Shown: one piece after another, positions 1-64,000 of the stretch
How positions within the stretch are numbered: position 1 is the stretch's first letter
How the letters are laid out: each line of letters opens with the position of its first letter
Origin: Cryomorphaceae bacterium
Lineage (GTDB): Bacteria > Bacteroidota > Bacteroidia > Flavobacteriales > Schleiferiaceae
DNA length: 64,000 bases
Reading direction: 5' to 3'
Assembly: GCA_020832345.1 (NCBI GenBank)
Contig: JAFIEY010000155.1
Location: forward strand, 4,581-68,580
Program-made: the position numbers and the translations under genes
Notes under the pieces: model-generated
Told to the model about the DNA's origin: nothing
Databases searched by the model: none
What the model saw: the letters and a program-made list of their open reading frames with translations, nothing else

Positions 1-1607
1 TAAATGGTGGAGGTATTTGTCAATACCTGATCGTGCGTATTGTGAATACGGTTGTTCATGATTTTACCTCCTGGCATTCCATTATTTGCAAGAATTGCAT
101 AGTAGATGGTGCTATTATTCCTATTTGGACGACTCAAATCATTGCCAATTACCTCCAAATTTTCTTGGGCACGGAGATACATACCATAATAGCGTTGGTC
201 TTCAATAATGTTGTCAATGATTTTATTCCCGGTTGCATTGTTATTTGATCCTGGGCCATTTAGTGATATTGCATAATATCCACCACGGATATAATTGTTT
301 GTGATGGTGAGGTTATTTGCTGTGTTTCCGTAGGTGATTGCACTTGTGGTACTATTTGAGGCAACAATACCTGCATTTGATGTTCCTGTCGCGGTTAAAC
401 TAGCGATTATAGAGCAATTATTAATTGTGATATGATCTGTTCCGTCGATTAAATGGAATACCCACCCTTCGGTATTGCCCGCAGCCACAACCTCAAGGTT
501 GTTAATGCTGAGGTGCTTTGTGCCTGATAAGGTAAATGTATTGCGCTCGTTGGCGTTAGTTGCAGTATGGGAAAGGATATTTCCATTTCCATTTATAGTG
601 ATGGTATTTACTGCGGAAGTACCTGGAATATCATCGGCAAAAACCTGCTCTACATAAGGACCACTTCCCGAAACAACATTCACGATAACCGGACCGTTTA
701 CACCACCACAATTGATTGCATCAAAAAAGGCAGTAAATGAAGTGAAGTTAGTGGCACTGGCAGGTACATTTTGATTGATGGTGTAGGTACCGGATAGCGG
801 GGCACCGAAAGGATAAATTTTTATGGGCGTACTAAAAGAAGTTTGTGAATTACAGGTTAATGCACAACGATACCAAGAAGTATCAGTAACCACCATATTA
901 CTCATAATGCTTATTTCACCGGGAATGTTTACATAGGTAGTTCCGTTGAGTGAAATTTGCCATTGGTACGTTTGACCACTTCCAAAAGAAGCCCCAGATA
1001 AACCAAAGGTAACATTAGATCCGGAACAAACCAGTGTGTCGCTAGCGGTGGAGTTTCCGGCAACCGGCGGTGCAGAACAAGGTCCAAGAGGAATTACATT
1101 TATCGTATAATCTTCGGTTTCACCATAAAATTGAGTCGCACAAGGGTCTGTGGGTACCGCATAATAATCGCAGCGCACACGCATACGCTTGAGGCCGGGG
1201 GTAGTTCCTAAGGGAACGGTTACCGAGCTCGTAAAGGGAGTAATGGTAAAAGTGCCTGAATTCCAAATATCCTCGCCGGGATCGGTGAAGTTACCGTTGT
1301 TGTTCCAGTCAACCCATAATCTCATGCCCTGTTCGTAAATGGGTCCGGCTTGAACCGTGAAGTTAAAGGATCCTCCTTCTACAACATCTACTATTTGTGT
1401 AGTGAAATTTCCATAACTTGCCGGTGAACAACCTGAATTAAGGTTGGAAATGTTTGTTGTTTGGCCTCCTGTAGTTGAGAAGTTAAGAATCTGATCACCT
1501 ATGGAGCAGTCTCCAATGGGAATGCAGTAGGTTTGAGCGTTTATTGTAATAGAAAATAACAATAAGCTTAAGGTAGATAGTAATTTAAAAATCGTTTTCA
1601 TAAACAT
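1..1607 (-). CDS. Secreted GEVED-domain / parallel beta-helix repeat protein, N-terminal part only (C-terminus lies beyond the window start)
   Basis: Absent from the ORF track because it runs off the window. My minus-strand translation from ATG 1607 (or 1601) gives the signal peptide MFMKTIFKLLSTLSLLLFSITINAQ. It continues to RMRVRCDYYAVPTDPCATQFYGETEDYTINV (GEVED-type motif) and then to Asn/Gly-rich beta-helix-like repeats (ITINGNGNIL, ITINNCSII, LTITNNYIRGG). The frame stays open down to position 1. Confidence 0.7.
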   Translation of the reverse strand, partial: MFMKTIFKLLSTLSLLLFSITINAQTYCIPIGDCSIGDQILNFSTTGGQTTNISNLNSGCSPASYGNFTTQIVDVVEGGSFNFTVQAGPIYEQGMRLWVDWNNNGNFTDPGEDIWNSGTFTITPFTSSVTVPLGTTPGLKRMRVRCDYYAVPTDPCATQFYGETEDYTINVIPLGPCSAPPVAGNSTASDTLVCSGSNVTFGLSGASFGSGQTYQWQISLNGTTYVNIPGEISIMSNMVVTDTSWYRCALTCNSQTSFSTPIKIYPFGAPLSGTYTINQNVPASATNFTSFTAFFDAINCGGVNGPVIVNVVSGSGPYVEQVFADDIPGTSAVNTITINGNGNILSHTATNANERNTFTLSGTKHLSINNLEVVAAGNTEGWVFHLIDGTDHITINNCSIIASLTATGTSNAGIVASNSTTSAITYGNTANNLTITNNYIRGGYYAISLNGPGSNNNATGNKIIDNIIEDQRYYGMYLRAQENLEVIGNDLSRPNRNNSTIYYAILANNGMPGGKIMNNRIHNTHDQVLTNTSTI

Positions 1608-1828
1608 GAATTTGAAAAAAAATGAAACATAATGATGGACAAAATTACTGTATTTTTCCTTTGAAAATACAACAGTTTAAAAGTAAGTGGTTAGTAATGT
1701 TTACTATAGGCATCTTAAAATAATTTATCTATGAAAGAAAAAACCTATTAAAACCTATGTATTTATTTATTATTTGCCAAAAGCCTATGAATATATAAAT
1801 ATATTGTTATCATCGTAAATTAAAATTA

Positions 1829-1961
1829 TGAGTCTGCTCTAAAAAGTCCCTTTCTGCCAAAATCTTCCTTGTCGGCATATTTTTGAATCCTCACTTGCTC
1901 CGGTTCAAAAATCCCCTCCGCGTCGATTTTGATTGAAATCATCCTTTTTAGAGTGGTCTCA
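1829..1961 (+). mobile_element. Family-1 palindromic MITE-like element, full-length form A
   Basis: TGAGTCTGCTCTAAAAAG...CTTTTTAGAGTGGTCTCA inverted termini. Exact 4-bp flanking duplication atta at 1825-1828 and 1962-1965. Confidence 0.85.
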
Positions 1962-2232
1962 ATTATTAAAAAATTGATTCAAAAAAATAAACTTTCCAAT
2001 TTGAGGACGGTCATTTTTTCATGAAACCCTCATGAGAAAATCGTTCTCACTAAACAAATCAATCAAAAGTGTGTTCCATTAGTCCCCGGAAAACTCATTT
2101 GGAACAAATGATACGTAAGGTCTCAATAAATCCTATACTTGTATAAAACCAATGTTTAGAAATTAAGTGCCAATAAAGGTTATGGGACGGCAACCATAGA
2201 CTAATTTTGTGAATTAAAGGAAGTCGTCACGG

Positions 2233-2796
2233 ATGGGGAAAAAAGTACAAGAGCGAAGGATATTGGGCATAGACCCGGGAACAACTGTTATGGGCTACGG
2301 CATCATTGAGGGAAAAGGCAATAACGCGACCTTGATTGACCTTAACATTGTTTCCATGCGAAAGATTTCGGATCCTATGGAAAAACTCAAACAAATTTTT
2401 GAGCAGACCATAGCCATTATCGAAAAATACTTGCCCGATGAAATGGCCGTTGAGGCGCCTTTTTACGGCAAAAATGTGCAGTCGATGCTAAAATTAGGTC
2501 GGGCACAAGGCGTGGTCATCGCTGCTGCAATGTACAAAAATATTCCCATCGCAGAATATTCTCCAAGAAAAATAAAACAATCCATCACGGGAAAAGGAAG
2601 TGCCTCAAAGGAACAAGTTGCCGCGGCTTTAAAATACGTAATGAAAAGCGATGAACCCTTGCCAAAACAGCTTGACGCCACGGATGCCGTTGCCGTAGCG
2701 CTATGCCATTTTTTTCAAAACCCCGCTCTTGGGCAGGGAAAGTCCTATAGCGGTTGGGACAGCTTCGTCAAACAAAATCCCGATAAAATTAAATGA
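2233..2796 (+). CDS. ruvC: Crossover junction endodeoxyribonuclease RuvC
   Basis: 187 aa. N-terminal RILGIDPGTTVMGYGII and C-terminal DATDAVAVALCH match the RuvC acidic catalytic motifs. Confidence 0.9.
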   Translation: MGKKVQERRILGIDPGTTVMGYGIIEGKGNNATLIDLNIVSMRKISDPMEKLKQIFEQTIAIIEKYLPDEMAVEAPFYGKNVQSMLKLGRAQGVVIAAAMYKNIPIAEYSPRKIKQSITGKGSASKEQVAAALKYVMKSDEPLPKQLDATDAVAVALCHFFQNPALGQGKSYSGWDSFVKQNPDKIK

Positions 2797-2808
2797 TTTT
2801 TCCGGAAA

Positions 2809-3210
2809 TTAAACCTTATCGTAGTTTAATTTAATCTCCTTCGCTAGGGCCGCAAGTTTCTGGTGATCAGCATTGGTGTTGGCCAAGCGAAAATCCATAT
2901 CTCCTTCCCGATTAATCGGAATTAGGTGGATATGTGCATGTGGAACTTCAAGTCCATAAACGGTAATACCAACCCGGTTACACGGCACGGTTTGCTCTAT
3001 GGCTAACGCAATTTTACGGGCAAAGTCCCAAAGGGCGTGAAAGGCATTTTCATCTAAGTGAAAAAGCTTATCAACTTCCAATTTGGGAACCACCAATACA
3101 TGCCCGTTTTGAACCGGACGAATATCCATAAAAGCAATGGCATGTTCATTTTGGGCGATGACATGAGCGGGTATTTCCCCTCGGATAATCTTGGTGAAAA
3201 TACTGGTCAT
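2809..3210 (-). CDS. HIT-family (histidine triad) nucleotide hydrolase/transferase
   Basis: 133 aa with the histidine-triad motif HAHIHLIP. Confidence 0.85.
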   Translation of the reverse strand: MTSIFTKIIRGEIPAHVIAQNEHAIAFMDIRPVQNGHVLVVPKLEVDKLFHLDENAFHALWDFARKIALAIEQTVPCNRVGITVYGLEVPHAHIHLIPINREGDMDFRLANTNADHQKLAALAKEIKLNYDKV

Positions 3211-3211
3211 A

Positions 3212-3688
3212 TTACTCCATTTTTATATCTATGATATCGAGCATGACAACGCCGCTGGGAACCTGTATTTCTGCTTTTTCACCAACTTTCTTTCCTAACA
3301 GTCCCTTTCCAATAGGACTGTTGACGGAAATTTTACCCGCTTTAATATCAGCTTCAGATTCACTAACGAGCGTATAGGTCATGGTTTGTCCGTTGATAGA
3401 GTTTTTCAAAGTTACAGTAGAAAGTACCATAACCTTGGATGCATCCAGTTGACTTTTGTCGAGCACCCTTGCGTTGGCAATAACATCTTCGAGTTTTGAA
3501 ATTTTCAATTCCAAAAGCCCCTGCGCTTCTTTGGCTGCATCGTATTCAGCATTTTCAGATAAATCACCTTTATCTCGTGCTTCGGCAATTTGGCGAGAAA
3601 TAGAAGGACGAGCTACATTTTTCAGATGATCAAGTTCTTCGCGCAATTTTTTCAATCCCTCCGGGGTATAATAAGAAACTTTCGCCAT
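3212..3688 (-). CDS. greA: Transcription elongation factor GreA
   Basis: YYTPEGLKKLREELDHL...GDLSENAEYDAAKEAQ is the GreA coiled-coil signature. I prefer ATG 3688 (MAKVSYYT, 158 aa) to the track start at 3775. Confidence 0.9.
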   Translation of the reverse strand: MAKVSYYTPEGLKKLREELDHLKNVARPSISRQIAEARDKGDLSENAEYDAAKEAQGLLELKISKLEDVIANARVLDKSQLDASKVMVLSTVTLKNSINGQTMTYTLVSESEADIKAGKISVNSPIGKGLLGKKVGEKAEIQVPSGVVMLDIIDIKME

Positions 3689-3826
3689 GACAGTGCAGTA
3701 TTGTGGGTTAGTAATTGGAAAACACCAAGCTAGAAAATCAAAAGCCTCATTGGTATTAAGCACAAAAAAGACCATCGTTTTGATGGTCTTTCACGCCGCA
3801 AAGGTATAAAGTAATTTGCTAATACA

Positions 3827-4873
3827 CTAAAACATCATACGAACGCCCATGCTATAGGTTCCCATGAAAGGAGACCGCGTGGCACGATAGGCAAAGTCGA
3901 GAGCAAAGCGGGTATTATCGTTGCCTGAGGACAAGGGTAGATCCATGGAAATACCAGAAGCGAAGCCGGTAAATGCATTAGTGTGGCGACTATCTGCGCG
4001 ATCATCAAAAAATATGTAACCGGCCCGTAGCATGAATTTTTCCTGAAAGGCAAACTCACCACCTACATGGTATTCATCCTTTTGAAAAGAATGGGAATTA
4101 AAGCTACCCATCACAGTAAAGCGCAAATCCGTATCCAAATCAAAATCATAAGAACCACCTAAATTGAGGTTTGAAGGCAATTCAAAGGGTGCGGAACGAC
4201 TTTGCCAGGATTGGGTATAACCACCACCGGGAACCGGAAGTGAAACATCAAAACCATCACCACTAAAGGCAACAGAGGGGCCAATATTACGAAGGGTAAT
4301 ACCAAACTTAATTTTATCATCTTCACCGGTAACATACTGAATCCCCGCATCTACACAAAGTGCTGTGGCGGAAAGGTTGCTCAGGCTTTGATTAAAAACC
4401 TTTAGGTTTACACCACCATATATCGCATCCGTAAATCGCTGTGCATAAGAAGCTGTTATGATTGAAGCATTGGGTGAAAAAGTACCCAAACCACCATCTG
4501 GGTTATTAACCGTACGCACATCAATATCACCATAATTGATATTGGTTAAGGACAAACCCAACACACCATTGGCACCAACACGCTGCGTTAGCCCAAAGGC
4601 ATTGACAAACATATCAGCCCCAACCAACCATTGTGTATTGGTAAATGATACCTCAGTGCCCTCGGTAAAAGCCATTCCGGCTACGTTTAGAAACATGGCT
4701 TCTACACCACGCGTACCGCCAATGTTGGCATTATTGGTACCCGCTGATTGGGCCCAAGGATTTATAAGGAGCTCAGCGGCACCGGCAGAACCCACCCTTT
4801 GTGGATTCCCCGCGTAAACAGGCACACTAGCTATGGCGAGTGCAAGTCCTAAAACCTTTAGTGGTTTAATCAT
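3827..4873 (-). CDS. PorV/PorQ-family-like outer-membrane beta-barrel protein (putative)
   Basis: 348 aa with signal peptide MIKPLKVLGLALAIASVPVYA. The N-terminal GSAGAAELLINPWAQSAGTNNANIGG...EAMFLNVAGMAF resembles the PorV/PorQ motif pattern. Alternating beta-strand composition, and a C-terminal aromatic residue (...GVRMMF). Confidence 0.55.
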   Translation of the reverse strand: MIKPLKVLGLALAIASVPVYAGNPQRVGSAGAAELLINPWAQSAGTNNANIGGTRGVEAMFLNVAGMAFTEGTEVSFTNTQWLVGADMFVNAFGLTQRVGANGVLGLSLTNINYGDIDVRTVNNPDGGLGTFSPNASIITASYAQRFTDAIYGGVNLKVFNQSLSNLSATALCVDAGIQYVTGEDDKIKFGITLRNIGPSVAFSGDGFDVSLPVPGGGYTQSWQSRSAPFELPSNLNLGGSYDFDLDTDLRFTVMGSFNSHSFQKDEYHVGGEFAFQEKFMLRAGYIFFDDRADSRHTNAFTGFASGISMDLPLSSGNDNTRFALDFAYRATRSPFMGTYSMGVRMMF

Positions 4874-4899
4874 AACGCTTTATTCTAGTTTCAAACTTA

Positions 4900-7800
4900 T
4901 TAAAATGCATTGAGGTCGATCGGGCGCATCGCACCAAACCATTTCACTACTTTTTGGCCAATTTCACCGGCATCAACATGGATAATGTAAACCCCACTGG
5001 TAATTGGTACACCTACGTCATTTGTCAAATCCCAAAGTAAGTACGTATCCGTATTATCTTTACGGAAGGTGCGAATTAAAGTACCAGCTGTGGAAAAGAT
5101 ATTGACATTACAACGCTCTGGCAGGTTAATGATTTTCACAATATTATCCAATTGACTGTTCTCATACATAGAGAATGCAAAGTATGGATTCGGAACCACG
5201 CCAATAAGATCTAGCGCCTCATTGGCAGTAACCATATTTCCGATTCCAGCAGCAATATTGCGGGTACTAAACTCATAGTAGGGCTTGCCGTCATTTATCC
5301 CGCTACTGGTGTTATAGCGCGAGTATGGACGGTTAAAGCGAAGTTTGAAGCGCACCTCAGCTGGTATGTCTTCATAAGGGTTAACATTAGGAAATCCAGG
5401 ACTGAGCAATGGAACGTGTACATACTGAACTGCACCCCAAAAGTTGAGTAGGTGTGATATGTTGTTGTTGTCTTGCAAAAATTGATACAAAGGATGATTA
5501 GCTGGACTATTTCCCTTATAAGTATTATCTATTAGGTTAGCACCAATCTGGGCAATGGGCCGGAAAACATATAAATAGTGCATTCCCCCCATAGATATAT
5601 CAAATCTACGAAACAAATTGGCCGTTGGATTCCACAACATATCGTCTCCATTTTCACTTTTTAACCAGGTGTTTTCCCCAAAAGCCATATTAAGCCGTTC
5701 ACCGGACTCAATATCTATGGCGTAACCCGGAAAATAAGACCAACCCGGATTTTGATTACTGCGAACTAGCTTACCATCACTTGAAAGATCCCAACCAGGT
5801 GCAGTGCGCAGACGATGTTTTAAAATCCCATCTGCAGATTGGGTTGTAGCATATCCATTACCCGTTTGAGCCGCTTCGTCATTCATTTCAAACACAGGTA
5901 CCCGCGTCCACTTGGTGTGGTCTGCCGTTATAACAATATCGACAGAACGAGAATTCATAAGACTTTGCGCTGTTTGCCAAGCGGATTGACCAAATCCAGG
6001 GCCAAATCCCTGAGAAAAATTATTATTGTCTTCCCTTATTCTTAGCCTGCTGACAATTCCATAAGGTGCCCAAGTACGGTTAACCAAATTCCACAAATCA
6101 CAAGGATCATCAATTCGATCTTGATACGTCCGATTTGCAGTATTATCTTGAGTATTAGTGTTAGTTCCAGCTAATATCCAATTAATTGGAGTAAACGAAT
6201 TATCAGAGGTTACACCCATTAACCAAGGTCTATTAGCTGGGGTAAAGGTCACACTACTTCCAATCACCCCAGCATCATATTCACATTCCTCATCTTCTCC
6301 GGGCAGGGGAACATTAGTAATATTTACTGAAAGGCCAATTTCACTAATAATCTGTTCATTATTAAATGCAATAGTCGTGTCGGAATGAATTCCACCTTGT
6401 AAGTTATCAGCACTAGAACCCAACACAACAGTTTCACCATCTTCATTTTCGTAAGTACCTTCCAACACCCAACGGGAATTTGGGCGCAACCTATTGTCGG
6501 CAGGAGCAGGCTCAATATCTCCAATAAAGCGCAATGAAAAATCTCCAGGACGAACCCGCTTAGGGTTTACCACTTTAATATTTACCGGGCCTGCGTTCTG
6601 ACGGTAGGTAATTTCATCAACCCTACCATTACGTAGTATAGCTTCTTCTGATACTTCCGTGAGTTCCAACCAACTCCCCATGTTGCCTATACCGGCAATT
6701 CGGGTAATTTCGGGTGAATCACCATACCTAGAATGTAAATCCAATCCATTACGCTCTGGTTCAGTTTTGTGAGGTATTGCTGTTACTATGGTGTTTGAAC
6801 CACCAAAAGCATTTCTTCTACCGGCCAAATACGGAGTCTGTTGCGATAAATCAGGTTCTACAGGATCAAATTCGCGAAATTGATTCACCGCATAGGCAAT
6901 TACAAAATAGTAATATTCGCGATGATTGACAAGGGTTCTGTCAACTTCATCTGAAAACAAATCTTCGTTAAGTCTAAAGGTAGTACGAATGCCTTTATTT
7001 TCAGACTGAATGGTCATGTCCTGCGGAATAAAGGCATTATTCAAATCAGGTGCACGCTCATAATTAATGAGTTGTCCATGTTCATTCTCAATATCAACTT
7101 GATATACAAGGCGGGATAAATCTGGGTTATAAAGATCAGCTGAGGTAACCGAGGCGTTTCTAAATTGGAAGATTTGAATACCTTCAAATTTATATTCAAA
7201 ATAACCCGCCTGACGAGCAGAATCAATCCTCACCGGATCTTCATCCCAATCCGGTTGATTCACGATAAGCGGGTCAATCTGGCGATAACCGAAATTATAA
7301 TTATTTGACGTTTCGGGATAAGATAATTTTAATATCAATTCGTTGTCCAATTCTACAACTTCAACAAGTGGTGCATCCGGACCGTCGAGAATTTGAAAGC
7401 AATTGTCAAATAGGTTTTGAGCCTTGTCGTCAGCAACTTTTAATAATTCAACTGATGCATAAGGGTCTGGATTAATAAAATCGCGTGCCCAAACCGCTCC
7501 TGTGGTAATAAAGTTCAAAGCACCCGGCTGAAGGGTAAAGGGCCCAGCACAGTGCAAGCCACGCTTATCTGCTAAGTTTGCAGGTGATTCGTACCATCCA
7601 CCATTTGGCCATGGCTCAAAAGGAGGGAAAGTTCCATAATCGAATAACCCTTCAGTTGCACGCCCTGAAGCGGTCGTATCATAAGTTTGCCCAGGAAATG
7701 CAAATAGCGTCCTGATTCCACTATTATCAGTAGAAAACCCTGTTCCATTATTGGTAGAACCTCTACCGCCGGAATGAGTAAACATCAACAAATTATTATT

Positions 7801-9099
7801 TTTCCACTTTGATTGCAAAAAGTTATAAAAATGCGCGCCAAACTCAGGGTTAGTCATAGCTTGATTTGGCCATGAGTTGTTATAATACATAAAACCACTC
7901 ATGATAATCCGTTCATTAATTCCCAAATCAGGGTTTTCGGGAATACAAATCCCTGCACTATCACGAACGGCATCAATACAACCATCTTTGTCGTTATCCA
8001 AGCCATCAAAATAATCGGCAAATGGTCCTTGAAAAAAGTCTAGTCCAATAGCTGGTGGATTGGCGCCATACCCATTGGGGTGAGGCCCGTCAAAAAGTTC
8101 TGCATTATAGCAGTATCCCAATCCTCTGGGGATGTCACAACCGATAAGGTCATCGCGGGGGTCTCCTAAATCTGGGTCAAACCAAGTTCCAAAAAATGCA
8201 TTGGTCAAGGAGAAGGTCGATTTGTTGAGAATACGATAGTTGTAAAACGTCATATTATTGATCTCGTCATTGGTGCTAAATGCAAAGGCCTGAGCCCGAA
8301 TTTCAAAACCAAGCGCACCAGCTTGACTTTCGGTATGCACATTTCCCCTATCGTTATAGACCCACCAGATGGTTCGGTCACCGTAAAGCACATCAATTTC
8401 TTTGAGGCGGCAATCATATTGACGATCGAGGTCAAAACCGGGATAATCAAATTCAGGGTCATATAACCCATCACCGTCTTGATCTTCAAAAGGGGCAAGT
8501 TTAAAAGGCAATGGCGCATCATATCCGCGAATACCGTTACCCGGCCAATCGCGAATTACAACCGGAATTTCGTATCCTGGGAATTGCGTTGCAAGATCAC
8601 AATTAGGATCAATTTGACAATTTAGCCAGGCTCTATGTATTTCTACCTGCTCACGATCAATCATCCAAAAACGATCGTACTCTTGACAAGTTTGACTCGT
8701 AACACTGGCAGTTCCATCATCGGTAAGGGGGCCAGGCCAAAAATCATTACCACGCTGACGATACGTCATAGCAGCCAATTTCAATTGTGAACCCTCATCA
8801 ATTCCACCCAACCAAAGTGCGCCCGAGAACATCGAGTGACGGTTACTTCCCTTAGGCACCTCATATCTGGCTTGACCAGATAGATTCCACCACATATCAC
8901 CTGCAGCCAAAACCCTAGCGCGAACATTGTTTAAATCAAGGTCAATTTGAGCTCGTGCAGGACTACAGAGTTCATTCATTGTTCGTTTGATGGATTTACG
9001 GTTATCCTTTTTTAGACCTTTGATTTCTTCTGCATTTATCTGTGCCCCTGTAAACAGGAAGGCAAGAATTGCCATCAAACTGAGAATTTTCGTTTTCAT
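4900..9099 (-). CDS. Very large secreted protein with Asp-rich Ca-binding-like motifs and a T9SS type-A-like C-terminal sorting domain; family not recognised
   Basis: About 1399 aa from ATG 9099 (MKTKILSLMAILAFLFTGAQINA signal peptide); the track start 9132 would overlap the upstream gene. Carries DQDGDGLYDPEFDYPGFD and DGLDNDKDGCID. The C-terminal ~90 aa (VVPNPY...NIVKIINLPERCNVNIFSTAGTLIRTF...SGVYIIHVDAGE...) looks like a Por secretion tail. Confidence 0.75.
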   Translation of the reverse strand: MKTKILSLMAILAFLFTGAQINAEEIKGLKKDNRKSIKRTMNELCSPARAQIDLDLNNVRARVLAAGDMWWNLSGQARYEVPKGSNRHSMFSGALWLGGIDEGSQLKLAAMTYRQRGNDFWPGPLTDDGTASVTSQTCQEYDRFWMIDREQVEIHRAWLNCQIDPNCDLATQFPGYEIPVVIRDWPGNGIRGYDAPLPFKLAPFEDQDGDGLYDPEFDYPGFDLDRQYDCRLKEIDVLYGDRTIWWVYNDRGNVHTESQAGALGFEIRAQAFAFSTNDEINNMTFYNYRILNKSTFSLTNAFFGTWFDPDLGDPRDDLIGCDIPRGLGYCYNAELFDGPHPNGYGANPPAIGLDFFQGPFADYFDGLDNDKDGCIDAVRDSAGICIPENPDLGINERIIMSGFMYYNNSWPNQAMTNPEFGAHFYNFLQSKWKNNNLLMFTHSGGRGSTNNGTGFSTDNSGIRTLFAFPGQTYDTTASGRATEGLFDYGTFPPFEPWPNGGWYESPANLADKRGLHCAGPFTLQPGALNFITTGAVWARDFINPDPYASVELLKVADDKAQNLFDNCFQILDGPDAPLVEVVELDNELILKLSYPETSNNYNFGYRQIDPLIVNQPDWDEDPVRIDSARQAGYFEYKFEGIQIFQFRNASVTSADLYNPDLSRLVYQVDIENEHGQLINYERAPDLNNAFIPQDMTIQSENKGIRTTFRLNEDLFSDEVDRTLVNHREYYYFVIAYAVNQFREFDPVEPDLSQQTPYLAGRRNAFGGSNTIVTAIPHKTEPERNGLDLHSRYGDSPEITRIAGIGNMGSWLELTEVSEEAILRNGRVDEITYRQNAGPVNIKVVNPKRVRPGDFSLRFIGDIEPAPADNRLRPNSRWVLEGTYENEDGETVVLGSSADNLQGGIHSDTTIAFNNEQIISEIGLSVNITNVPLPGEDEECEYDAGVIGSSVTFTPANRPWLMGVTSDNSFTPINWILAGTNTNTQDNTANRTYQDRIDDPCDLWNLVNRTWAPYGIVSRLRIREDNNNFSQGFGPGFGQSAWQTAQSLMNSRSVDIVITADHTKWTRVPVFEMNDEAAQTGNGYATTQSADGILKHRLRTAPGWDLSSDGKLVRSNQNPGWSYFPGYAIDIESGERLNMAFGENTWLKSENGDDMLWNPTANLFRRFDISMGGMHYLYVFRPIAQIGANLIDNTYKGNSPANHPLYQFLQDNNNISHLLNFWGAVQYVHVPLLSPGFPNVNPYEDIPAEVRFKLRFNRPYSRYNTSSGINDGKPYYEFSTRNIAAGIGNMVTANEALDLIGVVPNPYFAFSMYENSQLDNIVKIINLPERCNVNIFSTAGTLIRTFRKDNTDTYLLWDLTNDVGVPITSGVYIIHVDAGEIGQKVVKWFGAMRPIDLNAF

Positions 9100-9119
9100 A
9101 ATCGGAAGCTTTAATGTTA

Positions 9120-12100
9120 CTAGAACGTCCACATAATACCCAGCCGAACTCGGCGAGGCAATGAGAAATTAAATGGATTGGTCATACGTGCGGTGTATAA
9201 ATCAGCAAATGCTTGTGCGCTTACAGATTGTGCAATTACGTCACGTGCACGATTTGAGGTGATGTAACCATCATCATCAGCAGCACCTGTAAAGTTATAA
9301 ACGTTCAAAACGTTTCTATTGTTAAATACATTCAGAATTTGAATATAAACATCGATATTTTTTCCTTTTTTTAAGTCGCCATAAACAAAACTCTTATTGA
9401 TTCGCATATCAGCCCGGTATTGCCATGGTAAGCGAGAACCATTAATTTGACCCTGAACCGGCACAGCACCTGAAGGGTTGTCCGTTAATGGATATGCCCA
9501 CTCCCTACGCGTATATGGTGTTCCGGAGTTTGCATTTAATACAAAATTTACTCCGGCATTCGCAAATACTTGCTTATCCCACCAAACAGGTCCATCATAG
9601 CTTGTTCCAGAACTGTAACGATAATCAAAGCGCACGGTAGCCTGATGACGTGAATCAAAACTGAGCGGAAGGATAAAGCGAATGTTTGGTTGCTCTGTCC
9701 GTGCCAAGTTGGCCGCAGTATTTGGCCCTGAACCTGTACCATCAGCAAACTGCAAGGTATAGTTGGCAAAAACGGTAAAGTTTTTATAGCGTCGAAGGTC
9801 ATATTCAAGCGAGAAACCCTTTACTGTTGAAAAGTCCATGTTTCCATAGGTAATATAGTTACCAGGGAAAGCGCCTACCATCGCTATGGTCTGCATCATG
9901 TCGCGCATTTCCCGATAGAAACCGGAAATTTTCATTGAGCTACGCTTGGTTAGCACTTGGGTAAAACCTAATTCGTAATCCGTTGTGCGCTGTGGTAGCA
10001 AATTGGGATTACTAATCGGGTTGTTGGTGCCTTTAAGTACCTCGTATTCCAACATTACAATAGGGTCGAAACGCGATAATGCAACATCCGGACGCTGGGC
10101 CAAAACATCATAGTGGGCAAAGAACAATGCCTCATCAGTAACAGGAAAGTTAAAGTTGATACGGGGCATGACAACTATCTGTGGCGTATAATCGGTAAAG
10201 GACTCAGCATCTAACTGAAGATCGTTGGGATCCTGAAAGAACAGTGGGCGAACAGAACCACCACCGGCATCAGCAATGTCCTTGGGGTTGGGCAAGGGCG
10301 AACCATCACTGCCAAACCAATTTCTGCCAGAGCGGTATCCTACAATATTTGGTTCTTGGTTTGAACTTAAAAAGTTATAATCCGACACATACACCGTATA
10401 ATCACGACCGATAGAACTCGGTACATTCTCGTCAGAAATATTTTCAAATTGACTCAATTGATCAACAGTGCTTGCTGGGTATAAAAGGAAAGGATCTTTG
10501 AGAACCGGCTGGTTGGCATCGTACCGGTCAACCCGTAAACCAACATTAAAACGAAGATTATTAAAAGTAAACTGATCCTGCACAAAAAGAGCCATATAAA
10601 TAGGCTCAAAGGCACCGACCGGACGAGCCAAGGTCCCATCATCATTCCGCTGGGTAAAGAAATCTTCGATGGTAGGACGACCGCGAAGTAATTGGCCGGT
10701 GTGGTCAAAACCATAAAAACTTGCCAATCGCGAACCATTCAAATTAATCATTTGATCGGCAGAAAACATACCAAGAGAGAATTCACTGGGATCATAGCCA
10801 TCAATATTGATGAAGTCCAATCCACGAGGATCTAAACCCTGAGCTGTTCTAAATCGACGGGTGAATGCATTTTGTTGCCAATCGGTTTCTGAAAACAAGC
10901 GAGGGTATAAAATGGTATCCTGAAAAACGCCGTTTTCATCATAAATGGGCATGGGATTGTCAAAATCAAATTCGTTGATGTGATCGTTTTGCAACAAACG
11001 CATCTGATTCCATAAACCTTGTCCATTTACAATAAACCCTCTGTCAAATCTTTGTTCGTATTCACCACCCACAATGAGTGAGTGACCCTTAATATCAAAG
11101 GTTACAGAACCTGAGATTCGAAACTGTGAATTTCTAATTTGTCTATATTGAGATTGAACCCCATCAACAAATTGGGATTGTACGGCACCAACGTTACCCC
11201 AAATTCCATTATAGACCGACTCAGGATTATCTCCATTGAGCAAACCACGAAATGCGCGAATTGCATCAAATGTCCGAGTATTACCCAAAAGTGGATTATC
11301 TGCTACCGCTTGGTATAAGTATGAGGTGTAGGCTGCCAAAACCGGATTGTGTTCACTCGGCGTAAATGCAATCATGGTATCTTGAGGTGCAATGGCCCTC
11401 CAGCCTTGTAAACCTGTCGTTGCATCAGTTCCCTGCTGGTAAAAGAAGGAAGAATATCGATCAAAGGTTCCAACATGACCATACGCAAAAAAATTATCCT
11501 GATGGCGCGGATCTTGAACAATTCTATTGTTGCGTGTATAATCCACTTGTAAAACCAAAAATGCATTTTGAATGGTATTGGTTTTACTTTCTTCTTGTCG
11601 CTCTTCACCTCTACCACCGGTTTGGTTACCCGTGAAACTGTGTGTAATCCGTCCAAATACGGCTAAATCCGTGTTTATAAACTCGAGGTAATTGTCATAG
11701 TTGAATAATGATTGACCAAAATTGGTGTTCGTTCCCCTTGAATGAACAAATCTACCTCCAAGGGTAAAGTTTGTTTTTTCATTAATGGCAAAGTTAAAAT
11801 TGTTGGTGACCCGAATATCGTATTGGCCAGCATTTAAACGTGCGGGAATAACCTCCAAATCATCCATGGTGACAAATTCAGCGTTAGCGAGAACACCCTG
11901 ACCTGTACCTGCTGGTCTTACCGGTACTTGGCGTATTTGATCCAAAAGCTCTGGACGTACCTGATACATGTCGGTATTGGCCGGACGCGGATCATGCTCG
12001 TGCTGAAACTCGATGGCCGTAAGAAATCCCATTATGGGCTTTTTGGTGTCGTCTTTTCGCTTGATGAGCGGCCCTCCAGCGGTAAAGGCAAAAAGGTTAT

Positions 12101-12836
12101 AATTATATGGGTCAAAAAACTGGGAACTCAAAACCTCCGCTTGACCAAAATATTGCGAAGAAGGTCCTTTAGTAGTGGTAGCAATTATACCCCCGGTTGC
12201 ATCACCATATTGTGCAGGCATTCCACCGGTATAAACTTCCTGTTGCTGGATGGCACCTTGAGGTAGTTGCAAAGAACCGCGAACTTTTACCCCATCAATA
12301 AAATTTACTGTAGTGTTGGCACGGGAACCGCGAATTACCGGAGCCGATCCTTCATCGGCCACATATACCCCTGCTGTTTGTGCTGCAATATCATTAATCC
12401 CACGAACAGCCATTTCATTAATTTCTTCCGCTGTTACCGTGGTTTTAACATCGGTATTAATAAGGGGTTTTTTGTATTCAATTATCTCAATAACATCCAG
12501 CAATTCTGGATTAACTTCCAATTGAAAATTTTGAATGGTGGGATTATTGGGTTTGATGAATACACCTTCCAGTCTAATGGTTTTGTAACCTGTAAAGGAT
12601 ACCTCTACATTGTATGTACCAGGATCAAGCGGGTTGATGTTATAATTACCATCAACATCACCATCTTGATTGCGGACAACCCTATCACTCCCATCTTTGA
12701 CCAATATAGTCGGAAAAGGAATCGGTTGACCCGTACCGGCATCTTTAACTGTACCTCGGAGGGAACCCGGACGTTGTTGCGCATATGCCAACACCGTGCT
12801 GCAAATAAATAGCAGACTCAGTAATTTTTTAACCAT
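9120..12836 (-). CDS. TonB-dependent receptor with CarboxypepD_reg-like N-domain (unusually long, 1238 aa)
   Basis: Signal peptide, then GSLRGTVKDAGTGQPIPFPTILV...GTYNVEVSFTGY (carboxypeptidase-regulatory-like domain). Plug motifs are IRGSRANTTVNFIDGVKV and GGMPAQYGDATGGII. Terminal beta-signal ...RLGIMWTF. Confidence 0.85.
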   Translation of the reverse strand: MVKKLLSLLFICSTVLAYAQQRPGSLRGTVKDAGTGQPIPFPTILVKDGSDRVVRNQDGDVDGNYNINPLDPGTYNVEVSFTGYKTIRLEGVFIKPNNPTIQNFQLEVNPELLDVIEIIEYKKPLINTDVKTTVTAEEINEMAVRGINDIAAQTAGVYVADEGSAPVIRGSRANTTVNFIDGVKVRGSLQLPQGAIQQQEVYTGGMPAQYGDATGGIIATTTKGPSSQYFGQAEVLSSQFFDPYNYNLFAFTAGGPLIKRKDDTKKPIMGFLTAIEFQHEHDPRPANTDMYQVRPELLDQIRQVPVRPAGTGQGVLANAEFVTMDDLEVIPARLNAGQYDIRVTNNFNFAINEKTNFTLGGRFVHSRGTNTNFGQSLFNYDNYLEFINTDLAVFGRITHSFTGNQTGGRGEERQEESKTNTIQNAFLVLQVDYTRNNRIVQDPRHQDNFFAYGHVGTFDRYSSFFYQQGTDATTGLQGWRAIAPQDTMIAFTPSEHNPVLAAYTSYLYQAVADNPLLGNTRTFDAIRAFRGLLNGDNPESVYNGIWGNVGAVQSQFVDGVQSQYRQIRNSQFRISGSVTFDIKGHSLIVGGEYEQRFDRGFIVNGQGLWNQMRLLQNDHINEFDFDNPMPIYDENGVFQDTILYPRLFSETDWQQNAFTRRFRTAQGLDPRGLDFINIDGYDPSEFSLGMFSADQMINLNGSRLASFYGFDHTGQLLRGRPTIEDFFTQRNDDGTLARPVGAFEPIYMALFVQDQFTFNNLRFNVGLRVDRYDANQPVLKDPFLLYPASTVDQLSQFENISDENVPSSIGRDYTVYVSDYNFLSSNQEPNIVGYRSGRNWFGSDGSPLPNPKDIADAGGGSVRPLFFQDPNDLQLDAESFTDYTPQIVVMPRINFNFPVTDEALFFAHYDVLAQRPDVALSRFDPIVMLEYEVLKGTNNPISNPNLLPQRTTDYELGFTQVLTKRSSMKISGFYREMRDMMQTIAMVGAFPGNYITYGNMDFSTVKGFSLEYDLRRYKNFTVFANYTLQFADGTGSGPNTAANLARTEQPNIRFILPLSFDSRHQATVRFDYRYSSGTSYDGPVWWDKQVFANAGVNFVLNANSGTPYTRREWAYPLTDNPSGAVPVQGQINGSRLPWQYRADMRINKSFVYGDLKKGKNIDVYIQILNVFNNRNVLNVYNFTGAADDDGYITSNRARDVIAQSVSAQAFADLYTARMTNPFNFSLPRRVRLGIMWTF

Positions 12837-13065
12837 GTATCGTACGTATTAATCTCAACTTAATAGCAAGTGTAAAGTAACGAGATTTTTTTGAGCCTGC
12901 CAAAAGCATTGTTAAAATATTTTTGTTATCGAACTTAATAATTTGATAATGAACTAATTTTTTTGTAATTTTACCCCCCGAAACAAAAGAATTTGGGGGG
13001 ATATACAATATTATTTTCATCCCAAAGTTCTCTTTTAACACTTATAAATCGTCAAATTACTGCTC

Positions 13066-13500
13066 ATGTACGCTGCTAAACGCAACTTAATATTAGTTAC
13101 ACTTTTTACCTTTTTCACCGCTTGTACTCGTGAACAACATCCGGTGCCAAATGTATTTGTGGACATGTATGTGAACTTGAATATTCCAAGCAGTTTACAA
13201 CTTCAATCTCCTGGGGGGGCAATATACCACGAAGGCGGGTATAAGGGACTTATTATCTATAGAAGAACCCTGACGAATACCACGGAAGACTTTGTCGCTT
13301 ACGACCGTGCCTGTCCAAACGACTGGGAAAAAGAATGTGGGCGCGTATTCATTACCAAAGATATGATGTACGGATACTGCGGCTGTGACTCTGCGCAATT
13401 CCTGCTATACGACGGAAGTCCCCTCACGGGAAATGAAAGTGTTCCATTAAAATTCTATCGAACACGATTAACAGGACATACCCTACATGTGTTCAATTGA
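13066..13500 (+). CDS. Small lipoprotein with a degenerate Rieske-like Cys pattern
   Basis: 144 aa with a lipobox-like LFTFFTAC. ACPNDW...CGCDSAQFLLYDGSPLTG parallels the Rieske pattern CPH...CxCHGSxF..DG, but the His ligands are replaced. Confidence 0.5.
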   Translation: MYAAKRNLILVTLFTFFTACTREQHPVPNVFVDMYVNLNIPSSLQLQSPGGAIYHEGGYKGLIIYRRTLTNTTEDFVAYDRACPNDWEKECGRVFITKDMMYGYCGCDSAQFLLYDGSPLTGNESVPLKFYRTRLTGHTLHVFN

Positions 13501-13579
13501 AAAACGGTAAATATGGACTACATTTTTTTTAAATAATTCTCAAAAAAAACATTATCCGCGTTTTAATAAAAAAGGATTG

Positions 13580-14728
13580 CTACTCGTCGTAAGAAATTTT
13601 TACGGTCGGACTGCGCGGGTGGGTTTGGCAGGTCAGGATATAACCATCCTCTACCTCTTCGGGTTCCAACGCATAATTCATGTCCATTTCCACCTCACCT
13701 TCAATCACCCTGGCCCGACAGGTACAGCAAACAGCTCCTTTACAACTAAAGGGCACATCAGCTCCGGCATCCATGGCGGCATCAACAACTGATTTCCCAT
13801 CATAGGCCAAATCAAAATGGGTTTCCTCCCCATCCAATAATACGGTAATCTTTGAAACATTTCCGGAAGTTTCTCCCGATGATTTCGCTTTCTGCTTTTG
13901 ACCAACTACTTCCGTAGAGGTCGTAAACAACTCGAAGTGGATTTTCTCTTTCGATACGCCAAGACTTTTTAATGATTCGTCAATATTGCGAATCATGTCT
14001 TCAGGCCCACAAATCAAAAATTCATCAACATCCGCAGGATTAAAAAAGCTTCGCGAAAATGCTTCAACCTTAACACCATCGATATGGCCTCGGGTAAAAT
14101 CGGAACCCTGATCCTCGCGACTGAGAATATGGTGCACTTCCAAACGATTCATATAGACGTTTTTTAATTCGTCAATTTCATCGCGAAAAATAATGGAATT
14201 GCTAGTGCGGTTTCCGAAAAACAGAGAAAATGTGCTATTGGGCTCATTTCGCAACACGGTTTTCATAATACTCATGATGGGGGTAATCCCCGATCCGGCC
14301 GCGAAGGCCACGTATTGTTTTTTGTTTTGTTCCGAAATGGGCGTGTGGAAATTTCCTTCCGGCGTCATCACTTTAAGCACATCACCAACTTTTAGTTCTT
14401 CATTGGCGAAAGTGGAAAATACCCCACCGTCTAATTTTTTAATGGCGACCCGCAAATCTTCCTCGAAAGGGCAACTGCAAATGGAGTAAGAGCGGCGAAC
14501 ATCTTCACCATTTATATTTGTCCGCAAGGTGAGATATTGTCCTGGAAAAAACCGATAATCTTGATGAAGGTTGTCGGGCAAATCAAAAGCAACCGAAACA
14601 CATTCGTCTGTTTGTCGGCGAATGTCTTTAACTTTGAGTTCATGAAAAACCGCGCGGCTCTTTTCGTTGGTGGTTTTCATTAAATCATTGGTGCCCGCAG
14701 GTTTCTTTTTTGAAGAGAAAAATCGCAT
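13580..14728 (-). CDS. Ferredoxin-NAD(P) reductase-type oxidoreductase with C-terminal plant-type 2Fe-2S domain (PaaE/PaaK-like architecture)
   Basis: FAD motif RRSYSICS and NAD motif FAAGSGITP. The C-terminal FSCKGAVCCTCRARV...ILTCQTHP gives the 2Fe-2S Cys pattern. The start could instead be the internal Met (MKTTNEK). Confidence 0.8.
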   Translation of the reverse strand: MRFFSSKKKPAGTNDLMKTTNEKSRAVFHELKVKDIRRQTDECVSVAFDLPDNLHQDYRFFPGQYLTLRTNINGEDVRRSYSICSCPFEEDLRVAIKKLDGGVFSTFANEELKVGDVLKVMTPEGNFHTPISEQNKKQYVAFAAGSGITPIMSIMKTVLRNEPNSTFSLFFGNRTSNSIIFRDEIDELKNVYMNRLEVHHILSREDQGSDFTRGHIDGVKVEAFSRSFFNPADVDEFLICGPEDMIRNIDESLKSLGVSKEKIHFELFTTSTEVVGQKQKAKSSGETSGNVSKITVLLDGEETHFDLAYDGKSVVDAAMDAGADVPFSCKGAVCCTCRARVIEGEVEMDMNYALEPEEVEDGYILTCQTHPRSPTVKISYDE

Positions 14729-14805
14729 ATTAGGAAAAGTGTTTTTTAATCAATTATAATGGTGCGCCAAAAATAGTGCGCAATTTTCGTTTTTACACCA
14801 TGGAT

Positions 14806-16506
14806 TTAAATCAGCATACCAACCACAACGGCGGTAAACAGCGAAGCCATGGTTCCCGCAATGAGTGCGCGAACACCCAAACGGCTTAAGTCACTGCGAC
14901 GTGAGGGAGCCAATGCCCCTATGCCTCCAATCTGAATTCCTATACTCGCAAAGTTACTGAAACCACAGAGGATATAGGTCGCGATTATTATACTTTTGGG
15001 ATTATGAAACACACCAGCATCCATCATATTTCCCAGTGAAACATAGGCCACAAATTCATTGAGAATGGTTTTTTCTCCCAACAACTGACCTACCAATATC
15101 ATGTCCTCCGGATTTACGCCCATTAAAAAAGTCAGGGGCGCCAAAGCGTATCCCAAAATAAATTGCATCGTAAGCCCATCGTATTGTCCGTCTGTAAATG
15201 AGCTGATTATGGGGTTCAACCCCGTTAAGGCGCCCAAACCATCACGGAAAATATAATTGAACATATAAATAAGGGCAATAAAAACCAACAACATGGCTCC
15301 TACGTTTATGGCCAACTTCAATCCATCAGTGGTCCCGGTAGATATGGCCTCAAGCGCATTACTTCCCATTTTGTCACCGGCAATTTTCATATCCTCACGA
15401 ACTGGTTCGGTTTCCGGATACAATAATTTGGCGGAGATAATGGCTGCCGGAGCACTCATCACTGAGGCGGCAATCAGGTGTTTGGCAAAAAATATTTGGC
15501 CTGCCACATCAGTGCCGCCCAAAAATCCAATATATGCAGCAAGAACACCACCTGCGATTGTCGCCATGCCTCCGGTCATCACACAGAGAAGTTCCGAATT
15601 GGTCATTTTTTCTAAATAGGGTTTGACCAAAAGTGGTGATTCCGTTTGACCCAAAAAAATATTTCCCGCTGCGGATAAGCTTTCAGCTCCCGATAATTTA
15701 AGTGTACGTCGCATTACCCAAGCAAAGGCAAAAACAACTTTTTGCAAAACACCATAATAAAACAATAAACTGGTAAGCGCAGAAAAAAAGACAACCGTGG
15801 GCAACACCTGAAAAGCAAAAATAAATCCCAATGATTCTGTGTCTGTGATGAGATTGCCAAACAGAAATTCCGTACCATACCGGGTAAATGATAAGATTAA
15901 AACAAATTTTCCACTGATCCAATCAAAGGCATTGCGGACAAAGTCTATTTTGAGGATGGCGACGGCAAAAATAATTTGAATACCCAGGCCTTTTAAAATC
16001 AAAGACCAGCGTATCCGTCGTCGATTTTTTGAAAGTAAAAATCCCATAAACAATAAAACGCTTAGTCCCAGAATTCCCTTGATTAAACTCATGGGCTCCC
16101 AAGGTGGCAATTGAAGGTTGTTGATGCCTACTTTTTTTGGTGGTCGTGCGAAGCCATACTCCACGCCCGACTCAAATAGAAACAAAGAATCGCCCAGTTC
16201 GGAAAACCTAATCAGGTAATATCGGACGGTATCCATTGGCAGATGATAATTCAATGCCAGCGTATCGTTGGCCAAAGACCATTCTCCCTTTGCTACGAGA
16301 TTGTTCTTAGCGGCCAGAAAATAGTTAAATGATCCGTTTTCGGCCAGAAAAAAGGTGTCGGATTTCGCAATTTCGAAAATATCGTTGCCCGCAATCTTGC
16401 GAATGTGGGCGAAATTCCAATTTCCCTCAATAAAATGACCTGATTGTTGCGCAGCTCCTATGGACACAAAACCAACTAACAAAAGAAGCGAGATATAGAG
16501 GCGCAT
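14806..16506 (-). CDS. NupC/CNT-family concentrative nucleoside transporter with an extra ~140-aa N-terminal extracytoplasmic domain
   Basis: 566 aa. From about residue 150 onward it is a multi-TM CNT-like sequence (GLGIQIIFAVAILK...LGEKTILNEFVAY...FSNFASIGIQIGG). The N-terminus has a signal peptide plus a soluble-looking domain. Confidence 0.8.
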   Translation of the reverse strand: MRLYISLLLLVGFVSIGAAQQSGHFIEGNWNFAHIRKIAGNDIFEIAKSDTFFLAENGSFNYFLAAKNNLVAKGEWSLANDTLALNYHLPMDTVRYYLIRFSELGDSLFLFESGVEYGFARPPKKVGINNLQLPPWEPMSLIKGILGLSVLLFMGFLLSKNRRRIRWSLILKGLGIQIIFAVAILKIDFVRNAFDWISGKFVLILSFTRYGTEFLFGNLITDTESLGFIFAFQVLPTVVFFSALTSLLFYYGVLQKVVFAFAWVMRRTLKLSGAESLSAAGNIFLGQTESPLLVKPYLEKMTNSELLCVMTGGMATIAGGVLAAYIGFLGGTDVAGQIFFAKHLIAASVMSAPAAIISAKLLYPETEPVREDMKIAGDKMGSNALEAISTGTTDGLKLAINVGAMLLVFIALIYMFNYIFRDGLGALTGLNPIISSFTDGQYDGLTMQFILGYALAPLTFLMGVNPEDMILVGQLLGEKTILNEFVAYVSLGNMMDAGVFHNPKSIIIATYILCGFSNFASIGIQIGGIGALAPSRRSDLSRLGVRALIAGTMASLFTAVVVGMLI

Positions 16507-16517
16507 AATCAGAAGAC

Positions 16518-17117
16518 CTAAGCTGATAATTTATCAATCTCGTCACGAAGGCGGGCAGCGAGTTCGTAGTCTTCTTTGCGCACGGCTTCGTCCATGCGTT
16601 TTTGTAATTCTTTGATTTTACCTTGAATACTCTTGTCACCGGAGGGGGCGCTTTCGGCTGTGGTTTTTTCGGCAACCTCTCTTTTCTTTTCGGGCTTTTT
16701 GTCGTCTAAAATAACCCCGGCTTTTTCCAATACATTTTCGTAGGTATAGATGGGGGCTCCAAATCGAATGGCCAGCGCCACCGCATCGGAAGTACGTGCG
16801 TCCATAACCTCATCTTTGCCGTCCTTCTCAAAAATCATCAAGGAAAAAAAGACACCCTCCAGCAGTTTGTGAATAACTACTTCTTTGAGGTGGATGGAAA
16901 ATTTTTCAGCAAAGTTTTTAAACAAATCATGCGTGAGGGGACGGGGTGGCTCCACTTCCTTTTCCAGCGCAATGGCAATGGACTGCGCCTCAAAACCACC
17001 GATGATAACAGGCAGTTTACGCGGGCCGTTTTCCTCACCCAAAACCAGCGCATAAGCACCAGTTTGGGTTTGGCTATACGACAATCCTTTTATTAACAGT
17101 CTGATTTTTTCACTCAT
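16518..17117 (-). CDS. Bifunctional nuclease family protein (DUF151-like) with C-terminal UVR motif
   Basis: 199 aa with GAYALVLGEENGPRKLPVIIGGFEAQSIAIALE. The C-terminal EDYELAARLRDEIDKL is UvrB/C-like. Confidence 0.75.
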   Translation of the reverse strand: MSEKIRLLIKGLSYSQTQTGAYALVLGEENGPRKLPVIIGGFEAQSIAIALEKEVEPPRPLTHDLFKNFAEKFSIHLKEVVIHKLLEGVFFSLMIFEKDGKDEVMDARTSDAVALAIRFGAPIYTYENVLEKAGVILDDKKPEKKREVAEKTTAESAPSGDKSIQGKIKELQKRMDEAVRKEDYELAARLRDEIDKLSA

Positions 17118-17138
17118 GGGGCAACCCCTAAAGGTGGA

Positions 17139-18101
17139 TTAATTCTCAGCCTTAAATTTTTTGAAGGCTTCGGTAAGCTTGGGTACAACTTCAAAAGCAT
17201 CGCCGACAATTCCGTAGTCTGCCGCTTTAAAGAAGGGCGCTTCCGGATCAGTGTTGATGACCACAATTTTTTTACTGGCACTTACGCCTGCCAGGTGCTG
17301 TATGGCGCCGGAAATTCCGATGGCGATATACAGATTCGGGTTGATGGCAATTCCGGTTTGTCCTACGTGCTCACTGTGTGGGCGCCACCCCATATCACTG
17401 ACGGGTTTGCTACACGCGGTTGAAGCGCCAATGCTTTCGGCCAAATCTTCAATAATGTTCCAATTGGAAGCATCTTTTAAACCTCTTCCGGCAGAAACGA
17501 CAAGCTCGGCCTCGGGAAGCGGAATTTTTCCGCGAACGCGATCCACTTCATGCACCTTAACTTCCGGTGCATTTTCCATTACCGGAGAAAAACTCGTGAC
17601 CTCGGCTGTGCCGTCAACGGGCGCAGGCACACCAATGCCGTTGGGAATTAGAGACAGAATAAAGCGATCCGATTTAACTGCGTAATCCACAAAACCCTTA
17701 CTGGAAAAGGCAGATCGACGAACGGTAAGAGGGTTTGTGCTGGAGGGTTTTTCGGAAATATTGGTCACCAATGAAGCTTCCAAGGCAATTGAAACTGCGG
17801 GTGCAATCATTTTGCCTCCAAAGGTTCCACTAATGATCACCCCAGTACTTTCGGTTTCTTTGGCTACAGCGGCAATGGTATTAGCCCAAACATAGTTGTT
17901 AAAATCTCCTGCATCGCCAACGCGATAAACCTTACTAATGCCATAGGCGCCTAATGCAGCCGGGTCGTCGGTGGCATTAATTACAACAGCAATGGCTTCG
18001 GTATTCAATTCTTTGGCAACATGCGCCGCGTAGGCTGCCGACTCGAAGGATGCCTTTTTAAACTTCCCTTCCCAAGTTTCAATAAAAGCGAGAATGCTCA
18101 T
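17139..18101 (-). CDS. etfA: Electron transfer flavoprotein subunit alpha
   Basis: 320 aa. The FAD-binding C-terminal region is VVSAGRGL...YIAIGISGAIQHLAGV...IVVINTDPEAPFF. Confidence 0.9.
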   Translation of the reverse strand: MSILAFIETWEGKFKKASFESAAYAAHVAKELNTEAIAVVINATDDPAALGAYGISKVYRVGDAGDFNNYVWANTIAAVAKETESTGVIISGTFGGKMIAPAVSIALEASLVTNISEKPSSTNPLTVRRSAFSSKGFVDYAVKSDRFILSLIPNGIGVPAPVDGTAEVTSFSPVMENAPEVKVHEVDRVRGKIPLPEAELVVSAGRGLKDASNWNIIEDLAESIGASTACSKPVSDMGWRPHSEHVGQTGIAINPNLYIAIGISGAIQHLAGVSASKKIVVINTDPEAPFFKAADYGIVGDAFEVVPKLTEAFKKFKAEN

Positions 18102-18154
18102 GGTAAAATTTTATTTTCAGTTTGTGAATACGACTTTCCGAAAAACAATTCGGA

Positions 18155-18901
18155 TTAAATGACTTTAGCTTCGTTGTGGAGTAAATCGACCAGTGTTTCT
18201 ACTTCTCCGGGATCGATCATTTTCACAGGAGCTTTTGGTGCTGGTTTCTCAAAGTGAACAGCCTCAGTACGCATTTGTGCATCAACGGGTTCTACAACCT
18301 TTAGGGGTTTGTTACGCGCCTGCATGATGCCACGCATGTTGGGAATGCGCAAGTCTTTTTCCTCTACCAATCCTTTTTGGCCGGCGATAACGGCAGGTAC
18401 CGAAATTTCACTTTTCTCTTTACCGCCATCAATTTCGCGAATCACTTTGGCTTTTTCACCTTCCACTTCCAATCCTACACAGGCGTTTACAAAAGGCCAT
18501 CCCAGCATGGCGGCCAACATTCCCGGCACTTGTGAACCATTGTAGTCGATTGATTCCCTTCCGGCAATCACCAAGTCATAACCATTTTCTTTAACAATGT
18601 TGGCGATTTGCTTAGCGACAAAAAAAGCATCTTTTGGTTCGGCATTCACGCGAATGGCATCGTTGGCGCCAATGGCCAATGCTTTGCGAAGTGTTGGTTC
18701 TGTTTCTGCGGTTCCTACATTAATAACGGTAACCGTAGCGCCCTGTTTTTCCTGCATCCAAACAGCCCGGGTAAGCCCAAACTCATCATAGGGATTGATG
18801 ACAAAAGAAACCCCATTTTTATCGAATGCTTTGTTGTCGGCGGTAAAATTGATCTTCGCCGTAGTATCCGGCACGTGACTAATACAAACGAGTACCTTCA
18901 T
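18155..18901 (-). CDS. etfB: Electron transfer flavoprotein subunit beta
   Basis: MKVLVCISHVPDTTAKI...INPYDEFGL is typical of EtfB. I prefer ATG 18901 (248 aa) to the track start at 18967. Confidence 0.9.
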   Translation of the reverse strand: MKVLVCISHVPDTTAKINFTADNKAFDKNGVSFVINPYDEFGLTRAVWMQEKQGATVTVINVGTAETEPTLRKALAIGANDAIRVNAEPKDAFFVAKQIANIVKENGYDLVIAGRESIDYNGSQVPGMLAAMLGWPFVNACVGLEVEGEKAKVIREIDGGKEKSEISVPAVIAGQKGLVEEKDLRIPNMRGIMQARNKPLKVVEPVDAQMRTEAVHFEKPAPKAPVKMIDPGEVETLVDLLHNEAKVI

Positions 18902-19122
18902 ATATAAAAATTTAGTTTGTTCAAAATACTGACTGGCAAAATTACGCGGCAAAATATTGGTATGCAAAACAGATTTTCAATTACGATGAATCGTAATTTT
19001 ATATTCGCAATTCAACAAATTTGTGTCATTCCTCACCTTATAAGCTGATGGGTATCATTTTTTTTTCTACAAACACCCAATACTTTTGTCACCTAAATTA
19101 CCCCAACAAAAACCATTGCTCC

Positions 19123-19800
19123 ATGTTCGTTAAACCGGACCACATTGAAAAACTTGCCCGGCATTTCCCGGCCACTACCCAGGAATGGCGCAACAGCATC
19201 CTGGAAAACGGGCGTGTTTTTACCTCCGAATTGGGTGCAGATATTATTCGCGAGGGAGATTCCGCTAAATGTGTTTTCATTTTATCCGGGCTGGGTTTGT
19301 GCATTTCAAATGAAAAAGCCACATTAGTAACACCTGGAAAGTGTATTGGTTTACAAGAAACTTTTTCATCGGTGAAAACGCCCAGCACCATTTCCAATGA
19401 CCAGAACGAACGAAAAACTCAGGGGAATTTTTTGCCCTTTAATTGTAAAATTCAAACCATTAGCAATAAATTGGTTTACCTCGTCATTGAGGGAGATGCT
19501 GTTTTGAAAAGCGTGAAAAAAAATCCGGCACTTCAAGAAACCTGGTTTTATTTGCTCAACCAATGGTTTGAGGATGAAATGATCAGCGGACTTACCTTGT
19601 TTCAAAAAAGAACCAAAGACCGGATAAAAGAAGCGCTCAATTGCATACGAATTCACGCCGATGGCCACGTCAATTTTCCCATTAAATACCTTCAAGCCCT
19701 CACGGGTATAAGCAGGAGCAGTATGTATCGATGTCTGCGGGAAATGCAAACTACGGAGAATCGGGGTTTGTTATTTGAGAATGGAGTCGTTTACTTATGA
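19123..19800 (+). CDS. Crp/Fnr-like transcriptional regulator (cNMP-binding-like domain plus C-terminal HTH)
   Basis: ATG 19123 (MFVKPDHIEKL). The effector-domain-like part is GADIIREGDSAKCVFILSG and the HTH-like part is LTGISRSSMYRCLREM. The TGA stop (19798-19800) is the first 3 nt of a family-1 element. Confidence 0.6.
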   Translation: MFVKPDHIEKLARHFPATTQEWRNSILENGRVFTSELGADIIREGDSAKCVFILSGLGLCISNEKATLVTPGKCIGLQETFSSVKTPSTISNDQNERKTQGNFLPFNCKIQTISNKLVYLVIEGDAVLKSVKKNPALQETWFYLLNQWFEDEMISGLTLFQKRTKDRIKEALNCIRIHADGHVNFPIKYLQALTGISRSSMYRCLREMQTTENRGLLFENGVVYL

Positions 19801-19850
19801 GTCTGCTCTAAAAAGTCCCTTTCTGCCAAAATCTTCCTTTAGTGTTTTCA
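19798..19850 (+). mobile_element. Family-1 element, degenerate short or truncated copy
   Basis: TGAGTCTGCTCTAAAAAGTCCCTTTCTGCCAAAATCTTCCTTT is followed by a decayed right end, AGTGTTTTCA. No flanking duplication is visible. Confidence 0.7.
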
Positions 19851-19904
19851 AGAAAAAGTCAAAGACCTTTAATCCAAAATTTTCTTTCAGGACAGCACGA
19901 GCTT

Positions 19905-21914
19905 TTACAATCGATTACCGCCTTGCAGGGTTTCTAATGCCGCATCTCCATCCGATAAAGGCAATTTACACACCTTTCCTTCACAGATAAAATGCCGGAT
20001 TGAATTTGCAAATCGGCCTTGAAAAAGATCGTGGTGCAAATCCGCATTTAAAACAAATAAATCGGTAAAAAAGTCGTGGAAATTCACGCTATACTTTACT
20101 AGTTCCGACTGACTTTCGATACCGCTAATGACCCATTCGCGGTCATTATTGCGAAGCGTACGAAGATAAAGTTGACCCCATAAATAAAAACCCGACTTAA
20201 CCTCAATGGTCATTTGGGAAGCGGCAATCACCATGTTTTGCCAATGCGAATCCCAATCAGGTCGATGGTGTATTTGTGTTGCCTTTCGCAAGACCTCCGC
20301 CATGATGGCATTTGGCGATGGAATCACATTGTCTTCCAAATCCTTTGTTCGCATCAAAACTTCTTCCTCCTCAGTTGAGGTGGTTTGAAAAAACGGACCA
20401 TCTTCTTCAGAAAAATAACGGAAAACCATTTCAATTAAATCGGTGGTCTTTTGGTAATAATCTGCATCACCCGTTACTTGAAACAGACTTAACAAACCTT
20501 GACACAAAGCGGCATAATCCTCCAACATGGCCGGTATATACGCCTTTTCATTGGCAAAAATTCGGTACAGTTTGCCATCCACAAAAAGTTTTTCAAAAAT
20601 GGCCTTTTCCAGAGATTTTGCACCATTCAAATACAGGTCATTTCCGGTGGCCAAATACGCATCCACCAAGCCGGTGAGCAACAATCCATTCCAGGCGGTA
20701 ATCACCTTATTATCGATGGCTGGAGATATTCGATCGTTTCGCACTTTCAGGAGCTTTTGCCGTCCTTGCTCAAGTCTATCTTCACATTCCGCCAGACTAA
20801 TATTCAACCTTATAGCAGTTTCTTTATTTGACAACTTTCTGAAAATAATAAAATTTCCTTCCCAAGGTTGTTCTAGGTCAAAAGCTGTTTCCCAAATCGA
20901 ATAATCCGCTCCGAGAATTTTTTGCAATTCGTCTTTTTGCCAAACATAATATTTTCCTTCAACGCCTTCAGAATCGGCATCAATTGCAGATTGGTAAAGT
21001 CCATTGGGTGTGCGAAAAACCGTTTGAAGAAAATCAAAGATTCCCGAAATTACGGACAGGTATAAATCATCTTGGCGGCGTCGGTGAGCTATGGAATACG
21101 CAGTGAGCAATTGCGCATTATCGTAAAGCATTTTCTCAAAATGCGGCACTTTCCATTGTCCATCAACCGAATAGCGGCAAAAACCACCACCAACAAAATC
21201 GTAAATACCGCCGCAGGCCATTTTGGTCAGGGTAAAATGTATGTGATCTTCCAGTGGTTTTAAATCATAATAATCCGCGGCTTGCAGGTAAAAAAGTTGT
21301 TCGTACGGCATGGGAAACTTGGGCTGTCGGTTGTGTCCGCCCCATAGCGTATCCCGCATTTTTTCCACGCGTTGCAATCGATCTTTCAACCAATCATCAT
21401 TGGGTAATTGATCGTTTTTTTGAACAACAAGCTCTGAAGTTCGCAAGCCCTCTTCCAATTGATCTGCGTAAGCACGCACCTTTTCGGGATTTTCGCGATA
21501 GAGTTTTTGAATTTGTAACAGTGCAGAAGTCCAGTTTTCTTTAGGAAAATAGGTGCCTCCCCAAATGGGTCTTTTGTCGGGGGTGCAAACCACATTTAAC
21601 GGCCACCCACCTTGTCCGGCCATCAGCTGAACCGCAGTCATATAAACGGAGTCAATATCCGGGCGTTCTTCACGATCAACTTTGATGCTCAAATAATGGG
21701 CATTCATTACATCAGCTACTTCTTGATTTTCAAAACTCTCTCGTTCCATCACATGACACCAGTGGCAACTCGAATACCCGATGCTAACAATGACCAGTTT
21801 GTTTAGTCGGGTAGCTTCCTCCCAAACTTTTGCCGACCAGGGAAACCAATTGACCGGATTGTTTTGGTGCTGTTGAAGGTATAAACTTGAGGTGTGTTGT
21901 AAAGCATTGGGCAT
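19905..21914 (-). CDS. Thioredoxin-domain protein of the DUF255/YyaL type (thioredoxin fold plus six-hairpin glycosidase-like domain)
   Basis: NPVNWFPWSAKVWEEA...SIGYSSCHWCHVMERESFEN...IKVDREERPDID. I prefer ATG 21914 (MPNALQH) to the track start at 21983. Confidence 0.85.
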   Translation of the reverse strand: MPNALQHTSSLYLQQHQNNPVNWFPWSAKVWEEATRLNKLVIVSIGYSSCHWCHVMERESFENQEVADVMNAHYLSIKVDREERPDIDSVYMTAVQLMAGQGGWPLNVVCTPDKRPIWGGTYFPKENWTSALLQIQKLYRENPEKVRAYADQLEEGLRTSELVVQKNDQLPNDDWLKDRLQRVEKMRDTLWGGHNRQPKFPMPYEQLFYLQAADYYDLKPLEDHIHFTLTKMACGGIYDFVGGGFCRYSVDGQWKVPHFEKMLYDNAQLLTAYSIAHRRRQDDLYLSVISGIFDFLQTVFRTPNGLYQSAIDADSEGVEGKYYVWQKDELQKILGADYSIWETAFDLEQPWEGNFIIFRKLSNKETAIRLNISLAECEDRLEQGRQKLLKVRNDRISPAIDNKVITAWNGLLLTGLVDAYLATGNDLYLNGAKSLEKAIFEKLFVDGKLYRIFANEKAYIPAMLEDYAALCQGLLSLFQVTGDADYYQKTTDLIEMVFRYFSEEDGPFFQTTSTEEEEVLMRTKDLEDNVIPSPNAIMAEVLRKATQIHHRPDWDSHWQNMVIAASQMTIEVKSGFYLWGQLYLRTLRNNDREWVISGIESQSELVKYSVNFHDFFTDLFVLNADLHHDLFQGRFANSIRHFICEGKVCKLPLSDGDAALETLQGGNRL

Positions 21915-22022
21915 AATATCGTTTTTGATAAACAAATGTACGGTGGGAAAATGGTGTTTTGTGTCGAATTGGACCCCATTCATTTTACGCTTCTATGGTA
22001 ATATCATTATTTAATACAACCC

Positions 22023-22166
22023 TGAGTCTTCTCAAAAAAGTCCCTTTCTGCCAAAATCTTCCTTGTCTATAGACTTTTGAATCGTCACTAACAGCTGATT
22101 AGCTCCGGTTCAAAAATCCCGTCCGCGTCGATTTTAATTGAAATCATCCTTTTTAGAGTGGACTCA
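22023..22166 (+). mobile_element. Family-1 element, full-length form B (extra apical mini-hairpin)
   Basis: Both termini are present and the centre carries CTAACAGCTGATTAG. Exact flanking duplication accc at 22019-22022 and 22167-22170. Confidence 0.85.
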
Positions 22167-22241
22167 ACCCTTAAAAGAAAATGTTTTATATTTGCTGATA
22201 ATTACGTTTATCCTTGGATATCCACAGTTTAAAAAAACACT

Positions 22242-22814
22242 ATGAAAATGCGCTTACCACTTTTAATGTTCGTCGCGCTATTTTTTTTCGCCTTTGAATG
22301 CGAGCGTGAAAGACCCGAATTTGAATTACCCCTCATCACCCAAAGCGGGGAAAATACCCTTGGGGCAATTGTGGATGGAGAAATATGGATACCCTTTAGA
22401 AAAGGTATGGGTGGTTTAATGGGTAGTCCGCCTCTTTACAGCGCCTACCTCCGGAAAAATGAAGATAGTACAAATTATGACTTAAATATACACGCCAGTC
22501 AGTTTCGTCCAGACGACACAACCCATAAGTCAACAATAGAAATAAGGGCGACCATTCCTTCCATTGCAAATTTTTCCGACACCATTTATTTGATAACAGA
22601 AAATTCCGGGCATTATAGCATTCGCCCAACATTGGATGATCCCCTTCAAAATTTTCGAACCCTTACCAGCGGTTCCAAGCAAACCAATTGGTTACACATC
22701 CATCATTTAGATACCATTGAGCAAATCGTTGCCGGCACCTTTTTCTTTGACGCGGTAAACGAACAAAGAACGGTTGAACTGAGGGATGGTCGGTTTGATT
22801 TTAGATATGAATAA
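22242..22814 (+). CDS. Hypothetical secreted or lipoprotein, paralog 1 of a tandem pair
   Basis: 190 aa with a hydrophobic N-terminus. It shares WLH(I/F)H..DTIE.I..GTF.FD......L(R)(D/E)GRFD..YE with the next gene. Confidence 0.6.
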   Translation: MKMRLPLLMFVALFFFAFECERERPEFELPLITQSGENTLGAIVDGEIWIPFRKGMGGLMGSPPLYSAYLRKNEDSTNYDLNIHASQFRPDDTTHKSTIEIRATIPSIANFSDTIYLITENSGHYSIRPTLDDPLQNFRTLTSGSKQTNWLHIHHLDTIEQIVAGTFFFDAVNEQRTVELRDGRFDFRYE

Positions 22815-22871
22815 TGAGTCTGCTTTAAAAAGACCCTTTCTGCCAAAATCATCCTTTTTGGAGAGGACTCA
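22815..22871 (+). mobile_element. Family-1 element, 57-bp short form
   Basis: The left and right arms are fused at GCCAAAATC|ATCC. Exact flanking duplication ataa at 22811-22814 and 22872-22875. The left copy contains the TAA stop of the upstream gene. Confidence 0.85.
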
Positions 22872-22916
22872 ATAATGATGGTCTTTTGATTTTTCAATTA
22901 ACCAAATTTTTCTAAT

Positions 22917-23498
22917 ATGAACAACACACAGATCCGACTATGCATCATTTTTTTAGCGACCCTTTTTGTTTGCGCCGAATGTTTTAAAAAGCCACTGGTT
23001 GTATTTACCATGCCCCCCATTACAGATGATGGTGCGCATACCATGGCTATGAAAGTCAACGGGGACGTATGGTTGCCCTACCCCGCAAAGGAAAGATCTT
23101 GGGGCGGCACACCCTTTCAGGGTGCAAATCTGGTAGAATCCCCTAATAGTGACTGGATGGAATTAACCATAGATGGTCGTCAAGATTTTAGAAATGTACG
23201 AGATCCACCTCAAAACTCAAGATTGATAATCACCATAGATCTTCATGAAATTCCTGCGTTCAAAGACACCTTCTATTTTGAAATTGGGGGGTCAATTTCC
23301 GCTACGTTCAATTATGAGGAAAAATTTCATCGCTCAAATTCCAATGATGAAAAAAAGAGCTGGTTGCACTTTCATCGTTTCGATACCATTGAAAATATCA
23401 TCTCAGGTACTTTTCGATTTGACGTCACTGCCAAAGGCGATGTTTTAAAATTACGGGAAGGGCGGTTTGATTTGGTTTACGAAGAAAGGGATCGGTGA
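22917..23498 (+). CDS. Hypothetical secreted or lipoprotein, paralog 2 of a tandem pair
   Basis: 193 aa, with the same architecture and C-terminal motif as 22242-22814 (WLHFHRFDTIENIISGTFRFD...LREGRFDLVYE). Confidence 0.6.
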   Translation: MNNTQIRLCIIFLATLFVCAECFKKPLVVFTMPPITDDGAHTMAMKVNGDVWLPYPAKERSWGGTPFQGANLVESPNSDWMELTIDGRQDFRNVRDPPQNSRLIITIDLHEIPAFKDTFYFEIGGSISATFNYEEKFHRSNSNDEKKSWLHFHRFDTIENIISGTFRFDVTAKGDVLKLREGRFDLVYEERDR

Positions 23499-23555
23499 GC
23501 GGATAGAACTGGGATTCTAAAAGGGGGGCTTTGGTTTTCTATTGCTTTACCATTA

Positions 23556-23680
23556 TGTCTGCTCCAAAAAGTCCCTTTCTGCCAAAATCTTCCTTTTCGG
23601 TAGATTTTTGAATCCTCACTTGCTCTGGTTCAAAAACCCCCTCGATTTTGATTGAAATCATCCTTTTTAGAGTGGACTCA
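23556..23680 (+). mobile_element. Family-1 element, form A
   Basis: The left terminus is TGTCTGCTCC, which lacks the AG of the consensus. Exact 6-bp flanking duplication ccatta at 23550-23555 and 23681-23686. Confidence 0.85.
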
Positions 23681-23690
23681 CCATTAAAAA

Positions 23691-25712
23691 TCACGCCCCC
23701 TTCATCGCCTGATCAATGAGTCCTTCATCCGCCATATTGGGCAAAGTAACCCGCAATCCGGGCGTACGCTCCATTTCGCGTTTGATGGCAAAAATGGCTT
23801 CCTTATTTCGGGCCCAGCTTCGTCGCGCTATTCCGTTGTTTACATCGAAGAAAAGCATGCGCTCTAAACGTATATCTGCTTCCGGACTGCCATCGAGCAG
23901 CATGCCAAACCCGCCGTTGATAACTTCTCCCCAGCCAACACCGCCGCCGTTGTGAATACTCACCCAAGTAGCGCCGCGAAACCCATCACCAATTACATTG
24001 TGAATGGCCATATCGGCTGTGAATTTAGAACCGTCGTAGATATTGGAGGTCTCGCGAAACGGTGAATCTGTTCCACTCACGTCGTGGTGATCGCGTCCCA
24101 ACACCACCGGCCCAATTTTACCTTCTGAAATGGCGCGATTAAATGCACGGGCTATTTCTATCCTACCCTGACTATCTGCATACAGGATTCTCGCCTGTGA
24201 GCCAACAACCAATTTGTTTTCTTCGGCAGCTTCGATCCATTGAATATTGTCTTTCATTTGCTGCCGAATTTCCTCCGGTGCATTTGCCGCCATCTCCCGC
24301 AGCACTTTTGCCGCGATGGCATCGGTCATCCTTAAATCATCGGGCTTACCGGAAGTACAAACCCAGCGGAAGGGGCCAAACCCATAATCGAAACACATGG
24401 GTCCCAAAATATCTTGAACATACGACGGATAACGAAAATCTATGTTGTTTTCGGCCATCACATCAGCGCCGGCACGCGAAGCTTCGAGCAGAAAGGCATT
24501 TCCATAATCGAAAAAATAGGTGCCCTTGGCCGTATGCGCATTAACAGCTTTGGCATGACGACGAAGCGTGGTTTGCACAGCTTTCCGAAACGCCTCCGGA
24601 TCTTCCGCCATCAATTTGTTCGATGCTTCAAATGACAATCCGACCGGATAATATCCACCTGCCCAAGGGTTGTGCAACGAAGTTTGGTCTGAACCAAGAT
24701 CGATAAAAATTCCTTCGGCATCAAATCGCTCCCATACGTCCACCACATTTCCGATAAATGCGAAACTCGTATTTGATTTAGCTTCCAGCGATTTTCTTAC
24801 CTCCACCACCAGCTCATCCAAATTATCAATTAGGCGATCTACCCAACCCTGCTCAAATCGCGTATTGGCCGCTTTGGGGTTTACCTCGGCCGTGACCGAA
24901 ACACATCCGGCAATTTTGGCAGCCTTGGGTTGCGCCCCACTCATTCCACCCAATCCGGCAGTGACAAATAATTTACCTGCAAGTCCTTCTCCAGCTTTAC
25001 TAATTTTTCTTCCGGCATTCATCACGGTGATGGTGGTGCCGTGAACGATGCCCTGTGGCCCGATATACATAAACGAACCGGCCGTCATTTGGCCGTATTG
25101 GGTAACTCCGATAGCATTATATCGTTCCCAGTCGTCCGGTTTTGAGTAATTGGGGATCATCATGCCGTTTGACACCACAACCCTAGGCGCATCCGGTGAG
25201 GAAGGAAACAATCCCATTGGGTGCCCGGAGTAAATATGCAGCGTTTGGTCATCTGTCATGGTGGCGAGATACTGCATGGTAAGGAGATATTGTGCCCAGT
25301 TTTGGAACACCGCACCATTCCCGCCATACGTGATAAGTTCGTGGGGATGTTGCGCCACCCTCGGGTCCAAATTGTTCTGAATCATCAACATGATGGAAGC
25401 TGCCTGCCGGGATTTATACGGATAATCGTCAATACCTCTGGCGTACATGGGATATTTAGGCCGCAATCGAAACATATAAATACGTCCGTATTCTTTCAAT
25501 TCTTTGGCAAACTCTGGAGCAAGAGTTTTTTGTTGTTCGGGCGTAAAATAGCGAAGCGCATTTCTCAAAGCGAGTTTCTTTTCTTCTGCCGTGAGTATAT
25601 CTTTTCGTTTGGGTGCGTGATTAGCCCCTAAATCATACGGCTGATATTTGGGAAGTTCAACTGGGATTCCCATTAAAATTTCGTCTTTAAAAGAAAGGCT
25701 CTTATTTGGCAT
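23691..25712 (-). CDS. hutU: Urocanate hydratase
   Basis: About 673 aa with GGMSGAQPKAAKIAG, GPQGIVHGT and LGRDHHD regions typical of urocanase. I prefer ATG 25712 (MPNKSLSF) to the GTG at 25736. Confidence 0.9.
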   Translation of the reverse strand: MPNKSLSFKDEILMGIPVELPKYQPYDLGANHAPKRKDILTAEEKKLALRNALRYFTPEQQKTLAPEFAKELKEYGRIYMFRLRPKYPMYARGIDDYPYKSRQAASIMLMIQNNLDPRVAQHPHELITYGGNGAVFQNWAQYLLTMQYLATMTDDQTLHIYSGHPMGLFPSSPDAPRVVVSNGMMIPNYSKPDDWERYNAIGVTQYGQMTAGSFMYIGPQGIVHGTTITVMNAGRKISKAGEGLAGKLFVTAGLGGMSGAQPKAAKIAGCVSVTAEVNPKAANTRFEQGWVDRLIDNLDELVVEVRKSLEAKSNTSFAFIGNVVDVWERFDAEGIFIDLGSDQTSLHNPWAGGYYPVGLSFEASNKLMAEDPEAFRKAVQTTLRRHAKAVNAHTAKGTYFFDYGNAFLLEASRAGADVMAENNIDFRYPSYVQDILGPMCFDYGFGPFRWVCTSGKPDDLRMTDAIAAKVLREMAANAPEEIRQQMKDNIQWIEAAEENKLVVGSQARILYADSQGRIEIARAFNRAISEGKIGPVVLGRDHHDVSGTDSPFRETSNIYDGSKFTADMAIHNVIGDGFRGATWVSIHNGGGVGWGEVINGGFGMLLDGSPEADIRLERMLFFDVNNGIARRSWARNKEAIFAIKREMERTPGLRVTLPNMADEGLIDQAMKGA

Positions 25713-26046
25713 ATCTACAGTTTTAATTATTAACACAAAAAGTAATGTTTTGGTTTAAGTAGTGTCTGTGTATAAAGGTCCGATACCAGCGTTATGCCTG
25801 CCCTTACCGAAGGTTTTAGGGCTCGGTTGAAAAAAAGGTCATTTACTTAAACACCTCCACTATGATCTTGTTCTCGCCAAGGTTTTGAAAGTAATTGGTT
25901 TTTTTCAGGCTCTATATAAAAGTATTAAACCATTTCTATCAACATACTTTCACATTCTACATTTCCTCGTCTGTACTGTGTTTCCATAAAAAATGCTTTC
26001 GGTAAAACACCTAACAAAAGTAAATTGGAAAGCTTATCCCCAAAAC

Positions 26047-26073
26047 AAAAAAACCCATCGGCTCACCGATGGG
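26047..26073 (-). terminator. Rho-independent terminator downstream of tRNA-Gly
   Basis: 8-bp stem cccatcgg/ccgatggg with a 4-nt loop, followed on the minus strand by a run of 7 T (plus-strand A run 26047-26053). Confidence 0.7.
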
Positions 26074-26081
26074 TTAATAAG

Positions 26082-26157
<76 letters not shown>

Positions 26158-26287
26158 ATTTTGCGGGTGCAAATATAAAACGACCTTTCAAACCCTACAA
26201 CAATTTTTTTTTCGTTTTCCGCATAATTTTAAAGGGGAATTTCATCTTTCCCGTAGCTGGATAAAATATATTGGCCACAACAATTGT

Positions 26288-26426
26288 TGAGTCTGCTCAA
26301 AAAAGTCCCTTTCTGCCAAAATCTTCCTTGTCGGTAGATTTTTGAATCCTCACTAACGGATGGTTAGCTCTGATTTAAAAATCTCCTCGATTTTGATTGA
26401 AATCATCCTTTTAGGAGTGGACTCAC
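26288..26426 (+). mobile_element. Family-1 element, full-length form B
   Basis: Both termini are present and the centre carries CTAACGGATGGTTAG. The flanks match at only 3 of 4 positions (ttgt / ctgt). Confidence 0.85.
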
Positions 26427-26608
26427 TGTTTATTAAACGATAAATCTATTGGCCGCACATTTTATTTATTATTTGGTCTCCAAAAATCCACAATAGCTTG
26501 TATTTTTGCCGACCCTTTTGTTGAAAAATAAACCTACAAAATGAACGTCTATTCAACTATATGGCGCGGTTGTTGGTTTGGGAAGCACAAATTTAAAACG
26601 ACCCGGTT

Positions 26609-27334
26609 TTGTCAAAATGCTTAGTTGTCATACCAACCTATAATGAAAAGGATAACATCCAGTCAATTTTGGATGCTATTATGTCTCAAGAAACACCTTT
26701 TCACGTTTTGGTTGTTGATGACAATTCGCCCGACGGAACATCCGATTTGGTAAAGGAATCGGCCGTTAAGTTTCCCGGTAGAATTCACCTCGAACAACGC
26801 ATGGAAAAAGCGGGATTGGGTACGGCGTATTTACACGGATTCAGATGGGCTCTTGACCGGGATTACCAATACATCTTTGAAATGGACGCCGATTTCTCTC
26901 ACGACCCCAATGATTTGGAGCGTTTGCTGGAACCCATCATCAACGATGAAGCTGATCTAACCATCGGATCCCGGTATATTAAAGGGGTTAATGTGGTAAA
27001 CTGGCCCATGAGTCGGGTCATCCTCTCCTACTTTGCCTCGCGTTATGTCCGGTTTATTTTGGGCATTCCGGTGGAGGACACCACTGCTGGATTTAAATGT
27101 TACCGACGAGCAGTATTGGAACGCATCAATTTCTCCAGAATAAAGTTTGTGGGTTATGCGTTTCAAATTGAGATGAAATTTACCGCTTGGAAATTGGGGT
27201 ACCGTGTGAAAGAGATTCCGGTTATCTTTACCGACCGCACAGCAGGAGAATCTAAAATGTCGAGCGGAATCATCAAAGAAGCCGTTTGGGGCGTCATCCT
27301 GCTCAAATGGCGATCCATTTGGAAAAAACCATAG
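26609..27334 (+). CDS. GT2-family polyprenol/dolichol-phosphate mannosyltransferase-like glycosyltransferase
   Basis: 241 aa with a TTG start. LVVIPTYNEKDNI...VVDDNSPDGT...MDADFSHDP (DxD region). Confidence 0.85.
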   Translation: MSKCLVVIPTYNEKDNIQSILDAIMSQETPFHVLVVDDNSPDGTSDLVKESAVKFPGRIHLEQRMEKAGLGTAYLHGFRWALDRDYQYIFEMDADFSHDPNDLERLLEPIINDEADLTIGSRYIKGVNVVNWPMSRVILSYFASRYVRFILGIPVEDTTAGFKCYRRAVLERINFSRIKFVGYAFQIEMKFTAWKLGYRVKEIPVIFTDRTAGESKMSSGIIKEAVWGVILLKWRSIWKKP

Positions 27335-27361
27335 ATTTAAAAAAACACGAAGATTGTCAAT

Positions 27362-28714
27362 ATGCAGAAAGAAATAAAAACACAACTACTCATCAAAAAC
27401 GCCAAGGTTGTCAACGAAGGAAGTGTTTCCGAATTTGACGTCCTAATTACCAACGATAGAATTGAACGTATAGACAGTAGCATTAGTGCGCCCAATGGCA
27501 ATTGTAAAATCATAGATGCAAACGGGAAATATCTGCTGCCCGGCATCATCGACGATCAGGTTCACTTCAGAGAACCCGGTCTTACCCATAAAGGCGATAT
27601 TGCTTCCGAATCTGCTGCTGCCGTGGCCGGTGGAGTTACCTCCTACATTGAACAACCCAACACCATTCCCCAGGCAACCACCGTAGAAAAGGTTGTAGAA
27701 AAGTACCAATTGGCGAGTGGGAAATCTTTTGCCAATTACGGATTTAACCTAGGTGCCACTAACGACAACATCGATGAAATCCTCAAGGCCGCGGATTCAC
27801 CCGCCGCCGGTGTAAAAGTGTTTATGGGATCCAGTACAGGAAACATGCTGGTAGATGACCGCAAAGCCCTGGAGAAATTATTCTCTGAAAGTCCGCTTTT
27901 GGTCATCACACATTGTGAAGACGAAAGTGTAATTCGTGCCAACACGGAAAAACACAAAGCCTTAAAAGAGGATCCACAAGCCGGTTGGCATCCAAAAATA
28001 CGCAGTGCCGAAGCCTGTATCAACTCCTCTTCGCTGGCCATGGAACTCGCAAAAACGTTTAATACCCGTCTTCACATTTACCATATTTCTACGGCAAAAG
28101 AGGCTTTAAAGTTTTCCAACAAATTACCGCTAGCAGAAAAGCGAATTACCGCTGAAGCCTGTATCCACCACCTGTGGTTTTCAGATGAAGATTATGCCGA
28201 AAAAGGGAATTTCATCAAGTGGAATCCGGCCGTAAAAACTGCGGCTGACCGCGACGGAATTTGGAAAGCCCTTTTGGCCGACAGAATTGACATCATTGCC
28301 ACCGACCACGCACCTCACACTTTTGAGGAAAAGTCAAAACCCTTTTGGGATGCACCCTCGGGGGGGCCACTGGTTCAACACGCCCTACCCGCCATGATGG
28401 AGTATTTTCACAAGGGAATTATTTCTATCGAACGTATCGTTGAGAAAATGTGTCACAATCCGGCCATTTTGTTCCGAATAGAAAACCGAGGATTTATCCG
28501 TGAGGGCTACTACGCCGATTTATTGCTCATGCATCCCTCCACCCCATGGACGGTGAACAAAGAGAATATTCTATACAAATGCGGTTGGTCTCCTTTTGAG
28601 GGAACATTGTTTAAAGCCAAAATCACACACACCATTGTCAACGGAAAAATTGCCTTTGAAAATGGAAAAGTAAACCCCCAAGCCCATGGTCTTGCGCTGG
28701 ATTTTTATCGTTAG
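27362..28714 (+). CDS. pyrC: Dihydroorotase-like amidohydrolase
   Basis: 450 aa. LLPGIIDDQVHFREPGLTHKGD...GGVTSY...ATDHAPH is the cyclic-amidohydrolase layout. The first residue of the HxH motif is Gln here. Confidence 0.7.
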   Translation: MQKEIKTQLLIKNAKVVNEGSVSEFDVLITNDRIERIDSSISAPNGNCKIIDANGKYLLPGIIDDQVHFREPGLTHKGDIASESAAAVAGGVTSYIEQPNTIPQATTVEKVVEKYQLASGKSFANYGFNLGATNDNIDEILKAADSPAAGVKVFMGSSTGNMLVDDRKALEKLFSESPLLVITHCEDESVIRANTEKHKALKEDPQAGWHPKIRSAEACINSSSLAMELAKTFNTRLHIYHISTAKEALKFSNKLPLAEKRITAEACIHHLWFSDEDYAEKGNFIKWNPAVKTAADRDGIWKALLADRIDIIATDHAPHTFEEKSKPFWDAPSGGPLVQHALPAMMEYFHKGIISIERIVEKMCHNPAILFRIENRGFIREGYYADLLLMHPSTPWTVNKENILYKCGWSPFEGTLFKAKITHTIVNGKIAFENGKVNPQAHGLALDFYR

Positions 28715-29093
28715 CAGTTGCCTGTTTTTAGGCAGTTGCAAAGTTCCACCCATTGAACCCCCGGAAACGGTTCTCGACGAGGACGCTATGGTGCGCATAC
28801 TCGAGGATATGTATTTGGCGGAAGGGGGTCGGGTAGGCGGCAACCGAATGTTCGACGATTTACTCATTGGCGACTATTACGATATGATTTTTGAAAAGCA
28901 CCAAATCGATTCTGTATATTTTTCCCAAACCATGGATTTCTATAATATCAACCCGGAATTGATGCTAAAAATTCACGACCGGGTCATTCGCCGCCTTATG
29001 GAGCGGGATGCTGCTATGGAGGCCATCAAAAAGGAAATTTCGGATAGCATCATTAGGCAAGATAGTGCAACCCATACGGTATTACCCATCTAG
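28686..29093 (+). CDS. DUF4296-like lipoprotein
   Basis: 135 aa with the lipobox LFLGSC, and DEDAMVRILEDMYLAEGG typical of this Bacteroidota family. It overlaps the 3' end of the pyrC-like gene by 29 nt. Confidence 0.6.
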   Translation: MVLRWIFIVSSCLFLGSCKVPPIEPPETVLDEDAMVRILEDMYLAEGGRVGGNRMFDDLLIGDYYDMIFEKHQIDSVYFSQTMDFYNINPELMLKIHDRVIRRLMERDAAMEAIKKEISDSIIRQDSATHTVLPI

Positions 29094-29105
29094 CCATTGC
29101 AAGAA

Positions 29106-29190
29106 TGAGTCTGCTCTAAAAAGTCCCTTTCTGCAAAAATCCCCACTGCGTCGATTTTGATTGAATTCATCCTTTTTGGAGTGGACTCTA
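29106..29190 (+). mobile_element. Family-1 element, internally deleted (85 bp)
   Basis: Both termini are present, the right one decayed to GGACTCTA. The junction is CTGCAAAAATC|CCCACTGCGTCG. Confidence 0.8.
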
Positions 29191-29434
29191 TCAAAGATTT
29201 TTCTTGGGTGTTTTAAGGACAGCACTGGACAAAAATGGTTCTCATTCCATTAACTAATACCATTTTAAAAAAAGCACCAAATCCTAAATTAAAATAACTT
29301 AATTTTGGGGATTATATCGGTTAAGATATTTGGGATTTTTTGAAGCATTTGCAAATTTAAGCACATATAGTGTTTGGCGTGCTTCCAATCCGAAATTTCA
29401 ATTGCCGAAAAAGACAATTATATTGACTGAAAAC

Positions 29435-32400
29435 ATGGCCGACACTTCTACCTACAGCTCATTATATCGACATCTGCCACTTCCTGCATTGGTCTATATT
29501 CTCAAAACCCTAAAAATTATAGATGCCAATCCTGCGGCTATTGACTTTTACGGTTATTCCAAAGAAGCGTTTTTAAACATGACACTGGAGGATATTCGTC
29601 CTTCGGATGAAATACCCAGGTTGCTTTCAGCGGTAGATCAATTAAAGGGGCAAGAGGGTAATATCAACTTTGGCATTTCAACACATCAAAAGAAAAACGG
29701 TGATTTGGTGCGCATGGAAATCAACGCCCATAAATTTGAGCTTCATGGCGAAACCTGCGTTATGGTTACTTGTCATGACGTAACCGAGCGCGAAATGCGT
29801 TACGCAGCCTTAATGGAATCGGAGCAAAAGCTTCAAGACGCCGTAAAAATTTCCAAAATAGGATATTGGAAACAGGATTTAGACGGTGGAAATTTACAGT
29901 GGTCTGACGAGGTTTATAATATATGGGGAATAAAGGAAACAACCCCAGCTCTAACTTCCGAATCCTTTTTGCGATCTATTCACCCCGATGATAAAGACCG
30001 CTATCTTCGGGAAAGAAAAAAGTTCAATCGGAAAGGGGGTGGTGAAATAGCCCATCGAATTATTAGGCCCGACGGTAGCGTTAGGTGGGTAAGGCATATT
30101 GGTCGAACCTTGTACAACCCGCATACCAAAAGCGAATTTGTACAGGGCACTGTTCAGGATATAACCGCACAAAAAAAAGAAGAGGAACGATTAAAGCTTC
30201 TCGAAAGCGTGGTAACCAATACAAACGATGCCGTTTTAATTACGGAGGCTGAACCCGTAGATGATCCCGGACCTAAAATCATTTACGCCAACAAGGCATA
30301 TACCAAAATGACTGGATATACTTTGGCGGAAAGTATTGGACAAAATCCAAGAATGCTACAGGGGCCAAAAACGGATGAGAGGGAATTAAAAATATTAAAG
30401 ACCGCTTTAAAAAACTGGAAACCCTGTGAGATTTCTGTTATCAATTACAAAAAAAATGGCGAAGCATTTTGGAACAACATGACCATAAAACCAGTGGCCA
30501 ACGAAAAAGGTTGGTTTACCCACTGGATTGCTATCGAAAGAGACATTACCCAACAAAAAAACGAGGAACAGGAAAAGGCCCTTTTGACCAAAATCAGTCT
30601 GGCTTTTCAAAAAGATTATTCCCTAACCAAAATCCTCACGAAAGTTTGTAACATTCTTGTAGAATACGGCGATTTTGCCTTTGGTGAATTTTGGTTGCCC
30701 GACATAAAAGAACAAACGATTAAACTTTCTGCAAAATGTAAAAATAATATTGCCGCTCAATCATTTTACAAAAACAGCAAAAGCACCACAAGTTTTGAAA
30801 AGGGAAAAGGACTTCCCGGAAAGGTATGGAAAAAAGGCAATATTGAAATCTGGGACAATCCCGGCAATAACGAGCAATTCACCAGAAAATCCGCTGCGAA
30901 AAAGGCGGGCATTACATCCATTATTGGCGCACCTCTCACTCACAACCAAAAATTTGTAGGCGTTTTGGTTATGGGCATATCCAACCTCGACGACAATTTA
31001 CAAAACCATCGGAATATTTTAAAAAGATTAGAATCATTTATTGGTTCAGAAATTAACCGAAAACGCCTAGAAAACCAGTTACAACACACCTTTCAAGCCA
31101 TACCAGATATCATTTGCTTAAAAGATTTTGAGGGTAATTTTTTAAAGATCAACCAATCGGGTTGTGATTTGCTCGGCTATGAGGAGAGCGAAATAATTGG
31201 AAGGTCTTGTGGAGACCTTATTCATCCGGCCCATATCCAACAGAGCGAAAAAATATTTTCCAAAATTTTATTGGGGCAAAAAAAGGCATCCTTCGAAAAC
31301 CGATACCTTACAAAAAATGGTTCTGTCGTTTGGTTGAGTTGGAATATTCGCAGCTCACCCGAGGACAAAATCCTTTACGCCAGTGCAAAAGACATTACCC
31401 GAGAGAAAAAACTCCGTGAACTTGTTGATAGCGCTACTTCTCTAGCACGGATTGGCGGATGGGATTTAGATTTAAAAACGGAAACGTTTTATTGGTCCGA
31501 CATGGTGCACCTCATTCACGAAACAGACATTGAAACCTACTCGCCAACACTGCCAGAGGCCATTAACTTTTATCGGGAAGATTATCGGGAGGAAATTGTA
31601 GGTATCATCACCAGAGCAGGCGAAACAACAGGACACTACGATTATGAAGCGCCCATTATTACCGCAAAAGGAAAGGAAATTTGGATACGCACCATTGGTC
31701 AGTTTGAATACCTAAACGGGGAACCCATTCGTATTTTTGGAAGTTTTCAGGACATCCACGAGCAAAAAATGGCCGAAATTCGGTTTAAAAGTGTGCAGGA
31801 CAATATACCAGGAGTCGTATTTCAGTACGTTCAACTACCCGACGGTTCAGATAAATTGACCTATGTGAGCAAAGGCTCGGAGATTGTTTGGGGACTCACA
31901 CCGGAGGAGTGCATGGAAGATGTGAGTAAAATTTGGGAGCAAATTGCCCGGGGTGGTACTCTTTCCAAAGTAGCCAACTCCGTCAGGGAATCTGCTGAGA
32001 AAATGGAAAAGTGGGAAGTTACCATGCGAAGCGTACTGCCAAACGGGGAGCTAATTTGGCTGGAAGGACATGGAATTCCCAGGGCCATGGCCGACGGAAG
32101 TGTAATATGGGACTCACTCATCATGGACGTTTCGGAACGGGTACAAATGAAGGAATTGCTGGAAGAAAGTATAAAAATATCCAGATTGGGCAGCTGGCAA
32201 CTTCAAGTATCTAACTCCGTCGTTTCCGACAAAATGTATTGGTCTCCCATGATAATAGAAATCCTCGAAATTGAGGAGGAAATCACCCCAACGCTGTTGA
32301 TGGCCTATTCCTTTTTTGAGGAAAAAAGTCGAAGCATCATCGAAAAAGCCGGTATAGCGCTTTTGGAAAAAGGCCGGGATTTTGATTTGGAATTACTGGT

Positions 32401-34354
32401 GAAAACAGCCAAGGGAAATGAGCGATGGGTGCGGTGTATAGGAAAATCAGATTGGGTTGACGGCGTTTGCATTCGCGTTTATGGAAGTTTTCAGGATATT
32501 CACCAAAGAAAAACCTCCGAATTGGAGCTTCAAAAAGCCTACAACGACAAGGTCAAGTTTATTGAAAGTATTGGAGATGCGTTCTTTACTGTAATGCCTG
32601 ATTTTGAAGTGACTTATTGGAACCAGAAAGCCAAAGAACTTTTGGGTATATCTCCGGAAGAAGTTGTGGGGAAAAATTTATGGGATGTTTTTGCCGATGC
32701 CGTAGAATTGCCATCGTACAAAAATTACCACCTGGCCCTGGAAACCAAAAAACCGATTTCCTTTGAGGATTTTTACGAAAACAAATGGCTGGAAGTAAAT
32801 GCTTTTCCTTCGGAGGAGGGGCTTACCGTATTTTTTAGAGACATTACCTATAGGAAAATTGCCGACGAGCGATTGGTAAAAGCATTTACTGAAAAAGTCA
32901 ATATTTTGGAAAGTATTGGGGATGCATTTTTTGCATTGGACAACAAATGGAAAGTGACCTACTGGAATCACATTGCTGAAAAAGTACTAGACATTCCCCG
33001 AAAAAAAATTGTGGGGAAAAATTTATGGAAAGTCTTTCCCAAGGCAATGGAATCTGATTTTTATGACCATTGTAAAAAAGCCAAAAAAACCGGCACCTCC
33101 GTACAATTTGAAGAACATTATCCCGATACTTCCAAATGGTTTGAAATTACTGCATATCCATCTGAGGAGGGGCTATCGGTTTATTTTAAGGACATAAGCT
33201 TGCGCAAGGAAACTGATATCCGGATTATTCAGGCCAACGAACGTTTTGAAAAAGCCGCTGAGGCAACCAGTGACGTTATTTGGGATTGGGATATCATGAA
33301 GTGTGAAATATCCTTTGGCAGTGGCTTGCTCACCAATTTCGGCCACGATTACAGCACCGAGCCTGTACCGATTGAAGTCTGGGAAAAATTGGTTCATTCC
33401 GAGGATAAAAACCGAGTCATTTCTTCACTTACCAAAACCATTGAAAATAAAGATGAGGAATACTGGGTAGAGGAGTATCGCTTTCTGAAAAAAGATGGCG
33501 ACTTCGCCTTCGTAATCGACAAAGGCGTGGTCATTAGGGATAAAAATGGAAAAGCCACCCGAATGGTTGGCGCCATAATAGACCAAACCTATCAGAAAAA
33601 ACACGAAAAGGAATTGCTCCGCCTAAATAAGGTTTTGCAAAAACACGCACAGGAATTAGAAACTTCAAACGAGCAACTCGAACAATTTGCCTATATTGCC
33701 TCTCACGACCTTCAGGAGCCCCTTCGCATGATCACCAGTTTTTTGAGTCAATTGGAACGAAAATACCAGAATCAATTGGACGAAAAAGCCAACCAATATA
33801 TCCACTATGCTTATGACGGTGCCAAGCGCATGAAACAAATAATCCTGGATTTGCTGGAGTACTCGCGTGCCGGAAGACAAGAAAACGATTGGGAAGAGGT
33901 AGATGTTAAAAGCATTTTTGAAGATTACCTGATGCTACGCAGAAAAATTATTGAAGAAAAATCTGCCCGATTAGTGGCCTCGCATTTACCTATTTTGGAA
34001 TGCTATAAAGCGCCCCTGATCCAAACCTTACATGCCCTCCTAGACAACGCCGTGAAATACAGTCGTGAAAACGTTGCTCCCGAAATAGCGGTTACCGCAG
34101 AAAAAAAGGAAGACCATTGGGAGTTTGCTGTTCGTGACAACGGCATTGGGATAGAGGAAAAGTTTTTTGACAAGGTATTCATTATATTTCAAAGATTACA
34201 CAACCGTGGGGAGTTTGAAGGCACTGGATTAGGACTTGCCATAGTGAAGAAACACGTGGAGTCTTGGGGTGGGAAAATTTGGTTGGAATCAACCTTGGGT
34301 AAAGGTTCGACTTTTTATTTTACTATTCCGGAGTTAAACCCTAAGTTTGAATAA
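29435..34354 (+). CDS. Cytoplasmic multi-sensor histidine kinase (about 10 PAS/PAC modules, 1 GAF, HisKA, HATPase_c)
   Basis: About 1639 aa from ATG 29435 with no TM segment. PAC-end motifs recur: DVTERE, DITAQKK, DITQQKN, DITREKK, DIHEQKM, DVSERVQ, DIHQRKT, DITYRKI, DISLRKE and IDQTYQKK. GAF region ...GKGLPGKVWKKGN...FVGVLVMG. H-box FAYIASHDLQEPLR. N and G boxes NAVKYS, DNGIGI and GTGLGLAIV. Confidence 0.9.
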   Translation: MADTSTYSSLYRHLPLPALVYILKTLKIIDANPAAIDFYGYSKEAFLNMTLEDIRPSDEIPRLLSAVDQLKGQEGNINFGISTHQKKNGDLVRMEINAHKFELHGETCVMVTCHDVTEREMRYAALMESEQKLQDAVKISKIGYWKQDLDGGNLQWSDEVYNIWGIKETTPALTSESFLRSIHPDDKDRYLRERKKFNRKGGGEIAHRIIRPDGSVRWVRHIGRTLYNPHTKSEFVQGTVQDITAQKKEEERLKLLESVVTNTNDAVLITEAEPVDDPGPKIIYANKAYTKMTGYTLAESIGQNPRMLQGPKTDERELKILKTALKNWKPCEISVINYKKNGEAFWNNMTIKPVANEKGWFTHWIAIERDITQQKNEEQEKALLTKISLAFQKDYSLTKILTKVCNILVEYGDFAFGEFWLPDIKEQTIKLSAKCKNNIAAQSFYKNSKSTTSFEKGKGLPGKVWKKGNIEIWDNPGNNEQFTRKSAAKKAGITSIIGAPLTHNQKFVGVLVMGISNLDDNLQNHRNILKRLESFIGSEINRKRLENQLQHTFQAIPDIICLKDFEGNFLKINQSGCDLLGYEESEIIGRSCGDLIHPAHIQQSEKIFSKILLGQKKASFENRYLTKNGSVVWLSWNIRSSPEDKILYASAKDITREKKLRELVDSATSLARIGGWDLDLKTETFYWSDMVHLIHETDIETYSPTLPEAINFYREDYREEIVGIITRAGETTGHYDYEAPIITAKGKEIWIRTIGQFEYLNGEPIRIFGSFQDIHEQKMAEIRFKSVQDNIPGVVFQYVQLPDGSDKLTYVSKGSEIVWGLTPEECMEDVSKIWEQIARGGTLSKVANSVRESAEKMEKWEVTMRSVLPNGELIWLEGHGIPRAMADGSVIWDSLIMDVSERVQMKELLEESIKISRLGSWQLQVSNSVVSDKMYWSPMIIEILEIEEEITPTLLMAYSFFEEKSRSIIEKAGIALLEKGRDFDLELLVKTAKGNERWVRCIGKSDWVDGVCIRVYGSFQDIHQRKTSELELQKAYNDKVKFIESIGDAFFTVMPDFEVTYWNQKAKELLGISPEEVVGKNLWDVFADAVELPSYKNYHLALETKKPISFEDFYENKWLEVNAFPSEEGLTVFFRDITYRKIADERLVKAFTEKVNILESIGDAFFALDNKWKVTYWNHIAEKVLDIPRKKIVGKNLWKVFPKAMESDFYDHCKKAKKTGTSVQFEEHYPDTSKWFEITAYPSEEGLSVYFKDISLRKETDIRIIQANERFEKAAEATSDVIWDWDIMKCEISFGSGLLTNFGHDYSTEPVPIEVWEKLVHSEDKNRVISSLTKTIENKDEEYWVEEYRFLKKDGDFAFVIDKGVVIRDKNGKATRMVGAIIDQTYQKKHEKELLRLNKVLQKHAQELETSNEQLEQFAYIASHDLQEPLRMITSFLSQLERKYQNQLDEKANQYIHYAYDGAKRMKQIILDLLEYSRAGRQENDWEEVDVKSIFEDYLMLRRKIIEEKSARLVASHLPILECYKAPLIQTLHALLDNAVKYSRENVAPEIAVTAEKKEDHWEFAVRDNGIGIEEKFFDKVFIIFQRLHNRGEFEGTGLGLAIVKKHVESWGGKIWLESTLGKGSTFYFTIPELNPKFE

Positions 34355-34499
34355 TAAGTCCACGCCAAAAAGTCCCTTTCTGCCAAAATCTTCCTTGTTA
34401 GTAGATTTTTGAATCCTCACTAACAGACAGTAAGCTGCGGTTTAAAAACCTCCTCCACGTCGATTTTGATTGAGATCATGCTTTTTGGCGTTGACTTCA
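34355..34499 (+). mobile_element. Family-1 element, form B, diverged copy with co-varying termini
   Basis: Starts 1 nt after the kinase TAA stop. The termini are TAAGTCCACGCCAAAAAG / CTTTTTGGCGTTGACTTCA. CTCT became CGCC in the left arm, with the matching AGAG to GGCG change in the right arm. Confidence 0.8.
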
Positions 34500-34676
34500 T
34501 TATAAATGAGTAAAAACTATGAATTTTGCTCATTTTTACTAAATATACCTATTATTCTACTTTTCTGAATAACTTTGTTGACGGAAGCATGGGGCTTAAA
34601 ATCTTTGGGGTTTGCCTTTTGTGTTGGTGAATTGCCACGAAATAACGTTCCTTTGTATAATCCAAAATCTCCCAGC

Positions 34677-35105
34677 ATGAAAATGGCCCATATACTATTG
34701 GTTGAAGACAATGAAGGCGATATTGTCCTAACACTGGACGCATTTGAAGAAAGCAAAATCAAAACGGATATCAGCGTTGTCCGAAACGGACAGGAAGCCA
34801 TAGATTTCCTTTTTCAACAAGGAGATTATAAAGATGCCCGACGACCTGATCTCATTTTACTCGACATCAACATTCCCATTCTCAATGGGCTTGAAGTGCT
34901 CCAAAAAATTAAGCAAAATGAAACCCTTAAGAAAATCCCGGTCATTATTCTCACTACTTCCGACCATCAAAGAGACATTAATAACGCATACGAAAACCAC
35001 ACCAATAGCTATGTCACCAAGCCCATCGAAATGGATGATTTCCTAAAAGTCATTTTAAAGATTGAGGAGTTTTGGTTGGAATTGTGTAAATTAGCTGAAA
35101 ATTAA
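34677..35105 (+). CDS. Stand-alone response-regulator receiver (Rcp1-like)
   Basis: 142 aa from ATG 34677. ILLVEDNEGD...DLILLDINIP...ILTTS...VTKP are the receiver motifs. No output domain. Confidence 0.85.
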   Translation: MKMAHILLVEDNEGDIVLTLDAFEESKIKTDISVVRNGQEAIDFLFQQGDYKDARRPDLILLDINIPILNGLEVLQKIKQNETLKKIPVIILTTSDHQRDINNAYENHTNSYVTKPIEMDDFLKVILKIEEFWLELCKLAEN

Positions 35106-35111
35106 ACCGCT

Positions 35112-36209
35112 TTGAGCAAAGACGTAAACCGCTACGAGCTGCTGGTCGTTGAGGACAACCCCGGTGATCTTTTGTTACTTAAAGACTTTTTGGACGAAAA
35201 GTTTTTGATGGTAAAAATTCATGAAGCGATCAATTTTTCCGAGGCAGAAGTGCTTTTAAAAAAGAATTTCCAATTATCTGCCATCATTTTAGATCTCAAT
35301 TTACCGGATTTAAGTGGAAGTGATCTCATAGAAATGATTCAACTTTACAGCAACCAAACCCCCATAATTGTTCTCACCGGCTACAGTGATTTGGAGGTTG
35401 CCAAAGCCTTTCTCCAACGAGGGGTCTCTGATTTTTTGCTTAAAGATGAAATGAATCCCACCCTGCTTTACAAAAGCATTATTTATTCTCTTCAAAGGCG
35501 GAAGTACATTGAGGATCTGCAAAATTCCCAGCAACTTTACAGCAATTTATTTAGCCTTAGTCCGCAACCTATGTGGCTGTACGGGATAGAAGATTTAAAA
35601 TTTCTGGACGTAAACAACGCAGCTGTGGCCAGATATGGTTATACCAAACAGGAATTTTTGTCAATGACCATCAAAGATATACGGCCTAAAGAAGAAGTTC
35701 CCGAACTCGAAAAAACACTTCTCAAATCCCAAAAAGTAAAAAATCGGGAGTTCAGTGGCATTTTCACCCACCAAACCAAGAGTGGGGAAATTTTAAAAGT
35801 AGAAGTTTTTAGTAATTTTATTATACACAAAAACAAACCGGTACGAATAATTTTGGCCAATGATATTACCGAAAAACTCAAGTACCTTGAAGCCATTGAA
35901 GAGCAAAATAAAAAATTGAGGAGTATTGCCTGGACGCAATCACACGTCATTCGGGCGCCTTTATCGAGAATTATGGGCATCATCCAACTTATCGAGCTAG
36001 AGGGTGAAAAATGTGCCGATCTTATGGATTTACTCAAAAGTGTAGTTGAATCAGCAAAAGAACTCGACATAGTCGTTGAAGAAATTGCTAATAAATCACA
36101 GTCGGTTGACCCGGAAAACCTTTGGGGTGAAAAAATAAAAACCTTGGAAAAACCCGATCAGAACATGGCTGCAGAAGATCCGCCAACTTATTTTGACGAT
36201 AAAATGTAA
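35112..36209 (+). CDS. Receiver-PAS-DHp (HisKA-like) protein lacking an ATPase domain
   Basis: 365 aa with a TTG start. REC (LLVVEDNPGD...IILDLNLPD...VLTGY...LLKD), PAS (PQPMWLYGIEDLKFLDVNNAAVARYGYTKQEF) and an H-box-like WTQSHVIRAPLSRIMGII. The protein ends about 95 aa later without N/G1/G2 boxes. Confidence 0.75.
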   Translation: MSKDVNRYELLVVEDNPGDLLLLKDFLDEKFLMVKIHEAINFSEAEVLLKKNFQLSAIILDLNLPDLSGSDLIEMIQLYSNQTPIIVLTGYSDLEVAKAFLQRGVSDFLLKDEMNPTLLYKSIIYSLQRRKYIEDLQNSQQLYSNLFSLSPQPMWLYGIEDLKFLDVNNAAVARYGYTKQEFLSMTIKDIRPKEEVPELEKTLLKSQKVKNREFSGIFTHQTKSGEILKVEVFSNFIIHKNKPVRIILANDITEKLKYLEAIEEQNKKLRSIAWTQSHVIRAPLSRIMGIIQLIELEGEKCADLMDLLKSVVESAKELDIVVEEIANKSQSVDPENLWGEKIKTLEKPDQNMAAEDPPTYFDDKM

Positions 36210-36329
36210 CAAGGCTTCGTTATTTTTTAATTTTTTATTATCATTGTATCGAGATTTAAAACCAAAACAATAAACCCACCATGATCGTATTTTTTTATAT
36301 AAATATGATCACTTTTTTTCTTTAACAAA

Positions 36330-36719
36330 ATGAGCAATAATTTACTAATTGTAGATGATGATCCCATAATCCACTTGATTTCCAAAAGGTTTTTAAGTAA
36401 AATAGGGTTTGAAGAGGGCATACTTAGCTTCATGAATGGTCAAGAGGCCATGGACTTTATTTCCGAATCATATCAAAACGAATCAAAATACTTGATTTTA
36501 CTCGACCTCAACATGCCCATTATGAATGGCTGGGAATTCTTAGAATCAATGCGGTCAAATTCGCTTGCGCAAAATGAAAACATCACCATAATCGTGGTGA
36601 CGTCTTCCATAGATAAAGAAGATGAAGATCGCGCCAGGGCTTACGAAATCGTACATGATTACCTGTCAAAACCATTAACCCTTGAGCAATTTGAATATGT
36701 TTTAGAAGCGCTCAAATAA
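36330..36719 (+). CDS. Stand-alone response-regulator receiver
   Basis: 129 aa. LLIVDDDPII...ILLDLNMPIMNG...VVTSS...LSKP. Confidence 0.85.
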   Translation: MSNNLLIVDDDPIIHLISKRFLSKIGFEEGILSFMNGQEAMDFISESYQNESKYLILLDLNMPIMNGWEFLESMRSNSLAQNENITIIVVTSSIDKEDEDRARAYEIVHDYLSKPLTLEQFEYVLEALK

Positions 36720-36731
36720 TCCAAATATGCT

Positions 36732-37766
36732 ATGAAAACCATTTTTTTCATTATCGCGGCTGGCCTGAGTTTTTCCTTGTCCGCTCAAGATGCTTTTGAC
36801 GAATTGATAAGAAAAGGTATTTCCCTCCACAATAAAGGAGCGTATCAGGAAGCCATTACGGAATACACAAAGGCCCTGGAAATCAAACCGGGTTCGGGTG
36901 TGGCACACTACGAAATAGCCTTTGCCTATTTTCATTTGGGGGTATTTAAAATGGCCGTAGAACACTCTGATAAAGCCATAAAAAGCAAGGAAAAAAATGT
37001 TTTACCCCTCGCCTACATCAATAAAGGTTCGAGTCTGGATTTATTAGGCGAACAGAAAAAAGCCATTAAAGTTTTTAAAAAAGCCATCAAAAAATTTGAC
37101 CCCAACCACCTGTTTCACTTTAATTTAGCCGTAACTTACATCAATTTTGACAAGCCAGAAAAGGGAGAAAAAGAACTGGCAAATGCCATTGGGGTAAACC
37201 CCAAGCACTCTTCCAGTCACTTATTGTTGGGCAACATTGCCGCCGATAGCAGACAAAAATCCAAGGGTATGGTCAGTCTGTTTTATTTTCTCATGCTGGA
37301 ACCCAATAGTGAAAGATCTAAAAAAGCATACCGTACTTTACGTAGTATTATGGAAAGCGGTGTATCTGTAGATCAGGACAATCCCAAAAAGGTCACCATT
37401 CACATAGATCCGAATTCCGGGGCGGAAGATCTCCTATTGGCATTAATGAGCATGAACATTGGCGAAGATAAAGAGGACAAAGATGAAGATGTAGAGGATG
37501 TAGAGATAACTGAAGAAGAGGCTTTTATAAACAAGAGCAAGAAAATGATTTCTGCCATGTACTCCTTTTCAAATGAAGATAAGAAAAAAGATTGGTGGCG
37601 AAAATTTTATCTGCCATTTCTACACCAGCTCTCAAAAAGCGAACACTTTGAGGCTTTCTGTTATCACATTTCACAATCAAACAGCCAGGCGGCACGCGAC
37701 TGGCTCAATGAAAACCCGGAAAGTGTAGTTCTTTTTATCGATTGGATAAATGAAAATATGCCGTAG
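36732..37766 (+). CDS. Secreted TPR-repeat protein
   Basis: 344 aa with signal peptide MKTIFFIIAAGLSFSLSAQ. TPR-like repeats (GAYQEAITEYTKALEIKPGSGVAHYEIAFAYF...) and an acidic stretch DKEDKDEDVEDVE. Confidence 0.7.
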   Translation: MKTIFFIIAAGLSFSLSAQDAFDELIRKGISLHNKGAYQEAITEYTKALEIKPGSGVAHYEIAFAYFHLGVFKMAVEHSDKAIKSKEKNVLPLAYINKGSSLDLLGEQKKAIKVFKKAIKKFDPNHLFHFNLAVTYINFDKPEKGEKELANAIGVNPKHSSSHLLLGNIAADSRQKSKGMVSLFYFLMLEPNSERSKKAYRTLRSIMESGVSVDQDNPKKVTIHIDPNSGAEDLLLALMSMNIGEDKEDKDEDVEDVEITEEEAFINKSKKMISAMYSFSNEDKKKDWWRKFYLPFLHQLSKSEHFEAFCYHISQSNSQAARDWLNENPESVVLFIDWINENMP

Positions 37767-37784
37767 GATAATTTCACAGTCGAT

Positions 37785-39137
37785 TTACATCATTATAATT
37801 CGCCCAATCCCAAAATAAATAAACAAACCAATAATGTCGTTGGTTGTGGTGATAAAAGGGCCGACCGCCACGGCAGGGTCAACGTTTATTTTATTAAGCA
37901 TTAAGGGAATAAAGGTGCCAAACAGCGCAGCAAAAACTATTACGCTGATAAGGGCTATACTCACGGTGATGGCCAAGTTATATCCATAACCCATGGCATA
38001 ACTTACCAGAAAAATTACCGAAGCACAGATAACGCCAGTAAGAAGACCTACGCCCAAATCCTTTAATAGTTTTTTTCCGAGAGTGTCCTTAAATCCACCT
38101 TCCGAGGCGAGAGATTGAACCACCAATGCTGCAGACTGTACACCAACATTGCCCCCGGTAGCCGCAATGAGCGGGATAAATAGCGCCATTTCTGGAAACA
38201 GGGTAATGTCAAAAAAGTCAATAACTCTGGAACTCAAAACGCCACCAATCATCCCGATTAAAACCCAAGGCAGGCGTGCTTTCGTCAGAATGATAACGTT
38301 ATCGCGGGCCTCCACATCCTGGGTCAAACCCGAAGCCATTTGGTAGTCCCGTCCAGCCTCTTCCGCCATCACGTCCAATACGTCGTCGATGGTGATTCGG
38401 CCCATGAGCTGGTTCTTTTCATTCACGACCGGGATAACCACCAAATCATACTTCCGCATTATTCGCGCAACTTCCTCGGCGTCGGTATCTGTATTTACGG
38501 AAACCACACTCGGATGATACACCTCGGACACGGGGGTTTTTGTTGAGGTCGTCAATAGTTTTTTCAGGCTTAAAGTGCCCAAAAGTTCATTGTCGTCATC
38601 CACAACATAGACCGTATGTACCTGCTCGATTTCCTCTGCCTGTTTGCGCATTTCACGCACACATCGCATGACTTTCCAGTCTTTGTTTACCTTGACCAAT
38701 TCCTTGGCCATCAACGCACCTGCGGTATCCTCCTCGTGGGTTAATAATTCGGCAATTTCCCGCGCCTGGTGTTCATCGGAAATATTGTCTAAAACCTCCT
38801 GGATGCGCTCCTCCGGCAACTCCGCGATGATATCTGCCGCGTCATCGGAATCCAACTCCCCGATGATGTCCAAAGCAATTTCGGAAGCGGAATACTCCTC
38901 GAATAAAAGTTGCCGAACCTCGTCGTCCAATTCCACGATGACATCCGCAGAACGGGTTTTTGGCAACACGGAAAGCAGTCTTCTGCCGTGTTCAACATCC
39001 AATCTATCGATGATTTCCGCGATATCTGCTGCGTGTAAATCCTCAATATTCTGCAATACCTCCGGCAATCTGTTTTGCTCAAGGCATTCCTCCAGGTACT
39101 CCAAAAAGGCCGGGGTAAGTTTTATTTCGTTGCTCAT
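37785..39137 (-). CDS. mgtE: Magnesium transporter MgtE
   Basis: 450 aa with an N-domain, tandem CBS domains, and a C-terminal 5-TM domain containing ATGGNVGVQS and DPAVAVGPFITTTNDI. Confidence 0.92.
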   Translation of the reverse strand: MSNEIKLTPAFLEYLEECLEQNRLPEVLQNIEDLHAADIAEIIDRLDVEHGRRLLSVLPKTRSADVIVELDDEVRQLLFEEYSASEIALDIIGELDSDDAADIIAELPEERIQEVLDNISDEHQAREIAELLTHEEDTAGALMAKELVKVNKDWKVMRCVREMRKQAEEIEQVHTVYVVDDDNELLGTLSLKKLLTTSTKTPVSEVYHPSVVSVNTDTDAEEVARIMRKYDLVVIPVVNEKNQLMGRITIDDVLDVMAEEAGRDYQMASGLTQDVEARDNVIILTKARLPWVLIGMIGGVLSSRVIDFFDITLFPEMALFIPLIAATGGNVGVQSAALVVQSLASEGGFKDTLGKKLLKDLGVGLLTGVICASVIFLVSYAMGYGYNLAITVSIALISVIVFAALFGTFIPLMLNKINVDPAVAVGPFITTTNDIIGLFIYFGIGRIIMM

Positions 39138-39895
39138 AACAGCATACTTAGCAGTTCATCAAATTCCTCAACCGAAAGCGTTTCCGGTCTGCGGCCAAAA
39201 ATAGGCAATTCTCGCTGACTTTGGGCAAAAGAATATCCTTTTAATGAACCTCGCAACATTTTCCGTCTTTGGCCAAAGGCCGTTTTTACCAATTTTAGAA
39301 AATCCTCCGGTGCATTTTTTATTCTGGGCTGGGGTAAACGCTTTAATACAATCACGCCGGATTTCACTTTGGGCGGGGGAAAAAAAGCGCCTTCTGCTAC
39401 AGTAAAACAATAACTGACTTCATAAAAAGCTTGTGTCCAAACACTGAGAATGCCGTACACCTTACTCCCGGGTGGGGCAGCAATACGCTCTGCCACTTCC
39501 TTTTGAAACATACCGCCTGCCAGCGGAAATAAATCCCGGTAGGCGACCATCTGAAACATGATTTGACTGGAAATATTATAGGGGAAATTCCCGATTAGAG
39601 CGGTGGGCCCGGTAAGGATTTCACGCAATGGAATTTTGAGAAAATCACCAGCTATGAGATTTTCGGGAGAAACTATATTTTGCGCCAAAAGGTAATCTAC
39701 CGATTCTCGATCGATTTCTATGACTTTTACCTTTGGGTATAAGGATTGTAAATGACGAGTAAGAATGCCTTTTCCAGGACCTATTTCAAGTACCCGATCA
39801 ACTTCTTCGCCTGCAAATATTTCAGCAATTTTCAGTGCTATGGATTCACTCTTTAGGAAGTGTTGTCCCAGGTGCTTTTTTGGGCGAACATTCAT
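39134..39895 (-). CDS. rsmA: 16S rRNA (adenine1518/1519-N6)-dimethyltransferase
   Basis: 253 aa. KKHLGQHFL...VLEIGPGKGILT...GNFPYNISSQI. It overlaps mgtE by 4 nt. Confidence 0.92.
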   Translation of the reverse strand: MNVRPKKHLGQHFLKSESIALKIAEIFAGEEVDRVLEIGPGKGILTRHLQSLYPKVKVIEIDRESVDYLLAQNIVSPENLIAGDFLKIPLREILTGPTALIGNFPYNISSQIMFQMVAYRDLFPLAGGMFQKEVAERIAAPPGSKVYGILSVWTQAFYEVSYCFTVAEGAFFPPPKVKSGVIVLKRLPQPRIKNAPEDFLKLVKTAFGQRRKMLRGSLKGYSFAQSQRELPIFGRRPETLSVEEFDELLSMLL

Positions 39896-40806
39896 TTGGG
39901 CAGAATAACTTTCCCGGTACGGGGATCTTTTTTGGGCGCTTTATCGGGCAGTTTTTCTTTGAGACCTGAATCGAAGGTGACACCCTCCTCAAGTTTCCAC
40001 TTGCCTTTTTCAAAAACCAACCCGTCGTAACTAAAGTCGGGCCCGTAATGCATCCATTGTCTAAGCGGAAAACCTTCCGGTGGCGCCAAATGATCCAGCA
40101 CGATCATGTCTTCTTTTTCCATGTATTTAAAGGAAGCGCTTACCCGTGCCGAATAGTTAAAAAACAAACGATGGGGTGGTCGTTCGTAAATTCGATCCAT
40201 CAACTTTGGGGTTTCAAATATTTTGGCGCCAAATCGAGGTATGCCGTCTTTCGCAATGTGAATGACATCAATGATTTTTTGTTGAACATTTTCATCGAGC
40301 GGACGGTAACCCATCAACATATAATAGGTTTCGCGTTTCTCTTTAACCTCAAAAATCTGATAATACAAAGCCCCGTACCACCTATCGGGTTTCATCATCA
40401 TATATTCTGGATTGATCAAAGATTCGAAGGCGTCGGTAAATACATAGCGCGCAAAGTCGTTTTTTTTCTTTCGCACGATGAGCATCCCTCGAAACTGCTG
40501 TTTGCCGGGCACATCCGGAATCATCCATGAAAAAATTCTCAGATTCTTGTCAGGACTCAACAATACCGATAAGTTTTTTACCTCCGAGAAGTCCTCTTCA
40601 AAAGCATCGTTGCTGTTGTCGAGCACATCCATCAAAAGATCCGAAAAAGCGTCGCTGGCTTCCAGGCGATCTTCCATTTTCTTTTCGAGCATGATGTTTC
40701 CACCCAAATCCGCGAGCATTTTAATATCCTCGACAAGTGTTTGGGCAAAAAGTCCAACCGGAAAAAAAAGTATAATCAATGAATATCGCATGCTGATAAA
40801 ACGCAA
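39892..40806 (-). CDS. Hypothetical secreted protein
   Basis: 304 aa with a signal-peptide-like N-terminus. Its 4-nt overlap with rsmA implies the same operon. I recognise no motif. Confidence 0.55.
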   Translation of the reverse strand: MRFISMRYSLIILFFPVGLFAQTLVEDIKMLADLGGNIMLEKKMEDRLEASDAFSDLLMDVLDNSNDAFEEDFSEVKNLSVLLSPDKNLRIFSWMIPDVPGKQQFRGMLIVRKKKNDFARYVFTDAFESLINPEYMMMKPDRWYGALYYQIFEVKEKRETYYMLMGYRPLDENVQQKIIDVIHIAKDGIPRFGAKIFETPKLMDRIYERPPHRLFFNYSARVSASFKYMEKEDMIVLDHLAPPEGFPLRQWMHYGPDFSYDGLVFEKGKWKLEEGVTFDSGLKEKLPDKAPKKDPRTGKVILPK

Positions 40807-40834
40807 AAGTTAGGGAAAGATTTTACAAATGAGT

Positions 40835-41185
40835 TTAATCCAGATGCAGAAAATCCTTTTTGGTAAAAAGCTCATCTTCGGACTCCACGTGATCCTCATC
40901 TGGCACACAGCAATCGACCGGACAAACGGCGGCACATTGAGGCTCTTCGTGAAAACCAATACATTCCGTACACTTATCCGTAACGATATAGTACAAATCG
41001 TAACTCACGGGTTCTTGCGCATCGTCGGCATCGTAAGTTTTACCGCTCTTGGGTGTCACATTTCCCTGAAGGGAAGTGCCATCAGCAAAACGCCATTCCA
41101 CACCACCTTCATAGATGGCATTGTTGGGGCACTCGGGCTCACACGCCCCACAATTGATACATTCATCAGTTATTTTTATGGCCAT
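40835..41185 (-). CDS. 4Fe-4S dicluster ferredoxin
   Basis: 116 aa with [12 protein letters not shown] and [10 protein letters not shown] cluster motifs. Confidence 0.88.
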
Positions 41186-41253
41186 TTTTTTAAAGTTTAA
41201 AGTCTCACAAAAAATTCAGCGACATGCACTGCAAACAAATACAAACCATAAGC

Positions 41254-41310
41254 TGAGACTGCTCTAAAAAGTCCCATTCTGCCAAAATCATCCTTTTTAG
41301 AGTGGACTCA
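41254..41310 (+). mobile_element. Family-1 element, 57-bp short form
   Basis: TGAGACTGCTCTAAAAAGTCCCATTCTGCCAAAATC|ATCCTTTTTAGAGTGGACTCA. Confidence 0.85.
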
Positions 41311-41526
41311 TAAGTTTATTCTTGCACAATCTGCCTTCATTGGTCTAATCTCATCAACAAAGGTACGAACACAGATGTTTTCCCTTGTCCAAAATTCCGA
41401 CCCATTTGGGGGAATTATCATTGCGGTTGTCGCCTCAACAAAAAGCTGAATAGACCATAAGACAACATCCTGCTAAACAGCAAAATTCCAACCAGAAACC
41501 ATCTAATATTATCACAATAATCCGGC

Positions 41527-41570
41527 ATAAAAAACCGCAGACAGGAATTTTCCCATCTGCGGTCTTTTTT
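41527..41570. terminator. Bidirectional rho-independent terminator-like hairpin
   Basis: 8-bp stem accgcaga/tctgcggt (41534-41541 and 41556-41563), flanked by an A-run on the left and cTTTTTT on the right. Confidence 0.55.
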
Positions 41571-41584
41571 AGAATAATCAAATA

Positions 41585-41670
41585 TGAGTCTGCTCTAAAA
41601 AGTCCCTTTCTGCCAAAATCTTCCTTGTGGGTAGATTTTGATTGAAATCATCCTTTTTGGAGTGGACTCA
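41585..41670 (+). mobile_element. Family-1 element, internally deleted (86 bp)
   Basis: Both termini are intact and the junction is GTAGATTTT|GATTGAAATC. Confidence 0.85.
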
Positions 41671-41711
41671 AAGTTTTCTTAAAAAGCCTTATTGAAAAAT
41701 CTGGCTACCAT

Positions 41712-41836
41712 GTCTTTGATAAGAAAACCCCAAAGACAAGGCTTTCAAAGTTTTTGAATCCAAGGCGCTTATATAAAATAAGTAACTGATTCAAAAACTT
41801 TGAGTAACGCAGTATTTGGAGTTTTCTTGCAAAGAC
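41712..41836 (-). repeat. Family-2 palindromic post-stop element (copy after groEL)
   Basis: In gene orientation it reads GTCTTTGCAAGAAAAC...CAAAGTTTTTGAATC-loop-GGATTCAAAAACTTTG...GTTTTCTTATCAAAGAC. It starts 3 nt after the groEL TAA stop. By eye it is about 80% identical to 58671-58793. Confidence 0.8.
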
Positions 41837-41839
41837 AAA

Positions 41840-43480
<1,641 letters not shown>

Positions 43481-43509
43481 TTATTTTGATTGATTAAATT
43501 AAAAATTGT

Positions 43510-43788
43510 TTAGATAATTGCGTAAATATCTGATTCACGCATGATAAGGTAGTCTTTGCCATTGAGGTGCAGTTCCGTACCGGAATATTTTCCGTACAGA
43601 ACATCATCGCCAACTTTTACCGTGATAGGCTCATCGGGCTTTCCATTACCTACGGCAACGACTTTGCCTTTTTGTGGTTTTTCTTGAGCGGTATCGGGAA
43701 TGATAATCCCGGAAGCAGTCTTTGTTTCTGCAGCAGCGGGTTCTACCAAAACCCGGTCTGCTAATGGGCGAATGTTTACGTCAGACAT
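43510..43788 (-). CDS. groS: Co-chaperonin GroES
   Basis: 92 aa. [12 protein letters not shown]...[24 protein letters not shown]. Confidence 0.95.
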
Positions 43789-43852
43789 AGTTATTTTAGA
43801 TTTAGAATATTTATTTCTCGTAGGCCTTCCACAGTCACAAAATATGCCAAAT

Positions 43853-43878
43853 AGAAAAAGGAGGCCTAAGCCTCCTTT
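43853..43878 (-). terminator. Rho-independent terminator after maeB
   Basis: On the minus strand: AAGGAGGC-ttag-GCCTCCTT followed by TTTTC. Confidence 0.65.
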
Positions 43879-43920
43879 GTGTTGTCAATATGTCACTTCA
43901 ACAAAAATTCTTGTCAGTTT

Positions 43921-46197
43921 TTAGCTGTCATTTTCGCGGGTTTGGGCGTCCACTACGCCAATGGCAATCATGTTGACAATTTCGCGAACCGAACAGCCCA
44001 TTTGCAGAATATGGGCCGGCTTGTTTAGTCCGAGCAATATGGGGCCCACGGCTTCTGCTGCGCCAAATTCTTGCAGCAATTTGTAGGCAATATTACCCGA
44101 AGCCAGAGAGGGGAAAATAAAAATATTTGGACGGTTTCCAACCAAATCACTAAAGGGAAAATTCTCTTTTAGCAAATCATTATTTATTGCAAAATTCGCC
44201 TGCATTTCGCCGTCAACCACAATTTCGGGATAATCCCTGCGAAGGATATTTGCCGCATCGCGCATTTTCCGGGGCACATCACCTTCGTGCGAACCAAAAT
44301 TGGAAAATGACAAAAGGGCTACCTTGGGTTTGAGGTTGATTCTGCGGAGGATTTTTGAGGTGTGAACAGTGATTTCCACGAGATCCTCAACGGTTGGATT
44401 CACGTTGATGGTGGTATCCGAAAAAAACAATGGCCCCCGTTTGGTCAGCATGATATACATGCCGGCCGCTTTACTTACCCCCGGAGCGGTCCCTATAGTT
44501 TGAAATACATTTTTGGCCACTTCCGGGTATTTGCGAGTCGTTCCGCTGATGAACACATCCGCATCGCCTTCCCTTAGCATCATACTGCCGAAGAAGTTCC
44601 GCTCACGCATCATCTTTTTGGCGTCAACTCTGGTCACACCCCGACGTTTGCGGTGTAGCCAAAAAGCTTCAGCGTATTTATCATTGATTGGGCCTTCTTC
44701 TTTGGGATCAATAATGGTGCAATCCTCCAATCCGGTAAGCTGATATTCTTTAATGATTTGCTCAATGGTCTTGCGTTTTCCCAAAAGAATAGGAATGGCA
44801 ATACCTTCGTCCAAAGCAATTTGTGCAGCTTTCAACACCTTAAAAGTATCCGCCTCGGGAAGCACCACGCGCTTGGGATTTGCCCTAGCACGCTCAATGG
44901 CCAAACGGATAAACTTGTCGTCGCGACCCAAGCGATTGATCAGGCCTTCACGATAGTCGTCCCAATTATCAATGGGGTTTTGCGCCACCCCGCTTTCCAT
45001 GGCGGCCTTGGCAACAGCCGGCGCAATGGTGTAAATCAATCGGGGATCAAAGGGTTTGGGAATAATGTAGTTGGGACCAAACTGAAGGTTGCGCTGATTA
45101 TATGCAATGTTCACAATCTCCGGAACGGGTTCTCGTGCAAGTGCAGCCAAAGCGTGTACCGCGGCCAATTTCATTTCCTCATTAATGGACTTCGCCCGGA
45201 CGTCCAAAGCGCCCCGAAAGATGAAAGGAAATCCCAACACGTTGTTGACTTGATTGGGGTGATCACTTCGTCCGGTTGCCATAATCAAATCCTTTCGAAC
45301 CGAAACCGCCTTGTTGTACGCAATTTCCGGATCGGGGTTGGCCAATGCAAAAACGATGGGTTTTTTGGCCATGCTGCGAATCATATCTTGAGTGAGGATG
45401 TTGCCACGGCTCAGCCCCACAAAAACATCTGCGCCATCAATGGCTTCCTCAAGGGTTTTTCGTCTGGTTTTGCGAGCAAAAAAAGTCTTCTCCTCGGTTA
45501 GATCTGTGCGGTCGATCGAAATGACCCCCTTGGAATCCAGCATGGTGAGATTTTCCTTTTTAACCCCCAGAGAGAGATATAATTTGGCACAACTAATGGC
45601 ACTTGCGCCGGCGCCGTTAAAAACAACTTTTACCTTGTTGACCTTTTTCTTTACCACGTGAAGTGCATTGATCAATGCCGCACCAGATATGATGGCCGTA
45701 CCGTGTTGGTCGTCGTGCATCACGGGAATGTCCAGTTCGTCGCGAAGGCGTTTTTCAATATAAAAGCAATCCGGGGCGGAAATATCTTCTAAATTGATGC
45801 CCCCAAAAGTGGGTGACATGATTTTGACTGCTTCAACAAATTTCTCTGGATCCTTGGTGTCCATTTCGATATCAAAAACATCGATGTCGGAGAATATTTT
45901 AAACAACAAGCCTTTACCTTCCATTACAGGTTTTGAGGCCAATGGGCCAATATCGCCAAGTCCCAAAACGGCCGTACCATTTGAGATAACCGCCACGAGG
46001 TTTCCCTTGGCGGTATATTTATAGGCATCGTCGGGGTTTTTCGCAATTTCTTTACAAGGCTCGGCCACACCTGGGGAATAGGCTGTTGCCAGATCCCGCT
46101 GACTGTTACTCGGTTTTGAGGGAATAACCTCAATCTTACCGGGTCGCCCTTGGCTGTGATAATCTAATATGTCTTTCTTGTTCAATACTTTACTCAT
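43921..46197 (-). CDS. maeB: NADP-dependent malic enzyme (malic enzyme plus phosphotransacetylase-like domain)
   Basis: About 758 aa from ATG 46197 ([14 protein letters not shown]). [29 protein letters not shown] and FNGAGASA, followed by a PTA-like C-terminal half. It overlaps hflX by 8 nt. Confidence 0.9.
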
Positions 46198-47422
46198 CTT
46201 CTGGTGCTTTGATGTTCCAATAATCCGTATATCCTTCGGAGAAAGGATAGCGTTCGTCACGAATGGTGATTATGAGTGAGTGAAGTTTTTTTCTGAATTC
46301 TTCCAGATTTATTCTTTCCTGTGCAGAGATAAAAACCACATTATCCCCCATTCGATTCATCCACGTTTGCTTCCAATCCTGGAGGCTCATGTGGCGTTTT
46401 TCTTTGGGACTGAGGTCATCTTCATCCTGCACGGCGTGCTGAAATGCGTCTATTTTATTAAAAACCAACAAAGTTTCTTTCTCTTCGCCGCTGATTTCCA
46501 TCAGGGTCTCTTGCACCGTTTTAATGTGATCTTCAAAGTACGGATGAGAAATATCGACCACGTGGATTAACAAATCGGCCTCACGCACTTCGTCCAGGGT
46601 TGATTTAAAGGACTCGACCAATTGGGTGGGAAGTTTGCGAATAAACCCAACTGTATCGCTGAGTAGGAATTTTATACCTTCATGGAAAACCTTTCGCACA
46701 GTTGTATCCAGGGTTGCAAAGAGTTTATTCTCGGCAAAAACCTCGGATTTAGAAATGAGATTCATGATGGTTGATTTGCCCACATTGGTATAGCCGACCA
46801 GTGCAACCCGTACCATGCGATCTCTGGATTTTCGCTGGGTGGCCATTTGTTGGTCAATTTTTCCTAACCGTTCCTTGAGCAAGGCAATTTTTTGGGTAAT
46901 GATACGCCGGTCGGTTTCGATTTGCGTTTCACCGGGACCGCGCATACCAATACCGCCCTTTTGCCTTTCGAGGTGGGTCCACATTTTGGACAACCGTGGG
47001 AGTAAGTATTGATATTGTGCAAGCTCAACCTGGGTCCGCGAATGCGCCGTACGGGCTCTTGCAGCGAAGATGTCGAGAATAAGATTGGTTCTGTCCATCA
47101 CCTTTTGATCAAAAACCTTTTCCAGATTTTTGATTTGCGAGGGGGACAATTCGTCGTCAAAAATTATTAAATCGACTTTGTGTTCCTTGACGTAGTCGTC
47201 AATTTCCTTAACTTTTCCAATACCCAAGTAGGTACGAGGATGCGTAACAGTGAGTTTTTGGGTGAATCGCTTTAGGGTAACTGCGCCTGCAGTTTCGGCC
47301 AAAAACTCCAATTCATCCAAATATTCTGCGAGTTCATCATCGGACATATTTCGGGTTTGCGCACCGATTAAGACAGCCGTTTCGGCTTTTTCTTGTTTGG
47401 GATCTTTCTTTCTTTCTAGCAT
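46190..47422 (-). CDS. hflX: GTPase HflX
   Basis: ALVGYTNVGKST (G1), LSDTVGF (G3) and FNKID (G4), plus the HflX N-domain. ATG at 47422 (MLERKK); the track start 47440 is a TTG. Confidence 0.9.
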   Translation of the reverse strand: MLERKKDPKQEKAETAVLIGAQTRNMSDDELAEYLDELEFLAETAGAVTLKRFTQKLTVTHPRTYLGIGKVKEIDDYVKEHKVDLIIFDDELSPSQIKNLEKVFDQKVMDRTNLILDIFAARARTAHSRTQVELAQYQYLLPRLSKMWTHLERQKGGIGMRGPGETQIETDRRIITQKIALLKERLGKIDQQMATQRKSRDRMVRVALVGYTNVGKSTIMNLISKSEVFAENKLFATLDTTVRKVFHEGIKFLLSDTVGFIRKLPTQLVESFKSTLDEVREADLLIHVVDISHPYFEDHIKTVQETLMEISGEEKETLLVFNKIDAFQHAVQDEDDLSPKEKRHMSLQDWKQTWMNRMGDNVVFISAQERINLEEFRKKLHSLIITIRDERYPFSEGYTDYWNIKAPEDE

Positions 47423-47440
47423 AAAAGGGTTTGCGGCCAA

Positions 47441-47887
47441 TTACAACATTCCCCACCACATCTTATAAGGGATGCGGGTAAGAAATAGCACCAAGCCAAT
47501 GGAGAAAAACAATAGAATGTTTTTGTATTTAAGCACATCGCCCTGCGCTCTTTTAGCCCGGGAAGATCCAATGGTAACTGCGATAACGCCGAGAATATTA
47601 ACGGTAATATGCTCAACGGCAATCAGTCGCAAAGAGGGATCCGACATGGCGCTACCAAAGTCTTGAAAAGCACTTTTGGTAAGCGGGCTTAAAAAGGCGT
47701 AAAGTGCCAGACCGACGAGTAGCTGCAAATGTGAGGCAGCAACTACGATGCTGCCAAATTTGCGATCACCTGGGCCAAATGGCTTTTTACTCCGAAGACC
47801 TATTACATACTTTGTAATGGCAATGATTAATAAAATAAGAACGACATACGCGAGCGTAGAGTGCAAGTGTTTAAAACCAGTGTACAT
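47441..47887 (-). CDS. Hypothetical 4-TM membrane protein
   Basis: 148 aa with four hydrophobic segments, directly upstream of hflX. Confidence 0.55.
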   Translation of the reverse strand: MYTGFKHLHSTLAYVVLILLIIAITKYVIGLRSKKPFGPGDRKFGSIVVAASHLQLLVGLALYAFLSPLTKSAFQDFGSAMSDPSLRLIAVEHITVNILGVIAVTIGSSRAKRAQGDVLKYKNILLFFSIGLVLFLTRIPYKMWWGML

Positions 47888-48035
47888 GTTTTATCAATTT
47901 AGTGAATTCGTCAAAAGTACAGTACATTGGAGCAATCTGCCAAGAATTTTTTACACCGAAGCGTGCATATTCCTGTTCAATCAGAAAGGGTGTGATTATG
48001 CAGATGGGGTGGTGATTCCGCGACAGATATTGAAA

Positions 48036-48530
48036 CTATTGACCTTTGCGTTTTTCGTTTTTCTGGATTATCATATCCAGACAACGGGTTAATTTGCGGA
48101 TATTTCCACCACTTAGGAAGGTAACATCGAGCTTTCTAGTGCGAGTTTGTTGTGATGCAGAACTGGTGGTAATGCTCACAATCTTACGAAAACCCTTCTT
48201 TTCCAATTGATAAGACAGAACTGATCGTTTGGGGAATTCTGATGAACCGTAGTAGGAGCTGATTTTTACGCTGCGCAGAAGCGGTCGGTCAACCATGTGG
48301 ATGATTTCGTAGTCCACCTTAAAATCGACTCTTCGCGTACGCAAAATAAAGTATCCTAAGATGGCAATTACGAGAACCATCCAATACCAATAATTATCAA
48401 TCTCAATACCGAGCGTTCCGGGAATAGATCCCAGAATTAATATGATTAACAAAAAAGCAATGAGCAACAGGCCTAAAATCTTAAGTAGATTTACCGTAAT
48501 TCCATTACTTATATAAACATTCTTATCCAT
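48036..48530 (-). CDS. Hypothetical membrane protein (2 N-terminal TM segments plus a soluble C-domain)
   Basis: 164 aa. I recognise no motif. Confidence 0.5.
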   Translation of the reverse strand: MDKNVYISNGITVNLLKILGLLLIAFLLIILILGSIPGTLGIEIDNYWYWMVLVIAILGYFILRTRRVDFKVDYEIIHMVDRPLLRSVKISSYYGSSEFPKRSVLSYQLEKKGFRKIVSITTSSASQQTRTRKLDVTFLSGGNIRKLTRCLDMIIQKNEKRKGQ

Positions 48531-48666
48531 TCAAAAGTGTGCTAGAGTGTAGTGTGTGTTTCCGTTTGCTGTGAGTGGCGGGGCTAAAGTTTGAATTTTT
48601 TCTACGTAAAAGGGTAGTAATACCCTTAAAAGCACAAAAGTAAACATAGCGGTCGATAAAAAAAAA

Positions 48667-49239
48667 TTATCGATAAAATAATTGTTCATCAATGTGCTTC
48701 CAGATGGATTCCGGTAGCATTTGGCTTAATGGTTTTTGGTTTTGTATTGATTTCCTAATAGATGAGGATGATATTTCGATGAGTGGTAAATCATAGATGT
48801 GAACATTTTTATGTGAAAAAAAATCTCCGCCTGGCGCGTGCCCCGGACGTGGGTAAATTAACAATTCTTCACAGGAAAGTATCCTTTCTCCCGCCTTCCA
48901 TTTGTGCAAATTTATCAAACTATCACTGCCAAGAATCAGGCCGAATTCCTTTTCCGGATGCGTTTTTTTAATAAAGTCCAAACTGTCGATGGTATAGGAT
49001 GGCTGGGGTAATTGGAACTCGATATTGGACGCCCGTAAATAGGAAATATCTTTAGTGGCAAGCGCTACCATGTCCAATCGGTGATATTGATCCAATAAAC
49101 TGTCCTTCTTTTTGTGGGGATTGTGCGGACTGACCACAAACCAAACTTCGTCCAATTGCGCGGCGAAATACATGGCCTGAGCCACAATCATGTGACCAAC
49201 GTGTATGGGGTTAAATGATCCGAAAAATAATCCTGTCAT
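48667..49239 (-). CDS. nadD: Nicotinate-nucleotide adenylyltransferase
   Basis: 190 aa with the GLFFGSFNPIHVGHM (HxGH) motif and ISSSSIR. Confidence 0.9.
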   Translation of the reverse strand: MTGLFFGSFNPIHVGHMIVAQAMYFAAQLDEVWFVVSPHNPHKKKDSLLDQYHRLDMVALATKDISYLRASNIEFQLPQPSYTIDSLDFIKKTHPEKEFGLILGSDSLINLHKWKAGERILSCEELLIYPRPGHAPGGDFFSHKNVHIYDLPLIEISSSSIRKSIQNQKPLSQMLPESIWKHIDEQLFYR

Positions 49240-49808
49240 CGGTCTAAAAAATCAGCGGCAATGCGTTCTACTTCTGTCAGAGAGGTATGAAGTTGGTCGT
49301 TGACGATCACAACGTCAAAATGTTCGGCCATTTTCATTTCGGCTTTGGCCTTCCCTACCCGCTCTACAATTTTTTGCTCACTATCGGTGGATCGGGATCT
49401 TAGGCGCTGCTCTAACACTTCGAGTGATGGTGCACGGACAAAAACAGCTAAAGCACGACTACCAAATAAGTTTTTAAGTCGAACCCCACCTTGAACATCA
49501 ATATCAAAAACAATGTTTTTTCCGGCTCGAAAAATCCTTTCTACTTCGGATTTTAAAGTGCCGTAAAAGGTGCCGGGATATACCTCCTCGTACTCCACAA
49601 AATCGCCATTGGCAATTCTTGCCTCAAATGCCTTTTGCGTGAGAAAATAATAATCTTCACCGTCTTTCTCCTCGCCTCTTGGACTGCGCGTGGTGGCGCT
49701 GATGGAGAAAGTTAAATCCTTTCGGGTTTCTAATAAGTGCCTAACAAGCGTGGTTTTACCAGCCCCACTTGGTGCAGAAAAAATAAGTAATTTACCCGTA
49801 TCTCGCAT
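49236..49808 (-). CDS. gmk: Guanylate kinase
   Basis: 190 aa with the P-loop SAPSGAGKTTLV and SATTRSPRGEEKDGEDYYF. Confidence 0.92.
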   Translation of the reverse strand: MRDTGKLLIFSAPSGAGKTTLVRHLLETRKDLTFSISATTRSPRGEEKDGEDYYFLTQKAFEARIANGDFVEYEEVYPGTFYGTLKSEVERIFRAGKNIVFDIDVQGGVRLKNLFGSRALAVFVRAPSLEVLEQRLRSRSTDSEQKIVERVGKAKAEMKMAEHFDVVIVNDQLHTSLTEVERIAADFLDR

Positions 49809-49863
49809 AGCTTGTATTGAGGCTGCAAATCTACGTTAAATAAGTTATTCCAAATACTAACTG

Positions 49864-49920
49864 TGAGTCTGCTCCAAAAAGTCCCTTTCTGCCAAAATCT
49901 TCCTTTTTCGAGTGTACTCA
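49864..49920 (+). mobile_element. Family-1 element, 57-bp short form
   Basis: Junction AAAATCTTCCTT|TTTCGAG. Exact flanking duplication actg at 49860-49863 and 49921-49924. Its last 3 nt (TCA) are the TGA stop of the minus-strand gene 49918-50592. Confidence 0.85.
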
Positions 49921-50592
49921 ACTGTTAATGTCCATAAATTTTTTCACATCATCCATCTTTCCAAAAATAATCACCAAATCACCTTTTCGGATTTTGGTTT
50001 CGGGATAAGGCACGCCCAAAATATGATGGGTTCCGCCATCATCGGCTCGCAATACAGTCACGAGATTGAGATTGTATTTCTCCCGCAAACCGATTTCCGA
50101 GAGCTTGGTGTCCCAAAGTGTATTGGGCGCAGGAATTTCTATAATTTCGTAGGTGTCGGGAAGTTGAACCGCCATCAAGACACTCGGGTTAATGAGCTGT
50201 TGTGCTACGCCATTACTGACCTCGTCTTCGATACTCATGATTTCCCGCACGCCCATTTTCTCCAATATGCGCTTTTGAATCTCATCTTGCGCCCTGGCAA
50301 TGATGCGCTCCACACCGATTTCCTGAAGAGCATAGGTGGTGAGAATCAAATCCTGAAAACTCGCACCAATGGCCACCACCACGGCATCCATATCGAGAAT
50401 GTTTTGCGACATAAGCGCCTTCGGATCCGAGGAGTCCAAACACACGGTATAGGAGAGCACCTCCTTTAGGTCTTCGACTTTATCCTCGCTAATGTCGATA
50501 CCCAAAACATCTGCTCCCAGATTGACCAATTTTTTGGCGATGGCCGTCCCGAATCGTCCCAACCCGATAACGGCAATTTTCTTTTGTTGCAT
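49918..50592 (-). CDS. TrkA/KtrA-type potassium-transporter regulatory subunit (RCK N and C domains)
   Basis: 224 aa with the Rossmann motif KIAVIGLGRFGTAIAKKL and a TrkA-C-like C-terminal half. Confidence 0.85.
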   Translation of the reverse strand: MQQKKIAVIGLGRFGTAIAKKLVNLGADVLGIDISEDKVEDLKEVLSYTVCLDSSDPKALMSQNILDMDAVVVAIGASFQDLILTTYALQEIGVERIIARAQDEIQKRILEKMGVREIMSIEDEVSNGVAQQLINPSVLMAVQLPDTYEIIEIPAPNTLWDTKLSEIGLREKYNLNLVTVLRADDGGTHHILGVPYPETKIRKGDLVIIFGKMDDVKKFMDINS

Positions 50593-50598
50593 TTTGTT

Positions 50599-51768
50599 TT
50601 ATTCAGTGGCTAATTTTAGTGCGTTATCAAGGTCTTTTACCAAGTCCTTTGCATCCTCCAACCCCACGCTCAGCCGTATTAATGAATCCGATAGTCCGGC
50701 CTTTAAACGGTCCTCGCGAGGAATGGCCGCGTGGGTCATGCTCGCGGGATGACCGGCCAGACTTTCCACGCCGCCTAAAGATTCTGCAAGGGTAAATATT
50801 TTCAAGGAAGAAACCAAGGTAAACGCGCGTTCAATGGCATCATCCTTTAATTCAAAGGAAAGCATACCGCCAAATCCGCGCATCTGCTTATTGGCAACTT
50901 CGTGACCTATATGTCCCGGAAATCCCGGCCAATAGACTTTTTTTACAGCGGGATGACTAATGAGAAACCGCGCAATGGCCTCCGCATTTTCGCAATGCCG
51001 CTGCATTCTAACATGCAGGGTTTTGATGCCGCGCAAGGCTAAAAAACTGTCCATGGGGCCGCAAATGGCACCACTGGAATTTTGAATAAAATACAGCTTA
51101 CCCGCGAGGTCTTCGTCGCGAACGACCAAGGCGCCCAGCACCAAATCCGAATGGCCACCAAGATATTTGGTAACCGAATGCATCACGATATCCGCACCCA
51201 AATCGAGTGGCGTTTGCAGATAGGGCGTGGCAAAAGTATTGTCAACCACCAATGTGAGCTCATGGGATTTGGAAATTTGCCCCAGTTTTTTGATGTCAAA
51301 AATTCGCAGCAGAGGATTGGTCGGGGTTTCGGCCCAAATCATTTTGGTTTTATCGTTGATCAATCCCTTAACTTCATCTTCGTTGTTGAGGTCAATGAAG
51401 TGAAAAACAAGGCCCCATTTGGCAAAAATTGACGTAAACAATCGATAAGTCCCACCGTAAAGATCATTAGACGCGATAACTTCATCGCCCGGTGCGAGGA
51501 GCTTCATCACCGCATCGATGGCGGCCAATCCGGATCCGAATGCTAGACCGAATTTTCCTTTTTCAATTGCGGCCAAACTGTTTTCCAGCGCATGACGGGT
51601 AGGGTTTTGAGTCCGAGAATATTCGTAACCTTTATGCTTTCCGGGCGCTTCCTGAACATACGTTGAGGTTTGGTAAATGGGGGGCATCACCGCCCCGGTA
51701 GAAGGATCCGGCTTTTGTCCTCCGTGAATACTCAATGTTCCTATACCTATATTGTGTTCCTTTGCCAT
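50599..51768 (-). CDS. Trans-sulfuration PLP enzyme (cystathionine gamma-synthase / gamma-lyase / beta-lyase family)
   Basis: 389 aa from ATG 51768 ([17 protein letters not shown]) with the PLP-Lys motif [11 protein letters not shown]. The extra 63 codons of the track ORF (to 51957) are a translated family-1 element. Confidence 0.88.
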
Positions 51769-51822
51769 TTGAATTATTTTTTCACCGGCAAAGGTAATGG
51801 CTAATTTTGTAGGGTGAAATAA

Positions 51823-51956
51823 TGAGTCTGCTCTAAAAAGTCCCTTTCTGCCAAAATCTTCCTTGTCGGTAGATTTTCGAATCCTAACTTGCTCCGGTTC
51901 AAAAATCCCTTCCGCGTCGATTTTGATTGAAATCATCCTTGTTTGGAGTGGACTCA
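51823..51956 (+). mobile_element. Family-1 element, full-length form A, in a divergent promoter region
   Basis: Both termini are intact. It lies between the starts of 50599-51768 (-) and 52020-52943 (+). Confidence 0.85.
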
Positions 51957-52019
51957 AACTTGACTTGGCAAAAAAACCAAATTATGGCGTTTTTTTGCCG
52001 CCCATTTAATATCCAAGTT

Positions 52020-52943
52020 ATGACTGAAAAACCCTTTCGCACGCCCTTAATTCGGCAGCCACTTTTGTCCCAATGGATGGGTGGAGACGTGTATCTCAAA
52101 TGTGAAAACCTGCAACAAACCCACTCATTTAAAGCGCGGGGCGCATACCACGCAGTTTCTCTATTAGATAAAACGGCAAAAGAAAAAGGCGTCATTACGC
52201 ATAGCTCAGGCAACCACGGTCAAGCGCTTGCGTGGGCGGCAAAATCTCATGGCATAGAAGCCCATATTGTGGTGCCTGAAAATGCGCCTCCCATTAAAAT
52301 AGCTGCCATAAAACAACAAGGGGGAATCGTGCATTTTTGCGCTTCAGGCATGGATGAACGCGAGGTAAAAATGAGGGAAATTCAAAATCTGCACGGTCAA
52401 ATCTTTATTCCGCCATACAACCACGAGCACATCATTCGCGGACAAAGTACCTGTGCTAAAGAGATTTTGGAAGAACAGCCCCGACTAAACGCCATTCTCG
52501 CGCCGGTGGGTGGTGGTGGACTCCTTAGCGGAACAGCTTGGGCCACAAAAACCACAAATCCCAAAATTCAGGTTTTGGGCTGCGAACCGGAAGCCGCCGA
52601 CGATGCCGCCCGAAGCTTTAAAGCCAAGAAACTCATTCACCCCGGGAATCCCGACACCATTGCGGATGGTTTACGCACCGGCTTAGGTGATCTTACCTTT
52701 AATTATATATTAAATTACGTGGACGACATTTATACAGTTGACGAAAACGAAATCGTGCAGGCGTGGGCATTTGCCATCCACCGATTAAAAATGATCATGG
52801 AACCCAGTTGTGCAGTGCCCTTGGCCGTACTCAAAAAACATCGATCGGCGTTAAAGGGGAAATCAATCGCAATTATTATCACCGGGGGAAATGTGGATAC
52901 GCAAACCTTGCCAAATGCTTCAAAAGCTTTGGGATTTATGTAA
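52020..52943 (+). CDS. PLP-dependent threonine/serine dehydratase (serine-racemase-like fold type II enzyme)
   Basis: 307 aa from ATG 52020 (MTEKPFRTP). KCENLQQTHSFKARGA (PLP Lys), SSGNHGQALA and GGGGLLSG. The first 31 codons of the track ORF start inside the family-1 element. Confidence 0.85.
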   Translation: MTEKPFRTPLIRQPLLSQWMGGDVYLKCENLQQTHSFKARGAYHAVSLLDKTAKEKGVITHSSGNHGQALAWAAKSHGIEAHIVVPENAPPIKIAAIKQQGGIVHFCASGMDEREVKMREIQNLHGQIFIPPYNHEHIIRGQSTCAKEILEEQPRLNAILAPVGGGGLLSGTAWATKTTNPKIQVLGCEPEAADDAARSFKAKKLIHPGNPDTIADGLRTGLGDLTFNYILNYVDDIYTVDENEIVQAWAFAIHRLKMIMEPSCAVPLAVLKKHRSALKGKSIAIIITGGNVDTQTLPNASKALGFM

Positions 52944-52988
52944 TACCTTTGCCCGCCACACCAATATTTATCACCATTATTACATCCA

Positions 52989-53972
52989 ATGAAGACACTA
53001 ATTGACGCCCTTCCGCAACACCTTATCGAAGCCAATACAATTTATCAAAACACCACCCTTCAACCCGCAGAAAATCGGATTGAAAACCTGGTAATCACCG
53101 GCTTGGGTGGCTCCGGAATTGGGGCATCCATCGTTGCAGAAATGTTGCGCGGACAACTTCAAGTACCGGTAACCATCAATAAAGATTACGACATACCTGC
53201 ATTTGCCGGAAAAAACACCCTCGTAATTGCTTGCAGTTATTCTGGAAATACTGAGGAAACCCTTTCAGCCGTAGAAGCCGCTCATCATCGCGGATGTATG
53301 GTAGCCGCGCTGAGTTCGGGAGGAAAACTGGTAGATTTTGCGAAAAAACACAATCTCAATCACTTTATTGTACCCGGAGGAAATCCACCACGCTCCATGT
53401 TGGGCTATAGTTTGGTTTTGCTCTTTGCCTATATGGAGCACTATGAGCTTGCAAAAACCGGCGTATCAGAATGGACGAAGTCCGCTTCCGAATTATTGCG
53501 CAATGAACACGATGCCGCCAACGCTGAGGCATTGAAAATTGCCGAAGTCTTTAAAAACAAAATAGCTGTGGTTTATGCTTGCGACGGCATGGGCGCACTT
53601 GCTACACGCGTTCGTCAGCAACTAAACGAAAACAGTAAAATGGTTGGCTGGGACGGCGTAATCCCCGAAATGAATCACAACGAACTGGTGGGGTGGCACT
53701 TTGAGCATCCCGAAATCGCCGTTTTGATTTTACGTACCGCTTTTGAGCATCCCCGAAACACCATGCGTGCTGAACTCAACCGCGACATCCTGCTCAAAAA
53801 AACACCCAATGTAGTGGAAATCCACGCCAAAGGCAAATCGCCCATCGAATCGGCATTTTACCTCATCCACCTCACAGATTTGCTTTCGTACCACCTATCT
53901 GAAATGCACGCGGTAGATATTATGGACATAGACGTAATCGACTATCTCAAAGGAGAATTGGCAAAAAGGTAA
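52989..53972 (+). CDS. SIS-domain bifunctional phosphoglucose/phosphomannose isomerase family protein
   Basis: 327 aa. ITGLGGSGIGASIV...IACSYSGNTEET. Confidence 0.8.
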   Translation: MKTLIDALPQHLIEANTIYQNTTLQPAENRIENLVITGLGGSGIGASIVAEMLRGQLQVPVTINKDYDIPAFAGKNTLVIACSYSGNTEETLSAVEAAHHRGCMVAALSSGGKLVDFAKKHNLNHFIVPGGNPPRSMLGYSLVLLFAYMEHYELAKTGVSEWTKSASELLRNEHDAANAEALKIAEVFKNKIAVVYACDGMGALATRVRQQLNENSKMVGWDGVIPEMNHNELVGWHFEHPEIAVLILRTAFEHPRNTMRAELNRDILLKKTPNVVEIHAKGKSPIESAFYLIHLTDLLSYHLSEMHAVDIMDIDVIDYLKGELAKR

Positions 53973-53977
53973 TAGCG

Positions 53978-54685
53978 ATGTTGATCAATGTGGATAGAAT
54001 GGTGAAGCTGGAAAACCTCGGGATAATTGACTATAAAAAAGCCTGGGACTACCAGGAGCAATTATTTGCAGAAATAGTTGACGCCAAAGTTCAACTCCGA
54101 AAAAATACGGAAGCCCCACTGCCGCAAAATCACTTACTCACCTGCGAACATCCCCACGTTTATACCCTTGGCAAATCGGGAAAACAGCAACATCTCCTAA
54201 TCAGTGATGAAATGCTTCAAAAACTGGGGGCTACCTATTACAAAATCAATCGGGGTGGCGATATTACCTATCACGGTCCCGGCCAGGTGGTGATCTATCC
54301 CCTATTCGATCTGGATCAGTTTTTCACCGATATTCACAAGTATTTGCGGTACTTGGAAGAGGCTGTCATTCGGACACTGGCGGATTACGGAATCCAGGCC
54401 GGACGATCCGCTGGGGAAACCGGCGTTTGGTTAGATGCGGGTTCGCAAAACCCAAGAAAAATATGCGCCATGGGCGTTCGGGCTTCCCGCTGGGTGACCA
54501 TGCACGGACTGGCGCTCAATGTGCAACCCGATATGAAATATTTTGATCACATCATTCCCTGCGGTATCCAAAATAAAGCCGTGACCAGTATGGAGAGAGA
54601 ACTGGGAAAACCACTTCCGCTGGATGAAGTCAGGGACAAACTTTGCGGGTATTTGGGCGAGCTATTTCAATTTGTGGCATCATAA
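53978..54685 (+). CDS. lipB: Lipoyl(octanoyl) transferase
   Basis: 235 aa. RGGDITYHGPGQVVIYP...KICAMGVR (catalytic Lys region)...PCG. The start could be the internal Met at 53999. Confidence 0.9.
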   Translation: MLINVDRMVKLENLGIIDYKKAWDYQEQLFAEIVDAKVQLRKNTEAPLPQNHLLTCEHPHVYTLGKSGKQQHLLISDEMLQKLGATYYKINRGGDITYHGPGQVVIYPLFDLDQFFTDIHKYLRYLEEAVIRTLADYGIQAGRSAGETGVWLDAGSQNPRKICAMGVRASRWVTMHGLALNVQPDMKYFDHIIPCGIQNKAVTSMERELGKPLPLDEVRDKLCGYLGELFQFVAS

Positions 54686-55090
54686 AAACTGAGGTAATTG
54701 ACCCATTTGGGAGGCGGGAAAAAAACTTTGAAAATTCTAAAAACGCACCCCCTTATCAACAATCAGTGTGAATTACTTTTCCCGTTTTTGGAAACGATGT
54801 GCTTGCATAGGCCGGTTTTCAACAAAATCAACCGATTCACAACGTCGAAATTATACGGTTTGTTAATAACTCCAATTTATTGTGAAAAATTAAAGCCTTC
54901 TTTAGTGGCAAAGTTTGGTCAAATTTGAAAAAGCAAAAAGGGCAAAAAGCATTTTTTTGGTGTACAGCTTTCCGAATTTATTTTGAGAAAACCGGAAAAA
55001 CCGGGTACAATACACTGGAATACAAATGACAAAAACGAACGACCCTTCAAGCTTTAAAAAATTTAATCAGGAACCAGAAAATCGTCGATC

Positions 55091-56095
55091 ATGAAAGAAG
55101 GCAACAGCAACGAACCCATTCTCACCGAAAACAAAAACCGCTTTGTACTATTCCCCATTCAACATAATGACATTTGGGATTACTACAAAAAACAAGAAGC
55201 CAGCTTTTGGACCGCAGAGGAAATCGACCTGCACCAAGACATGACTGATTGGGAAAACAAACTCAACGAAGACGAGCGTTATTTCATCAAACACATCCTC
55301 GCATTTTTCGCAGCCAGCGATGGTATCGTCAATGAAAATTTGGCCGAAAACTTCGTGAATGAAGTTCAATATACCGAGGCGAAATTCTTTTACGGTTTTC
55401 AAATCATGATGGAAAACATCCATTCGGAAACCTATTCGCTCCTCATCGACACCTATATTAAAGACAAAGAAGATGCAAACCGCCTCTTCAACGCCATTGA
55501 GAATTTCCCCGCCATCAAGAAAAAAGCAGATTGGGCATTGCGCTGGATTGATTCACCTTCTTTTGCCGAGCGTCTGATCGCTTTTGCCGCTGTAGAGGGC
55601 ATCTTTTTTAGCGGATCTTTCTGTTCCATTTTCTGGTTGAAAAAACGCGGACTTATGCCGGGACTAACTTTCTCAAACGAATTGATTTCCCGCGATGAAG
55701 GTCTGCACTGTGATTTCGCCGTTCACCTGCACAACAACCACTTGGTCAATAAAGTGCCCAAAGAACGCATTCGTCAGATTATTGTAGAAGCACTCGAAAT
55801 CGAACGCGAATTCATCACCGAAAGTTTGCCTGCCCGTCTAATCGGAATGAACTCAGACCTCATGACCCAATACTTAGAGTTTGTTACCGACCGTTTATTA
55901 GTTGAGCTCGAATGTGAAAAAGAATACAACGTCGAAAATCCATTCGATTTCATGGAAATGATCTCGCTTCAGGGAAAAACCAATTTCTTTGAAAAACGTG
56001 TAGGTGAATACAAAAAGGCTTTTGTCAACACCTCCTCCAGTACCGACGAAAACAAAGAGAAAAAAGACACCTTCTCTTTCGACGACAACTTTTAA
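55091..56095 (+). CDS. nrdB: Class Ia ribonucleotide reductase beta subunit
   Basis: 334 aa. Di-iron and Tyr-radical motifs: [29 protein letters not shown] and ISRDEGLH. Confidence 0.95.
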
Positions 56096-56225
56096 AAACC
56101 CGCCGATCAATAACGTACCCCGGTTCAAGGTGCCGGGGCGTTTAACTGACGGCTAACCTTTAAAGGCGCAAATGAATAAAACTACACACAACCTAATTCA
56201 GGAAAAAATTTAAAAAGCCATTGCC

Positions 56226-58667
56226 ATGTTTGTAATTAAAAGAGACGGAAGAAAAGAACCGGTCAAGTTCGATAAAATCACTGCCCGCGTTGAAAAGCTG
56301 TGTTACGGACTCAGCGAAATTGTCAATCCCACCACCGTGGCCGTCAAAGTCATCGAAGGGATTTACGATGGTGTAACGACCACCGAACTCGACAGTTTGG
56401 CTGCGGAAATTAGCGCCAGCATGACAACGCGCCACCCCGACTACGCAAAACTGGCCGCCCGCATCGCCGTTTCAAACCTGCACAAAAACACCGAAAAATC
56501 TTTTTCGGAAACCATGCGCACGCTGCACACCTATATCAACCCAAAAACCAATCTGCAATCCCCACTCATTGCCGATGATGTGATGGAAATCATCGAAGCC
56601 AATGCCGAGCGATTGGATTCAACCATCATTTACGATCGTGATTTTGGGTACGACTACTTTGGGTTCAAAACCCTTGAGCGTTCGTACTTGCTGCGCATCA
56701 ATGGAAAAATTGCCGAGCGTCCGCAACACATGCTCATGCGCGTTTCTGTGGGCATCCACAAAGAAGATATCGAATCGGCCATCAAAACCTACGAGTTGAT
56801 GTCCAAAAAATTCTTCACGCACGCTACGCCAACACTTTTCAACGCCGGTACGCCCAAGCCGCAAATGTCGTCCTGTTTCCTACTCACCATGAAAGACGAC
56901 AGCATTGACGGAATTTACGATACCTTAAAGCAATGTTCAAAAATCTCTCAGTCGGCAGGTGGAATCGGATTGGCAATCCACAATGTGCGCGCTACCGGAA
57001 GTTACATTCGCGGCACCAACGGCACCAGCAACGGCATTGTTCCCATGCTTCGCGTATTTAACGACACCGCCCGTTATGTAGATCAAGGCGGCGGAAAACG
57101 CAAAGGATCCTTTGCCATTTATATGGAACCATGGCACGCCGACATCAACGATTTCCTCGACCTAAAAAAGAATCACGGAAAAGAAGAAAACCGCGCCCGC
57201 GATTTGTTTTATGCCCTGTGGATTTCCGACCTCTTTATGGAACGCGTTGAAAGCGATGGAAAATGGACACTCATGTGCCCCAACGAATGCCCCGGTCTCG
57301 ACGAAGCCTACGGTGCAAAATTCCGCGAACTTTACGAAAGATACGAGGCCGAAAACAAAGGTCGCAAAACCATCAAAGCACGCGAACTGTGGACCAAAAT
57401 CGTTGAGTCACAAATTGAAACGGGCACACCATACATGCTCTATAAAGATGCAGCCAACGAAAAATCCAACCAGAAAAACCTGGGCACCATTCGTTCGTCA
57501 AACCTTTGTACCGAAATCTTAGAATATACTTCACCCGACGAAGTGGCCGTTTGCAACCTCGCCTCTTTGGCCCTGCCCATGTTTATCGAGGACAACAAAT
57601 TCAACCACCAATTGCTGTATGAGGTCACCTATCAGGTCACCAAAAACCTCAACAAAGTCATCGACCGGAATTACTATCCCGTGCCCGAGGCGCGTAACAG
57701 CAACATGAAACACCGTCCCGTGGGATTGGGCATCCAGGGCCTCGCCGATGCCTTTATCATGTTGCGCATGCCATTCACCAGTGAAGAAGCCCGCCAGCTC
57801 AACAAGGATATTTTCGAAACCATTTACTACGCTGCCCTTTGCGCATCAAAAGACGAAGCCAAAGCCGACGGCGCATACGAAACCTTTAAAGGTTCACCCA
57901 TTTCTGAGGGTAAGTTCCAGTTTGATTTGTGGAACATCGATGCCGCCGACCTGAGTGGTCGCTGGAATTGGGAAAGCCTCCGCAGCGAAGTGGTCGAACA
58001 CGGGGTGAGAAACAGCCTTTTGTTGGCCCCCATGCCAACTGCCTCCACATCACAAATTCTCGGCAACAACGAATGTTTCGAGCCTTATACATCAAACATT
58101 TATACCCGTAGAGTACTAAGCGGAGAATTCGTCGTCGTCAACAAGCACCTATTGCTCGATCTGGTCGAACTCGGCTTGTGGGATGAAGAAATGAAGAACG
58201 AAATCATCCGCGCCAACGGAAGTGTCCAGCACATCGAAAACATCCCAGAGGAGATCAAAGTGTTGTACAAAACCGTTTGGGAAATGAGCATGAAAGACAT
58301 CATCGACATGGCGGCAGACCGCGGAATTTTCATCGATCAATCCCAAAGTCTGAACCTCTTCGTAGAGAGTCCCAATCTCGGCAAACTCACCTCCATGCAT
58401 TTCTATGCCTGGAAAAAAGGTCTGAAAACCGGAATGTACTACCTTCGCACCAAGTCCGCCACCGACGCCATTAAATTTACCGTGGGCAAAAAAGCCGTGG
58501 CAGAACCCAGCATCACCGCCGAAAGTCTTCAGCAAAGACAAGTTGACACCAAAACCCTAGGCGAGAAACGTTCGCAGGAACTTTTGGCCGCCAACGGATA
58601 TACCGCCGAAGAGGCCCTCGCGTGTTCGATTGATAATCCCGATGAGTGCGAAGCTTGCGGATCATAA
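56226..58667 (+). CDS. nrdA: Class Ia ribonucleotide reductase alpha subunit with N-terminal ATP-cone
   Basis: 813 aa. [16 protein letters not shown] (ATP-cone), [21 protein letters not shown], and the C-terminal Cys pair CEACGS. Confidence 0.95.
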
Positions 58668-58670
58668 ATT

Positions 58671-58793
58671 GTCTTTGAAGTAAAACGCCATAGACTTCGT
58701 TACTTATAGTTTTTAAATCAGTTACTTATTCATATAAGCGCCTTAGATTTATAAACTAAAAAAGCCTCGTCTATGACATTTTCTTGCAAAGAC
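58671..58793 (+). repeat. Family-2 palindromic post-stop element (copy after nrdA)
   Basis: GTCTTTGAAGTAAAAC...TATAGTTTTTAAATC-loop-AGATTTATAAACTA...ATTTTCTTGCAAAGAC. It starts 3 nt after the nrdA TAA stop and is collinear with the groEL copy. Confidence 0.8.
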
Positions 58794-58799
58794 CAAAAA

Positions 58800-58974
58800 G
58801 GAGGTTTTAATACAAAGCCTAGGGCGCCAGCCGGGCTATCCATTCCAAGTCCTCGCCCCCCAGGCACATTCAGTAAGCCGGAGAAGAGCTTCTAAGGTCG
58901 CTCTTCTCCGGCTTCTTCATGTATGCCTGTGGGGCTGTGGGCTTTCCATTTCTATCCCTGGCGCGAAAACCCCC
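58800..58974. ncRNA. Candidate rod-shaped structured RNA (unclassified)
   Basis: Nested complementary segments. GGAGGTTTT (58800-58808) pairs with AAAACCCCC (58966-58974). GCGCCAG (58824-58830) pairs with CTGGCGC (58958-58964). CCCCCAGGCACAT pairs with ATGTATGCCTGTGGGG. A perfect 13-bp apical stem, GCCGGAGAAGAGC (58877-58889) with GCTCTTCTCCGGC (58900-58912), has a 10-nt loop. Two same-sense strands of about 23-25 nt form a large internal bubble. Confidence 0.35.
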
Positions 58975-58985
58975 GCACGCATCGC
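58932..58985 (+). repeat. 54-bp direct repeat, copy 1 (3' arm of the rod structure)
   Basis: GGGCTGTGGGCTTTCCATTTCTATCCCTGGCGCGAAAACCCCCGCACGCATCGC. It is identical to 60419-60471 except for a 1-nt A-run length difference. Confidence 0.9.
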
Positions 58986-59093
58986 ATGTATTTTAGCACA
59001 GATTGCAGTTATCTGCACACCATCGGGGCTATTATTGTGAAGGGTTTTGCATCTGGTGTCAACCAAAGTTGTGATGAAGGCACTTATAAATTA

Positions 59094-59109
59094 TGAGTCC
59101 ACTCCAAAA
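59094..59109 (-). repeat. Family-1 element, 16-nt terminal fragment
   Basis: TGAGTCCACTCCAAAA is the reverse complement of the family-1 right terminus. Nothing else of the element is present. Confidence 0.5.
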
Positions 59110-59176
59110 TTGTAGGCATAATGTTATTTGTTATACGCCTCATAACGTGTCTATTACCGTATGGAAATTCTTTTAA

Positions 59177-60292
59177 TTACCTTTGGTGCGTGCTACAAAG
59201 TTCATAATTTGTGCTTCGTCCACCGCTTGCATCTTTTTGTAAAATATCCTTCTTCATTAAATCTTGAATATCTCGGAGAGCAGTATCCTGTGAGCACTTG
59301 TTGATTTTCGCCCATTTCGATGTCGTCAACTTTCCATCAAAACCATCCAGTAGTCTGTTTATTATTTTTTGCTGCCTATCATTGAGAATTGTTGTAGCAT
59401 GTAATTTCCAAAATTCTGCTTTTTGAAATACTTTAGATAAAGTTTCTTCTGAGGAATAAATCGCATTTAATAAGCATTGTAAAAACCACAAAATCCACTC
59501 TGTAATATCTGAATTTCCTTTTTGTGTTTTCTCAAGTTTTTCGTAATACTTTTTCCTATCCATTCTAATTTGAGCCGACATGCTATAAAAACGTCTAATA
59601 CTCTTATCTGAACGAGCCAACATCATGTCCGTAATTGCCCGTGTAATTCGTCCGTTCCCGTCATCGAATGGGTGAATTGTCACGAACCAAAAATGAGCAA
59701 TAGCTGCCTTAAGAACCAAATCTATTTCATGCTCGCTTTCAAACCAATCTAAGAACGCATTCATCTCTGCTTCTATCCTTTCTGAACTTGGCGCTTGATA
59801 ATGAACTTTTTCTTTTCCCATAGGGCCCGAAACAACTTGCATGGGACCAGTCGTGTCTTTTCTCCAGTCTGCAACTGTGATTTTATAGAGATTACTCCAA
59901 CCTGAAGGGAATAGTGCAGCATGCCAACCAAACAACCTGTCTTTAGTCAAAGGCACATCATATCTTTGTGTAGCGTCAAGCATCATTTCAACGATTCCAT
60001 CAACGTGGCGATCCGATTCCACAGCGCCCGCAATATCTATTCCTAGTCGCCTAGCAATTGAAGAACGTACTTGTCCTATATCCAAAAACTCACCTTCTAT
60101 TTCTGAAGATTTAATCACATCTAAAGTAAGCGTGTTCAAAACCGCTTCATTTTGCAAATCAAAACCAAGCGATTCCATTTTACCCAACAGTCTTCCTTGT
60201 TGGTTTCTTGCTTCCCCAAGTTTTATCATCACTTTTTTATTGTCCCAAGTGAAGTCTGTCCAGTTTTCGTTCTCGTGAATATAAATTTTCAT
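59177..60292 (-). CDS. fic: Fic-family AMPylase (Fic_N, Fic core and C-terminal winged-helix-like domain), class II with an intramolecular inhibitory motif
   Basis: 371 aa from ATG 60292 (MKIYIHENENWTDFTW). Core motif HPFDDGNGRITRAITD. The inhibitory-helix-type motif SSEIEG fits (S/T)xxxE(G/N) and lies upstream of the core. AT-rich compared with neighbouring genes. Confidence 0.9.
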   Translation of the reverse strand: MKIYIHENENWTDFTWDNKKVMIKLGEARNQQGRLLGKMESLGFDLQNEAVLNTLTLDVIKSSEIEGEFLDIGQVRSSIARRLGIDIAGAVESDRHVDGIVEMMLDATQRYDVPLTKDRLFGWHAALFPSGWSNLYKITVADWRKDTTGPMQVVSGPMGKEKVHYQAPSSERIEAEMNAFLDWFESEHEIDLVLKAAIAHFWFVTIHPFDDGNGRITRAITDMMLARSDKSIRRFYSMSAQIRMDRKKYYEKLEKTQKGNSDITEWILWFLQCLLNAIYSSEETLSKVFQKAEFWKLHATTILNDRQQKIINRLLDGFDGKLTTSKWAKINKCSQDTALRDIQDLMKKDILQKDASGGRSTNYELCSTHQR

Positions 60293-60337
60293 TCTCCGCA
60301 AATTATGCGACAAATATACAGCTTATTCTCCGCAAAT
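60291..60337 (-). promoter_or_regulatory. Tandem 13-bp direct repeat at the fic start
   Basis: ATTCTCCGCAAAT occurs at 60291-60303 (overlapping the ATG) and at 60325-60337, giving a 34-bp period. On the coding strand it reads ATTTGCGGAGAAT. Confidence 0.3.
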
Positions 60338-60418
60338 GAAACCTATATTGCAACTACCCGACGTCAATTTTTAGGAATCTCTCTACCTCATGGTGAGAGT
60401 TTTGACATGCGTTGTCCC

Positions 60419-60471
60419 GGGCTGTGGGCTTTCCATTTCTATCCCTGGCGCGAAACCCCCGCACGCATCGC
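60419..60471 (+). repeat. 54-bp direct repeat, copy 2
   Basis: GGGCTGTGGGCTTTCCATTTCTATCCCTGGCGCGAAACCCCCGCACGCATCGC. It lacks the 5' partner arm, so it is a half-copy of the 58800-58974 structure. Confidence 0.9.
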
Positions 60472-60594
60472 TTGGAGATTAGCAAAATACCAGCATATCC
60501 GCTTTTGTGAAATATGCCACCGCTCAACCGTTTGCGGGATAAATAGTAAATCCTTATTTTTGTTCGCCATAAAGTCATCGAACATTCCGATTCA

Positions 60595-60930
60595 ATGACT
60601 TGCCCTACGAAAAAGCTAATGAATATTGAACAAACCAATATTAAACTGAAAAAACTAGGCATTGCTGGCTATGTCCTTAAAACTGCATTATTCTTTTACG
60701 GCTATATTGTCTTTAAATTCTATTTCTGGGAATGGGGCTGGGCATCTAAATTCGATTATACATTATTTTCAATAACCGACTTTGCCGCCCTCTTGATCGT
60801 CGTGATTATTGGAATATTATTACGTAGAATTGGCAATTTAATTGAAATCACATTAAAGGAGAATATTTCCCTTGGTGAATTGCAATACACTTTATTTGAA
60901 GAAGATAAAATATCCAAGCCCATTAATTAG
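60595..60930 (+). CDS. Hypothetical small membrane protein (2 TM)
   Basis: 111 aa with two hydrophobic segments (IAGYVLKTALFFYGYIVF and FAALLIVVIIGILL). AT-rich, and I recognise no motif. Confidence 0.4.
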   Translation: MTCPTKKLMNIEQTNIKLKKLGIAGYVLKTALFFYGYIVFKFYFWEWGWASKFDYTLFSITDFAALLIVVIIGILLRRIGNLIEITLKENISLGELQYTLFEEDKISKPIN

Positions 60931-60950
60931 AGCTTGTCCATAAAGTCAAA

Positions 60951-61073
60951 GTGGCTAGGTTAGAAGGTTCGAGGACAAGGCTTGCGAAACCTGAAATTCA
61001 GTGAGTTTACTAAAGTAAATGACCTTAATTTCAGGTGAGCATAACGCCGTCATCGGACTTTATAGCCAGCCAC
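60951..61073 (+). other. Long imperfect hairpin between two small ORFs
   Basis: Helices are GTGGCT/AGCCAC (the outer ends), GGTTCGAGGAC with GTCATCGGACT (partly wobble), a perfect 10-bp ACCTGAAATT (60989-60998) with AATTTCAGGT (61027-61036), and an apical TTTAC/GTAAA. The transition mismatches become G-U pairs only on the plus strand. Confidence 0.35.
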
Positions 61074-61122
61074 TAATTATATTTGGCTTGGACTCATTGC
61101 GATTTCCACAGCCTATATAGCC

Positions 61123-61461
61123 ATGTATTTTGAGGCGATTAAGTTAGGTGAAAAAGATGTATTTTTTATTTTATCACTCAATTTGTATTTCTTTCTTTTT
61201 TTTATTGTCGAAACTGAATTCCCCATTGAGGTTTATGAAAAAGGAATTCTTAGAACAAATAGAATTTTAAAAATGGTCGAATGGAATGATGTGCTTGACG
61301 TGGAATTGATCCGTAAAGGCGATCTGTTTATTTCTATTTTTTTATCCGAAAATGAGGAAATCCTAATAAACACTGGCCCATTTGCCCTTCAGGGATGTAA
61401 AAAGGAAAAAATATTGAACTTCTTACAAAATCAAATCCACCCCAAAAGTCAAAGTGCTTAA
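61123..61461 (+). CDS. Hypothetical protein (possibly 5'-truncated)
   Basis: 112 aa. The frame is open upstream to 61066 and encodes a TM-like WLGLIAISTAYIA with no ATG, so this may be a remnant or use a non-ATG start. Confidence 0.35.
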   Translation: MYFEAIKLGEKDVFFILSLNLYFFLFFIVETEFPIEVYEKGILRTNRILKMVEWNDVLDVELIRKGDLFISIFLSENEEILINTGPFALQGCKKEKILNFLQNQIHPKSQSA

Positions 61462-61465
61462 GCTA

Positions 61466-61598
61466 TGCGTCCACTCCAAAAAGGATGATTTCAATCAAAA
61501 TCAACTCAAAGGGAATTTTTGAACCGCAGCAAGTGAGGATTCAAAAGTCTATCGACAAGGAAGATTTTGGCAGAAAGGGGCTTTTTGGAGCAGACTGA
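61466..61598 (-). mobile_element. Family-1 element, full-length form A, inverted orientation
   Basis: TGCGTCCACTCCAAAAAGGATGATTTCAATC...GGCAGAAAGGGGCTTTTTGGAGCAGACTGA, with slightly decayed termini. Confidence 0.85.
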
Positions 61599-61712
61599 TA
61601 ATGGTTAATGTACTTTTTTAGCAATTGACATCTTGTGAATGAAGTCTTTTCTCATCAAGCACTTTCTCCATTCGGGTTTGTTTCCGTATAAATTTAAGAT
61701 GCTAATAATATC

Positions 61713-62519
61713 TCAATCCATAATACATCGTACAGAATATCCATTAGCCCGTGAATCGCCACCCGCAGAGGTAATATGATTATTGAAGTACAATACCCTA
61801 GCATTTCCATTCACCACGGTGTTTGACCAATATCCGCCATGTTCAACACTATTGTCAATATCACCATCCGTGCGCTTGCGTGAATAGGCTGTTGTCAACT
61901 TTAGTGGTGAGTCAAAAGCTCCCGAAGCATCATCGCTACTCCAAGTTTGAACTTCTTGTTCCCATTCGGTAATGGTAGGTAATCTGTACCCGGTGGGACA
62001 TGGATTATTCTCTCCATTTACACCTTGCCATAAACTATTATTTTGAGGAGTCAACCAGTCAAAAGGAGCAAGATTAGGTAAAATAAATTCTCCATGACCG
62101 GGTTGAGGACTGGTTGCTAAAATATTAGTGATTCCGGAATTTCTCACCTGATGCCCGTCATCTCCTCTCCCCCACTGGTACAAATCTCCGTAAGCTCCCG
62201 AGTCATTGGAAGCGTTGGCAACCCTACTTGCGCCTAGATTGCGATCAATCCAAATACGTCCCGTAGTGGGATTACATACTGTTCCCGGAGGAAGATTATC
62301 GCATGCGTTGGCAGGAACACAAATGGCTTGACAAGAAACAAGAGAGGAGAAATTGCCATTAGCATCCTCTTCACAATTTCCCTCCACACAACTGTAACGC
62401 TTAGGCGTATCACCACCACCCCCATTGGTATTGCTGTCATCGTCTTTGTTGCAATTGGTGTTTAATGCAAAAAGGGCCACTACGAGCCAAAGTCTAGAAA
62501 TTTTGTTTAGTTTTTTCAT
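61713..62519 (-). CDS. FISUMP-domain (Fibrobacter succinogenes major paralogous domain) lipoprotein
   Basis: 268 aa with the lipobox LNTNC. Carries WIDRNLGA, YGDLYQWGR, CPTGYRLPT, YWS and a C-terminal GYSVRCI. Confidence 0.8.
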   Translation of the reverse strand: MKKLNKISRLWLVVALFALNTNCNKDDDSNTNGGGGDTPKRYSCVEGNCEEDANGNFSSLVSCQAICVPANACDNLPPGTVCNPTTGRIWIDRNLGASRVANASNDSGAYGDLYQWGRGDDGHQVRNSGITNILATSPQPGHGEFILPNLAPFDWLTPQNNSLWQGVNGENNPCPTGYRLPTITEWEQEVQTWSSDDASGAFDSPLKLTTAYSRKRTDGDIDNSVEHGGYWSNTVVNGNARVLYFNNHITSAGGDSRANGYSVRCIMD

Positions 62520-62581
62520 GTTGATGGTTATTTGATTGGGTAAAAGTAGAAAATAAATAAATGAATTGAAAGACTAAACAT

Positions 62582-62719
62582 TGAATCAACTCCAAAAAGG
62601 ATGGTTTCAATCAAAATCGAGGGGATTTTTAAATCAGAGCTAACCATCCGTTAGTGAGGATTCAAAAGTCTATCGACAAGGAAGGTTTTGGCAGAAAGGG
62701 GCTTTTTGGAGCAGACCCA
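62582..62719 (-). mobile_element. Family-1 element, full-length form B, inverted orientation
   Basis: Its central core is identical to the copy at 26288-26426 (CTAACGGATGGTTAG). The termini are decayed (TGAATCAACTCC...GAGCAGACCCA). Confidence 0.85.
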
Positions 62720-62762
62720 GCTATTGTATTTGCCCAGACCCTAAAGCCTGGCAATAAACAGC

Positions 62763-64000
62763 TCACTTATAAACCACCCGAAAAACCTGGTATCTTGGAG
62801 ATTTGGAATCCAAAATTTCCAGCGGGGCTAATGGGTTATCGCTGTATCGATATTCTAATGTTCGGGTTGATCTGCCGCTGTCGAAAGCCTCAAACTTTTG
62901 CAGTCTGCCTTCCGCATTATACGAGAAGAAATACCGATATCGGTCGTTGTCGAAGTAACTTTCCAATGGCCGACCTTTTTCGTCGGTAAGAACTGTGATT
63001 AGGGAATTCCTATTTTGCTGAACCCCGATTATCCGTTTTTCATCATCTATCAAAATACAGTGATGCTGATTGCAATATCGATCCGGTTGCACCCATCTAT
63101 ACGTTGTAGAGTAACTGTTTTGATAAAAATCCCTTTCATCACCCACCATGTTGATTTTCTGTTCATACTTGTAATCATCGGTATAAACAAAATGATCCTG
63201 CTGCACCATAAGATCCACAAAGGTTTGATGCTGCCGAAAATCTACGTCCAAACGGATGTGTTCGGCGTAGTTCAATACGCCTTCGTGGTAGTGAAACAAC
63301 TTTAATTCACCTCTATCCGAAATCCTTTGCTCTACTATAATTTGTCCATCGTCATTGTAGGTGAATCTTTCATCGTTATAAATTTTCCCCGAAGCATCTT
63401 TGCGCTCCATCCGCTCAATGTTACCGGCGGAATTATAAAAATATCGCGTGGAACCCCGATGGGTTTTTACGGTGTCGGTCTGGTCGTAAATCAGTATTTC
63501 CACCGAGTAAATACGATTATCTAGATTCAACAAATCCAGTGCTTTATTATCCTTGGGTGGAATTTGAAAATATCGCAAATCAAAATTATCGTTATTGTTC
63601 AATTGCTGAATAACCTTTGGTGAGGGCGGATTTAATTGCCGGTTAAAAACCCTTTTAAATTCGGGAAATGCAGCGATGATTCCGTCGATTTCGTGTGCGT
63701 TGAGAAAAATCCGAAAGCCCATGCCGTTAAAACTTTTGGACGATGCAGACAGGGCGGGAAAAGCAACCATTAATCCGGAGAAAAACGGGAAAACGATCGC
63801 CTCGGAAAAATGAATGTGCCGGGAAAAATCAAAGGAATCTTTTAGTTCTACATTCCGGATTCTATCTACCTGGGTTAAATCCAGTTTGCGGGTTTGCAGC
63901 AAATAAAGCTTTTTGAATTTTGAAAGGGTGTGGCTTTCCAACACTTTTTGTTGGGCACGCGTTGGTTTATCCCCAATTTCCCGCACCGTTCCCCTTTGGT
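62763..64000 (-). CDS. Hypothetical protein with YD/RHS-like repeats (5' end probably beyond the window)
   Basis: The frame stays open to position 64000, and the track start at 63986 is a GTG. Repeats are YFYNSAGNIERME, FTYNDDGQIIVE and FFSYNAEGRLQKFE (compare the Y.YD..GRL consensus). Confidence 0.6.
   Translation of the reverse strand, partial: QRGTVREIGDKPTRAQQKVLESHTLSKFKKLYLLQTRKLDLTQVDRIRNVELKDSFDFSRHIHFSEAIVFPFFSGLMVAFPALSASSKSFNGMGFRIFLNAHEIDGIIAAFPEFKRVFNRQLNPPSPKVIQQLNNNDNFDLRYFQIPPKDNKALDLLNLDNRIYSVEILIYDQTDTVKTHRGSTRYFYNSAGNIERMERKDASGKIYNDERFTYNDDGQIIVEQRISDRGELKLFHYHEGVLNYAEHIRLDVDFRQHQTFVDLMVQQDHFVYTDDYKYEQKINMVGDERDFYQNSYSTTYRWVQPDRYCNQHHCILIDDEKRIIGVQQNRNSLITVLTDEKGRPLESYFDNDRYRYFFSYNAEGRLQKFEAFDSGRSTRTLEYRYSDNPLAPLEILDSKSPRYQVFRVVYK

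What the first reader, a model, noticed from the sequence alone, without database searches (positions are those of the whole stretch)
1829..62719. Family of ~135-bp palindromic TIR elements (MITE-like): 15 copies in 64 kb, all intergenic
The long-form consensus is TGAGTCTGCTCTAAAAAGTCCCTTTCTGCCAAAATCTTCCTTGTCGGTAGATTTTTGAATCCTCACTTGCTCCGGTTCAAAAATCCCCTCCGCGTCGATTTTGATTGAAATCATCCTTTTTAGAGTGGACTCA. The two ends are 18-nt inverted repeats that match at 16 of 18 positions. Internal words also pair (TTTC/GAAA, CAAAATC/GATTTTG, GATTTTTGAA/TTCAAAAATC), so the whole unit folds into a rod. The copies lie at 1829, 19798, 22023, 22815, 23556, 26288, 29106, 34355, 41254, 41585, 49864, 51823, 59094 (fragment), 61466 and 62582. 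Together they make up about 1.5 kb, or about 2.3% of the window. Five copies have exact flanking direct duplications: atta, accc, ataa, ccatta and actg. A 4-bp match is expected by chance about once in 256 trials per copy, so five matches argue for transposition rather than a REP-type origin. TG...CA termini with 3-5 bp target duplications are characteristic of IS3-family transposition, but linking this element to that family is inference only. No transposase lies in this window. At this density the genome could hold hundreds of copies.
Basis: partly seen in the sequence, partly recalled or inferred. Interest (0 to 1): 0.8.

Follow-up and report, generated by a model that had tools for sequence, protein, structure and literature searches.

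The report
MITE family from IS1182-like insertion sequences
The repeats are real: they are small non-coding transposon derivatives (MITEs) whose ends match those of a 1.8-kb IS1182-like insertion sequence, not an IS3 element; this is an ordinary kind of bacterial repeat, but unusually dense in this uncultured soda-lake bacterium.

Summary
Observation confirmed. The window holds 15 copies of one repeat: 13 with both ends (57-144 bp) and 2 fragments. They total about 1.49 kb (2.3%). All are intergenic, though two overlap a stop codon by 3 nt. The window is a contig of a Cryomorphaceae MAG.

The MITE reading is supported. Exact 4-bp flanking duplications occur in 7 of 16 two-ended copies (13 in the window, 3 in two other MAGs), against about 3% in flank-swapped controls (P about 2e-7).

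The IS3 link is not supported. A metagenome scan with the terminus found full-length insertion sequences of 1811-1852 bp that carry the same ends. One IS end is identical to the MITE left end over 21 of 21 nt. Another is identical to the MITE right end over 17 of 17 nt. These ISs encode a single 550-580-aa DUF772 transposase whose best family match is IS1182, well below the curated cut-off. In 10 independent insertions they make 4-bp duplications (8 of 10) with A at -5 and T at +5 (10 of 10). The MITE copies show the same flank signature (15 of 17 and 16 of 17, counting a related 315-bp element).

No transposase lies in the window. The direct parent IS and empty sites were not found. IS1182-derived MITEs with 18-bp inverted repeats and 4-bp duplications are already described. 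This is a new member of a known kind.

The parts
1829..1961 (+). Long MITE copy, 133 bp, with 4-bp duplication ATTA/ATTA. Lies in a divergent gap upstream of a RuvC-like gene.
   Evidence: 95.5% identical to the family consensus
19798..19839 (+). Truncated copy with the left 42 nt only. Its first three bases, TGA, are the stop codon of ORF 19021-19800.
22023..22166 (+). Long copy, 144 bp, with an 11-nt central hairpin insertion. 4-bp duplication ACCC/ACCC.
22815..22871 (+). Short copy, 57 bp, carrying an internal deletion between the direct repeats ATCTTCCTT and ATCATCCTT. 4-bp duplication ATAA/ATAA. It starts immediately after the TAA stop of ORF 22242-22814.
23554..23680 (+). Long copy, 127 bp. 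Flanked by CCAT(TA) on both sides; the left terminus is altered (TATGTC).
26288..26425 (+). Long copy, 138 bp. The flanking 4-mers TTGT and CTGT match at 3 of 4 positions. Lies between tRNA-Gly and a glycosyltransferase gene.
29106..29188 (+). Medium copy, 83 bp, carrying a deletion between CAAAATC and CAAAAATC. No duplication. Starts 12 nt after the stop of ORF 28686-29093.
34355..34498 (+). Long copy, 144 bp, the most diverged (86.5% to the consensus), with matched changes in both arms. It starts immediately after the TAA stop of the 1674-aa PAS histidine kinase gene.
41254..41310 (+). Short copy, 57 bp. Flanks TAAG(C) and TAAG form a duplication apart from one extra C at the left junction.
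41585..41670 (+). Medium copy, 86 bp, carrying a deletion between GATTTTTGA and GATTTTGA. Lies downstream of groEL and is antisense to it.
49864..49920 (+). Short copy, 57 bp, with 4-bp duplication ACTG/ACTG. The reverse complement of its last three bases is the TGA stop of the TrkA-like gene 49918-50592(-).
51823..51956 (+). Long copy, 134 bp, no duplication. Lies in the divergent gap between a Cys/Met PLP enzyme gene and a PALP enzyme gene.
59094..59109 (-). Solo fragment, 16 nt of one end (TGAGTCCACTCCAAAA on the + strand). Lies beside a Fic/DOC gene.
61466..61598 (-). Long copy, 133 bp. It has no duplication of its own. Its outer flank TAGC matches the outer flank of the next copy (62582-62719).
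62582..62719 (-). Long copy, 138 bp. With copy 61466-61598 it brackets gene 61713-62519 in direct orientation, and the outer flanks read A-TAGC ... TAGC-T.

Best explanation
[quoted passage not shown] They are non-coding derivatives that keep only the two roughly 18-bp ends of an insertion sequence, and they are moved in trans by that IS's transposase.

The cognate IS family is 1.81-1.85 kb long and encodes one 550-580-aa transposase. The transposase has a DUF772 N-terminal domain and is distantly related to IS1182 within the IS5-like DDE group.

Proposed mechanism. The transposase binds the terminal repeats TGAGTCYRCTCTAAAAAG, excises or copies the element, and inserts it at an A+T-rich, loosely palindromic target (TnnA|NNNN|TnnA) with a 4-bp staggered cut. 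Repair of that cut duplicates NNNN. The boundaries could equally be drawn as a 6-bp duplication ANNNNT with element ends GAG...CTC; the data cannot tell these apart.

The rod-like interior plays no demonstrated role. The short and medium forms arose by deletion between short internal direct repeats, and at least the 57-bp form is also found at other, unrelated sites in two other MAGs.

Insertions survive in intergenic DNA, often right at stop codons. The likely reason is that TAA-containing sites fit the target preference and such insertions leave the protein unchanged.

Shown: the copies, the duplications, the identity of the ends to IS ends, and the shared flank signature. Inferred: trans-mobilisation, the cleavage geometry, and current activity.
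For: - Copies and termini are far above chance.
- Exact 4-bp flanking duplications occur in 7 of 16 two-ended copies, against 2.9% in flank-swapped controls (P = 1.6e-7). Three more copies are off by one base or one inserted base.
- A metagenome scan with the terminus found L011, where the terminus abuts a transposase ORF, and L012, a 315-bp element with the same 18-bp ends but an unrelated core.
- The transposase has 557 homologues, mostly on contigs of about 1.8-2.0 kb.
- In the full IS copy L013, the right end is identical to the MITE left end over 21 of 21 nt. In L019-L022, the right end TTTTTAGAGTGGACTCA is identical to the MITE right end over 17 of 17 nt.
- Ten independent IS insertions show a 4-bp duplication in 8 of 10, A at -5 and T at +5 in 10 of 10, and T at -8 and A at +8 in 9 of 10. 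The MITE copies show A at -5 in 15 of 17 and T at +5 in 16 of 17.
- Transposase family: DUF772 is above the Pfam cut-off, and the best NCBIfam match is IS1182.
- Published IS1182-family elements give 4-bp repeats (ISPse1, PMC3281130). An IS1182-derived MITE with 18-bp inverted repeats, 4-bp repeats and a stem-loop fold is described (MITEPye1, PMC11578231).
- The family occurs at unrelated sites in two other MAGs. One of these, from the REDE01 MAG, is 97.9% identical to the family consensus, although that MAG's urocanase is only 82% identical in protein sequence to the window's.
Against: - No empty orthologous site or presence/absence polymorphism could be found. The nearest genomes available (82-83% urocanase identity) lack both the element and the synteny.
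- No transposase was found in the 64-kb window or in 25 kb of the two other MAGs that carry the element.
- The ISs recovered share only the terminal 17-21 nt with the MITE, so the direct parent is unidentified.
- Nine of 16 copies lack an exact duplication.
- Window copies are only 86-96% identical to the consensus, so most insertions may be old and the family may no longer be active.
- The transposase scores 57-78 bits against the IS1182 model, whose cut-off is 270. Family placement is therefore approximate.
Confidence: 0.88

Rival explanations
1. REP/BIME-type structural repeat. On this view the copies are palindromic intergenic units spread and maintained by a RAYT (IS200/IS605-like Y1) enzyme or by selection on hairpin function, not by DDE transposition.
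For: The copies are intergenic and numerous, and they fold as hairpins or rods on both strands. No transposase lies nearby.
Against: REP elements do not make target duplications, whereas 7 of 16 copies here have exact 4-bp duplications. The ends are identical to the ends of DDE-type ISs with the same flank signature. No Y1/RAYT gene was seen in the window.
Confidence: 0.03
2. Functional structured RNA or regulatory module, such as a transcript stabiliser, terminator or small RNA. On this view the palindromic shape is kept by selection and mobility is incidental.
For: - The fold is strong (z = -7.9).
- The two mismatches between the terminal repeats are both G:U on the element's + strand.
- Copy 34355 has matched changes in both arms.
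- Seven of 13 copies lie within 12 nt of a gene's stop codon.
Against: - No Rfam family matches.
- Only 3 of 41 predicted pairs show a compensatory change, and pairs are often broken.
- Orientation relative to transcription is mixed: 4 co-oriented and 3 antisense in tandem gene gaps.
- No terminator-like or promoter-like excess was found.
- The G:U asymmetry is explained by the differing left and right ends of the parent ISs (TCTGC versus TCCAC or CCTAC).
Confidence: 0.06
3. IS3-family MITE. On this view the TG...CA ends and 3-5-bp duplications reflect mobilisation by an IS3-type OrfAB transposase.
For: The ends begin TG and finish CA, and the duplication is 4 bp, as in the IS407 group of IS3 (general knowledge).
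Against: All 11 full-length or partial ISs recovered with these ends encode a single DUF772 transposase. Its best match is IS1182, and no IS3 family model appears among its family matches. A 4-bp duplication is also the IS1182 pattern (PMC3281130).
Confidence: 0.02

Closest known systems
MITEPye1 of Paracoccus yeei (IS1182-family-derived MITE; PMC11578231)
   Same: Both are non-coding and intergenic, have 18-bp terminal inverted repeats similar to the ends of IS1182-family elements, make 4-bp direct repeats, and are predicted to fold into a long stem-loop.
   Different: The host phylum differs (Alphaproteobacteria versus Bacteroidota), and I did not compare the two sequences. MITEPye1 is present at 1-3 chromosomal copies per genome, whereas this family has 15 copies in 64 kb. 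The cognate transposase here matches the IS1182 model only weakly.
IS1182 family insertion sequences (e.g. ISPse1: 1653 bp, 16-bp inverted repeats, 4-bp repeats; PMC3281130)
   Same: The cognate ISs found here have a single ORF, a DUF772 N-terminal domain, terminal inverted repeats and 4-bp target duplications. IS1182 is the best-scoring family model.
   Different: Scores of 57-78 bits lie far below the NCBIfam cut-off of 270. The ISs are 1.81-1.85 kb, with a 550-580-aa transposase. The target context is marked (A at -5, T at +5), and I could not check this against ISfinder entries.
Correia elements (CREE/NEMIS) of Neisseria
   Same: Both are about 100-150 bp, with terminal inverted repeats, rod-like folds, hundreds-scale density, long and short forms that differ by an internal deletion, and insertion close to genes (from general knowledge, not tested here).
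   Different: Correia elements duplicate TA and have 26-bp repeats. They carry documented promoter, IHF-binding and RNase III sites, and no cognate transposase is known. Here the duplication is 4 bp, a cognate IS family is identified, and no regulatory role is shown.
REP/BIME elements with RAYT transposases
   Same: Both are abundant intergenic palindromic repeats.
   Different: REPs are 20-40 nt, make no target duplication, and are associated with Y1 RAYT genes. None of these features applies here.

Membership tests
MITE (bacterial miniature inverted-repeat transposable element) | Small (under about 500 bp) with no coding capacity | tested here: met
   Copies are 57-144 bp. No ORF of 100 aa or more lies within a copy; two ORFs in the list merely run into a copy from outside.
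MITE (bacterial miniature inverted-repeat transposable element) | Terminal inverted repeats | tested here: met
   The 18-nt ends match at 16 of 18 positions, and 13 copies keep both ends.
MITE (bacterial miniature inverted-repeat transposable element) | Target-site duplications of fixed length flanking copies | tested here: met
   Exact 4-bp duplication in 7 of 16 copies against 2.9% in flank-swapped controls, P = 1.6e-7. Three further copies are near-matches.
MITE (bacterial miniature inverted-repeat transposable element) | Termini shared with an autonomous, transposase-encoding element | tested here: met
   The MITE left end is identical to the L013 IS right end over 21 of 21 nt. The MITE right end is identical to the L019-L022 IS right end over 17 of 17 nt.
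MITE (bacterial miniature inverted-repeat transposable element) | Evidence of mobility: empty sites or insertion polymorphism between strains | tested here: inconclusive
   No close relative of the window genome is available. The nearest genomes (82-83% urocanase identity) lack synteny at the insertion sites. Copies at unrelated sites in three MAGs are indirect support.
IS1182 family (as source or mobiliser) | The cognate transposase belongs to the IS1182 family model | tested here: inconclusive
   NF033551 is the best hit but scores only 57-78 bits against a cut-off of 270. DUF772 is above its cut-off. DDE_Tnp_1 reaches its cut-off only in P0123.
IS1182 family (as source or mobiliser) | 4-bp target duplication, as in published members | tested here: met
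   8 of 10 IS insertions and 7 of 17 MITE copies. ISPse1 has a 4-bp direct repeat (PMC3281130).
IS1182 family (as source or mobiliser) | A cognate IS is present in the same genome | not testable with these tools
   Only 64 kb of this MAG is available and it holds no transposase. The genome's proteins are not in the gene-position index.
   All ISs with these termini encode one DUF772 protein of 550-580 aa, and no IS3 family model appears among its family matches.
REP/BIME | No target duplication; association with a RAYT (Y1) gene | tested here: not met
   Duplications are present, and no Y1 transposase is in the window.

The most novel reading that the evidence does not exclude
The recovered ISs may form an uncatalogued, deeply divergent IS1182-like clade of Bacteroidota with a near-invariant palindromic target (TnnA-N4-TnnA). 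Its MITE derivative may have crossed species boundaries among soda-lake Flavobacteriales recently: the copy from another MAG is 97.9% identical to the family consensus, while that MAG's urocanase is only 82% identical. The MITE may have expanded to about 2% of one genome and may insert preferentially at stop codons, where its TGA-bearing ends can replace the native stop without changing the protein.
Probability: 0.3. Interest if true: 0.4.

Novelty: new member of a known kind. Interest (0 to 1): 0.3.

Why it matters
The finding gives the repeat a concrete mechanism and a testable partner. Anyone annotating this Cryomorphaceae lineage can mask the family, expect assembly breaks at its copies, and look for a 1.8-kb DUF772 transposase gene with ends TGAGTCYRCTCTAAAAA.

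If the density of one copy per 4.3 kb holds genome-wide, it would be a heavy MITE load for a bacterial genome. That could make these genomes a useful natural system for studying how a MITE expands without damaging genes, here apparently by landing at stop codons.

The strict A(-5)/T(+5) flank signature shared by the IS and the MITE is a clean marker for target-site studies of a poorly characterised transposase clade. Beyond that, the finding is ordinary: MITEs derived from IS1182-type elements are already described.

Tried and rejected
- Rfam at gathering thresholds found only tRNA-Gly and no RNA family at any copy.
- Exact-word scans for an internal 22-24-mer of the element found nothing in viral contigs or JGI metagenomes. 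A degenerate terminus scan of viral contigs also found nothing.
- BLASTN of the consensus against plasmids and phages gave no match.
- Empty-site search. The window's own proteins are not in the gene-position index. The urocanase relatives at 82-83% identity (L003-L009) carry no element and are not syntenic at the insertion sites. The orphan protein 22242-22814 has no homologue other than itself.
- RNA-structure reading. RNAalifold on nine long copies gave a covariation term of +0.42 kcal/mol and only 3 compensated pairs, so this reading was dropped.
- Type IIS site idea. GAGTC, the PleI/MlyI site, sits at both ends. Both sites point inward, so they cannot explain the flanking 4-mers. Rejected by inspection.
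- Composite-transposon idea for 61466-62719. The outer flanks share TAGC, but with about 10 adjacent copy pairs and a chance rate of 1-3% per pair this is not significant. The gene between the copies is not a transposase. It is kept only as a passing note.
- Promoter and terminator scans showed no excess and no consistent hits in copies.
- Last context look-up. The transposase from an Arthrospira culture assembly (L025) has the family's end and flank signature but is not the direct parent.
- tblastn of the transposase against plasmids found only distant archaeal and alphaproteobacterial 'transposase' hits.


Full report
**1. The observation**

The terminal 18-mer TGAGTCTGCTCTAAAAAG occurs 19 times in the window at up to 3 mismatches, against 0.08 expected from shuffles. 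There are eight long copies (127-144 bp), two medium (83 and 86 bp), three short (57 bp) and two fragments (42 and 16 nt). Together they make up about 1.49 kb, or 2.3% of the window.

The two ends match at 16 of 18 positions. Both strands fold into a rod, with z-scores of -7.9 and -5.9.

The medium and short forms are each explained by a deletion between short direct repeats inside the element: ATCTTCCTT/ATCATCCTT, GATTTTTGA/GATTTTGA and CAAAATC/CAAAAATC. This can be read directly.

**2. Host and setting**

Two window proteins are 100% identical to proteins of 'MAG: Cryomorphaceae bacterium' (locus tags JJU02_) on a 73-kb contig. The genes are ordinary chromosomal ones. They include urocanase, GroES/EL, ribonucleotide reductase, ETF, GreA, RuvC, a 1674-aa PAS histidine kinase and a TonB-dependent receptor.

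No transposase was found among the 47 longer ORFs scanned against Pfam. No transposase fragment was found by tblastn either.

All copies are intergenic, but two overlap a gene by its stop codon. The TGA that opens copy 19798 is the stop of ORF 19021-19800. The reverse complement of the last three bases of copy 49864-49920 is the TGA stop of the TrkA-like gene. Copies 22815 and 34355 start on the base after a TAA stop, and copy 61466 lies 4 nt from one.

Orientation does not follow transcription. In gaps between same-strand genes, four copies are co-oriented with the genes and three are antisense. Twelve of 15 copies are on the + strand.

**3. Are the flanking duplications real?**

I counted the 13 two-ended window copies plus three copies in two other MAGs, L001 and L002. 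Seven of these 16 have an exact 4-bp direct duplication: ATTA, ACCC, ATAA, CCAT(TA), ACTG, CTTA and GTTT.

The proper null rate is not 1/256. Flanks swapped between copies match in 2.9% of pairs, and random window positions match in 0.5%. Even with the 2.9% rate, the binomial probability is 1.6e-7. Three more copies are one change away: TTGT/CTGT, ATAA/ATTA, and TAAG with one extra C.

There is an unexpected extra signal. The base at -5 is A in 15 of 17 copies and the base at +5 is T in 16 of 17, including copies that have no duplication (the 17th copy is the L012 element described in section 4).

**4. Finding the autonomous partner**

Scans with internal words of the element found nothing. 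A scan of metagenome contigs with the terminus alone (TGAGTCTGCTCYAAAAAGYCC) gave three hits.

- One lies inside a coding region and is a chance match.
- L012 holds a 315-bp element with the same 18-bp ends, TGAATCTGCTCTAAAAAG ... CTTTTTAGAGCAGACTCA. Its core is palindromic but unrelated to the window family.
- In L011 the terminus abuts an ORF that matches the IS1182 transposase model weakly.

A homology search with that ORF returned 557 proteins. The closest hits are about 500-590 aa, nearly all carry Pfam DUF772, and most sit on contigs of about 1.8-2.0 kb, which is the size of an IS. Fetching their contexts gave 10 independent full-length insertions of 1811-1852 bp and one partial copy.

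Their ends are TGAG(Y)(Y)(Y)(R)CTCTAAAAA at one end and its inverted complement, TTTTTAGAG...CTCA, at the other. The right end of the L013 IS is identical to the MITE left end over 21 nt (TGAGTCTGCTCTAAAAAGTCC). The right end of the L019-L022 IS (TTTTTAGAGTGGACTCA) is identical to the MITE right end over 17 nt.

The two-base difference between the MITE's arms mirrors the left/right end asymmetry of these ISs. That removes the need for an RNA-pairing explanation of the G:U positions.

**5. Same insertion signature**

The ISs show a 4-bp duplication in 8 of 10 insertions (TTGC three times, ACAA twice, ATAA, GCCA, TGGT). They have A at -5 and T at +5 in 10 of 10, and T at -8 and A at +8 in 9 of 10. 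This is the signature seen at the MITE copies.

It implies a loosely palindromic target, TnnA|NNNN|TnnA, cut with a 4-bp stagger. The boundaries could equally be drawn as a 6-bp duplication ANNNNT with element ends GAG...CTC, and the data cannot separate the two.

Two recent IS copies (L013 and L019) also lack a duplication yet keep the A/T context. MITE copies without a duplication are therefore not evidence against transposition. Exchange of flanks by recombination between copies is a plausible cause, but that is inference.

**6. Family of the partner**

The transposases pass the Pfam DUF772 cut-off (30.6-38 bits against 23.1). One of them barely reaches the DDE_Tnp_1 cut-off. The best NCBIfam model is IS1182, at 57-78 bits against a curated cut-off of 270, followed by IS5 and ISNCY models. 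No IS3 family model appears among the matches.

Published IS1182-family elements make 4-bp repeats (ISPse1, PMC3281130). A MITE derived from that family, with 18-bp inverted repeats, 4-bp repeats and a stem-loop fold, has been named (MITEPye1, PMC11578231).

The partner is therefore best described as a divergent IS1182-like element. The IS3 inference is not supported.

**7. Rival readings**

- REP/BIME is excluded by the duplications and by the identity of the ends to IS ends.
- A selected RNA structure is unlikely. There is no Rfam match, only 3 of 41 pairs show compensation, orientation relative to genes is mixed, and there is no terminator or promoter signal.

**8. Age and spread**

Window copies are 86.5-96.2% identical to the family consensus. 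The copy from the REDE01 MAG is 97.9% identical to it, although that MAG's urocanase is only 82% identical to the window's. The elements sit at unrelated sites in the different MAGs.

This fits a master sequence shared between species, either by horizontal transfer or by recent activity. That is inference. The urocanase relatives at 82-83% identity from other genomes carry no copy in about 90 kb examined. Another 12.8 kb of the REDE01 MAG also has none, so density varies.

**9. What is missing**

- The direct parent, an IS that shares subterminal sequence with the MITE, was not found.
- No empty site could be examined.
- Genome-wide copy number is unknown.
- ISfinder could not be consulted.

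**10. Verdict**

The partner family is corrected from IS3 to IS1182-like. The kind of element is well known, so novelty is modest: a new family, at high local density, in an uncultured lineage, with a clean target signature.

Noticed in passing
window 61466-62719: Two same-orientation MITE copies bracket gene 61713-62519(-), which encodes a 268-aa protein with a weak, sub-threshold Fib_succ_major match. Their outer flanks read A-TAGC ... TAGC-T, as expected if the whole 1.25-kb unit had inserted as a composite. With about 10 adjacent copy pairs this may be chance. The region also has the lowest G+C in the window (0.40).
   Followed up: partly
window 19798-19800, 22812-22815, 34352-34355, 49918-49920, 61459-61466: Five of the 15 copies touch a stop codon or lie within 4 nt of one. 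In two of these the element's own terminal TGA serves as the gene's stop. For 49864, the reconstructed empty site shows the original TAG stop replaced by the element's TGA with no change to the protein.
   Followed up: partly
L012 3694-4008 (marine metagenome contig ORXT01000609): A 315-bp element has the same 18-bp ends as the window MITE but an unrelated, strongly palindromic core, downstream of an Mfd/TRCF-like gene. It appears to be a second MITE family of the same IS group in another organism.
   Followed up: partly
L016 2906-4750: One IS copy has an aberrant right end. The last 9 bp (GTTCACTCA) are missing, and the flank ATATGGT is repeated on both sides. This looks like a junction deletion or an atypical cleavage.
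   Followed up: no
L014, L015, L017, L018, L022 flanks of the IS: Several IS insertions lie in stretches rich in GATTGTT, ATTGTT or ATGGTT words, and three share the same duplicated 4-mer TTGC. This IS subgroup may prefer a particular host repeat or a TKGY core.
   Followed up: no
window 22242-22814 and 22917-23498: Two tandem paralogous genes encode 190-aa and 193-aa proteins with hydrophobic N-termini that are 33% identical to each other. The first has no homologue other than itself among 5.8 billion clustered proteins. MITE copies lie before, between and after the two genes.
   Followed up: partly
window 4900-9132 and 9120-12836 (- strand): A 1410-aa protein with no Pfam match lies directly downstream of, and overlaps by 13 nt, a 1238-aa protein with CarboxypepD_reg and Plug domains (TonB-dependent receptor-like). 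A PorV/PorP-like gene is next to them.
   Followed up: no
window 29330-36719: A 1674-aa sensor kinase with many PAS domains, one GAF domain and HisKA/HATPase domains is followed by three response-regulator genes. A MITE copy sits between the kinase gene's stop codon and the first regulator gene.
   Followed up: no
window, whole: Twelve of the 15 copies are on the + strand, and GC skew is negative across most of the window (cumulative skew falls from about 0.03 to -0.72). A link between insertion orientation and replication direction is possible, but it cannot be tested on 64 kb.
   Followed up: no
window 59094-60313: A 16-nt solo end of the MITE lies 68 nt from the 3' end of a DUF4172-Fic/DOC gene (59177-60313, - strand).
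   Followed up: no

Follow-up and report, generated by a model that had tools for sequence, protein, structure and literature searches.

The window, that is, the whole 64,000-nt stretch of a Cryomorphaceae contig that was analysed, carries a GroES gene followed by groEL and a class I ribonucleotide reductase (RNR) beta ORF followed by nrdA, and directly behind the stop codons of groEL and nrdA lie two copies of a palindromic element, e1 and e2. The assignment of the two host genes made in the initial annotation agreed with NCBIfam models, and the next-best database protein for the window GroEL was 93% identical. The features at the two loci are as follows.

41712..41836 (-): e1, 125-nt rod of subfamily alpha in the groESL 3' UTR; covariance model R1, 125 bits
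41840..43477 (-): groEL, host gene whose TAA adjoins e1; GroEL by NCBIfam, 881 bits
41837..41842 (-): TAATTT, groEL stop plus 3-nt spacer, the 5' boundary of e1
41673..41688 (-): left-arm-like fragment GGCTTTTTAAGAAAAC with 13/16 matches to the alpha arm, preceded by TAA, adjoining a family-1 MITE, 23 nt past e1
55091-56095 (+): class I RNR beta ORF, upstream of the nrdA ORF 56226-58667
56226..58667 (+): nrdA, host gene whose TAA adjoins e2; class I RNR alpha NrdA by NCBIfam, 725 bits
58665..58670 (+): TAAATT, nrdA stop plus 3-nt spacer, the 5' boundary of e2
58671..58793 (+): e2, 123-nt rod of subfamily alpha in the nrdBA 3' UTR; R1, 118 bits

Both copies were found where the initial annotation had placed them, e1 on the reverse and e2 on the forward strand, collinear over 125/123 nt and 80% identical (blastn E = 2e-25). 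The two have the same orientation relative to groEL and nrdA, and each starts with GTCTTTG exactly 3 nt past the stop (TAA-TTT-GTCTTTG in e1, TAA-ATT-GTCTTTG in e2), as had been described. The fragment at 41673..41688 may be a remnant of a tandem second copy. The element measures 123–125 nt, or 144 nt when a 3' tail present in other copies is included, and is non-coding, the only ORFs overlapping it being spurious ones of 32–33 aa; its G+C content is 31–45% and its stems are AT-rich. Search with the covariance models of Rfam 15 gave no family matching the element at its gathering score, tRNA-Gly being the only match in the window, and even at E up to 10 only generic hairpin matches of 10–24 bits, far below threshold, were obtained.

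One of the functions initially proposed for the element was that of a terminator module. A portable intrinsic terminator, the palindrome itself ending transcription, would suit a long stable hairpin directly behind genes, and terminator-like repeats (SPRITE) do occur in other bacteria (PMC10969869). An intrinsic terminator is, however, defined as a G+C-rich hairpin with an immediate U-tract, while the stems here are AT-rich and no T-run follows the rod in either copy, e1 being continued by ATGGTAGCC and e2 by CAAAAAGG. Moreover, strong canonical terminators were located downstream at both loci:

41524..41568 (-): groESL intrinsic terminator, 18-bp hairpin of -26.8 kcal/mol followed by U6, beyond e1 and the family-1 MITE
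58872..58916 (+): nrdA terminator-like hairpin of -30 kcal/mol followed by UUCUUCAU, 79 nt downstream of e2

In element-free relatives such terminators stand directly behind the stop, and at one relative's locus (L016) a copy even lies between the co-transcribed nrdB and nrdA. We give the terminator explanation almost no chance. The downstream terminators place e1 and e2 inside the 3' UTRs, where they are presumably co-transcribed with their host genes.

Further copies in the window and in related genomes

A third copy, e3, overlooked in the initial annotation, came to light with a profile made of e1, e2 and the related sequence that follows nrdA in a relative. The covariance model R1 scored the three window copies at 118–125 bits on one strand and 35–42 bits on the other, indicating a clear polarity, and with filters off it revealed no window copies beyond these three.

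60951..61073 (-): e3, 123-nt rod of subfamily beta; 118.5 bits
60930..60950 (-): 21-nt 3' tail of e3, TTTGACTTTATGGACAAGCTC; homologous tail in L016 and L018; partial third arm copy
61074..61079 (-): TAATTA directly 5' of e3, TAA plus 3-nt boundary, stop of no real ORF
60924..60929 (-): second TAATTA directly 3' of the e3 tail, overlapping the TAG stop of ORF 60595-60930

This copy does not sit behind a gene, but between ORFs 60595-60930 (+) and 61123-61461 (+), antisense to both. The two TAATTA hexamers (60924-60929 and 61074-61079) form a perfect 6-bp direct repeat around e3 and its tail, a possible target-site duplication. Behind the rod, beta and gamma copies alike continue into a tail of about 21 nt (TTTGACTTTATGG....CTC), the reverse complement of which matches the left arm at 12–13 of 19 positions, and with the tail counted the flanking repeats are TAATTA/TAATTA in e3 (6/6) and TAATTC/TAATTA in L016 (5/6). 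The alpha copies e1 and e2 have neither a tail nor a clear duplication, and L011A likewise shows no convincing duplication. Excision of e3 together with its tail and one TAATTA (150 nt) joins the two neighbouring ORFs in frame, making gene disruption by e3 possible; a search for homologues of the joined protein found none. A clean empty site that would fix the ends was found at none of the groEL, nrdA, nrdB-nrdA and pyrG sites, the flanks of the relatives being too diverged or holding a possible remnant. Two candidate features of the ends were rejected: a TA duplication of the IS630/mariner type, since the ends do not extend and TA...TA occurs in e1 only, and an IHF site, since the match to WATCARNNNNTTR at AATCAGTTACTTA in the alpha copies is not shared by the beta and gamma copies.

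The corresponding loci of relatives, designated here by L numbers, were obtained through their GroEL and NrdA proteins. At L011 a full copy, followed by a partial tandem copy, lies 5 nt past the nrdA TAA, while at L012, from another strain with an identical NrdA, one hybrid copy lies in a gap shorter by 145 nt, which points to recombination between the tandem copies. L016 and L017 carry a full copy exactly 3 nt past the nrdB TAA, within the nrdB-nrdA spacer, and L016 has an extra solo left arm downstream of the nrdA terminator. At L018 a copy with a replaced center lies upstream of pyrG, in the divergent promoter region; compared with L005, which holds just 18 unrelated or remnant bases there, it amounts to an insertion of about 125 nt. 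The assembly GCA_036681025.1 is a metagenome assembly, and L005 and L011 possibly come from different organisms.

Other relatives lack the element at the same genes. At the nrdA site, L013, L014 and L016 show plain terminators and no element, and the groEL site is empty in five relatives (L002, L005, L018, L019 and L021), where either a plain terminator stands about 22 nt past the stop or there is no model match. No copies were found at the groEL loci L019-L022 or at the nrd locus of Owenweeksia (L023, L024).

The full copies fall into at least three subfamilies: alpha (e1 and e2), beta (e3 and L011A) and gamma (L016). The nrdA copy of the window (alpha) is 78–80% identical to the groEL copy, but only 50% identical to the nrdA copy of the sister lineage (beta). 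Under clock-like divergence, this means that the two nrdA copies are not orthologues and that the site was filled independently by different subfamilies. The nrd operon carries a copy in three of five lineages, through different subfamilies and at positions within the operon that differ between lineages. As for e3, it is 71–76% identical to the copies of relatives and is a mosaic, with arms like L011A (87%) and a center like L016 (75%).

Scans of genome, metagenome and viral contig collections for the core CAGTTACTTA-N3-6-TATAAGCGCC returned four isolated partial matches on unrelated contigs, approximately the number expected by chance; this core is specific for the alpha subfamily, and its scarcity says little about the abundance of the family. 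Plasmid sequences, searched by distant blastn with one alpha and one beta copy, gave no match.

Stop codons and the TAA boundary

Stop-codon targeting had been suggested from the first two copies. The 5' boundaries in the window read TAA-TTT-GT (e1), TAA-ATT-GT (e2) and TAA-TTA-GT (e3), and those in the relatives TAA-TTC-AT (L016), TAA-TTTGTTG-GT (L018) and TAA-CGTTA-TT (L011A). As counted, a TAA lies three bases ahead of the rod in five of the six full copies, two of these five TAAs not being stop codons; the other three TAAs are those that end groEL, nrdA and nrdB, and one more copy at a gene end (L011) lies 5 nt from the TAA of nrdA. Among the 387 non-coding TAAs of the window, only 29 (7.5%) are stop codons, and against this background the placement of three to four of six copies at stops is an excess (P = 0.007 to 0.0004), obtained on a small sample in which the first two copies themselves had prompted the question. 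Only six independent loci are known, four of which were found by looking around groEL and nrd genes, making any such site statistic fragile.

The association with stops stood in part. The boundary TAA of e3 ends merely a 10-codon frame and that of L018 lies beside a gene start, so that the common feature is a TAA-containing target or terminus rather than the stop codon as such. Where the boundary TAA happens to be a stop codon, the sense orientation of the element follows automatically. The adjacency to stops is genuine, but largely explained by a TAA-containing insertion boundary together with tolerance of the position. Nevertheless, a plain preference for any TAA would give less use of stop TAAs and less clustering at nrd genes than observed, and selection or a more specific rule of targeting has to be added.

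A second small repeat of the window behaves similarly. The family-1 MITE, unrelated in sequence and ending in TGAGTC...GACTCA, is present in 14 copies with 4–6 bp duplications and in modular short and long forms; one copy adjoins e1. In seven of the 14 copies an end lies at -3, 0, 0, -3, 4, 10 or 12 nt from a stop, and two copies supply the TGA stop themselves. Small mobile repeats thus seem generally inclined to sit at stop codons in this compact genome, where insertion right behind a stop probably does least harm. The family-1 MITE has TGA in its own terminus and duplications of variable length.

Fold, covariation and strand preference

As gene-sense strands, e1 and e2 fold with minimum free energies of -47.6 kcal/mol (z = -8.4) and -29.7 kcal/mol (z = -4.5), the z values being relative to dinucleotide shuffles, and the rods of the family copies reach z = -4.5 to -9. 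From base to tip, the rod has an outer stem and a second, long one, then a small internal loop that is asymmetric, a central stem of 16 bp and a small hairpin at the apex. The rod described in the initial annotation was thus recovered in both copies, although its outer stem as quoted mixes the two. Terminal inverted repeats are present, the outer stems pairing as GTCTTTG/CAAAGAC and GTGGCTGGCTA/TAGCCTAGCCAC.

The compensated substitutions reported between e1 and e2 were all traced, at pairs 45/81 (G-C to A-T), 35/91 (C-G to T-A) and 37/89 (A-T to T-A). With the e1 fold as the pairing scheme, five of 47 pairs were changed on both sides and all five were still paired, whereas 0.65 were expected from a simulation with unchanged substitution count and transition/transversion ratio (P about 1.4e-4), indicating that the covariation is not a chance pattern. 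With the further copies included, 17 of 33 consensus pairs were changed on both sides in MAFFT alignments of four and five full copies, the central stem being excluded from this count because of alignment register shifts there. Paired cells made up 89–91%, compared to 32–43% after sliding the partners by 1–3 columns, and none of the shuffles reached the observed covariation. Single-sided changes in stem pairs were nearly absent. The central stem (P4) is unrelated between subfamilies (AAAGTTTTTGAATC, ACCTGAAATT, GTCTAGGAA and AATTCAAAATCAGG), each version having its own complement, and the 5' arm of the gamma version resembles the 3' arm of alpha, i.e., the stem is flipped. The unpaired motifs, in contrast to the stems, are invariant: CGTTA on the left, AAGC.T.G / AAGCYTYG on the right and the apical TTA...TAA. 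Every beta and gamma copy retains the T-C mismatches at columns 12/113 and 22/103, and the terminal sequence varies by subfamily (GTCT, GTGG, TTGG, ATGT and GTGT). A transposase that binds terminal repeats would leave the opposite pattern; variable ends together with invariant loops would suit enzymes recognizing a folded single strand.

The complementary strand folds better. Its values are -50.3 vs -47.6 kcal/mol for e1 and -43.8 vs -29.7 kcal/mol for e2, and in all five copies the strand opposite to the one on which the motifs are written is the more stable, by 2.7 to 14.7 kcal/mol; for e1, e2, L011A and L016 that strand is not the one found in the mRNA. Counted on the fixed consensus structure, G-T and A-C cells of the sense strand number 8 and 8, or 3 and 8 without one invariant T-G, so that the strand asymmetry, not significant in this count, is suggestive. 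There is no sign of the mRNA strand being the selected folder.

These data bear directly on the proposal that the element is a selected, cis-acting RNA module of the 3' UTR, possibly a domesticated repeat, acting on the highly expressed and essential groESL and nrdBA as an mRNA stabilizer against 3' exonucleases, as an RNase III site or by slowing of terminating ribosomes. The strong covariation, the sense orientation within the transcript at four of six loci and the recurrent association with the nrd operon (three of five lineages, different subfamilies) are what such a module would produce, and effects on transcript levels are known for other MITEs located at 3' ends of genes, namely Correia, via RNase III, and ERIC in Yersinia (PMC10969869). 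The proposal is nevertheless unlikely. The complementary strand folds better in five of five copies, by 3–15 kcal/mol, sense-strand G-U pairs are not in excess, and Rfam holds no matching family; e3 is antisense to its neighbors and the L018 copy lies in a divergent promoter region, while truncated and recombined copies exist. In the nearest relatives the same genes do without the element, and different lineages carry it at different places of the nrd operon. It is the better folding of the non-mRNA strand in every copy and the element-free genes of the sister lineages that make a 3' UTR stabilizer the less favored reading.

The same strand preference could be taken to point to an independently transcribed sRNA or antisense RNA family, possibly made from the strand complementary to the host mRNA, that strand being the better folder in every copy; conserved unpaired motifs between co-varying stems are likewise typical of functional RNAs. 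The element, however, has no promoter-like or terminator-like signals of its own and no Rfam match, close relatives differ by gained, lost and truncated copies, and the strand asymmetry is not significant on the fixed structure. An RNA gene family of this kind is highly improbable.

Covariation might also arise without any selection on structure, if template switching during replication of a quasi-palindrome kept the arms complementary in a repeat that is otherwise inert DNA. Template switching reportedly can produce perfect hairpin stems, preserve them and thereby mimic compensatory substitution (PMC8794818). The near absence of single-sided changes is as expected if one event corrects both arms. 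As the whole explanation this is very unlikely: it leaves the dispersal to new loci and the invariant asymmetric loops unexplained, and the T-C mismatches at 12/113 and 22/103 should have been erased by arm-to-arm correction. Template switching may help to keep the arms complementary, in which case it would complement the mobile-element reading rather than replace it.

A probable mobile repeat family and its relation to known systems

It is probable that the rods of about 123–125 nt are small, non-coding, non-autonomous mobile repeats, present in one clade of Cryomorphaceae-like Flavobacteriales. The mobile element mentioned as an option in the initial annotation thus gained ground: copies are dispersed over unrelated loci (three in the window and three further loci in relatives), sites are filled or empty among close relatives, partial and recombined copies occur, and the copies divide into subfamilies. 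The repeats are a new, previously uncatalogued family of the MITE/REPIN kind.

In behavior they come closest to REPINs, i.e., long hairpins with compensatory changes, extragenic and mostly behind genes, with REP ends that give stops. REPINs are mobilized by RAYT tyrosine (HUH) transposases. In common with this system the repeats have a hairpin of roughly 100 nt in which a spacer separates two inverted arms, ends that are asymmetric or extended by a tail, and an extragenic dispersal mostly behind genes. Compensatory changes that keep the hairpin have been reported for REPINs (PMC3116915), and REP termini, mostly located downstream of genes, abut or supply stop codons (PMC3733652). The differences are that the present element is AT-rich, that its host belongs to the Bacteroidota and that no RAYT gene was found in the window or in the relatives' loci examined. 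Although the hairpin of inverted arms is there, the arms are not themselves small G+C-rich palindromes, and the conserved GTAG/CGTC tag by which REPs are defined (PMC3733652) is absent from all of the subfamily termini listed above.

Palindromic MITEs, such as Correia/NEMIS of Neisseria, the enterobacterial ERIC/IRU and the pneumococcal RUP, resemble the element in being non-coding, 100–150 bp long, bounded by terminal inverted repeats and inserted next to coding regions, and by size, copies and inverted ends the element agrees with a classical MITE. Correia and ERIC are co-transcribed with neighbor genes and give long RNA duplexes that can be processed by RNase III or RNase E (PMC10969869). 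There is, however, no sequence similarity between these repeats and the element, which has no TA duplication, shows its duplication (TAATTA) only when the 3' tail is included, and combines varying termini with invariant loops, opposite to the action of a DDE transposase on terminal repeats. The family-1 MITE of the same genome shares the habit of sitting at stop codons, but is unrelated in sequence, has clear 4–6 bp duplications and is far higher in copy number.

Integron attC sites are also imperfect palindromes of similar length positioned a few bases past the stop of the preceding gene, with structure conserved over sequence, conserved unpaired or extrahelical bases and one strand as the functional folded form. 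In contrast to attC, direct reading of five copies showed no R''/L'' or L'/R' cores (RYYYAAC ... GTTRRRY) at the ends, the hosts are core chromosomal genes (groEL, nrdA, nrdB) instead of cassettes, and the window contains no integrase or cassette array. IS200/IS605 elements insert strand-specifically 3' of a short fixed target, have folded single-stranded ends and cause little or no target duplication. Such insertion, independent of any classical recognition of inverted repeats, would be a trait shared with them and their miniature derivatives, while their separate small hairpin at each end differs from the present case, where the two ends pair along the whole element; TnpA/TnpB were not found, and the mixed orientation (-, +, -) within the 64-kb window gives no sign of a replication-strand bias.

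Taken as a mobile family, the repeats would be moved by an enzyme encoded elsewhere that recognizes the folded single strand and its invariant loops; the window contained neither a transposase nor a parent element, and no matching ends were found around any of its genes. Such mobilization would be more like that of REPIN/RAYT, IS200/IS605 ends or attC than like classical binding of terminal inverted repeats, with a strand-specific integration directly 3' of an AT-rich site that contains TAA (TAA-WTW). Every gene end would offer one TAA at a harmless position, namely its stop codon, and surviving copies would accumulate behind stops in sense orientation. There the element would become a co-transcribed passenger of the 3' UTR, upstream of the real terminator, and its 50-bp duplex could incidentally serve as an RNase III site or an exonuclease block.

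A stronger version is that the family homes to the TAA stops of highly expressed conserved genes (nrdB, nrdA, groEL) as a "safe haven" hit with single-base precision, or that it has been recruited repeatedly as a duplex 3 nt past the stop that modulates translation termination or mRNA decay. If true, this would explain why two subfamilies arrived independently at the nrdA stop and why nrd copies occur in three of five lineages; we consider it quite unlikely.

As a mobile family, the rods add a repeat family from a poorly studied, uncultured marine clade of the Flavobacteriales. They reverse the usual MITE pattern, ends and stems varying while the internal loops are invariant, which points to recognition of a folded structure. 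They also offer a simple reason for finding repeats exactly at stop codons in compact genomes, namely a TAA-containing target, as shown for the family of e1, e2 and e3, combined with purifying selection. For annotation they carry the warning that a long hairpin in a 3' UTR, even one with co-varying stems, need not be a regulatory RNA. Should the repeated occurrence at nrd and groEL stops hold genome-wide, the family would provide a tractable case of precise safe-site targeting.

Look-alikes of the apical region

The apical region of the alpha copies of the ~125-bp repeat, which lie behind groEL and nrdA (AATCAGTTACTTA; 41789-41801 and 58716-58728), agrees with the IHF consensus of enterobacteria, WATCARNNNNTTR, a property shared with Correia elements. 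Since neither the beta nor the gamma copies fit it, the match in the alpha copies may be a coincidence. The search of sequence collections with the alpha apical core also recovered a terminator-like hairpin in a sheep-colon Clostridia MAG (L001:4073-4150), a host from a phylum unrelated to that of the window, whose loop, ACAGTTACTTATTATATATAAGCGCCTGC, equals the core at 27 of 29 positions. This hairpin was taken as a chance match, because about four such matches were expected by chance across the scan.

Other repeats in the window

An abundant MITE family with the termini TGAGTC...GACTCA, unrelated to the ~125-bp repeat, was represented by 14 copies in the 64 kb of the window. It is modular, with a short (~57 nt) and a long (~140-160 nt) form, and has target duplications of 4-6 bp. 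A stop codon was located at most 12 nt away in half of the copies (7/14), in two of which the MITE itself provided the TGA.

Copies of the TGAGTC...GACTCA MITE family
1829-1961
19798-19839
22023-22166
22815-22871
23554-23680
26288-26425
29106-29189
34355-34503
41254-41310
41585-41670
49864-49920
51823-51956
61466-61598
62582-62719

Tandem repeats at the DNA level (32533-33200; period ~345-351 nt, identity 74-75%) were present inside the 1674-aa ORF 29330-34354, indicating repeated protein domains.

Surroundings of e3 and the Fic/DOC gene

The following features lie in the same part of the window as e3, its beta copy:

58932-58998, direct repeat of ~67 nt
59177-60313, minus strand, Fic/DOC gene
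60419-60484, direct repeat of ~67 nt
60595-60930, orphan ORF (111 aa)
61123-61461, orphan ORF (112 aa)

Neither orphan ORF had a Pfam hit. Removal of 60930-61079, comprising e3, its 21-nt 3' tail and one flanking TAATTA, joined them into a single in-frame ORF of 238 aa, the junction of which reads like a membrane helix; no homologue of the fused protein was found among 5.8 billion proteins. The Fic/DOC gene is enclosed by the near-identical direct repeats (two blocks, 98% and 88%), 1487 nt apart, an arrangement reminiscent of an inserted cassette with att-like ends. In the relative L014, a Fic gene is also located downstream of nrdA.

The nrd loci of the window and its relatives

The nrdB-nrdA spacer of the window contains one further structure:

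56113-56145, G+C-rich hairpin ACGTACCCCGG...CCGGGGCGT

This hairpin may act as an attenuator or processing site, and its position is occupied in the relative L016 by the ~125-bp repeat instead. Two strains with identical NrdA protein differed by 145 nt behind nrdA (L011:5466-5713 versus L012:3858-3967): one had a full copy of the repeat plus a partial tandem copy, while the other had a single hybrid copy, which is consistent with homologous recombination between repeats.

Follow-up and report, generated by a model that had tools for sequence, protein, structure and literature searches.

The window, by which we mean the whole 64-kb stretch of DNA that was analysed, carries a folded element between the convergent genes nrdA and fic (Table 1). 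The ORFs around the element are nrdB, nrdA, fic and small orphan ORFs. In a sequence-only reading of the window the element had been described as a structure of ~175 nt at 58800-58974, after nrdA, and all the sequence features listed for it are present. The identity given to the upstream gene also holds, the ORF being the class I ribonucleotide reductase large subunit by Pfam. Neither the NrdA nor the Fic protein had an exact match on record in public assemblies.

Table 1. Features of the nrdA to fic region; positions are counted from the first letter of the window.
Feature	Position	Strand	Details
nrdA, class I ribonucleotide reductase large subunit	56226-58667	plus	Pfam ATP-cone, Ribonuc_red_lgN, Ribonuc_red_lgC
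'Family 2' palindromic repeat	58668-58790		Lies between nrdA stop codon and Flavo-1 copy; unlike Flavo-1; inverted repeats I15 and I22 to 41721-41842
Outermost helix, GGAGGTTTT / AAAACCCCC	58800-58808 / 58966-58974		9 bp, with A58802/C58972 mismatch; particular to the window copy
Closing helix P0, GCGCC / GGCGC	58824-58828 / 58960-58964		Six covarying types across 31 distinct copies
Flavo-1 (RF01705) match	58825-58967	minus	Model positions 1-76, 24.4 bits, E=0.0022
Flavo-1 3' arm, GGACUUGGAAUGGAUAGCCC (plus-strand letters GGGCTATCCATTCCAAGTCC)	58833-58852	minus (Rfam strand)	Pairs with the 5' arm
Same-sense 'bubble' strands, CTATCCATTCC / TTTCCATTTCTATCC	58836-58846 / 58943-58957		
Apical region	58853-58938		Family CACAG...GCGAGG motif around an inserted ~85-nt palindrome; perfect 15-bp stem inside
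Apical stem	58875-58889 with 58900-58914		15 bp, perfect; 10-nt loop
Flavo-1 5' arm, GGGAUAGAAAUGGAAAGCCC (plus-strand letters GGGCTTTCCATTTCTATCCC)	58939-58958	minus (Rfam strand)	Identical in 20 Cytophagales/metagenome copies
fic gene	59177-60313	minus	DUF4172 and Fic domains; between the full copy and the half-copy
Orphan Flavo-1 half-copy	60419-60484		Repeat families D9 (98% identity) and D13 (88%)

The 'family 2' palindrome that precedes the element has a contig depth of 42 in the source metagenome, compared with 7 for its flanks (approximately sixfold). The sole exact RNA contig of this organism, a 198-nt contig from a freshwater metatranscriptome, covers 58593-58790 and stops at the 3' edge of this palindrome, 10 nt before the element begins. 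These two observations would be in keeping with a role of the palindrome as the end of the nrdA transcript, or as a stabiliser of it.

Folding of 58800-58974 with RNAfold gave -83.1 kcal/mol for the plus strand (z -6.46) and -83.7 kcal/mol for the minus strand (z -5.68), and on neither strand did any of 200 shuffles equal the native folding energy. The structure noted from the sequence is confirmed, and both strands fold much better than shuffled sequence. Two of the details need amendment. The apical stem, given as 13 bp, is indeed perfect and is 15 bp long. The central 'bubble' does consist of same-sense strands; it is not an open loop, however, as in the relatives of the element it contains a pair of 2-bp helices that covary, along with G.A/A.G mismatches that are conserved. 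For the minus strand of the window RNAfold yields this arrangement unaided, giving a hairpin of the type described in Rfam for the family Flavo-1, with two 3x3 loops and 2-bp helices, and the arms of the window copy pair through GGG/CCC, UA/UA, AU/AU and AAG/CUU.

At the level of sequence the element is demonstrably homologous to Flavo-1 (RF01705), a family known from Bacteroidetes and a few Spirochaetes (Weinberg et al, 2010, Genome Biol 11:R31, PMC2864571). Against the full Flavo-1 model the minus strand of the window scored 24.4 bits in a scan of 153 nt, which is under the Rfam gathering score of 42 bits, and the match was seen only when 153 nt were scanned; with 601 nt or the entire window as input, Rfam did not report it. 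A sister copy (L011) with the same arm sequences and an apex of 53 nt scored 47.8 bits, above the cut-off, and a further copy (L010) scored 29.3 bits. It would seem that the window copy falls below the cut-off because the palindrome of ~85 nt fills its apical loop, as the shortfall coincides with an apex of 93 nt (14-105 nt in relatives). Since L011 passes with identical arms and the window copy does not, we refer to the latter as a homologue, or divergent copy, of Flavo-1 and not as a hit by the Rfam criterion.

The agreement in the arms is close. The consensus arms GGGAUWGNARYGGAAAGCC ... GNARYGNAWAGCCC are matched by the window copy with 0 mismatches in both arms. Its minus strand, GCGCCAGGGAUAGAAAUGGAAAGCCCACAGCC...GCGAGGACUUGGAAUGGAUAGCCCGGC, follows the published rows for F. 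johnsoniae and F. psychrophilum, GCGUGAGGGAUAGAAGUGGAAAGCCCACAGCC...GUGCGAGGACUUGUAACGGAUAGCCCGAC, near letter for letter (PMC2864571), and the 5' arm matches the published Flavo-1 rows 'GGGAUA.GAAGU.GGAA..AG..CC' (PMC2864571). When a 21-mer from the 3' 'bubble' strand was searched for in species-representative genomes, Chryseolinea, Cyclobacteriaceae and other Cytophagales yielded 14 loci between them, each genome having 2-3, and the exact 21-mer was confined to Cytophagales in this set. Both 'bubble' strands are nearly unchanged at all 14 loci, while the stems and apex vary.

The window copy shares with Flavo-1 the order of GGG/CCC, 2-bp helix, 3x3 purine loop, 2-bp helix, 3x3 purine loop, AAGC/GCUU and variable apex, as well as the intergenic location and, on the indirect evidence of the 21-mer and of the fic homologues that carry a source name, probably the phylum, Bacteroidota. 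It also contains the apical CACAG...GCGAGGACUU motif of the 'GCGUKAGGG' subclass, which was published as GCGUKAGGGAUWGNAGYGGAAAGCCCACAGCC...GCGAGGACUUGNARCGNAWAGCCCGACC (PMC2864571); the hosts of this subclass in the published alignment are F. johnsoniae, F. psychrophilum, Gramella and two Bacteroides plasmids, with copies given for F. johnsoniae UW101 at 2016697-2016781 and 6000023-5999939 (PMC2864571). Besides its low score, it differs from the family in its closing helix, which is GCGCC/GGCGC in place of GCGUK/MACGC, and it is atypical in three further respects. An apical palindrome of ~85 nt is present, the side hairpin of the three-way junction, found in 30 of 31 relatives, is missing with just 4 nt left in its place, and there is an extra outer helix of 9 bp. 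No second copy of the long apex was seen in the source metagenomes. A contig from the metagenome run X3, a related sample, matches the closing helix and one arm only (58822-58857) before continuing into a different apex, TCGGCTCCCACGCTGGCTGCGG, so that further Flavo-1 copies of the window subtype are present in that community.

To describe the family more fully 31 distinct copies were gathered from genomes, metagenomes, one plasmid and viral contigs. On the Rfam strand GGG/CCC and an A.G mismatch are followed in the core by two rounds of a 2-bp helix and a 3x3 loop, and then by AAGCC/GGACUU and the variable apex. The 2-bp helix is UA/UA or UU/AA in the first round and AU/AU or GC/GC in the second, and both loops have G.A and A.G as their closing mismatches. 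The loop-closing G.A and A.G mismatches are retained in 29-31 of the 31 copies. Helix h2 alternates between AU/UA and GC/CG, and the second copy at the locus L013 shows the double change from AU/AU to GC/GC. In 28 of 31 copies the AAGCC/GGACUU helix has a C.A when read on the Rfam strand, a conserved pair that becomes a U.G wobble on the other strand. In the 65 published rows the annotated pairs comprise 1259 Watson-Crick, 46 G.U and 20 A.C pairs, and many columns covary; 15 of the 20 A.C pairs sit in the single conserved C.A column.

A closing helix, which is missing from both the Rfam RF01705 model and the published alignment (PMC2864571), is formed by the 5 nt directly 5' of AGGG and the 5 nt after the small side hairpin. 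It occurs as CGGCC/GGCCG, GGGCC/GGCCC, GCGCC/GGCGC, GCGUU/AACGC, GCGUG/CACGC and GUGUU/AACAC, and every cell is canonical in the 31 distinct copies. GCGYY...RRCGC is the form in Flavobacterium and phages, CGGCC...GGCCG that in Cytophagales and GCGCC...GGCGC that in the window. As the helices covary in relatives, the single-strand fold is under selection; this is evident from the closing helix and both 2-bp helices, where changes compensate for one another, and from the G.A/A.G mismatches retained at either end of the two 3x3 loops. Conservation with covariation had been proposed as a check on the element, and it is borne out, with relatives keeping the core while their helices covary around it. 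The element is non-coding, structure-selected and missed by standard annotation.

Flavo-1 copies number 96 in F. psychrophilum (2.86 Mb) and 35 in F. johnsoniae (PMC2864571). The published listing for these two species includes one set of six identical copies and one of four near-identical copies. The six letter-identical copies of F. psychrophilum (NC_009613.1: 570785, 1039046, 1244341, 1590815, 1726586 and 2504159) are probably part of a longer six-copy repeat. From the published coordinates 53 copies are on the plus and 43 on the minus strand in F. psychrophilum, and 18 and 17, respectively, in F. johnsoniae. There is no orientation-enriched arc of the chromosome and no replichore bias, with 242 and 401 of 500 permutations reaching the observed statistic. 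A replication-linked function in single-stranded DNA was rejected on this basis, as no replichore orientation bias was found in the published coordinates. Neighbouring copies less than 5 kb apart in F. psychrophilum form 13 pairs, of which 9 are inverted. The 64-kb window itself contains one full copy and one half-copy.

At the 14 Cytophagales loci the neighbours are housekeeping genes with no relation to one another, and convergent, tandem and divergent pairs all occur among them. Deep synteny across families was considered and rejected, as neighbouring proteins of 201/203 aa and two of 325 aa are not homologous. Some copies (L005, L007 and L010), on the other hand, occupy sites that are orthologous between three genomes of Chryseolinea. 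Conservation of the core across orders, together with these orthologous sites, is more suggestive of a function for the host than of a selfish repeat, and the depth of the core conservation argues for some function at the level of the host or of the element. High copy number, random chromosomal orientation and presence on plasmids and phages are all traits that the family displays. The sequence-only reading had named membership of a dispersed palindromic repeat family of high copy number as one outcome that would overturn it, and for the family this is essentially what was found, the element belonging to Flavo-1. Taken together, Flavo-1 behaves as a structure-selected dispersed repeat more than as an ordinary small RNA gene.

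Comparable repeats are the REP/BIME and REPIN elements of Proteobacteria, which are associated with RAYT, an IS200/IS605-like Y1 transposase, and in which a palindrome of 20-40 bp is marked at one of its ends by a conserved tag, GTAG or CGTC. Flavo-1 resembles them in having many intergenic copies in both orientations, in its compensatory changes, in its close inverted pairs and in marking sites of rearrangement. The differences are that neither Flavo-1 arm contains an invariant GTAG/CGTC tag, there being only GNAG at a variable loop position, that the core forms a long hairpin, set within a three-way junction, whose non-canonical loops are conserved, that the family crosses orders and occurs on phages, and that no RAYT-type gene is among the ORFs flanking the 14 loci. 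Neither a transposase nor any other mobilising gene was linked to any Flavo-1 copy examined, and a search of the literature on Flavobacterium repeats and on RAYT/REP found nothing on Flavo-1. We tentatively favour the window copy being a non-autonomous, structure-selected repeat of REP type and not a dedicated small-RNA gene, and would put this at a little short of an even chance. Such a repeat would fold whenever the DNA that carries it becomes single-stranded, or in RNA as part of the UTR of a neighbour, through passive transcription.

One of the two main competitors is an independent minus-strand gene for a small RNA, in which the purine-rich loops (GAA/GGA and GGA/GGA, closed by G.A) would act as a protein-binding platform or sponge. 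Flavo-1 was classed as a likely sRNA with covariation when it was described (Weinberg et al, 2010, PMC2864571). The excess of G.U over A.C pairs on the Rfam strand of the published rows (46 compared with 20, most of the latter in one column) is in keeping with this, as are the G.A/A.G loop closures, which are sensible only on the purine strand, and the ability of the minus strand to reach the Rfam-type fold by itself. The pairing does not discriminate between the strands when the copies are folded individually, however; in the MFE folds of the 31 copies the G.U counts favour one strand in 12 cases and the other in 14, with 5 tied. Both strands fold equally well, in line with the ambiguity of strand noted in the sequence-only reading. 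Around 100 copies per genome in random orientation speak against such a gene, and in the F. psychrophilum transcriptome Flavo-1 is found sense or antisense to transcribed regions, with many copies in untranscribed DNA (PMC9723704). A scan of the element for sigma-70 promoters and intrinsic terminators gave no signal beyond chance. No RNA contigs or reads lay on 58800-58974 in four metatranscriptomes, in which coverage is thin and contigs show presence and not absence. Given also the phage copies described below, we consider a dedicated small RNA gene unlikely.

Viral contigs were searched with a degenerate pattern for the subclass, which gave 13 contigs (L022-L034), and in 12 of them the element is complete with closing helix and side hairpin. 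The viral copies include 13 independent ones, and 12 of these are flanked on either side by co-directional ORFs to which the Rfam strand is antisense (two-sided binomial ~0.003), whereas the chromosomal copies are without this bias. One of the contigs, L024 (5478 nt, with the element at 62-114), encodes a Phage_F capsid and a rolling-circle Rep protein and is therefore a microvirus. With the orientation found there, the Rfam strand is the one that is never packaged, never single-stranded and never read as sense RNA, which argues against a small RNA made from it. A purely orientation-neutral DNA repeat does not predict the phage bias either. The arms are too short for BLAST searches of plasmids and phages with the element to be informative, and nearly all matches to a pattern for subclass B in the viral contigs were chance matches within coding sequence.

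The phage copies raise the alternative that the element acts in cis in the sense transcript or the sense DNA, which in the window would be the plus strand and the 3' region of nrdA, as a stabiliser of 3' ends, an insulator or a signal in single-stranded DNA. This orientation is the one seen in 12 of the 13 phage copies and on the sense, or virion, strand of L024, the conserved C.A of the Rfam strand is a U.G wobble on the sense strand, and in the window this orientation runs with nrdA. Against this, chromosomal copies show no preference of orientation relative to either flanking genes or replichores, and the only RNA contig of the organism stops short of the element, at 58790. The conserved loop closures would, moreover, be pyrimidine-pyrimidine mismatches on the sense strand; that the G.A closures are structurally sensible only on the Rfam strand is in direct opposition to the evidence from phage orientation and the U.G wobble. 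A cis-acting element of this kind is improbable on present evidence. We are equally doubtful of a broader version, in which the closing-helix subclass of Flavo-1 would be a strand-specific signal of the sense strand (in mRNA, or in single-stranded DNA such as that of microvirus virions) and not a small RNA in the Rfam orientation, the chromosomal copies would be relics or recombination-prone landing pads, and the pair of copies around fic would be an example of the insertion of a gene at such a site.

The second Flavo-1 sequence of the window lies on the far side of fic, where 58932-58998 is repeated at 60419-60484 with 98% identity over 54 nt. Read on the Rfam strand, this half-copy contains ~10 nt of flank, the strand of the outer helix, the strand of P0, the 5' arm and CACAGCCC, and it breaks off at exactly the base of the apical palindrome of the full copy. 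No matching 3' arm is present for it within the 64-kb window. A direct repeat of 54-66 bp (98%) thus flanks a 1.43-kb AT-rich segment in which fic is the sole gene. Relatives of fic number in the thousands, the best 120 having 83-91% protein identity, coming from Cyclobacteriaceae, Bacteroidales and other Bacteroidota and differing in gene neighbourhood from one to the next. The closest homologues with a source name are labelled Cyclobacteriaceae, Bacteroidia and Bacteroidales. Several DNA relatives of fic in the source metagenomes (85-90% identity) have their similarity confined to 59199-60342, which excludes the repeats. It looks as though fic is a horizontally moving single-gene module.

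Genomic islands integrate at tRNA genes and duplicate one half of them, and the element might by analogy have been an att-like target into which a recombinase acting in trans integrated the fic segment, duplicating one half. That the repeats bracket a segment with fic only, that only one of the two repeats belongs to a complete element, the other being an orphan half, and that fic differs in context from genome to genome would all agree with this. There is, however, no integrase in or beside the segment, and four contexts of close fic homologues are without Flavo-1 arms or flanking repeats, which also led us to reject, for these four contexts, a general fic-Flavo-1 cassette. The search for an empty site gave 0 matches to the repeat/flank junction in metagenomes, and no source-metagenome contig has a joint skipping fic. 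In addition, rearrangements by replication slippage typically occur where a long palindrome has its base, and this is where the breakpoint lies. Integration at an att-like site is thus very unlikely. With no recombinase gene, with fic relatives sharing only 59199-60342 and with four contexts free of repeats, a local rearrangement is favoured, and the half-copy is most simply the product of one that broke at the palindrome base.

There are also parallels with the attC sites of integrons, whose marks are R''/L''...L'/R' boxes, with GTTRRRY as the core, and a neighbouring intI gene. Both are imperfect palindromes with a conserved non-complementary centre and a variable terminal structure (3 to >80 nt), and both adjoin a single promoterless-looking gene. 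In contrast to attC, the element has no R''/R' GTTRRRY core at either end and no integron integrase nearby, its second site is a half-copy and not a full site, and Flavo-1 as a family is without replichore bias.

The long palindrome between the convergent nrdA and fic was most likely the point of a break or template switch, from which the half-copy of 66 bp past fic arose. Considered as a whole, the explanation that 58800-58974 is a divergent, long-apex copy of Flavo-1 belonging to the closing-helix subclass, together with its REP-like nature and the local rearrangement, is reasonably probable.

6S RNA is an abundant discrete transcript of ~180 nt that has a large open bubble at its centre, by which it imitates a promoter in the melted state. 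The proposal from the sequence-only reading that the architecture is 6S-like, with an RNA mimicking an open promoter and sequestering RNA polymerase, is extremely improbable, as the likeness goes no further than the length of ~175 nt, the rod shape and an internal non-Watson-Crick region, neither RF00013 nor 6S-Flavo RF01685 is matched at E<=10 (in the 601-nt and the 153-nt scan, both strands), the 'bubble' is conserved in sequence and internally, if partly, paired, the family is multi-copy and found on phages and plasmids, and no transcript was found in the four thinly covered metatranscriptomes.

What appeared to be a new RNA of ~175 nt is therefore an elongated copy from a family that was published in 2010, and for the window this is mainly a result of annotation. 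As standard Rfam thresholds miss copies with a long apex, Flavo-1 is probably under-counted. The choice between RNA gene and DNA repeat has been a question for Flavo-1 since 2010, and three observations bear on it: the covarying closing helix outside the Rfam model, the lack of strand or replichore bias in 96 + 35 copies and the strong orientation bias in phage contigs. Together these narrow which experiments could decide between the two.

Three other arrangements of Flavo-1 copies were observed. On the Bacteroides thetaiotaomicron plasmid p5482 a copy (L021:1455-1535, record 18657-18733) is located directly after the terminator hairpin of a DUF4425 gene, which itself follows traO, in an unannotated gap of 520 bp. 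At L013 an inverted pair of copies (L013:3513-3649 and L013:5596-5715) surrounds two genes, encoding a protein of 203 aa and a luciferase-like monooxygenase of 343 aa. In Chryseolinea several copies (L001:~2950-3400, L003:1800-3100, L004, L006 and L016) sit in tandem arrays of a unit of ~57 nt; this unit contains GTTGGTGTTCTTCACCAACAA and CAGCTTCGAGCCTCATTCC, and a fragment of it is also found inside the apex of the element.

Follow-up and report, generated by a model that had tools for sequence, protein, structure and literature searches.

Islands in tRNA and tmRNA genes, and their integrase-less derivatives (CIMEs and IMEX), leave an intact target on one side of the foreign cargo and a partial direct copy of it on the other. 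Integron recombination produces no target duplication, and integrons are regarded as rare in Bacteroidota. SoFic-type class II Fic AMP-transferases are single-gene anti-phage defence systems. The Flavo-1 RNA motif (Rfam RF01705; Weinberg et al. 2010, PMC2864571) has been reported as multi-copy and strand-ambiguous in Flavobacterium psychrophilum (PMC9723704). The window, that is, the whole 64,000-nt stretch of Cryomorphaceae DNA analysed here, contains a locus that can be compared with each of these: a fic gene stands downstream of nrdA between direct repeats, the first of which overlaps a structured repeat termed here the rod (Table 1). A preliminary description took this locus for an island integrated into the 3' end of a structured RNA gene. 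Our best reading of the locus, offered tentatively, is that a fic fragment was captured illegitimately beside a hairpin repeat or at it, and that a long stretch of the target was duplicated in the process.

Table 1. Features of the nrdA-fic locus, in window coordinates
Feature	Position	Strand	Basis and remarks
nrdA, class I ribonucleotide reductase large subunit	56226..58667	+	Pfam ATP-cone, Ribonuc_red_lgN, Ribonuc_red_lgC, E 3.7e-219; left-hand context gene
~130-nt dispersed palindromic repeat, distinct from the rod	58665..58800		Directly 3' of the nrdA stop; outside the duplication
Full rod, structured GC-rich Flavo-1-like repeat	58820..58967		Fold z-score and family alignment
Direct repeat copy 1	58932..58985	+	Rod 3' arm (to 58967) and 18 nt of unique flank
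167-nt spacer with family-1 terminal stub	58986..59152		Unstructured
CGGTAAT, remnant of cassette R''-like box (canonical GGCGGTAAC)	59153..59159	-	3'-end alignment with L037, L048, L070 and L049
fic, intact 371-aa class II Fic protein, SoFic-type	59177..60292	-	Pfam DUF4172 4.7e-32, Fic 1.3e-17
Retained cassette 5' region	60291..60342	-	Two ATTTGCGGAGAAT boxes (60291-60303, 60325-60337) flanking a TATATTTG -7-like box (60311-60318)
76-nt spacer	60343..60418		Unrelated to canonical cassette 5' end; R' GTTACCGCC and two boxes missing
Direct repeat copy 2	60419..60471	+	Isolated half rod and the same 18-nt flank
Possible degenerate extension of the repeat	60472..60484	+	TTGGAGATTAGCA versus ATGTATTTTAGCA at 58986-58998

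The 54-nt direct repeat reported in the preliminary description, GGGCTGTGGGCTTTCCATTTCTATCCCTGGCGCGAAA(A)CCCCCGCACGCATCGC, is present at both sites, where its copies match at 53 of 54 positions, differ by a single A4/A3 indel and enclose 1,433 nt. An assembly artefact is an unlikely source of the repeat, because the indel that distinguishes the copies lies in mid-repeat. As had also been described, the first copy forms the 3' arm of a full rod and the second is an isolated half-copy, with neither the 5' arm nor the apex of the rod upstream of it. The interval between them indeed holds only one real open reading frame, fic, and the 16-nt family-1 fragment, an exact stub at 59093-59108.

The 54-mer might, as had been noted beforehand, be a common dispersed repeat, and this held for one part of it: bases 4-36, in its first ~36 nt, are common to the ~25 rod copies of the genome, whereas a genome-wide search located the complete 54-mer at these two sites only. 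The other members of the rod family matched it with at most 94% identity over at most 33 nt. The family alignment places the terminus of the element at GGCGCG(R), beyond which the tails of the copies differ. The last 18 nt of the 54-mer are therefore a unique local flank, as other rod copies have unrelated tails. Since this flank lies inside the repeat, both copies probably derive from this locus by local duplication and not from an element-borne att core. The preliminary description had called the duplication att-like; a repeat that continues for 18 nt of unique flank after the family element has ended fits a target duplication instead. Beyond the 54-mer, both copies continue into a weaker 13-nt extension that ends in a common TTAGCA and could be junction microhomology or chance.

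The rod has a perfect apical hairpin of 15 bp (58875-58914) and a fold z-score of -4.8 over its full span, and compensatory changes were observed in 11 of 22 consensus pairs among 14 rod copies. The window rod gave no match in Rfam, including Flavo-1 at E<=10. Rods of congeners scored 29.2, 22.0 and 21.9 bits against Flavo-1 over the whole model (gathering threshold, 42); the alignments cover all of it, with the two AGCGGAAAGC-type internal-loop words and their flanking helices. They differ from it by an apical insertion of ~92 nt where the model has ~23 nt. The rod is also multi-copy and strand-ambiguous, like Flavo-1. The rod is one member of a dispersed structured family that resembles an expanded Flavo-1 at sub-threshold scores. 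This family numbers ~25 copies in the studied genome, ~36 in congener G004 and 0-2 in other congeners, so the earlier view of the target as a single-copy RNA gene comparable to tRNA or tmRNA was not borne out. The palindromic repeat between nrdA and the rod is also dispersed, with other copies at 78-85% identity in the same genome and in congeners.

Rods likewise resemble REP/BIME- and MITE-associated hot spots, being short intergenic hairpins beside stop codons that vary in copy number among congeners and adjoin accessory genes. They differ in that a search revealed no RAYT or Y1 transposase linked to them. The studied genome contains such a transposase only as a pseudogene, and a RAYT/Y1 transposase was rejected as the driver of the rods because its presence does not follow rod number across the genus.

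The dispersal of the rods, which look mobile and include two full copies 6.5 kb apart on contig C73, would allow two independent rods to have once flanked the region, the second having lost its 5' arm and apex by deletion when fic arrived or by later decay. Independent copies would not be expected to have an 18-nt tail in common or to be identical at 53 of 54 positions; the common unique tail largely refutes this explanation, which we consider highly improbable.

The product of fic has the domain order DUF4172, Fic and C-terminal domain. Its catalytic motif HxFx(D/E)GNGRxxR is present as HPFDDGNGRITR, and the inhibitory motif (S/T)xxxE(G/N) is present as SSEIEG at residues ~62-67, N-terminal to the Fic core. 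The PADLOC SoFic profile matched it over its full length (residues 13-362, 1.6e-45). The closest solved relative is PDB 8CIL (7.6e-105); the SoFic of Shewanella is PDB 3EQX/3ZCN. The protein agrees with SoFic-type enzymes in length, domain order and both motifs. It differs in scoring far below the cut-off of the NCBIfam SoFic equivalog (57.5 bits; cut-off, 550), which places it in a distinct Bacteroidota clade. The cargo is predicted to be a self-inhibited class II Fic AMP-transferase of the SoFic anti-phage type, with a putative role in defence.

More than 580 Bacteroidota genomes of several orders contain fic at ~90% amino-acid and 72-90% nucleotide identity. Congener G003 contains a fic of a different sub-lineage at a different locus, 89% identical to a Natronoflexus copy versus 82.6% to the window copy. 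On these relationships, fic is clearly foreign and horizontally acquired. The fic of G003 is also flanked by a direct repeat (32 nt, 78% identical); a search for its empty site in 40 family genomes showed that, around it, conservation was limited to the adjacent RNase R-like coding part.

In other genomes, fic belongs to a unit of ~1.24-1.36 kb with an integron attC-like hairpin and with boundaries that are sharp among close pairs. The unit starts at G|TTACCGCC, often preceded by another such hairpin, and in at least 21 of 80 other loci fic ends in GGCGGTAAC and a ~120-nt imperfect hairpin ending in A(A/C)CG|TT. These units are like integron cassettes and CALIN/SALIN elements: they are discrete, bounded by G|TT, stand in arrays and have an R''-hairpin-R' site that begins within the last codons of fic. 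They differ from integron cassettes in carrying their own predicted promoter and operator boxes. Canonical units have four TGCGGAGA boxes, two of which are kept in the window copy. The promoter and operator roles of the 5' boxes are predicted, and fic probably represses itself through the TGCGGAGA boxes. A scan for consensus promoters and terminators gave nothing above shuffled background.

The window copy differs from these units in having neither cassette end and no attC-like hairpin; the first ~72 nt of the unit are missing. DNA homology to the 80 loci ends at 60342. The four loci aligned at the 3' end (Table 1) have the 24-nt C-terminal variant of the window fic. The CGGTAAT remnant, together with the attC-like hairpins elsewhere, could speak for a fresh integron-type insertion, of attC by secondary-site or of attC by hairpin, in which the rod has been mistaken for an attC. 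The window copy has no attC, no R' and unrelated spacers at both ends of fic, and a target duplication such as that seen here is not a product of integron recombination. No integron integrase (TIGR02249) scored above the cut-off in the studied genome or in 13 other fic hosts. One recombinase beside a fic cassette (locus L030) was considered as an integron integrase and rejected, as it is Xer-like and paired with an IS91-type transposase. The missing cassette ends contradict a fresh cassette insertion, and we give it very little credence.

The spacers on either side of the fic unit were compared with its canonical ends. An attC remnant in the 167-nt spacer was rejected because neither strand folded significantly (z-scores of +0.3 and -0.5), and this spacer had no homologue in its own genome or in the fetched loci, the stub excepted. 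Similarly, a cassette start beside repeat copy 2 was considered and dropped: the positions agree, but the sequences are not similar, as global alignments of the 76-nt spacer with canonical 5' ends were no better than those of shuffled sequences (z-scores of -1.3 to +0.3). No homologue of the 76-nt spacer was found elsewhere. Since the spacers have neither canonical ends nor an attC, the fragment would have arrived already truncated and not as an active cassette. The GC content of the insert is 38.3%, at the 21st percentile of windows across the genome (mean 41.4%, sd 4.0), and that of nrdA is 49.2%, at the 99th percentile. The low GC that had been put forward as a sign of foreign origin is thus real relative to nrdA, but the insert is ordinary relative to the genome mean and nrdA is the outlier; the contrast is misleading, an artefact of choosing nrdA as the comparison.

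The family-1 stub is far longer than expected by chance. Its 16-mer occurs 115 times in the studied genome and is absent from 40 others in the family, which suggests either long residence of the insert or its origin within this genome or a close relative. A donor of the same lineage would also agree with the anonymous, chromosomal-looking DNA of the spacers and with the possible TTAGCA microhomology near one junction. These observations fit homology-facilitated illegitimate recombination, in which DNA from a close relative or the same lineage was anchored in nrdA, rod and tail, and its far end was joined upstream of the anchor end, duplicating 54 nt. Such a donor would already need fic after the same rod and tail, which moves the problem back by one step, and scans of genomes and metagenome contigs did not find one. 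Natural competence, to our knowledge, is not established for the group of this bacterium, which also counts against such an import; we regard it as unlikely.

No empty site or sister strain was recovered: when genome and metagenome contig collections were scanned for exact matches to the unique portion of the 54-mer, none appeared. The synteny downstream of nrdA is absent in congeners G001 and G003, and the genes found after nrdA in G003 lie on a different contig of the studied genome. The insertion and its polarity are therefore deduced from one genome.

A mirror-image case was found on contig C253 of the same genome. There, a unique flank (45-53 nt) and the 5' half of a rod are followed by a Schlafen/AlbA_2 gene, and then by the same flank with a full rod. 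An older partial 5' rod copy lies upstream of an AAA_14/DUF4143 gene, and the two successive partial copies stop at nearly the same rod position. In these cases and at the window fic locus, the repeat has one end inside the rod, within ~20-40 nt of the centre of its hairpin, and one end outside it; the inner end follows the centre by ~37 nt in the window and precedes it by ~20 nt on C253. The Schlafen gene has spread across the phylum by horizontal transfer. Its relatives carry TAAGGAAC boxes and often follow genes with C-terminal ends that, judged by eye, are like those of type I restriction-modification subunits; on this context of the relatives, the Schlafen gene was rejected as an attC cassette. 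Repeat-flanked genes are not rare in this genome, where 117 local pairs of repeats on the same strand were counted within 0.3-5 kb.

The intact target on one side of the window fic and the partial copy on the other match the arrangement of tRNA and tmRNA islands, and the successive partial copies on C253 resemble tandem accretion at an att site. Both could be explained by a small integrative element that carried a 54-nt copy of the rod 3' end and integrated site-specifically, its recombinase having been lost or supplied in trans (for instance by host Xer proteins as in IMEX, or as in cis-mobilisable CIMEs). No integrase lies between the repeats or near them, and the earlier statement to that effect, with fic alone between the repeats, is upheld. 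The whole genome has four tyrosine recombinases (PF00589), all of them Xer-like, on contigs C109, C124, C230 and C241; these could act in trans, and none is on a rod-bearing contig. The fic locus nevertheless differs from islands, CIMEs and IMEX in its multi-copy target, the unique flank in the repeat, the lack of an integrase, its single-gene cargo and a GC content that is not anomalous. An incoming element would have needed the locus-unique flank before it arrived, and the unit amounts to just 1.43 kb of degenerate fic unit and anonymous spacers. Furthermore, rods are numerous yet unpaired arms are scarce, being confined in this genome to direct repeat copy 2 and the 5' pieces on C253, with no half-copy among the ~36 rods of G004, contig ends aside. 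The junctions of the window and C253 have no motif in common. Site-specific integration is accordingly judged distinctly unlikely. What survives of the island interpretation is a scar of insertion with duplication around horizontally acquired cargo, as indicated by the more than 580 fic relatives and the second sub-lineage in G003.

Under the favoured capture reading, a 1.43-kb fragment, foreign or relocated from the chromosome and with an already degenerate fic unit, would have been captured beside or into the rod downstream of nrdA. This event would have been illegitimate, i.e., not site-specific, and the 54-nt repeat, made up of the rod 3' half and 18 nt of unique flank, would be a long target-site duplication. 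A break or staggered nicks at the hairpin would have left one end close to the base of the apical hairpin and another just beyond the repeat. The fragment would then have been joined in, and fill-in, or over-copying from the sister template, would have placed the segment between the ends on both sides. We infer this break-and-fill-in mechanism; before the insertion, the site would have read nrdA-rod-tail-TTGGAGATTAGC and contained the 54-mer once. The half rod would remain as a scar, without a function of its own.

The capture reading is favoured by the mobility of fic across orders, the sharp boundaries of its unit and the position of the G003 copy at another locus. It is also favoured by the mirror-image half-rod duplication around other mobile genes on C253, and by the lack of an integrase in the unit when none of the four Xer-like recombinases is on a rod contig. 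It is weakened by the non-equivalent positions of the boundary inside the rod in the window and on C253, by the sequence, equivalent to seven mismatches, that separates the 54-mer from the common TTAGCA, and by the frequency of repeat-flanked genes in the genome. The near-perfect 54-nt duplication indicates that the duplication is young. The stub is hard to reconcile with this age, unless the fragment was relocated from the genome itself or from a close relative.

What resembled an island at an RNA gene thus looks like a scar left when this repeat-rich genome captured a gene illegitimately, apparently in a single event. Two half-repeat duplications around mobile genes in one genome nevertheless hint that genes can be gained through breakage at hairpin repeats. 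A broader version of the capture reading, in which Flavo-1-like hairpins are preferred landing pads for single mobile defence-type genes, acquired without an integrase by hairpin-directed break-and-copy, seems quite improbable. If true, it would mean that the orphan Flavo-1 motif contributes to genome plasticity, with Fic, a Schlafen/AlbA_2 ATPase and AAA_14/DUF4143 as cargo. The predicted self-regulated fic unit of SoFic type, with its attC-like site, is present in hundreds of Bacteroidota species and is a good model of how defence genes travel. For the orphan Flavo-1 motif, the analysis reveals an apparent expanded variant that, varying from 0 to ~36 copies between congeners, acts like a mobile repeat.

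The fic gene downstream of nrdA lies between two copies of a 54-nt direct repeat that differ solely in one run, A4 versus A3. Copy 1 is the 3' arm of the rod, a GC-rich structured repeat, and copy 2 is an isolated half with neither a 5' arm nor an apex upstream; coordinates and sequence bear out the preliminary description on this point. Past the 54-mer, both copies share a weak 13-nt extension ending at TTAGCA. The 1,433 nt between them hold one credible gene and a stub of family-1, a separate dispersed repeat of this genome. In the encoded protein, HPFDDGNGRITR is accompanied by the inhibitory motif SSEIEG on the N-terminal side. The PADLOC SoFic profile matches it along its full length (1.6e-45), as does the solved Fic protein 8CIL at 7.6e-105. 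It is predicted to be an intact class II Fic AMP-transferase belonging to the SoFic type of anti-phage proteins.

Coordinates and sequence features of the fic locus, the fic unit, and the comparison loci (C, contigs of the window's genome; L, fetched loci; unprefixed positions, window)
Feature	Position	Strand	Remarks
Rod, about 150 nt	58820-58967		GC-rich; fold z-score -4.8
54-mer, copy 1	58932-58985
Family-1 stub	59093-59108		exact 16 nt, inside insert
Homology to fic unit	59153-60342
CGGTAAT, R''-like box remnant	from 59153		24-nt C-terminal variant common to L037, L048, L070, L049
DUF4172+Fic gene	59177-60292	minus	domain content
54-mer, copy 2	60419-60471
Further short repeat	60920-61000		many copies in all congeners, 79-94% identity
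Fic unit, start	122 nt upstream of ATG		G|TTACCGCC
Fic unit, 5' boxes	around TAnnTTTG -7-like box		four TGCGGAGA boxes
Fic unit, 3' end	within last codons		GGCGGTAAC
Fic unit, hairpin	after GGCGGTAAC		~120 nt, imperfect; closes with A(A/C)CG|TT
Partial 5' rod	C253 3509-3563		then AAA_14/DUF4143 ATPase gene
Unique flank (45-53 nt) and 5' rod half	C253 4962-5065		then Schlafen/AlbA_2-HATPase_c_4 gene (minus)
Same flank and full rod	C253 6999-7199
Transposase and recombinase genes	L030 569-2631		divergent
Local direct repeat around fic unit	L088 2719-2783, 4129-4192		65-90 nt, AT-rich
Direct repeat around fic of congener G003	L104 3680-3711, 4976-5007		32 nt, 78% identity
Rod copies beyond window	C28, C31, C37, C61, C73, C78, C83, C84
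Rod copies, further	C93, C130, C153, C167, C195, C206, C253 and others; L107, L108, L110

The rod had been likened to a structured RNA gene of the tRNA or tmRNA kind, but ~25 dispersed copies occur in the genome (4.03 Mb, 41.2% GC; the window is part of contig C176). They share two conserved blocks ~110 nt apart with a variable apex, and many lie immediately 3' of a co-oriented gene, dnaK among them. Across six congeners the copy number was 25, ~36, 2, 1, 1, and 0. The consensus structure of 14 diverse copies contained compensatory changes in 11 of its 22 pairs, and the family comprises two subfamilies and shows strong covariation. No Rfam match to the window rod was obtained, even at E<=10. 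The single rods of three congeners aligned to the full Flavo-1 model (RF01705) at 29.2, 22.0, and 21.9 bits, below the gathering score of 42, and differ from it by a ~92-nt apical insertion in place of ~23 nt. Flavo-1, a motif predicted by computation and without a known function (PMC2864571), was found in Flavobacterium psychrophilum in sense, in antisense, and also outside transcribed regions (PMC9723704). Because the family is multi-copy with sub-threshold likeness to Flavo-1, the rod is a multi-copy structured repeat and not a unique RNA gene. Genome-wide, only positions 4-36 of the 54-mer recur in other rods. Past GGCGCG(R), where the family element stops, other copies continue into unrelated tails, so the last 18 nt are flank unique to this locus. 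Both copies carry this tail, which makes it very improbable that they are two rods placed independently. The further short repeat in the window overlaps a 123-nt hairpin reported previously.

The locus had also been read as an AT-rich island integrated site-specifically. GC is indeed lower in the insert (38.3%) than in nrdA (49.2%), but these values correspond to the 21st and 99th percentiles of genome windows; the contrast therefore stems from nrdA, not from the insert. As previously reported, the insert contains no recombinase gene. A search of the genome with PF00589 returned four tyrosine recombinases, all Xer-like and ~295 aa, and none of the four is on a rod-bearing contig. The single Y1 transposase is a pseudogene. 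Hundreds of MITE-like repeats are present despite this small set of genes. No empty site or sister strain was found for the window insertion. What remains of the island reading is an insertion scar around an acquired gene; the multi-copy target, unique flank, missing integrase, and ordinary GC do not agree with site-specific integration. An att-type event with a recombinase acting in trans would fit the overall shape, as well as the shared end of two partial copies on contig C253, but it explains neither the unique flank nor the missing integrase, and we regard it as rather doubtful.

Relatives of fic are encoded in >580 stretches of species-representative GTDB genomes from several orders, at about 90% amino-acid identity; the best 80 of these, from Bacteroidales, Flavobacteriales, Cytophagales, and others, are 77-92% identical to the window copy in protein and 72-90% in DNA. 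Where close pairs occur in unrelated contexts, what they share is a discrete unit of 1.24-1.36 kb; in the 80 loci (L021-L100) this unit is found singly as well as within arrays of similar hairpins. A complete hairpin of this kind lies directly upstream of the unit in L058, L024, L029, and L053, three copies are present in L026, and an attC-like sequence was recognized by eye upstream of fic in L030. This layout is the one seen in arrays of integron attC cassettes; the presence of integrons in Bacteroidota has been reported (PMC8618304). We term the site attC-like, since no integron integrase (TIGR02249) exceeded the cut-off in 14 fic host genomes. L030 also has, a few hundred bases 5' of the unit and beyond the preceding attC-like hairpin, genes for a transposase of the IS91 family and for an Xer-like tyrosine recombinase of 300 aa that scores below the integron-integrase cut-off. 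L084 carries two CRISPR-like repeat copies (CTTTTAATTGCACTATCGTAGAATTGAAAC) ~250 nt upstream of the unit, in a region flanked by a 134-nt direct repeat. Direct repeats around fic in other genomes are mostly adjacent attC-like sites or duplicated cassettes. In L088, a local repeat encloses a unit that appears to be opened at R'' rather than R', as if circular, with a seemingly attC-like segment upstream of its GTTAC start. In congener G003, fic is flanked by an RNase R-like gene on one side and a gene of unknown function on the other. This copy, 89% identical to a copy in Natronoflexus and only 82.6% to the window copy, was acquired independently; it is also bracketed by a direct repeat, one copy of which begins 2 nt past the RNase R-like stop.

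Missing from the window copy are the unit's initial ~72 nt, and with them R' and two boxes out of four. The 76 nt before repeat copy 2 aligned to canonical starts no better than shuffled sequences, and the 167 nt between the unit and repeat copy 1 show no structure and, the family-1 stub aside, are anonymous. Decay of these spacers in place after the duplication is excluded by the near identity of the two 54-mers; therefore, the captured fragment was truncated before arrival. A fresh integron-type insertion is highly unlikely, as the cassette ends are missing. The window fic gene was acquired horizontally and is what remains of an attC-type unit, within an insertion scar next to a Flavo-1-like repeat. 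The family-1 terminus TGAGTCCACTCCAAAA, which forms the stub, has 115 occurrences in this genome and none in 40 others of the family, two congeners included. These counts point to a probable very recent, lineage-specific burst of family-1, and the stub hints that the donor may have been of the same lineage or the fragment relocated within it. Homology-facilitated import from a close relative would account for the stub but presupposes that the donor carried this arrangement beforehand, and we consider it unlikely.

A mirror image of the fic locus, with nested duplications, lies outside the window on contig C253 (3509-7199). Its flank is absent from other family copies, which identifies the repeat as a local duplication. 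Unpaired rod arms were absent among the ~36 copies of congener G004, contig ends aside. The C253 Schlafen gene, like fic, is spread across orders, at 85-88% identity; it was considered as an attC cassette and rejected. In its relatives (L111-L129), three conserved TAAGGAAC boxes lie just 3' of the ORF, which often follows genes with C-terminal ends that by eye resemble those of type I restriction-modification subunits.

Any explanation has to cover a duplication that joins unique flank to half of a hairpin repeat, bounded within 20-40 nt of the hairpin centre on one side and beyond the element on the other, as well as anonymous, pre-truncated cargo and an absent recombinase. We tentatively favor a model in which a break or staggered nicks would occur at the hairpin, a linear fragment would be captured there, and the gap would be filled in or over-copied from a sister template. 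This break-and-capture model is preferred because it fits the half-repeat with its flank, the boundaries, the pre-truncated cargo, and the lack of a recombinase. Homology-facilitated import ranks second and the att-type event third, with independent rods and integron-type insertion together last. We infer the direction of the event and its age, like the break itself, from one assembly. The genome is very repeat-rich, and its 117 local same-strand repeat pairs make any single repeat-flanked gene less surprising. The locus is a member of already known kinds of gene, unit, and scar.
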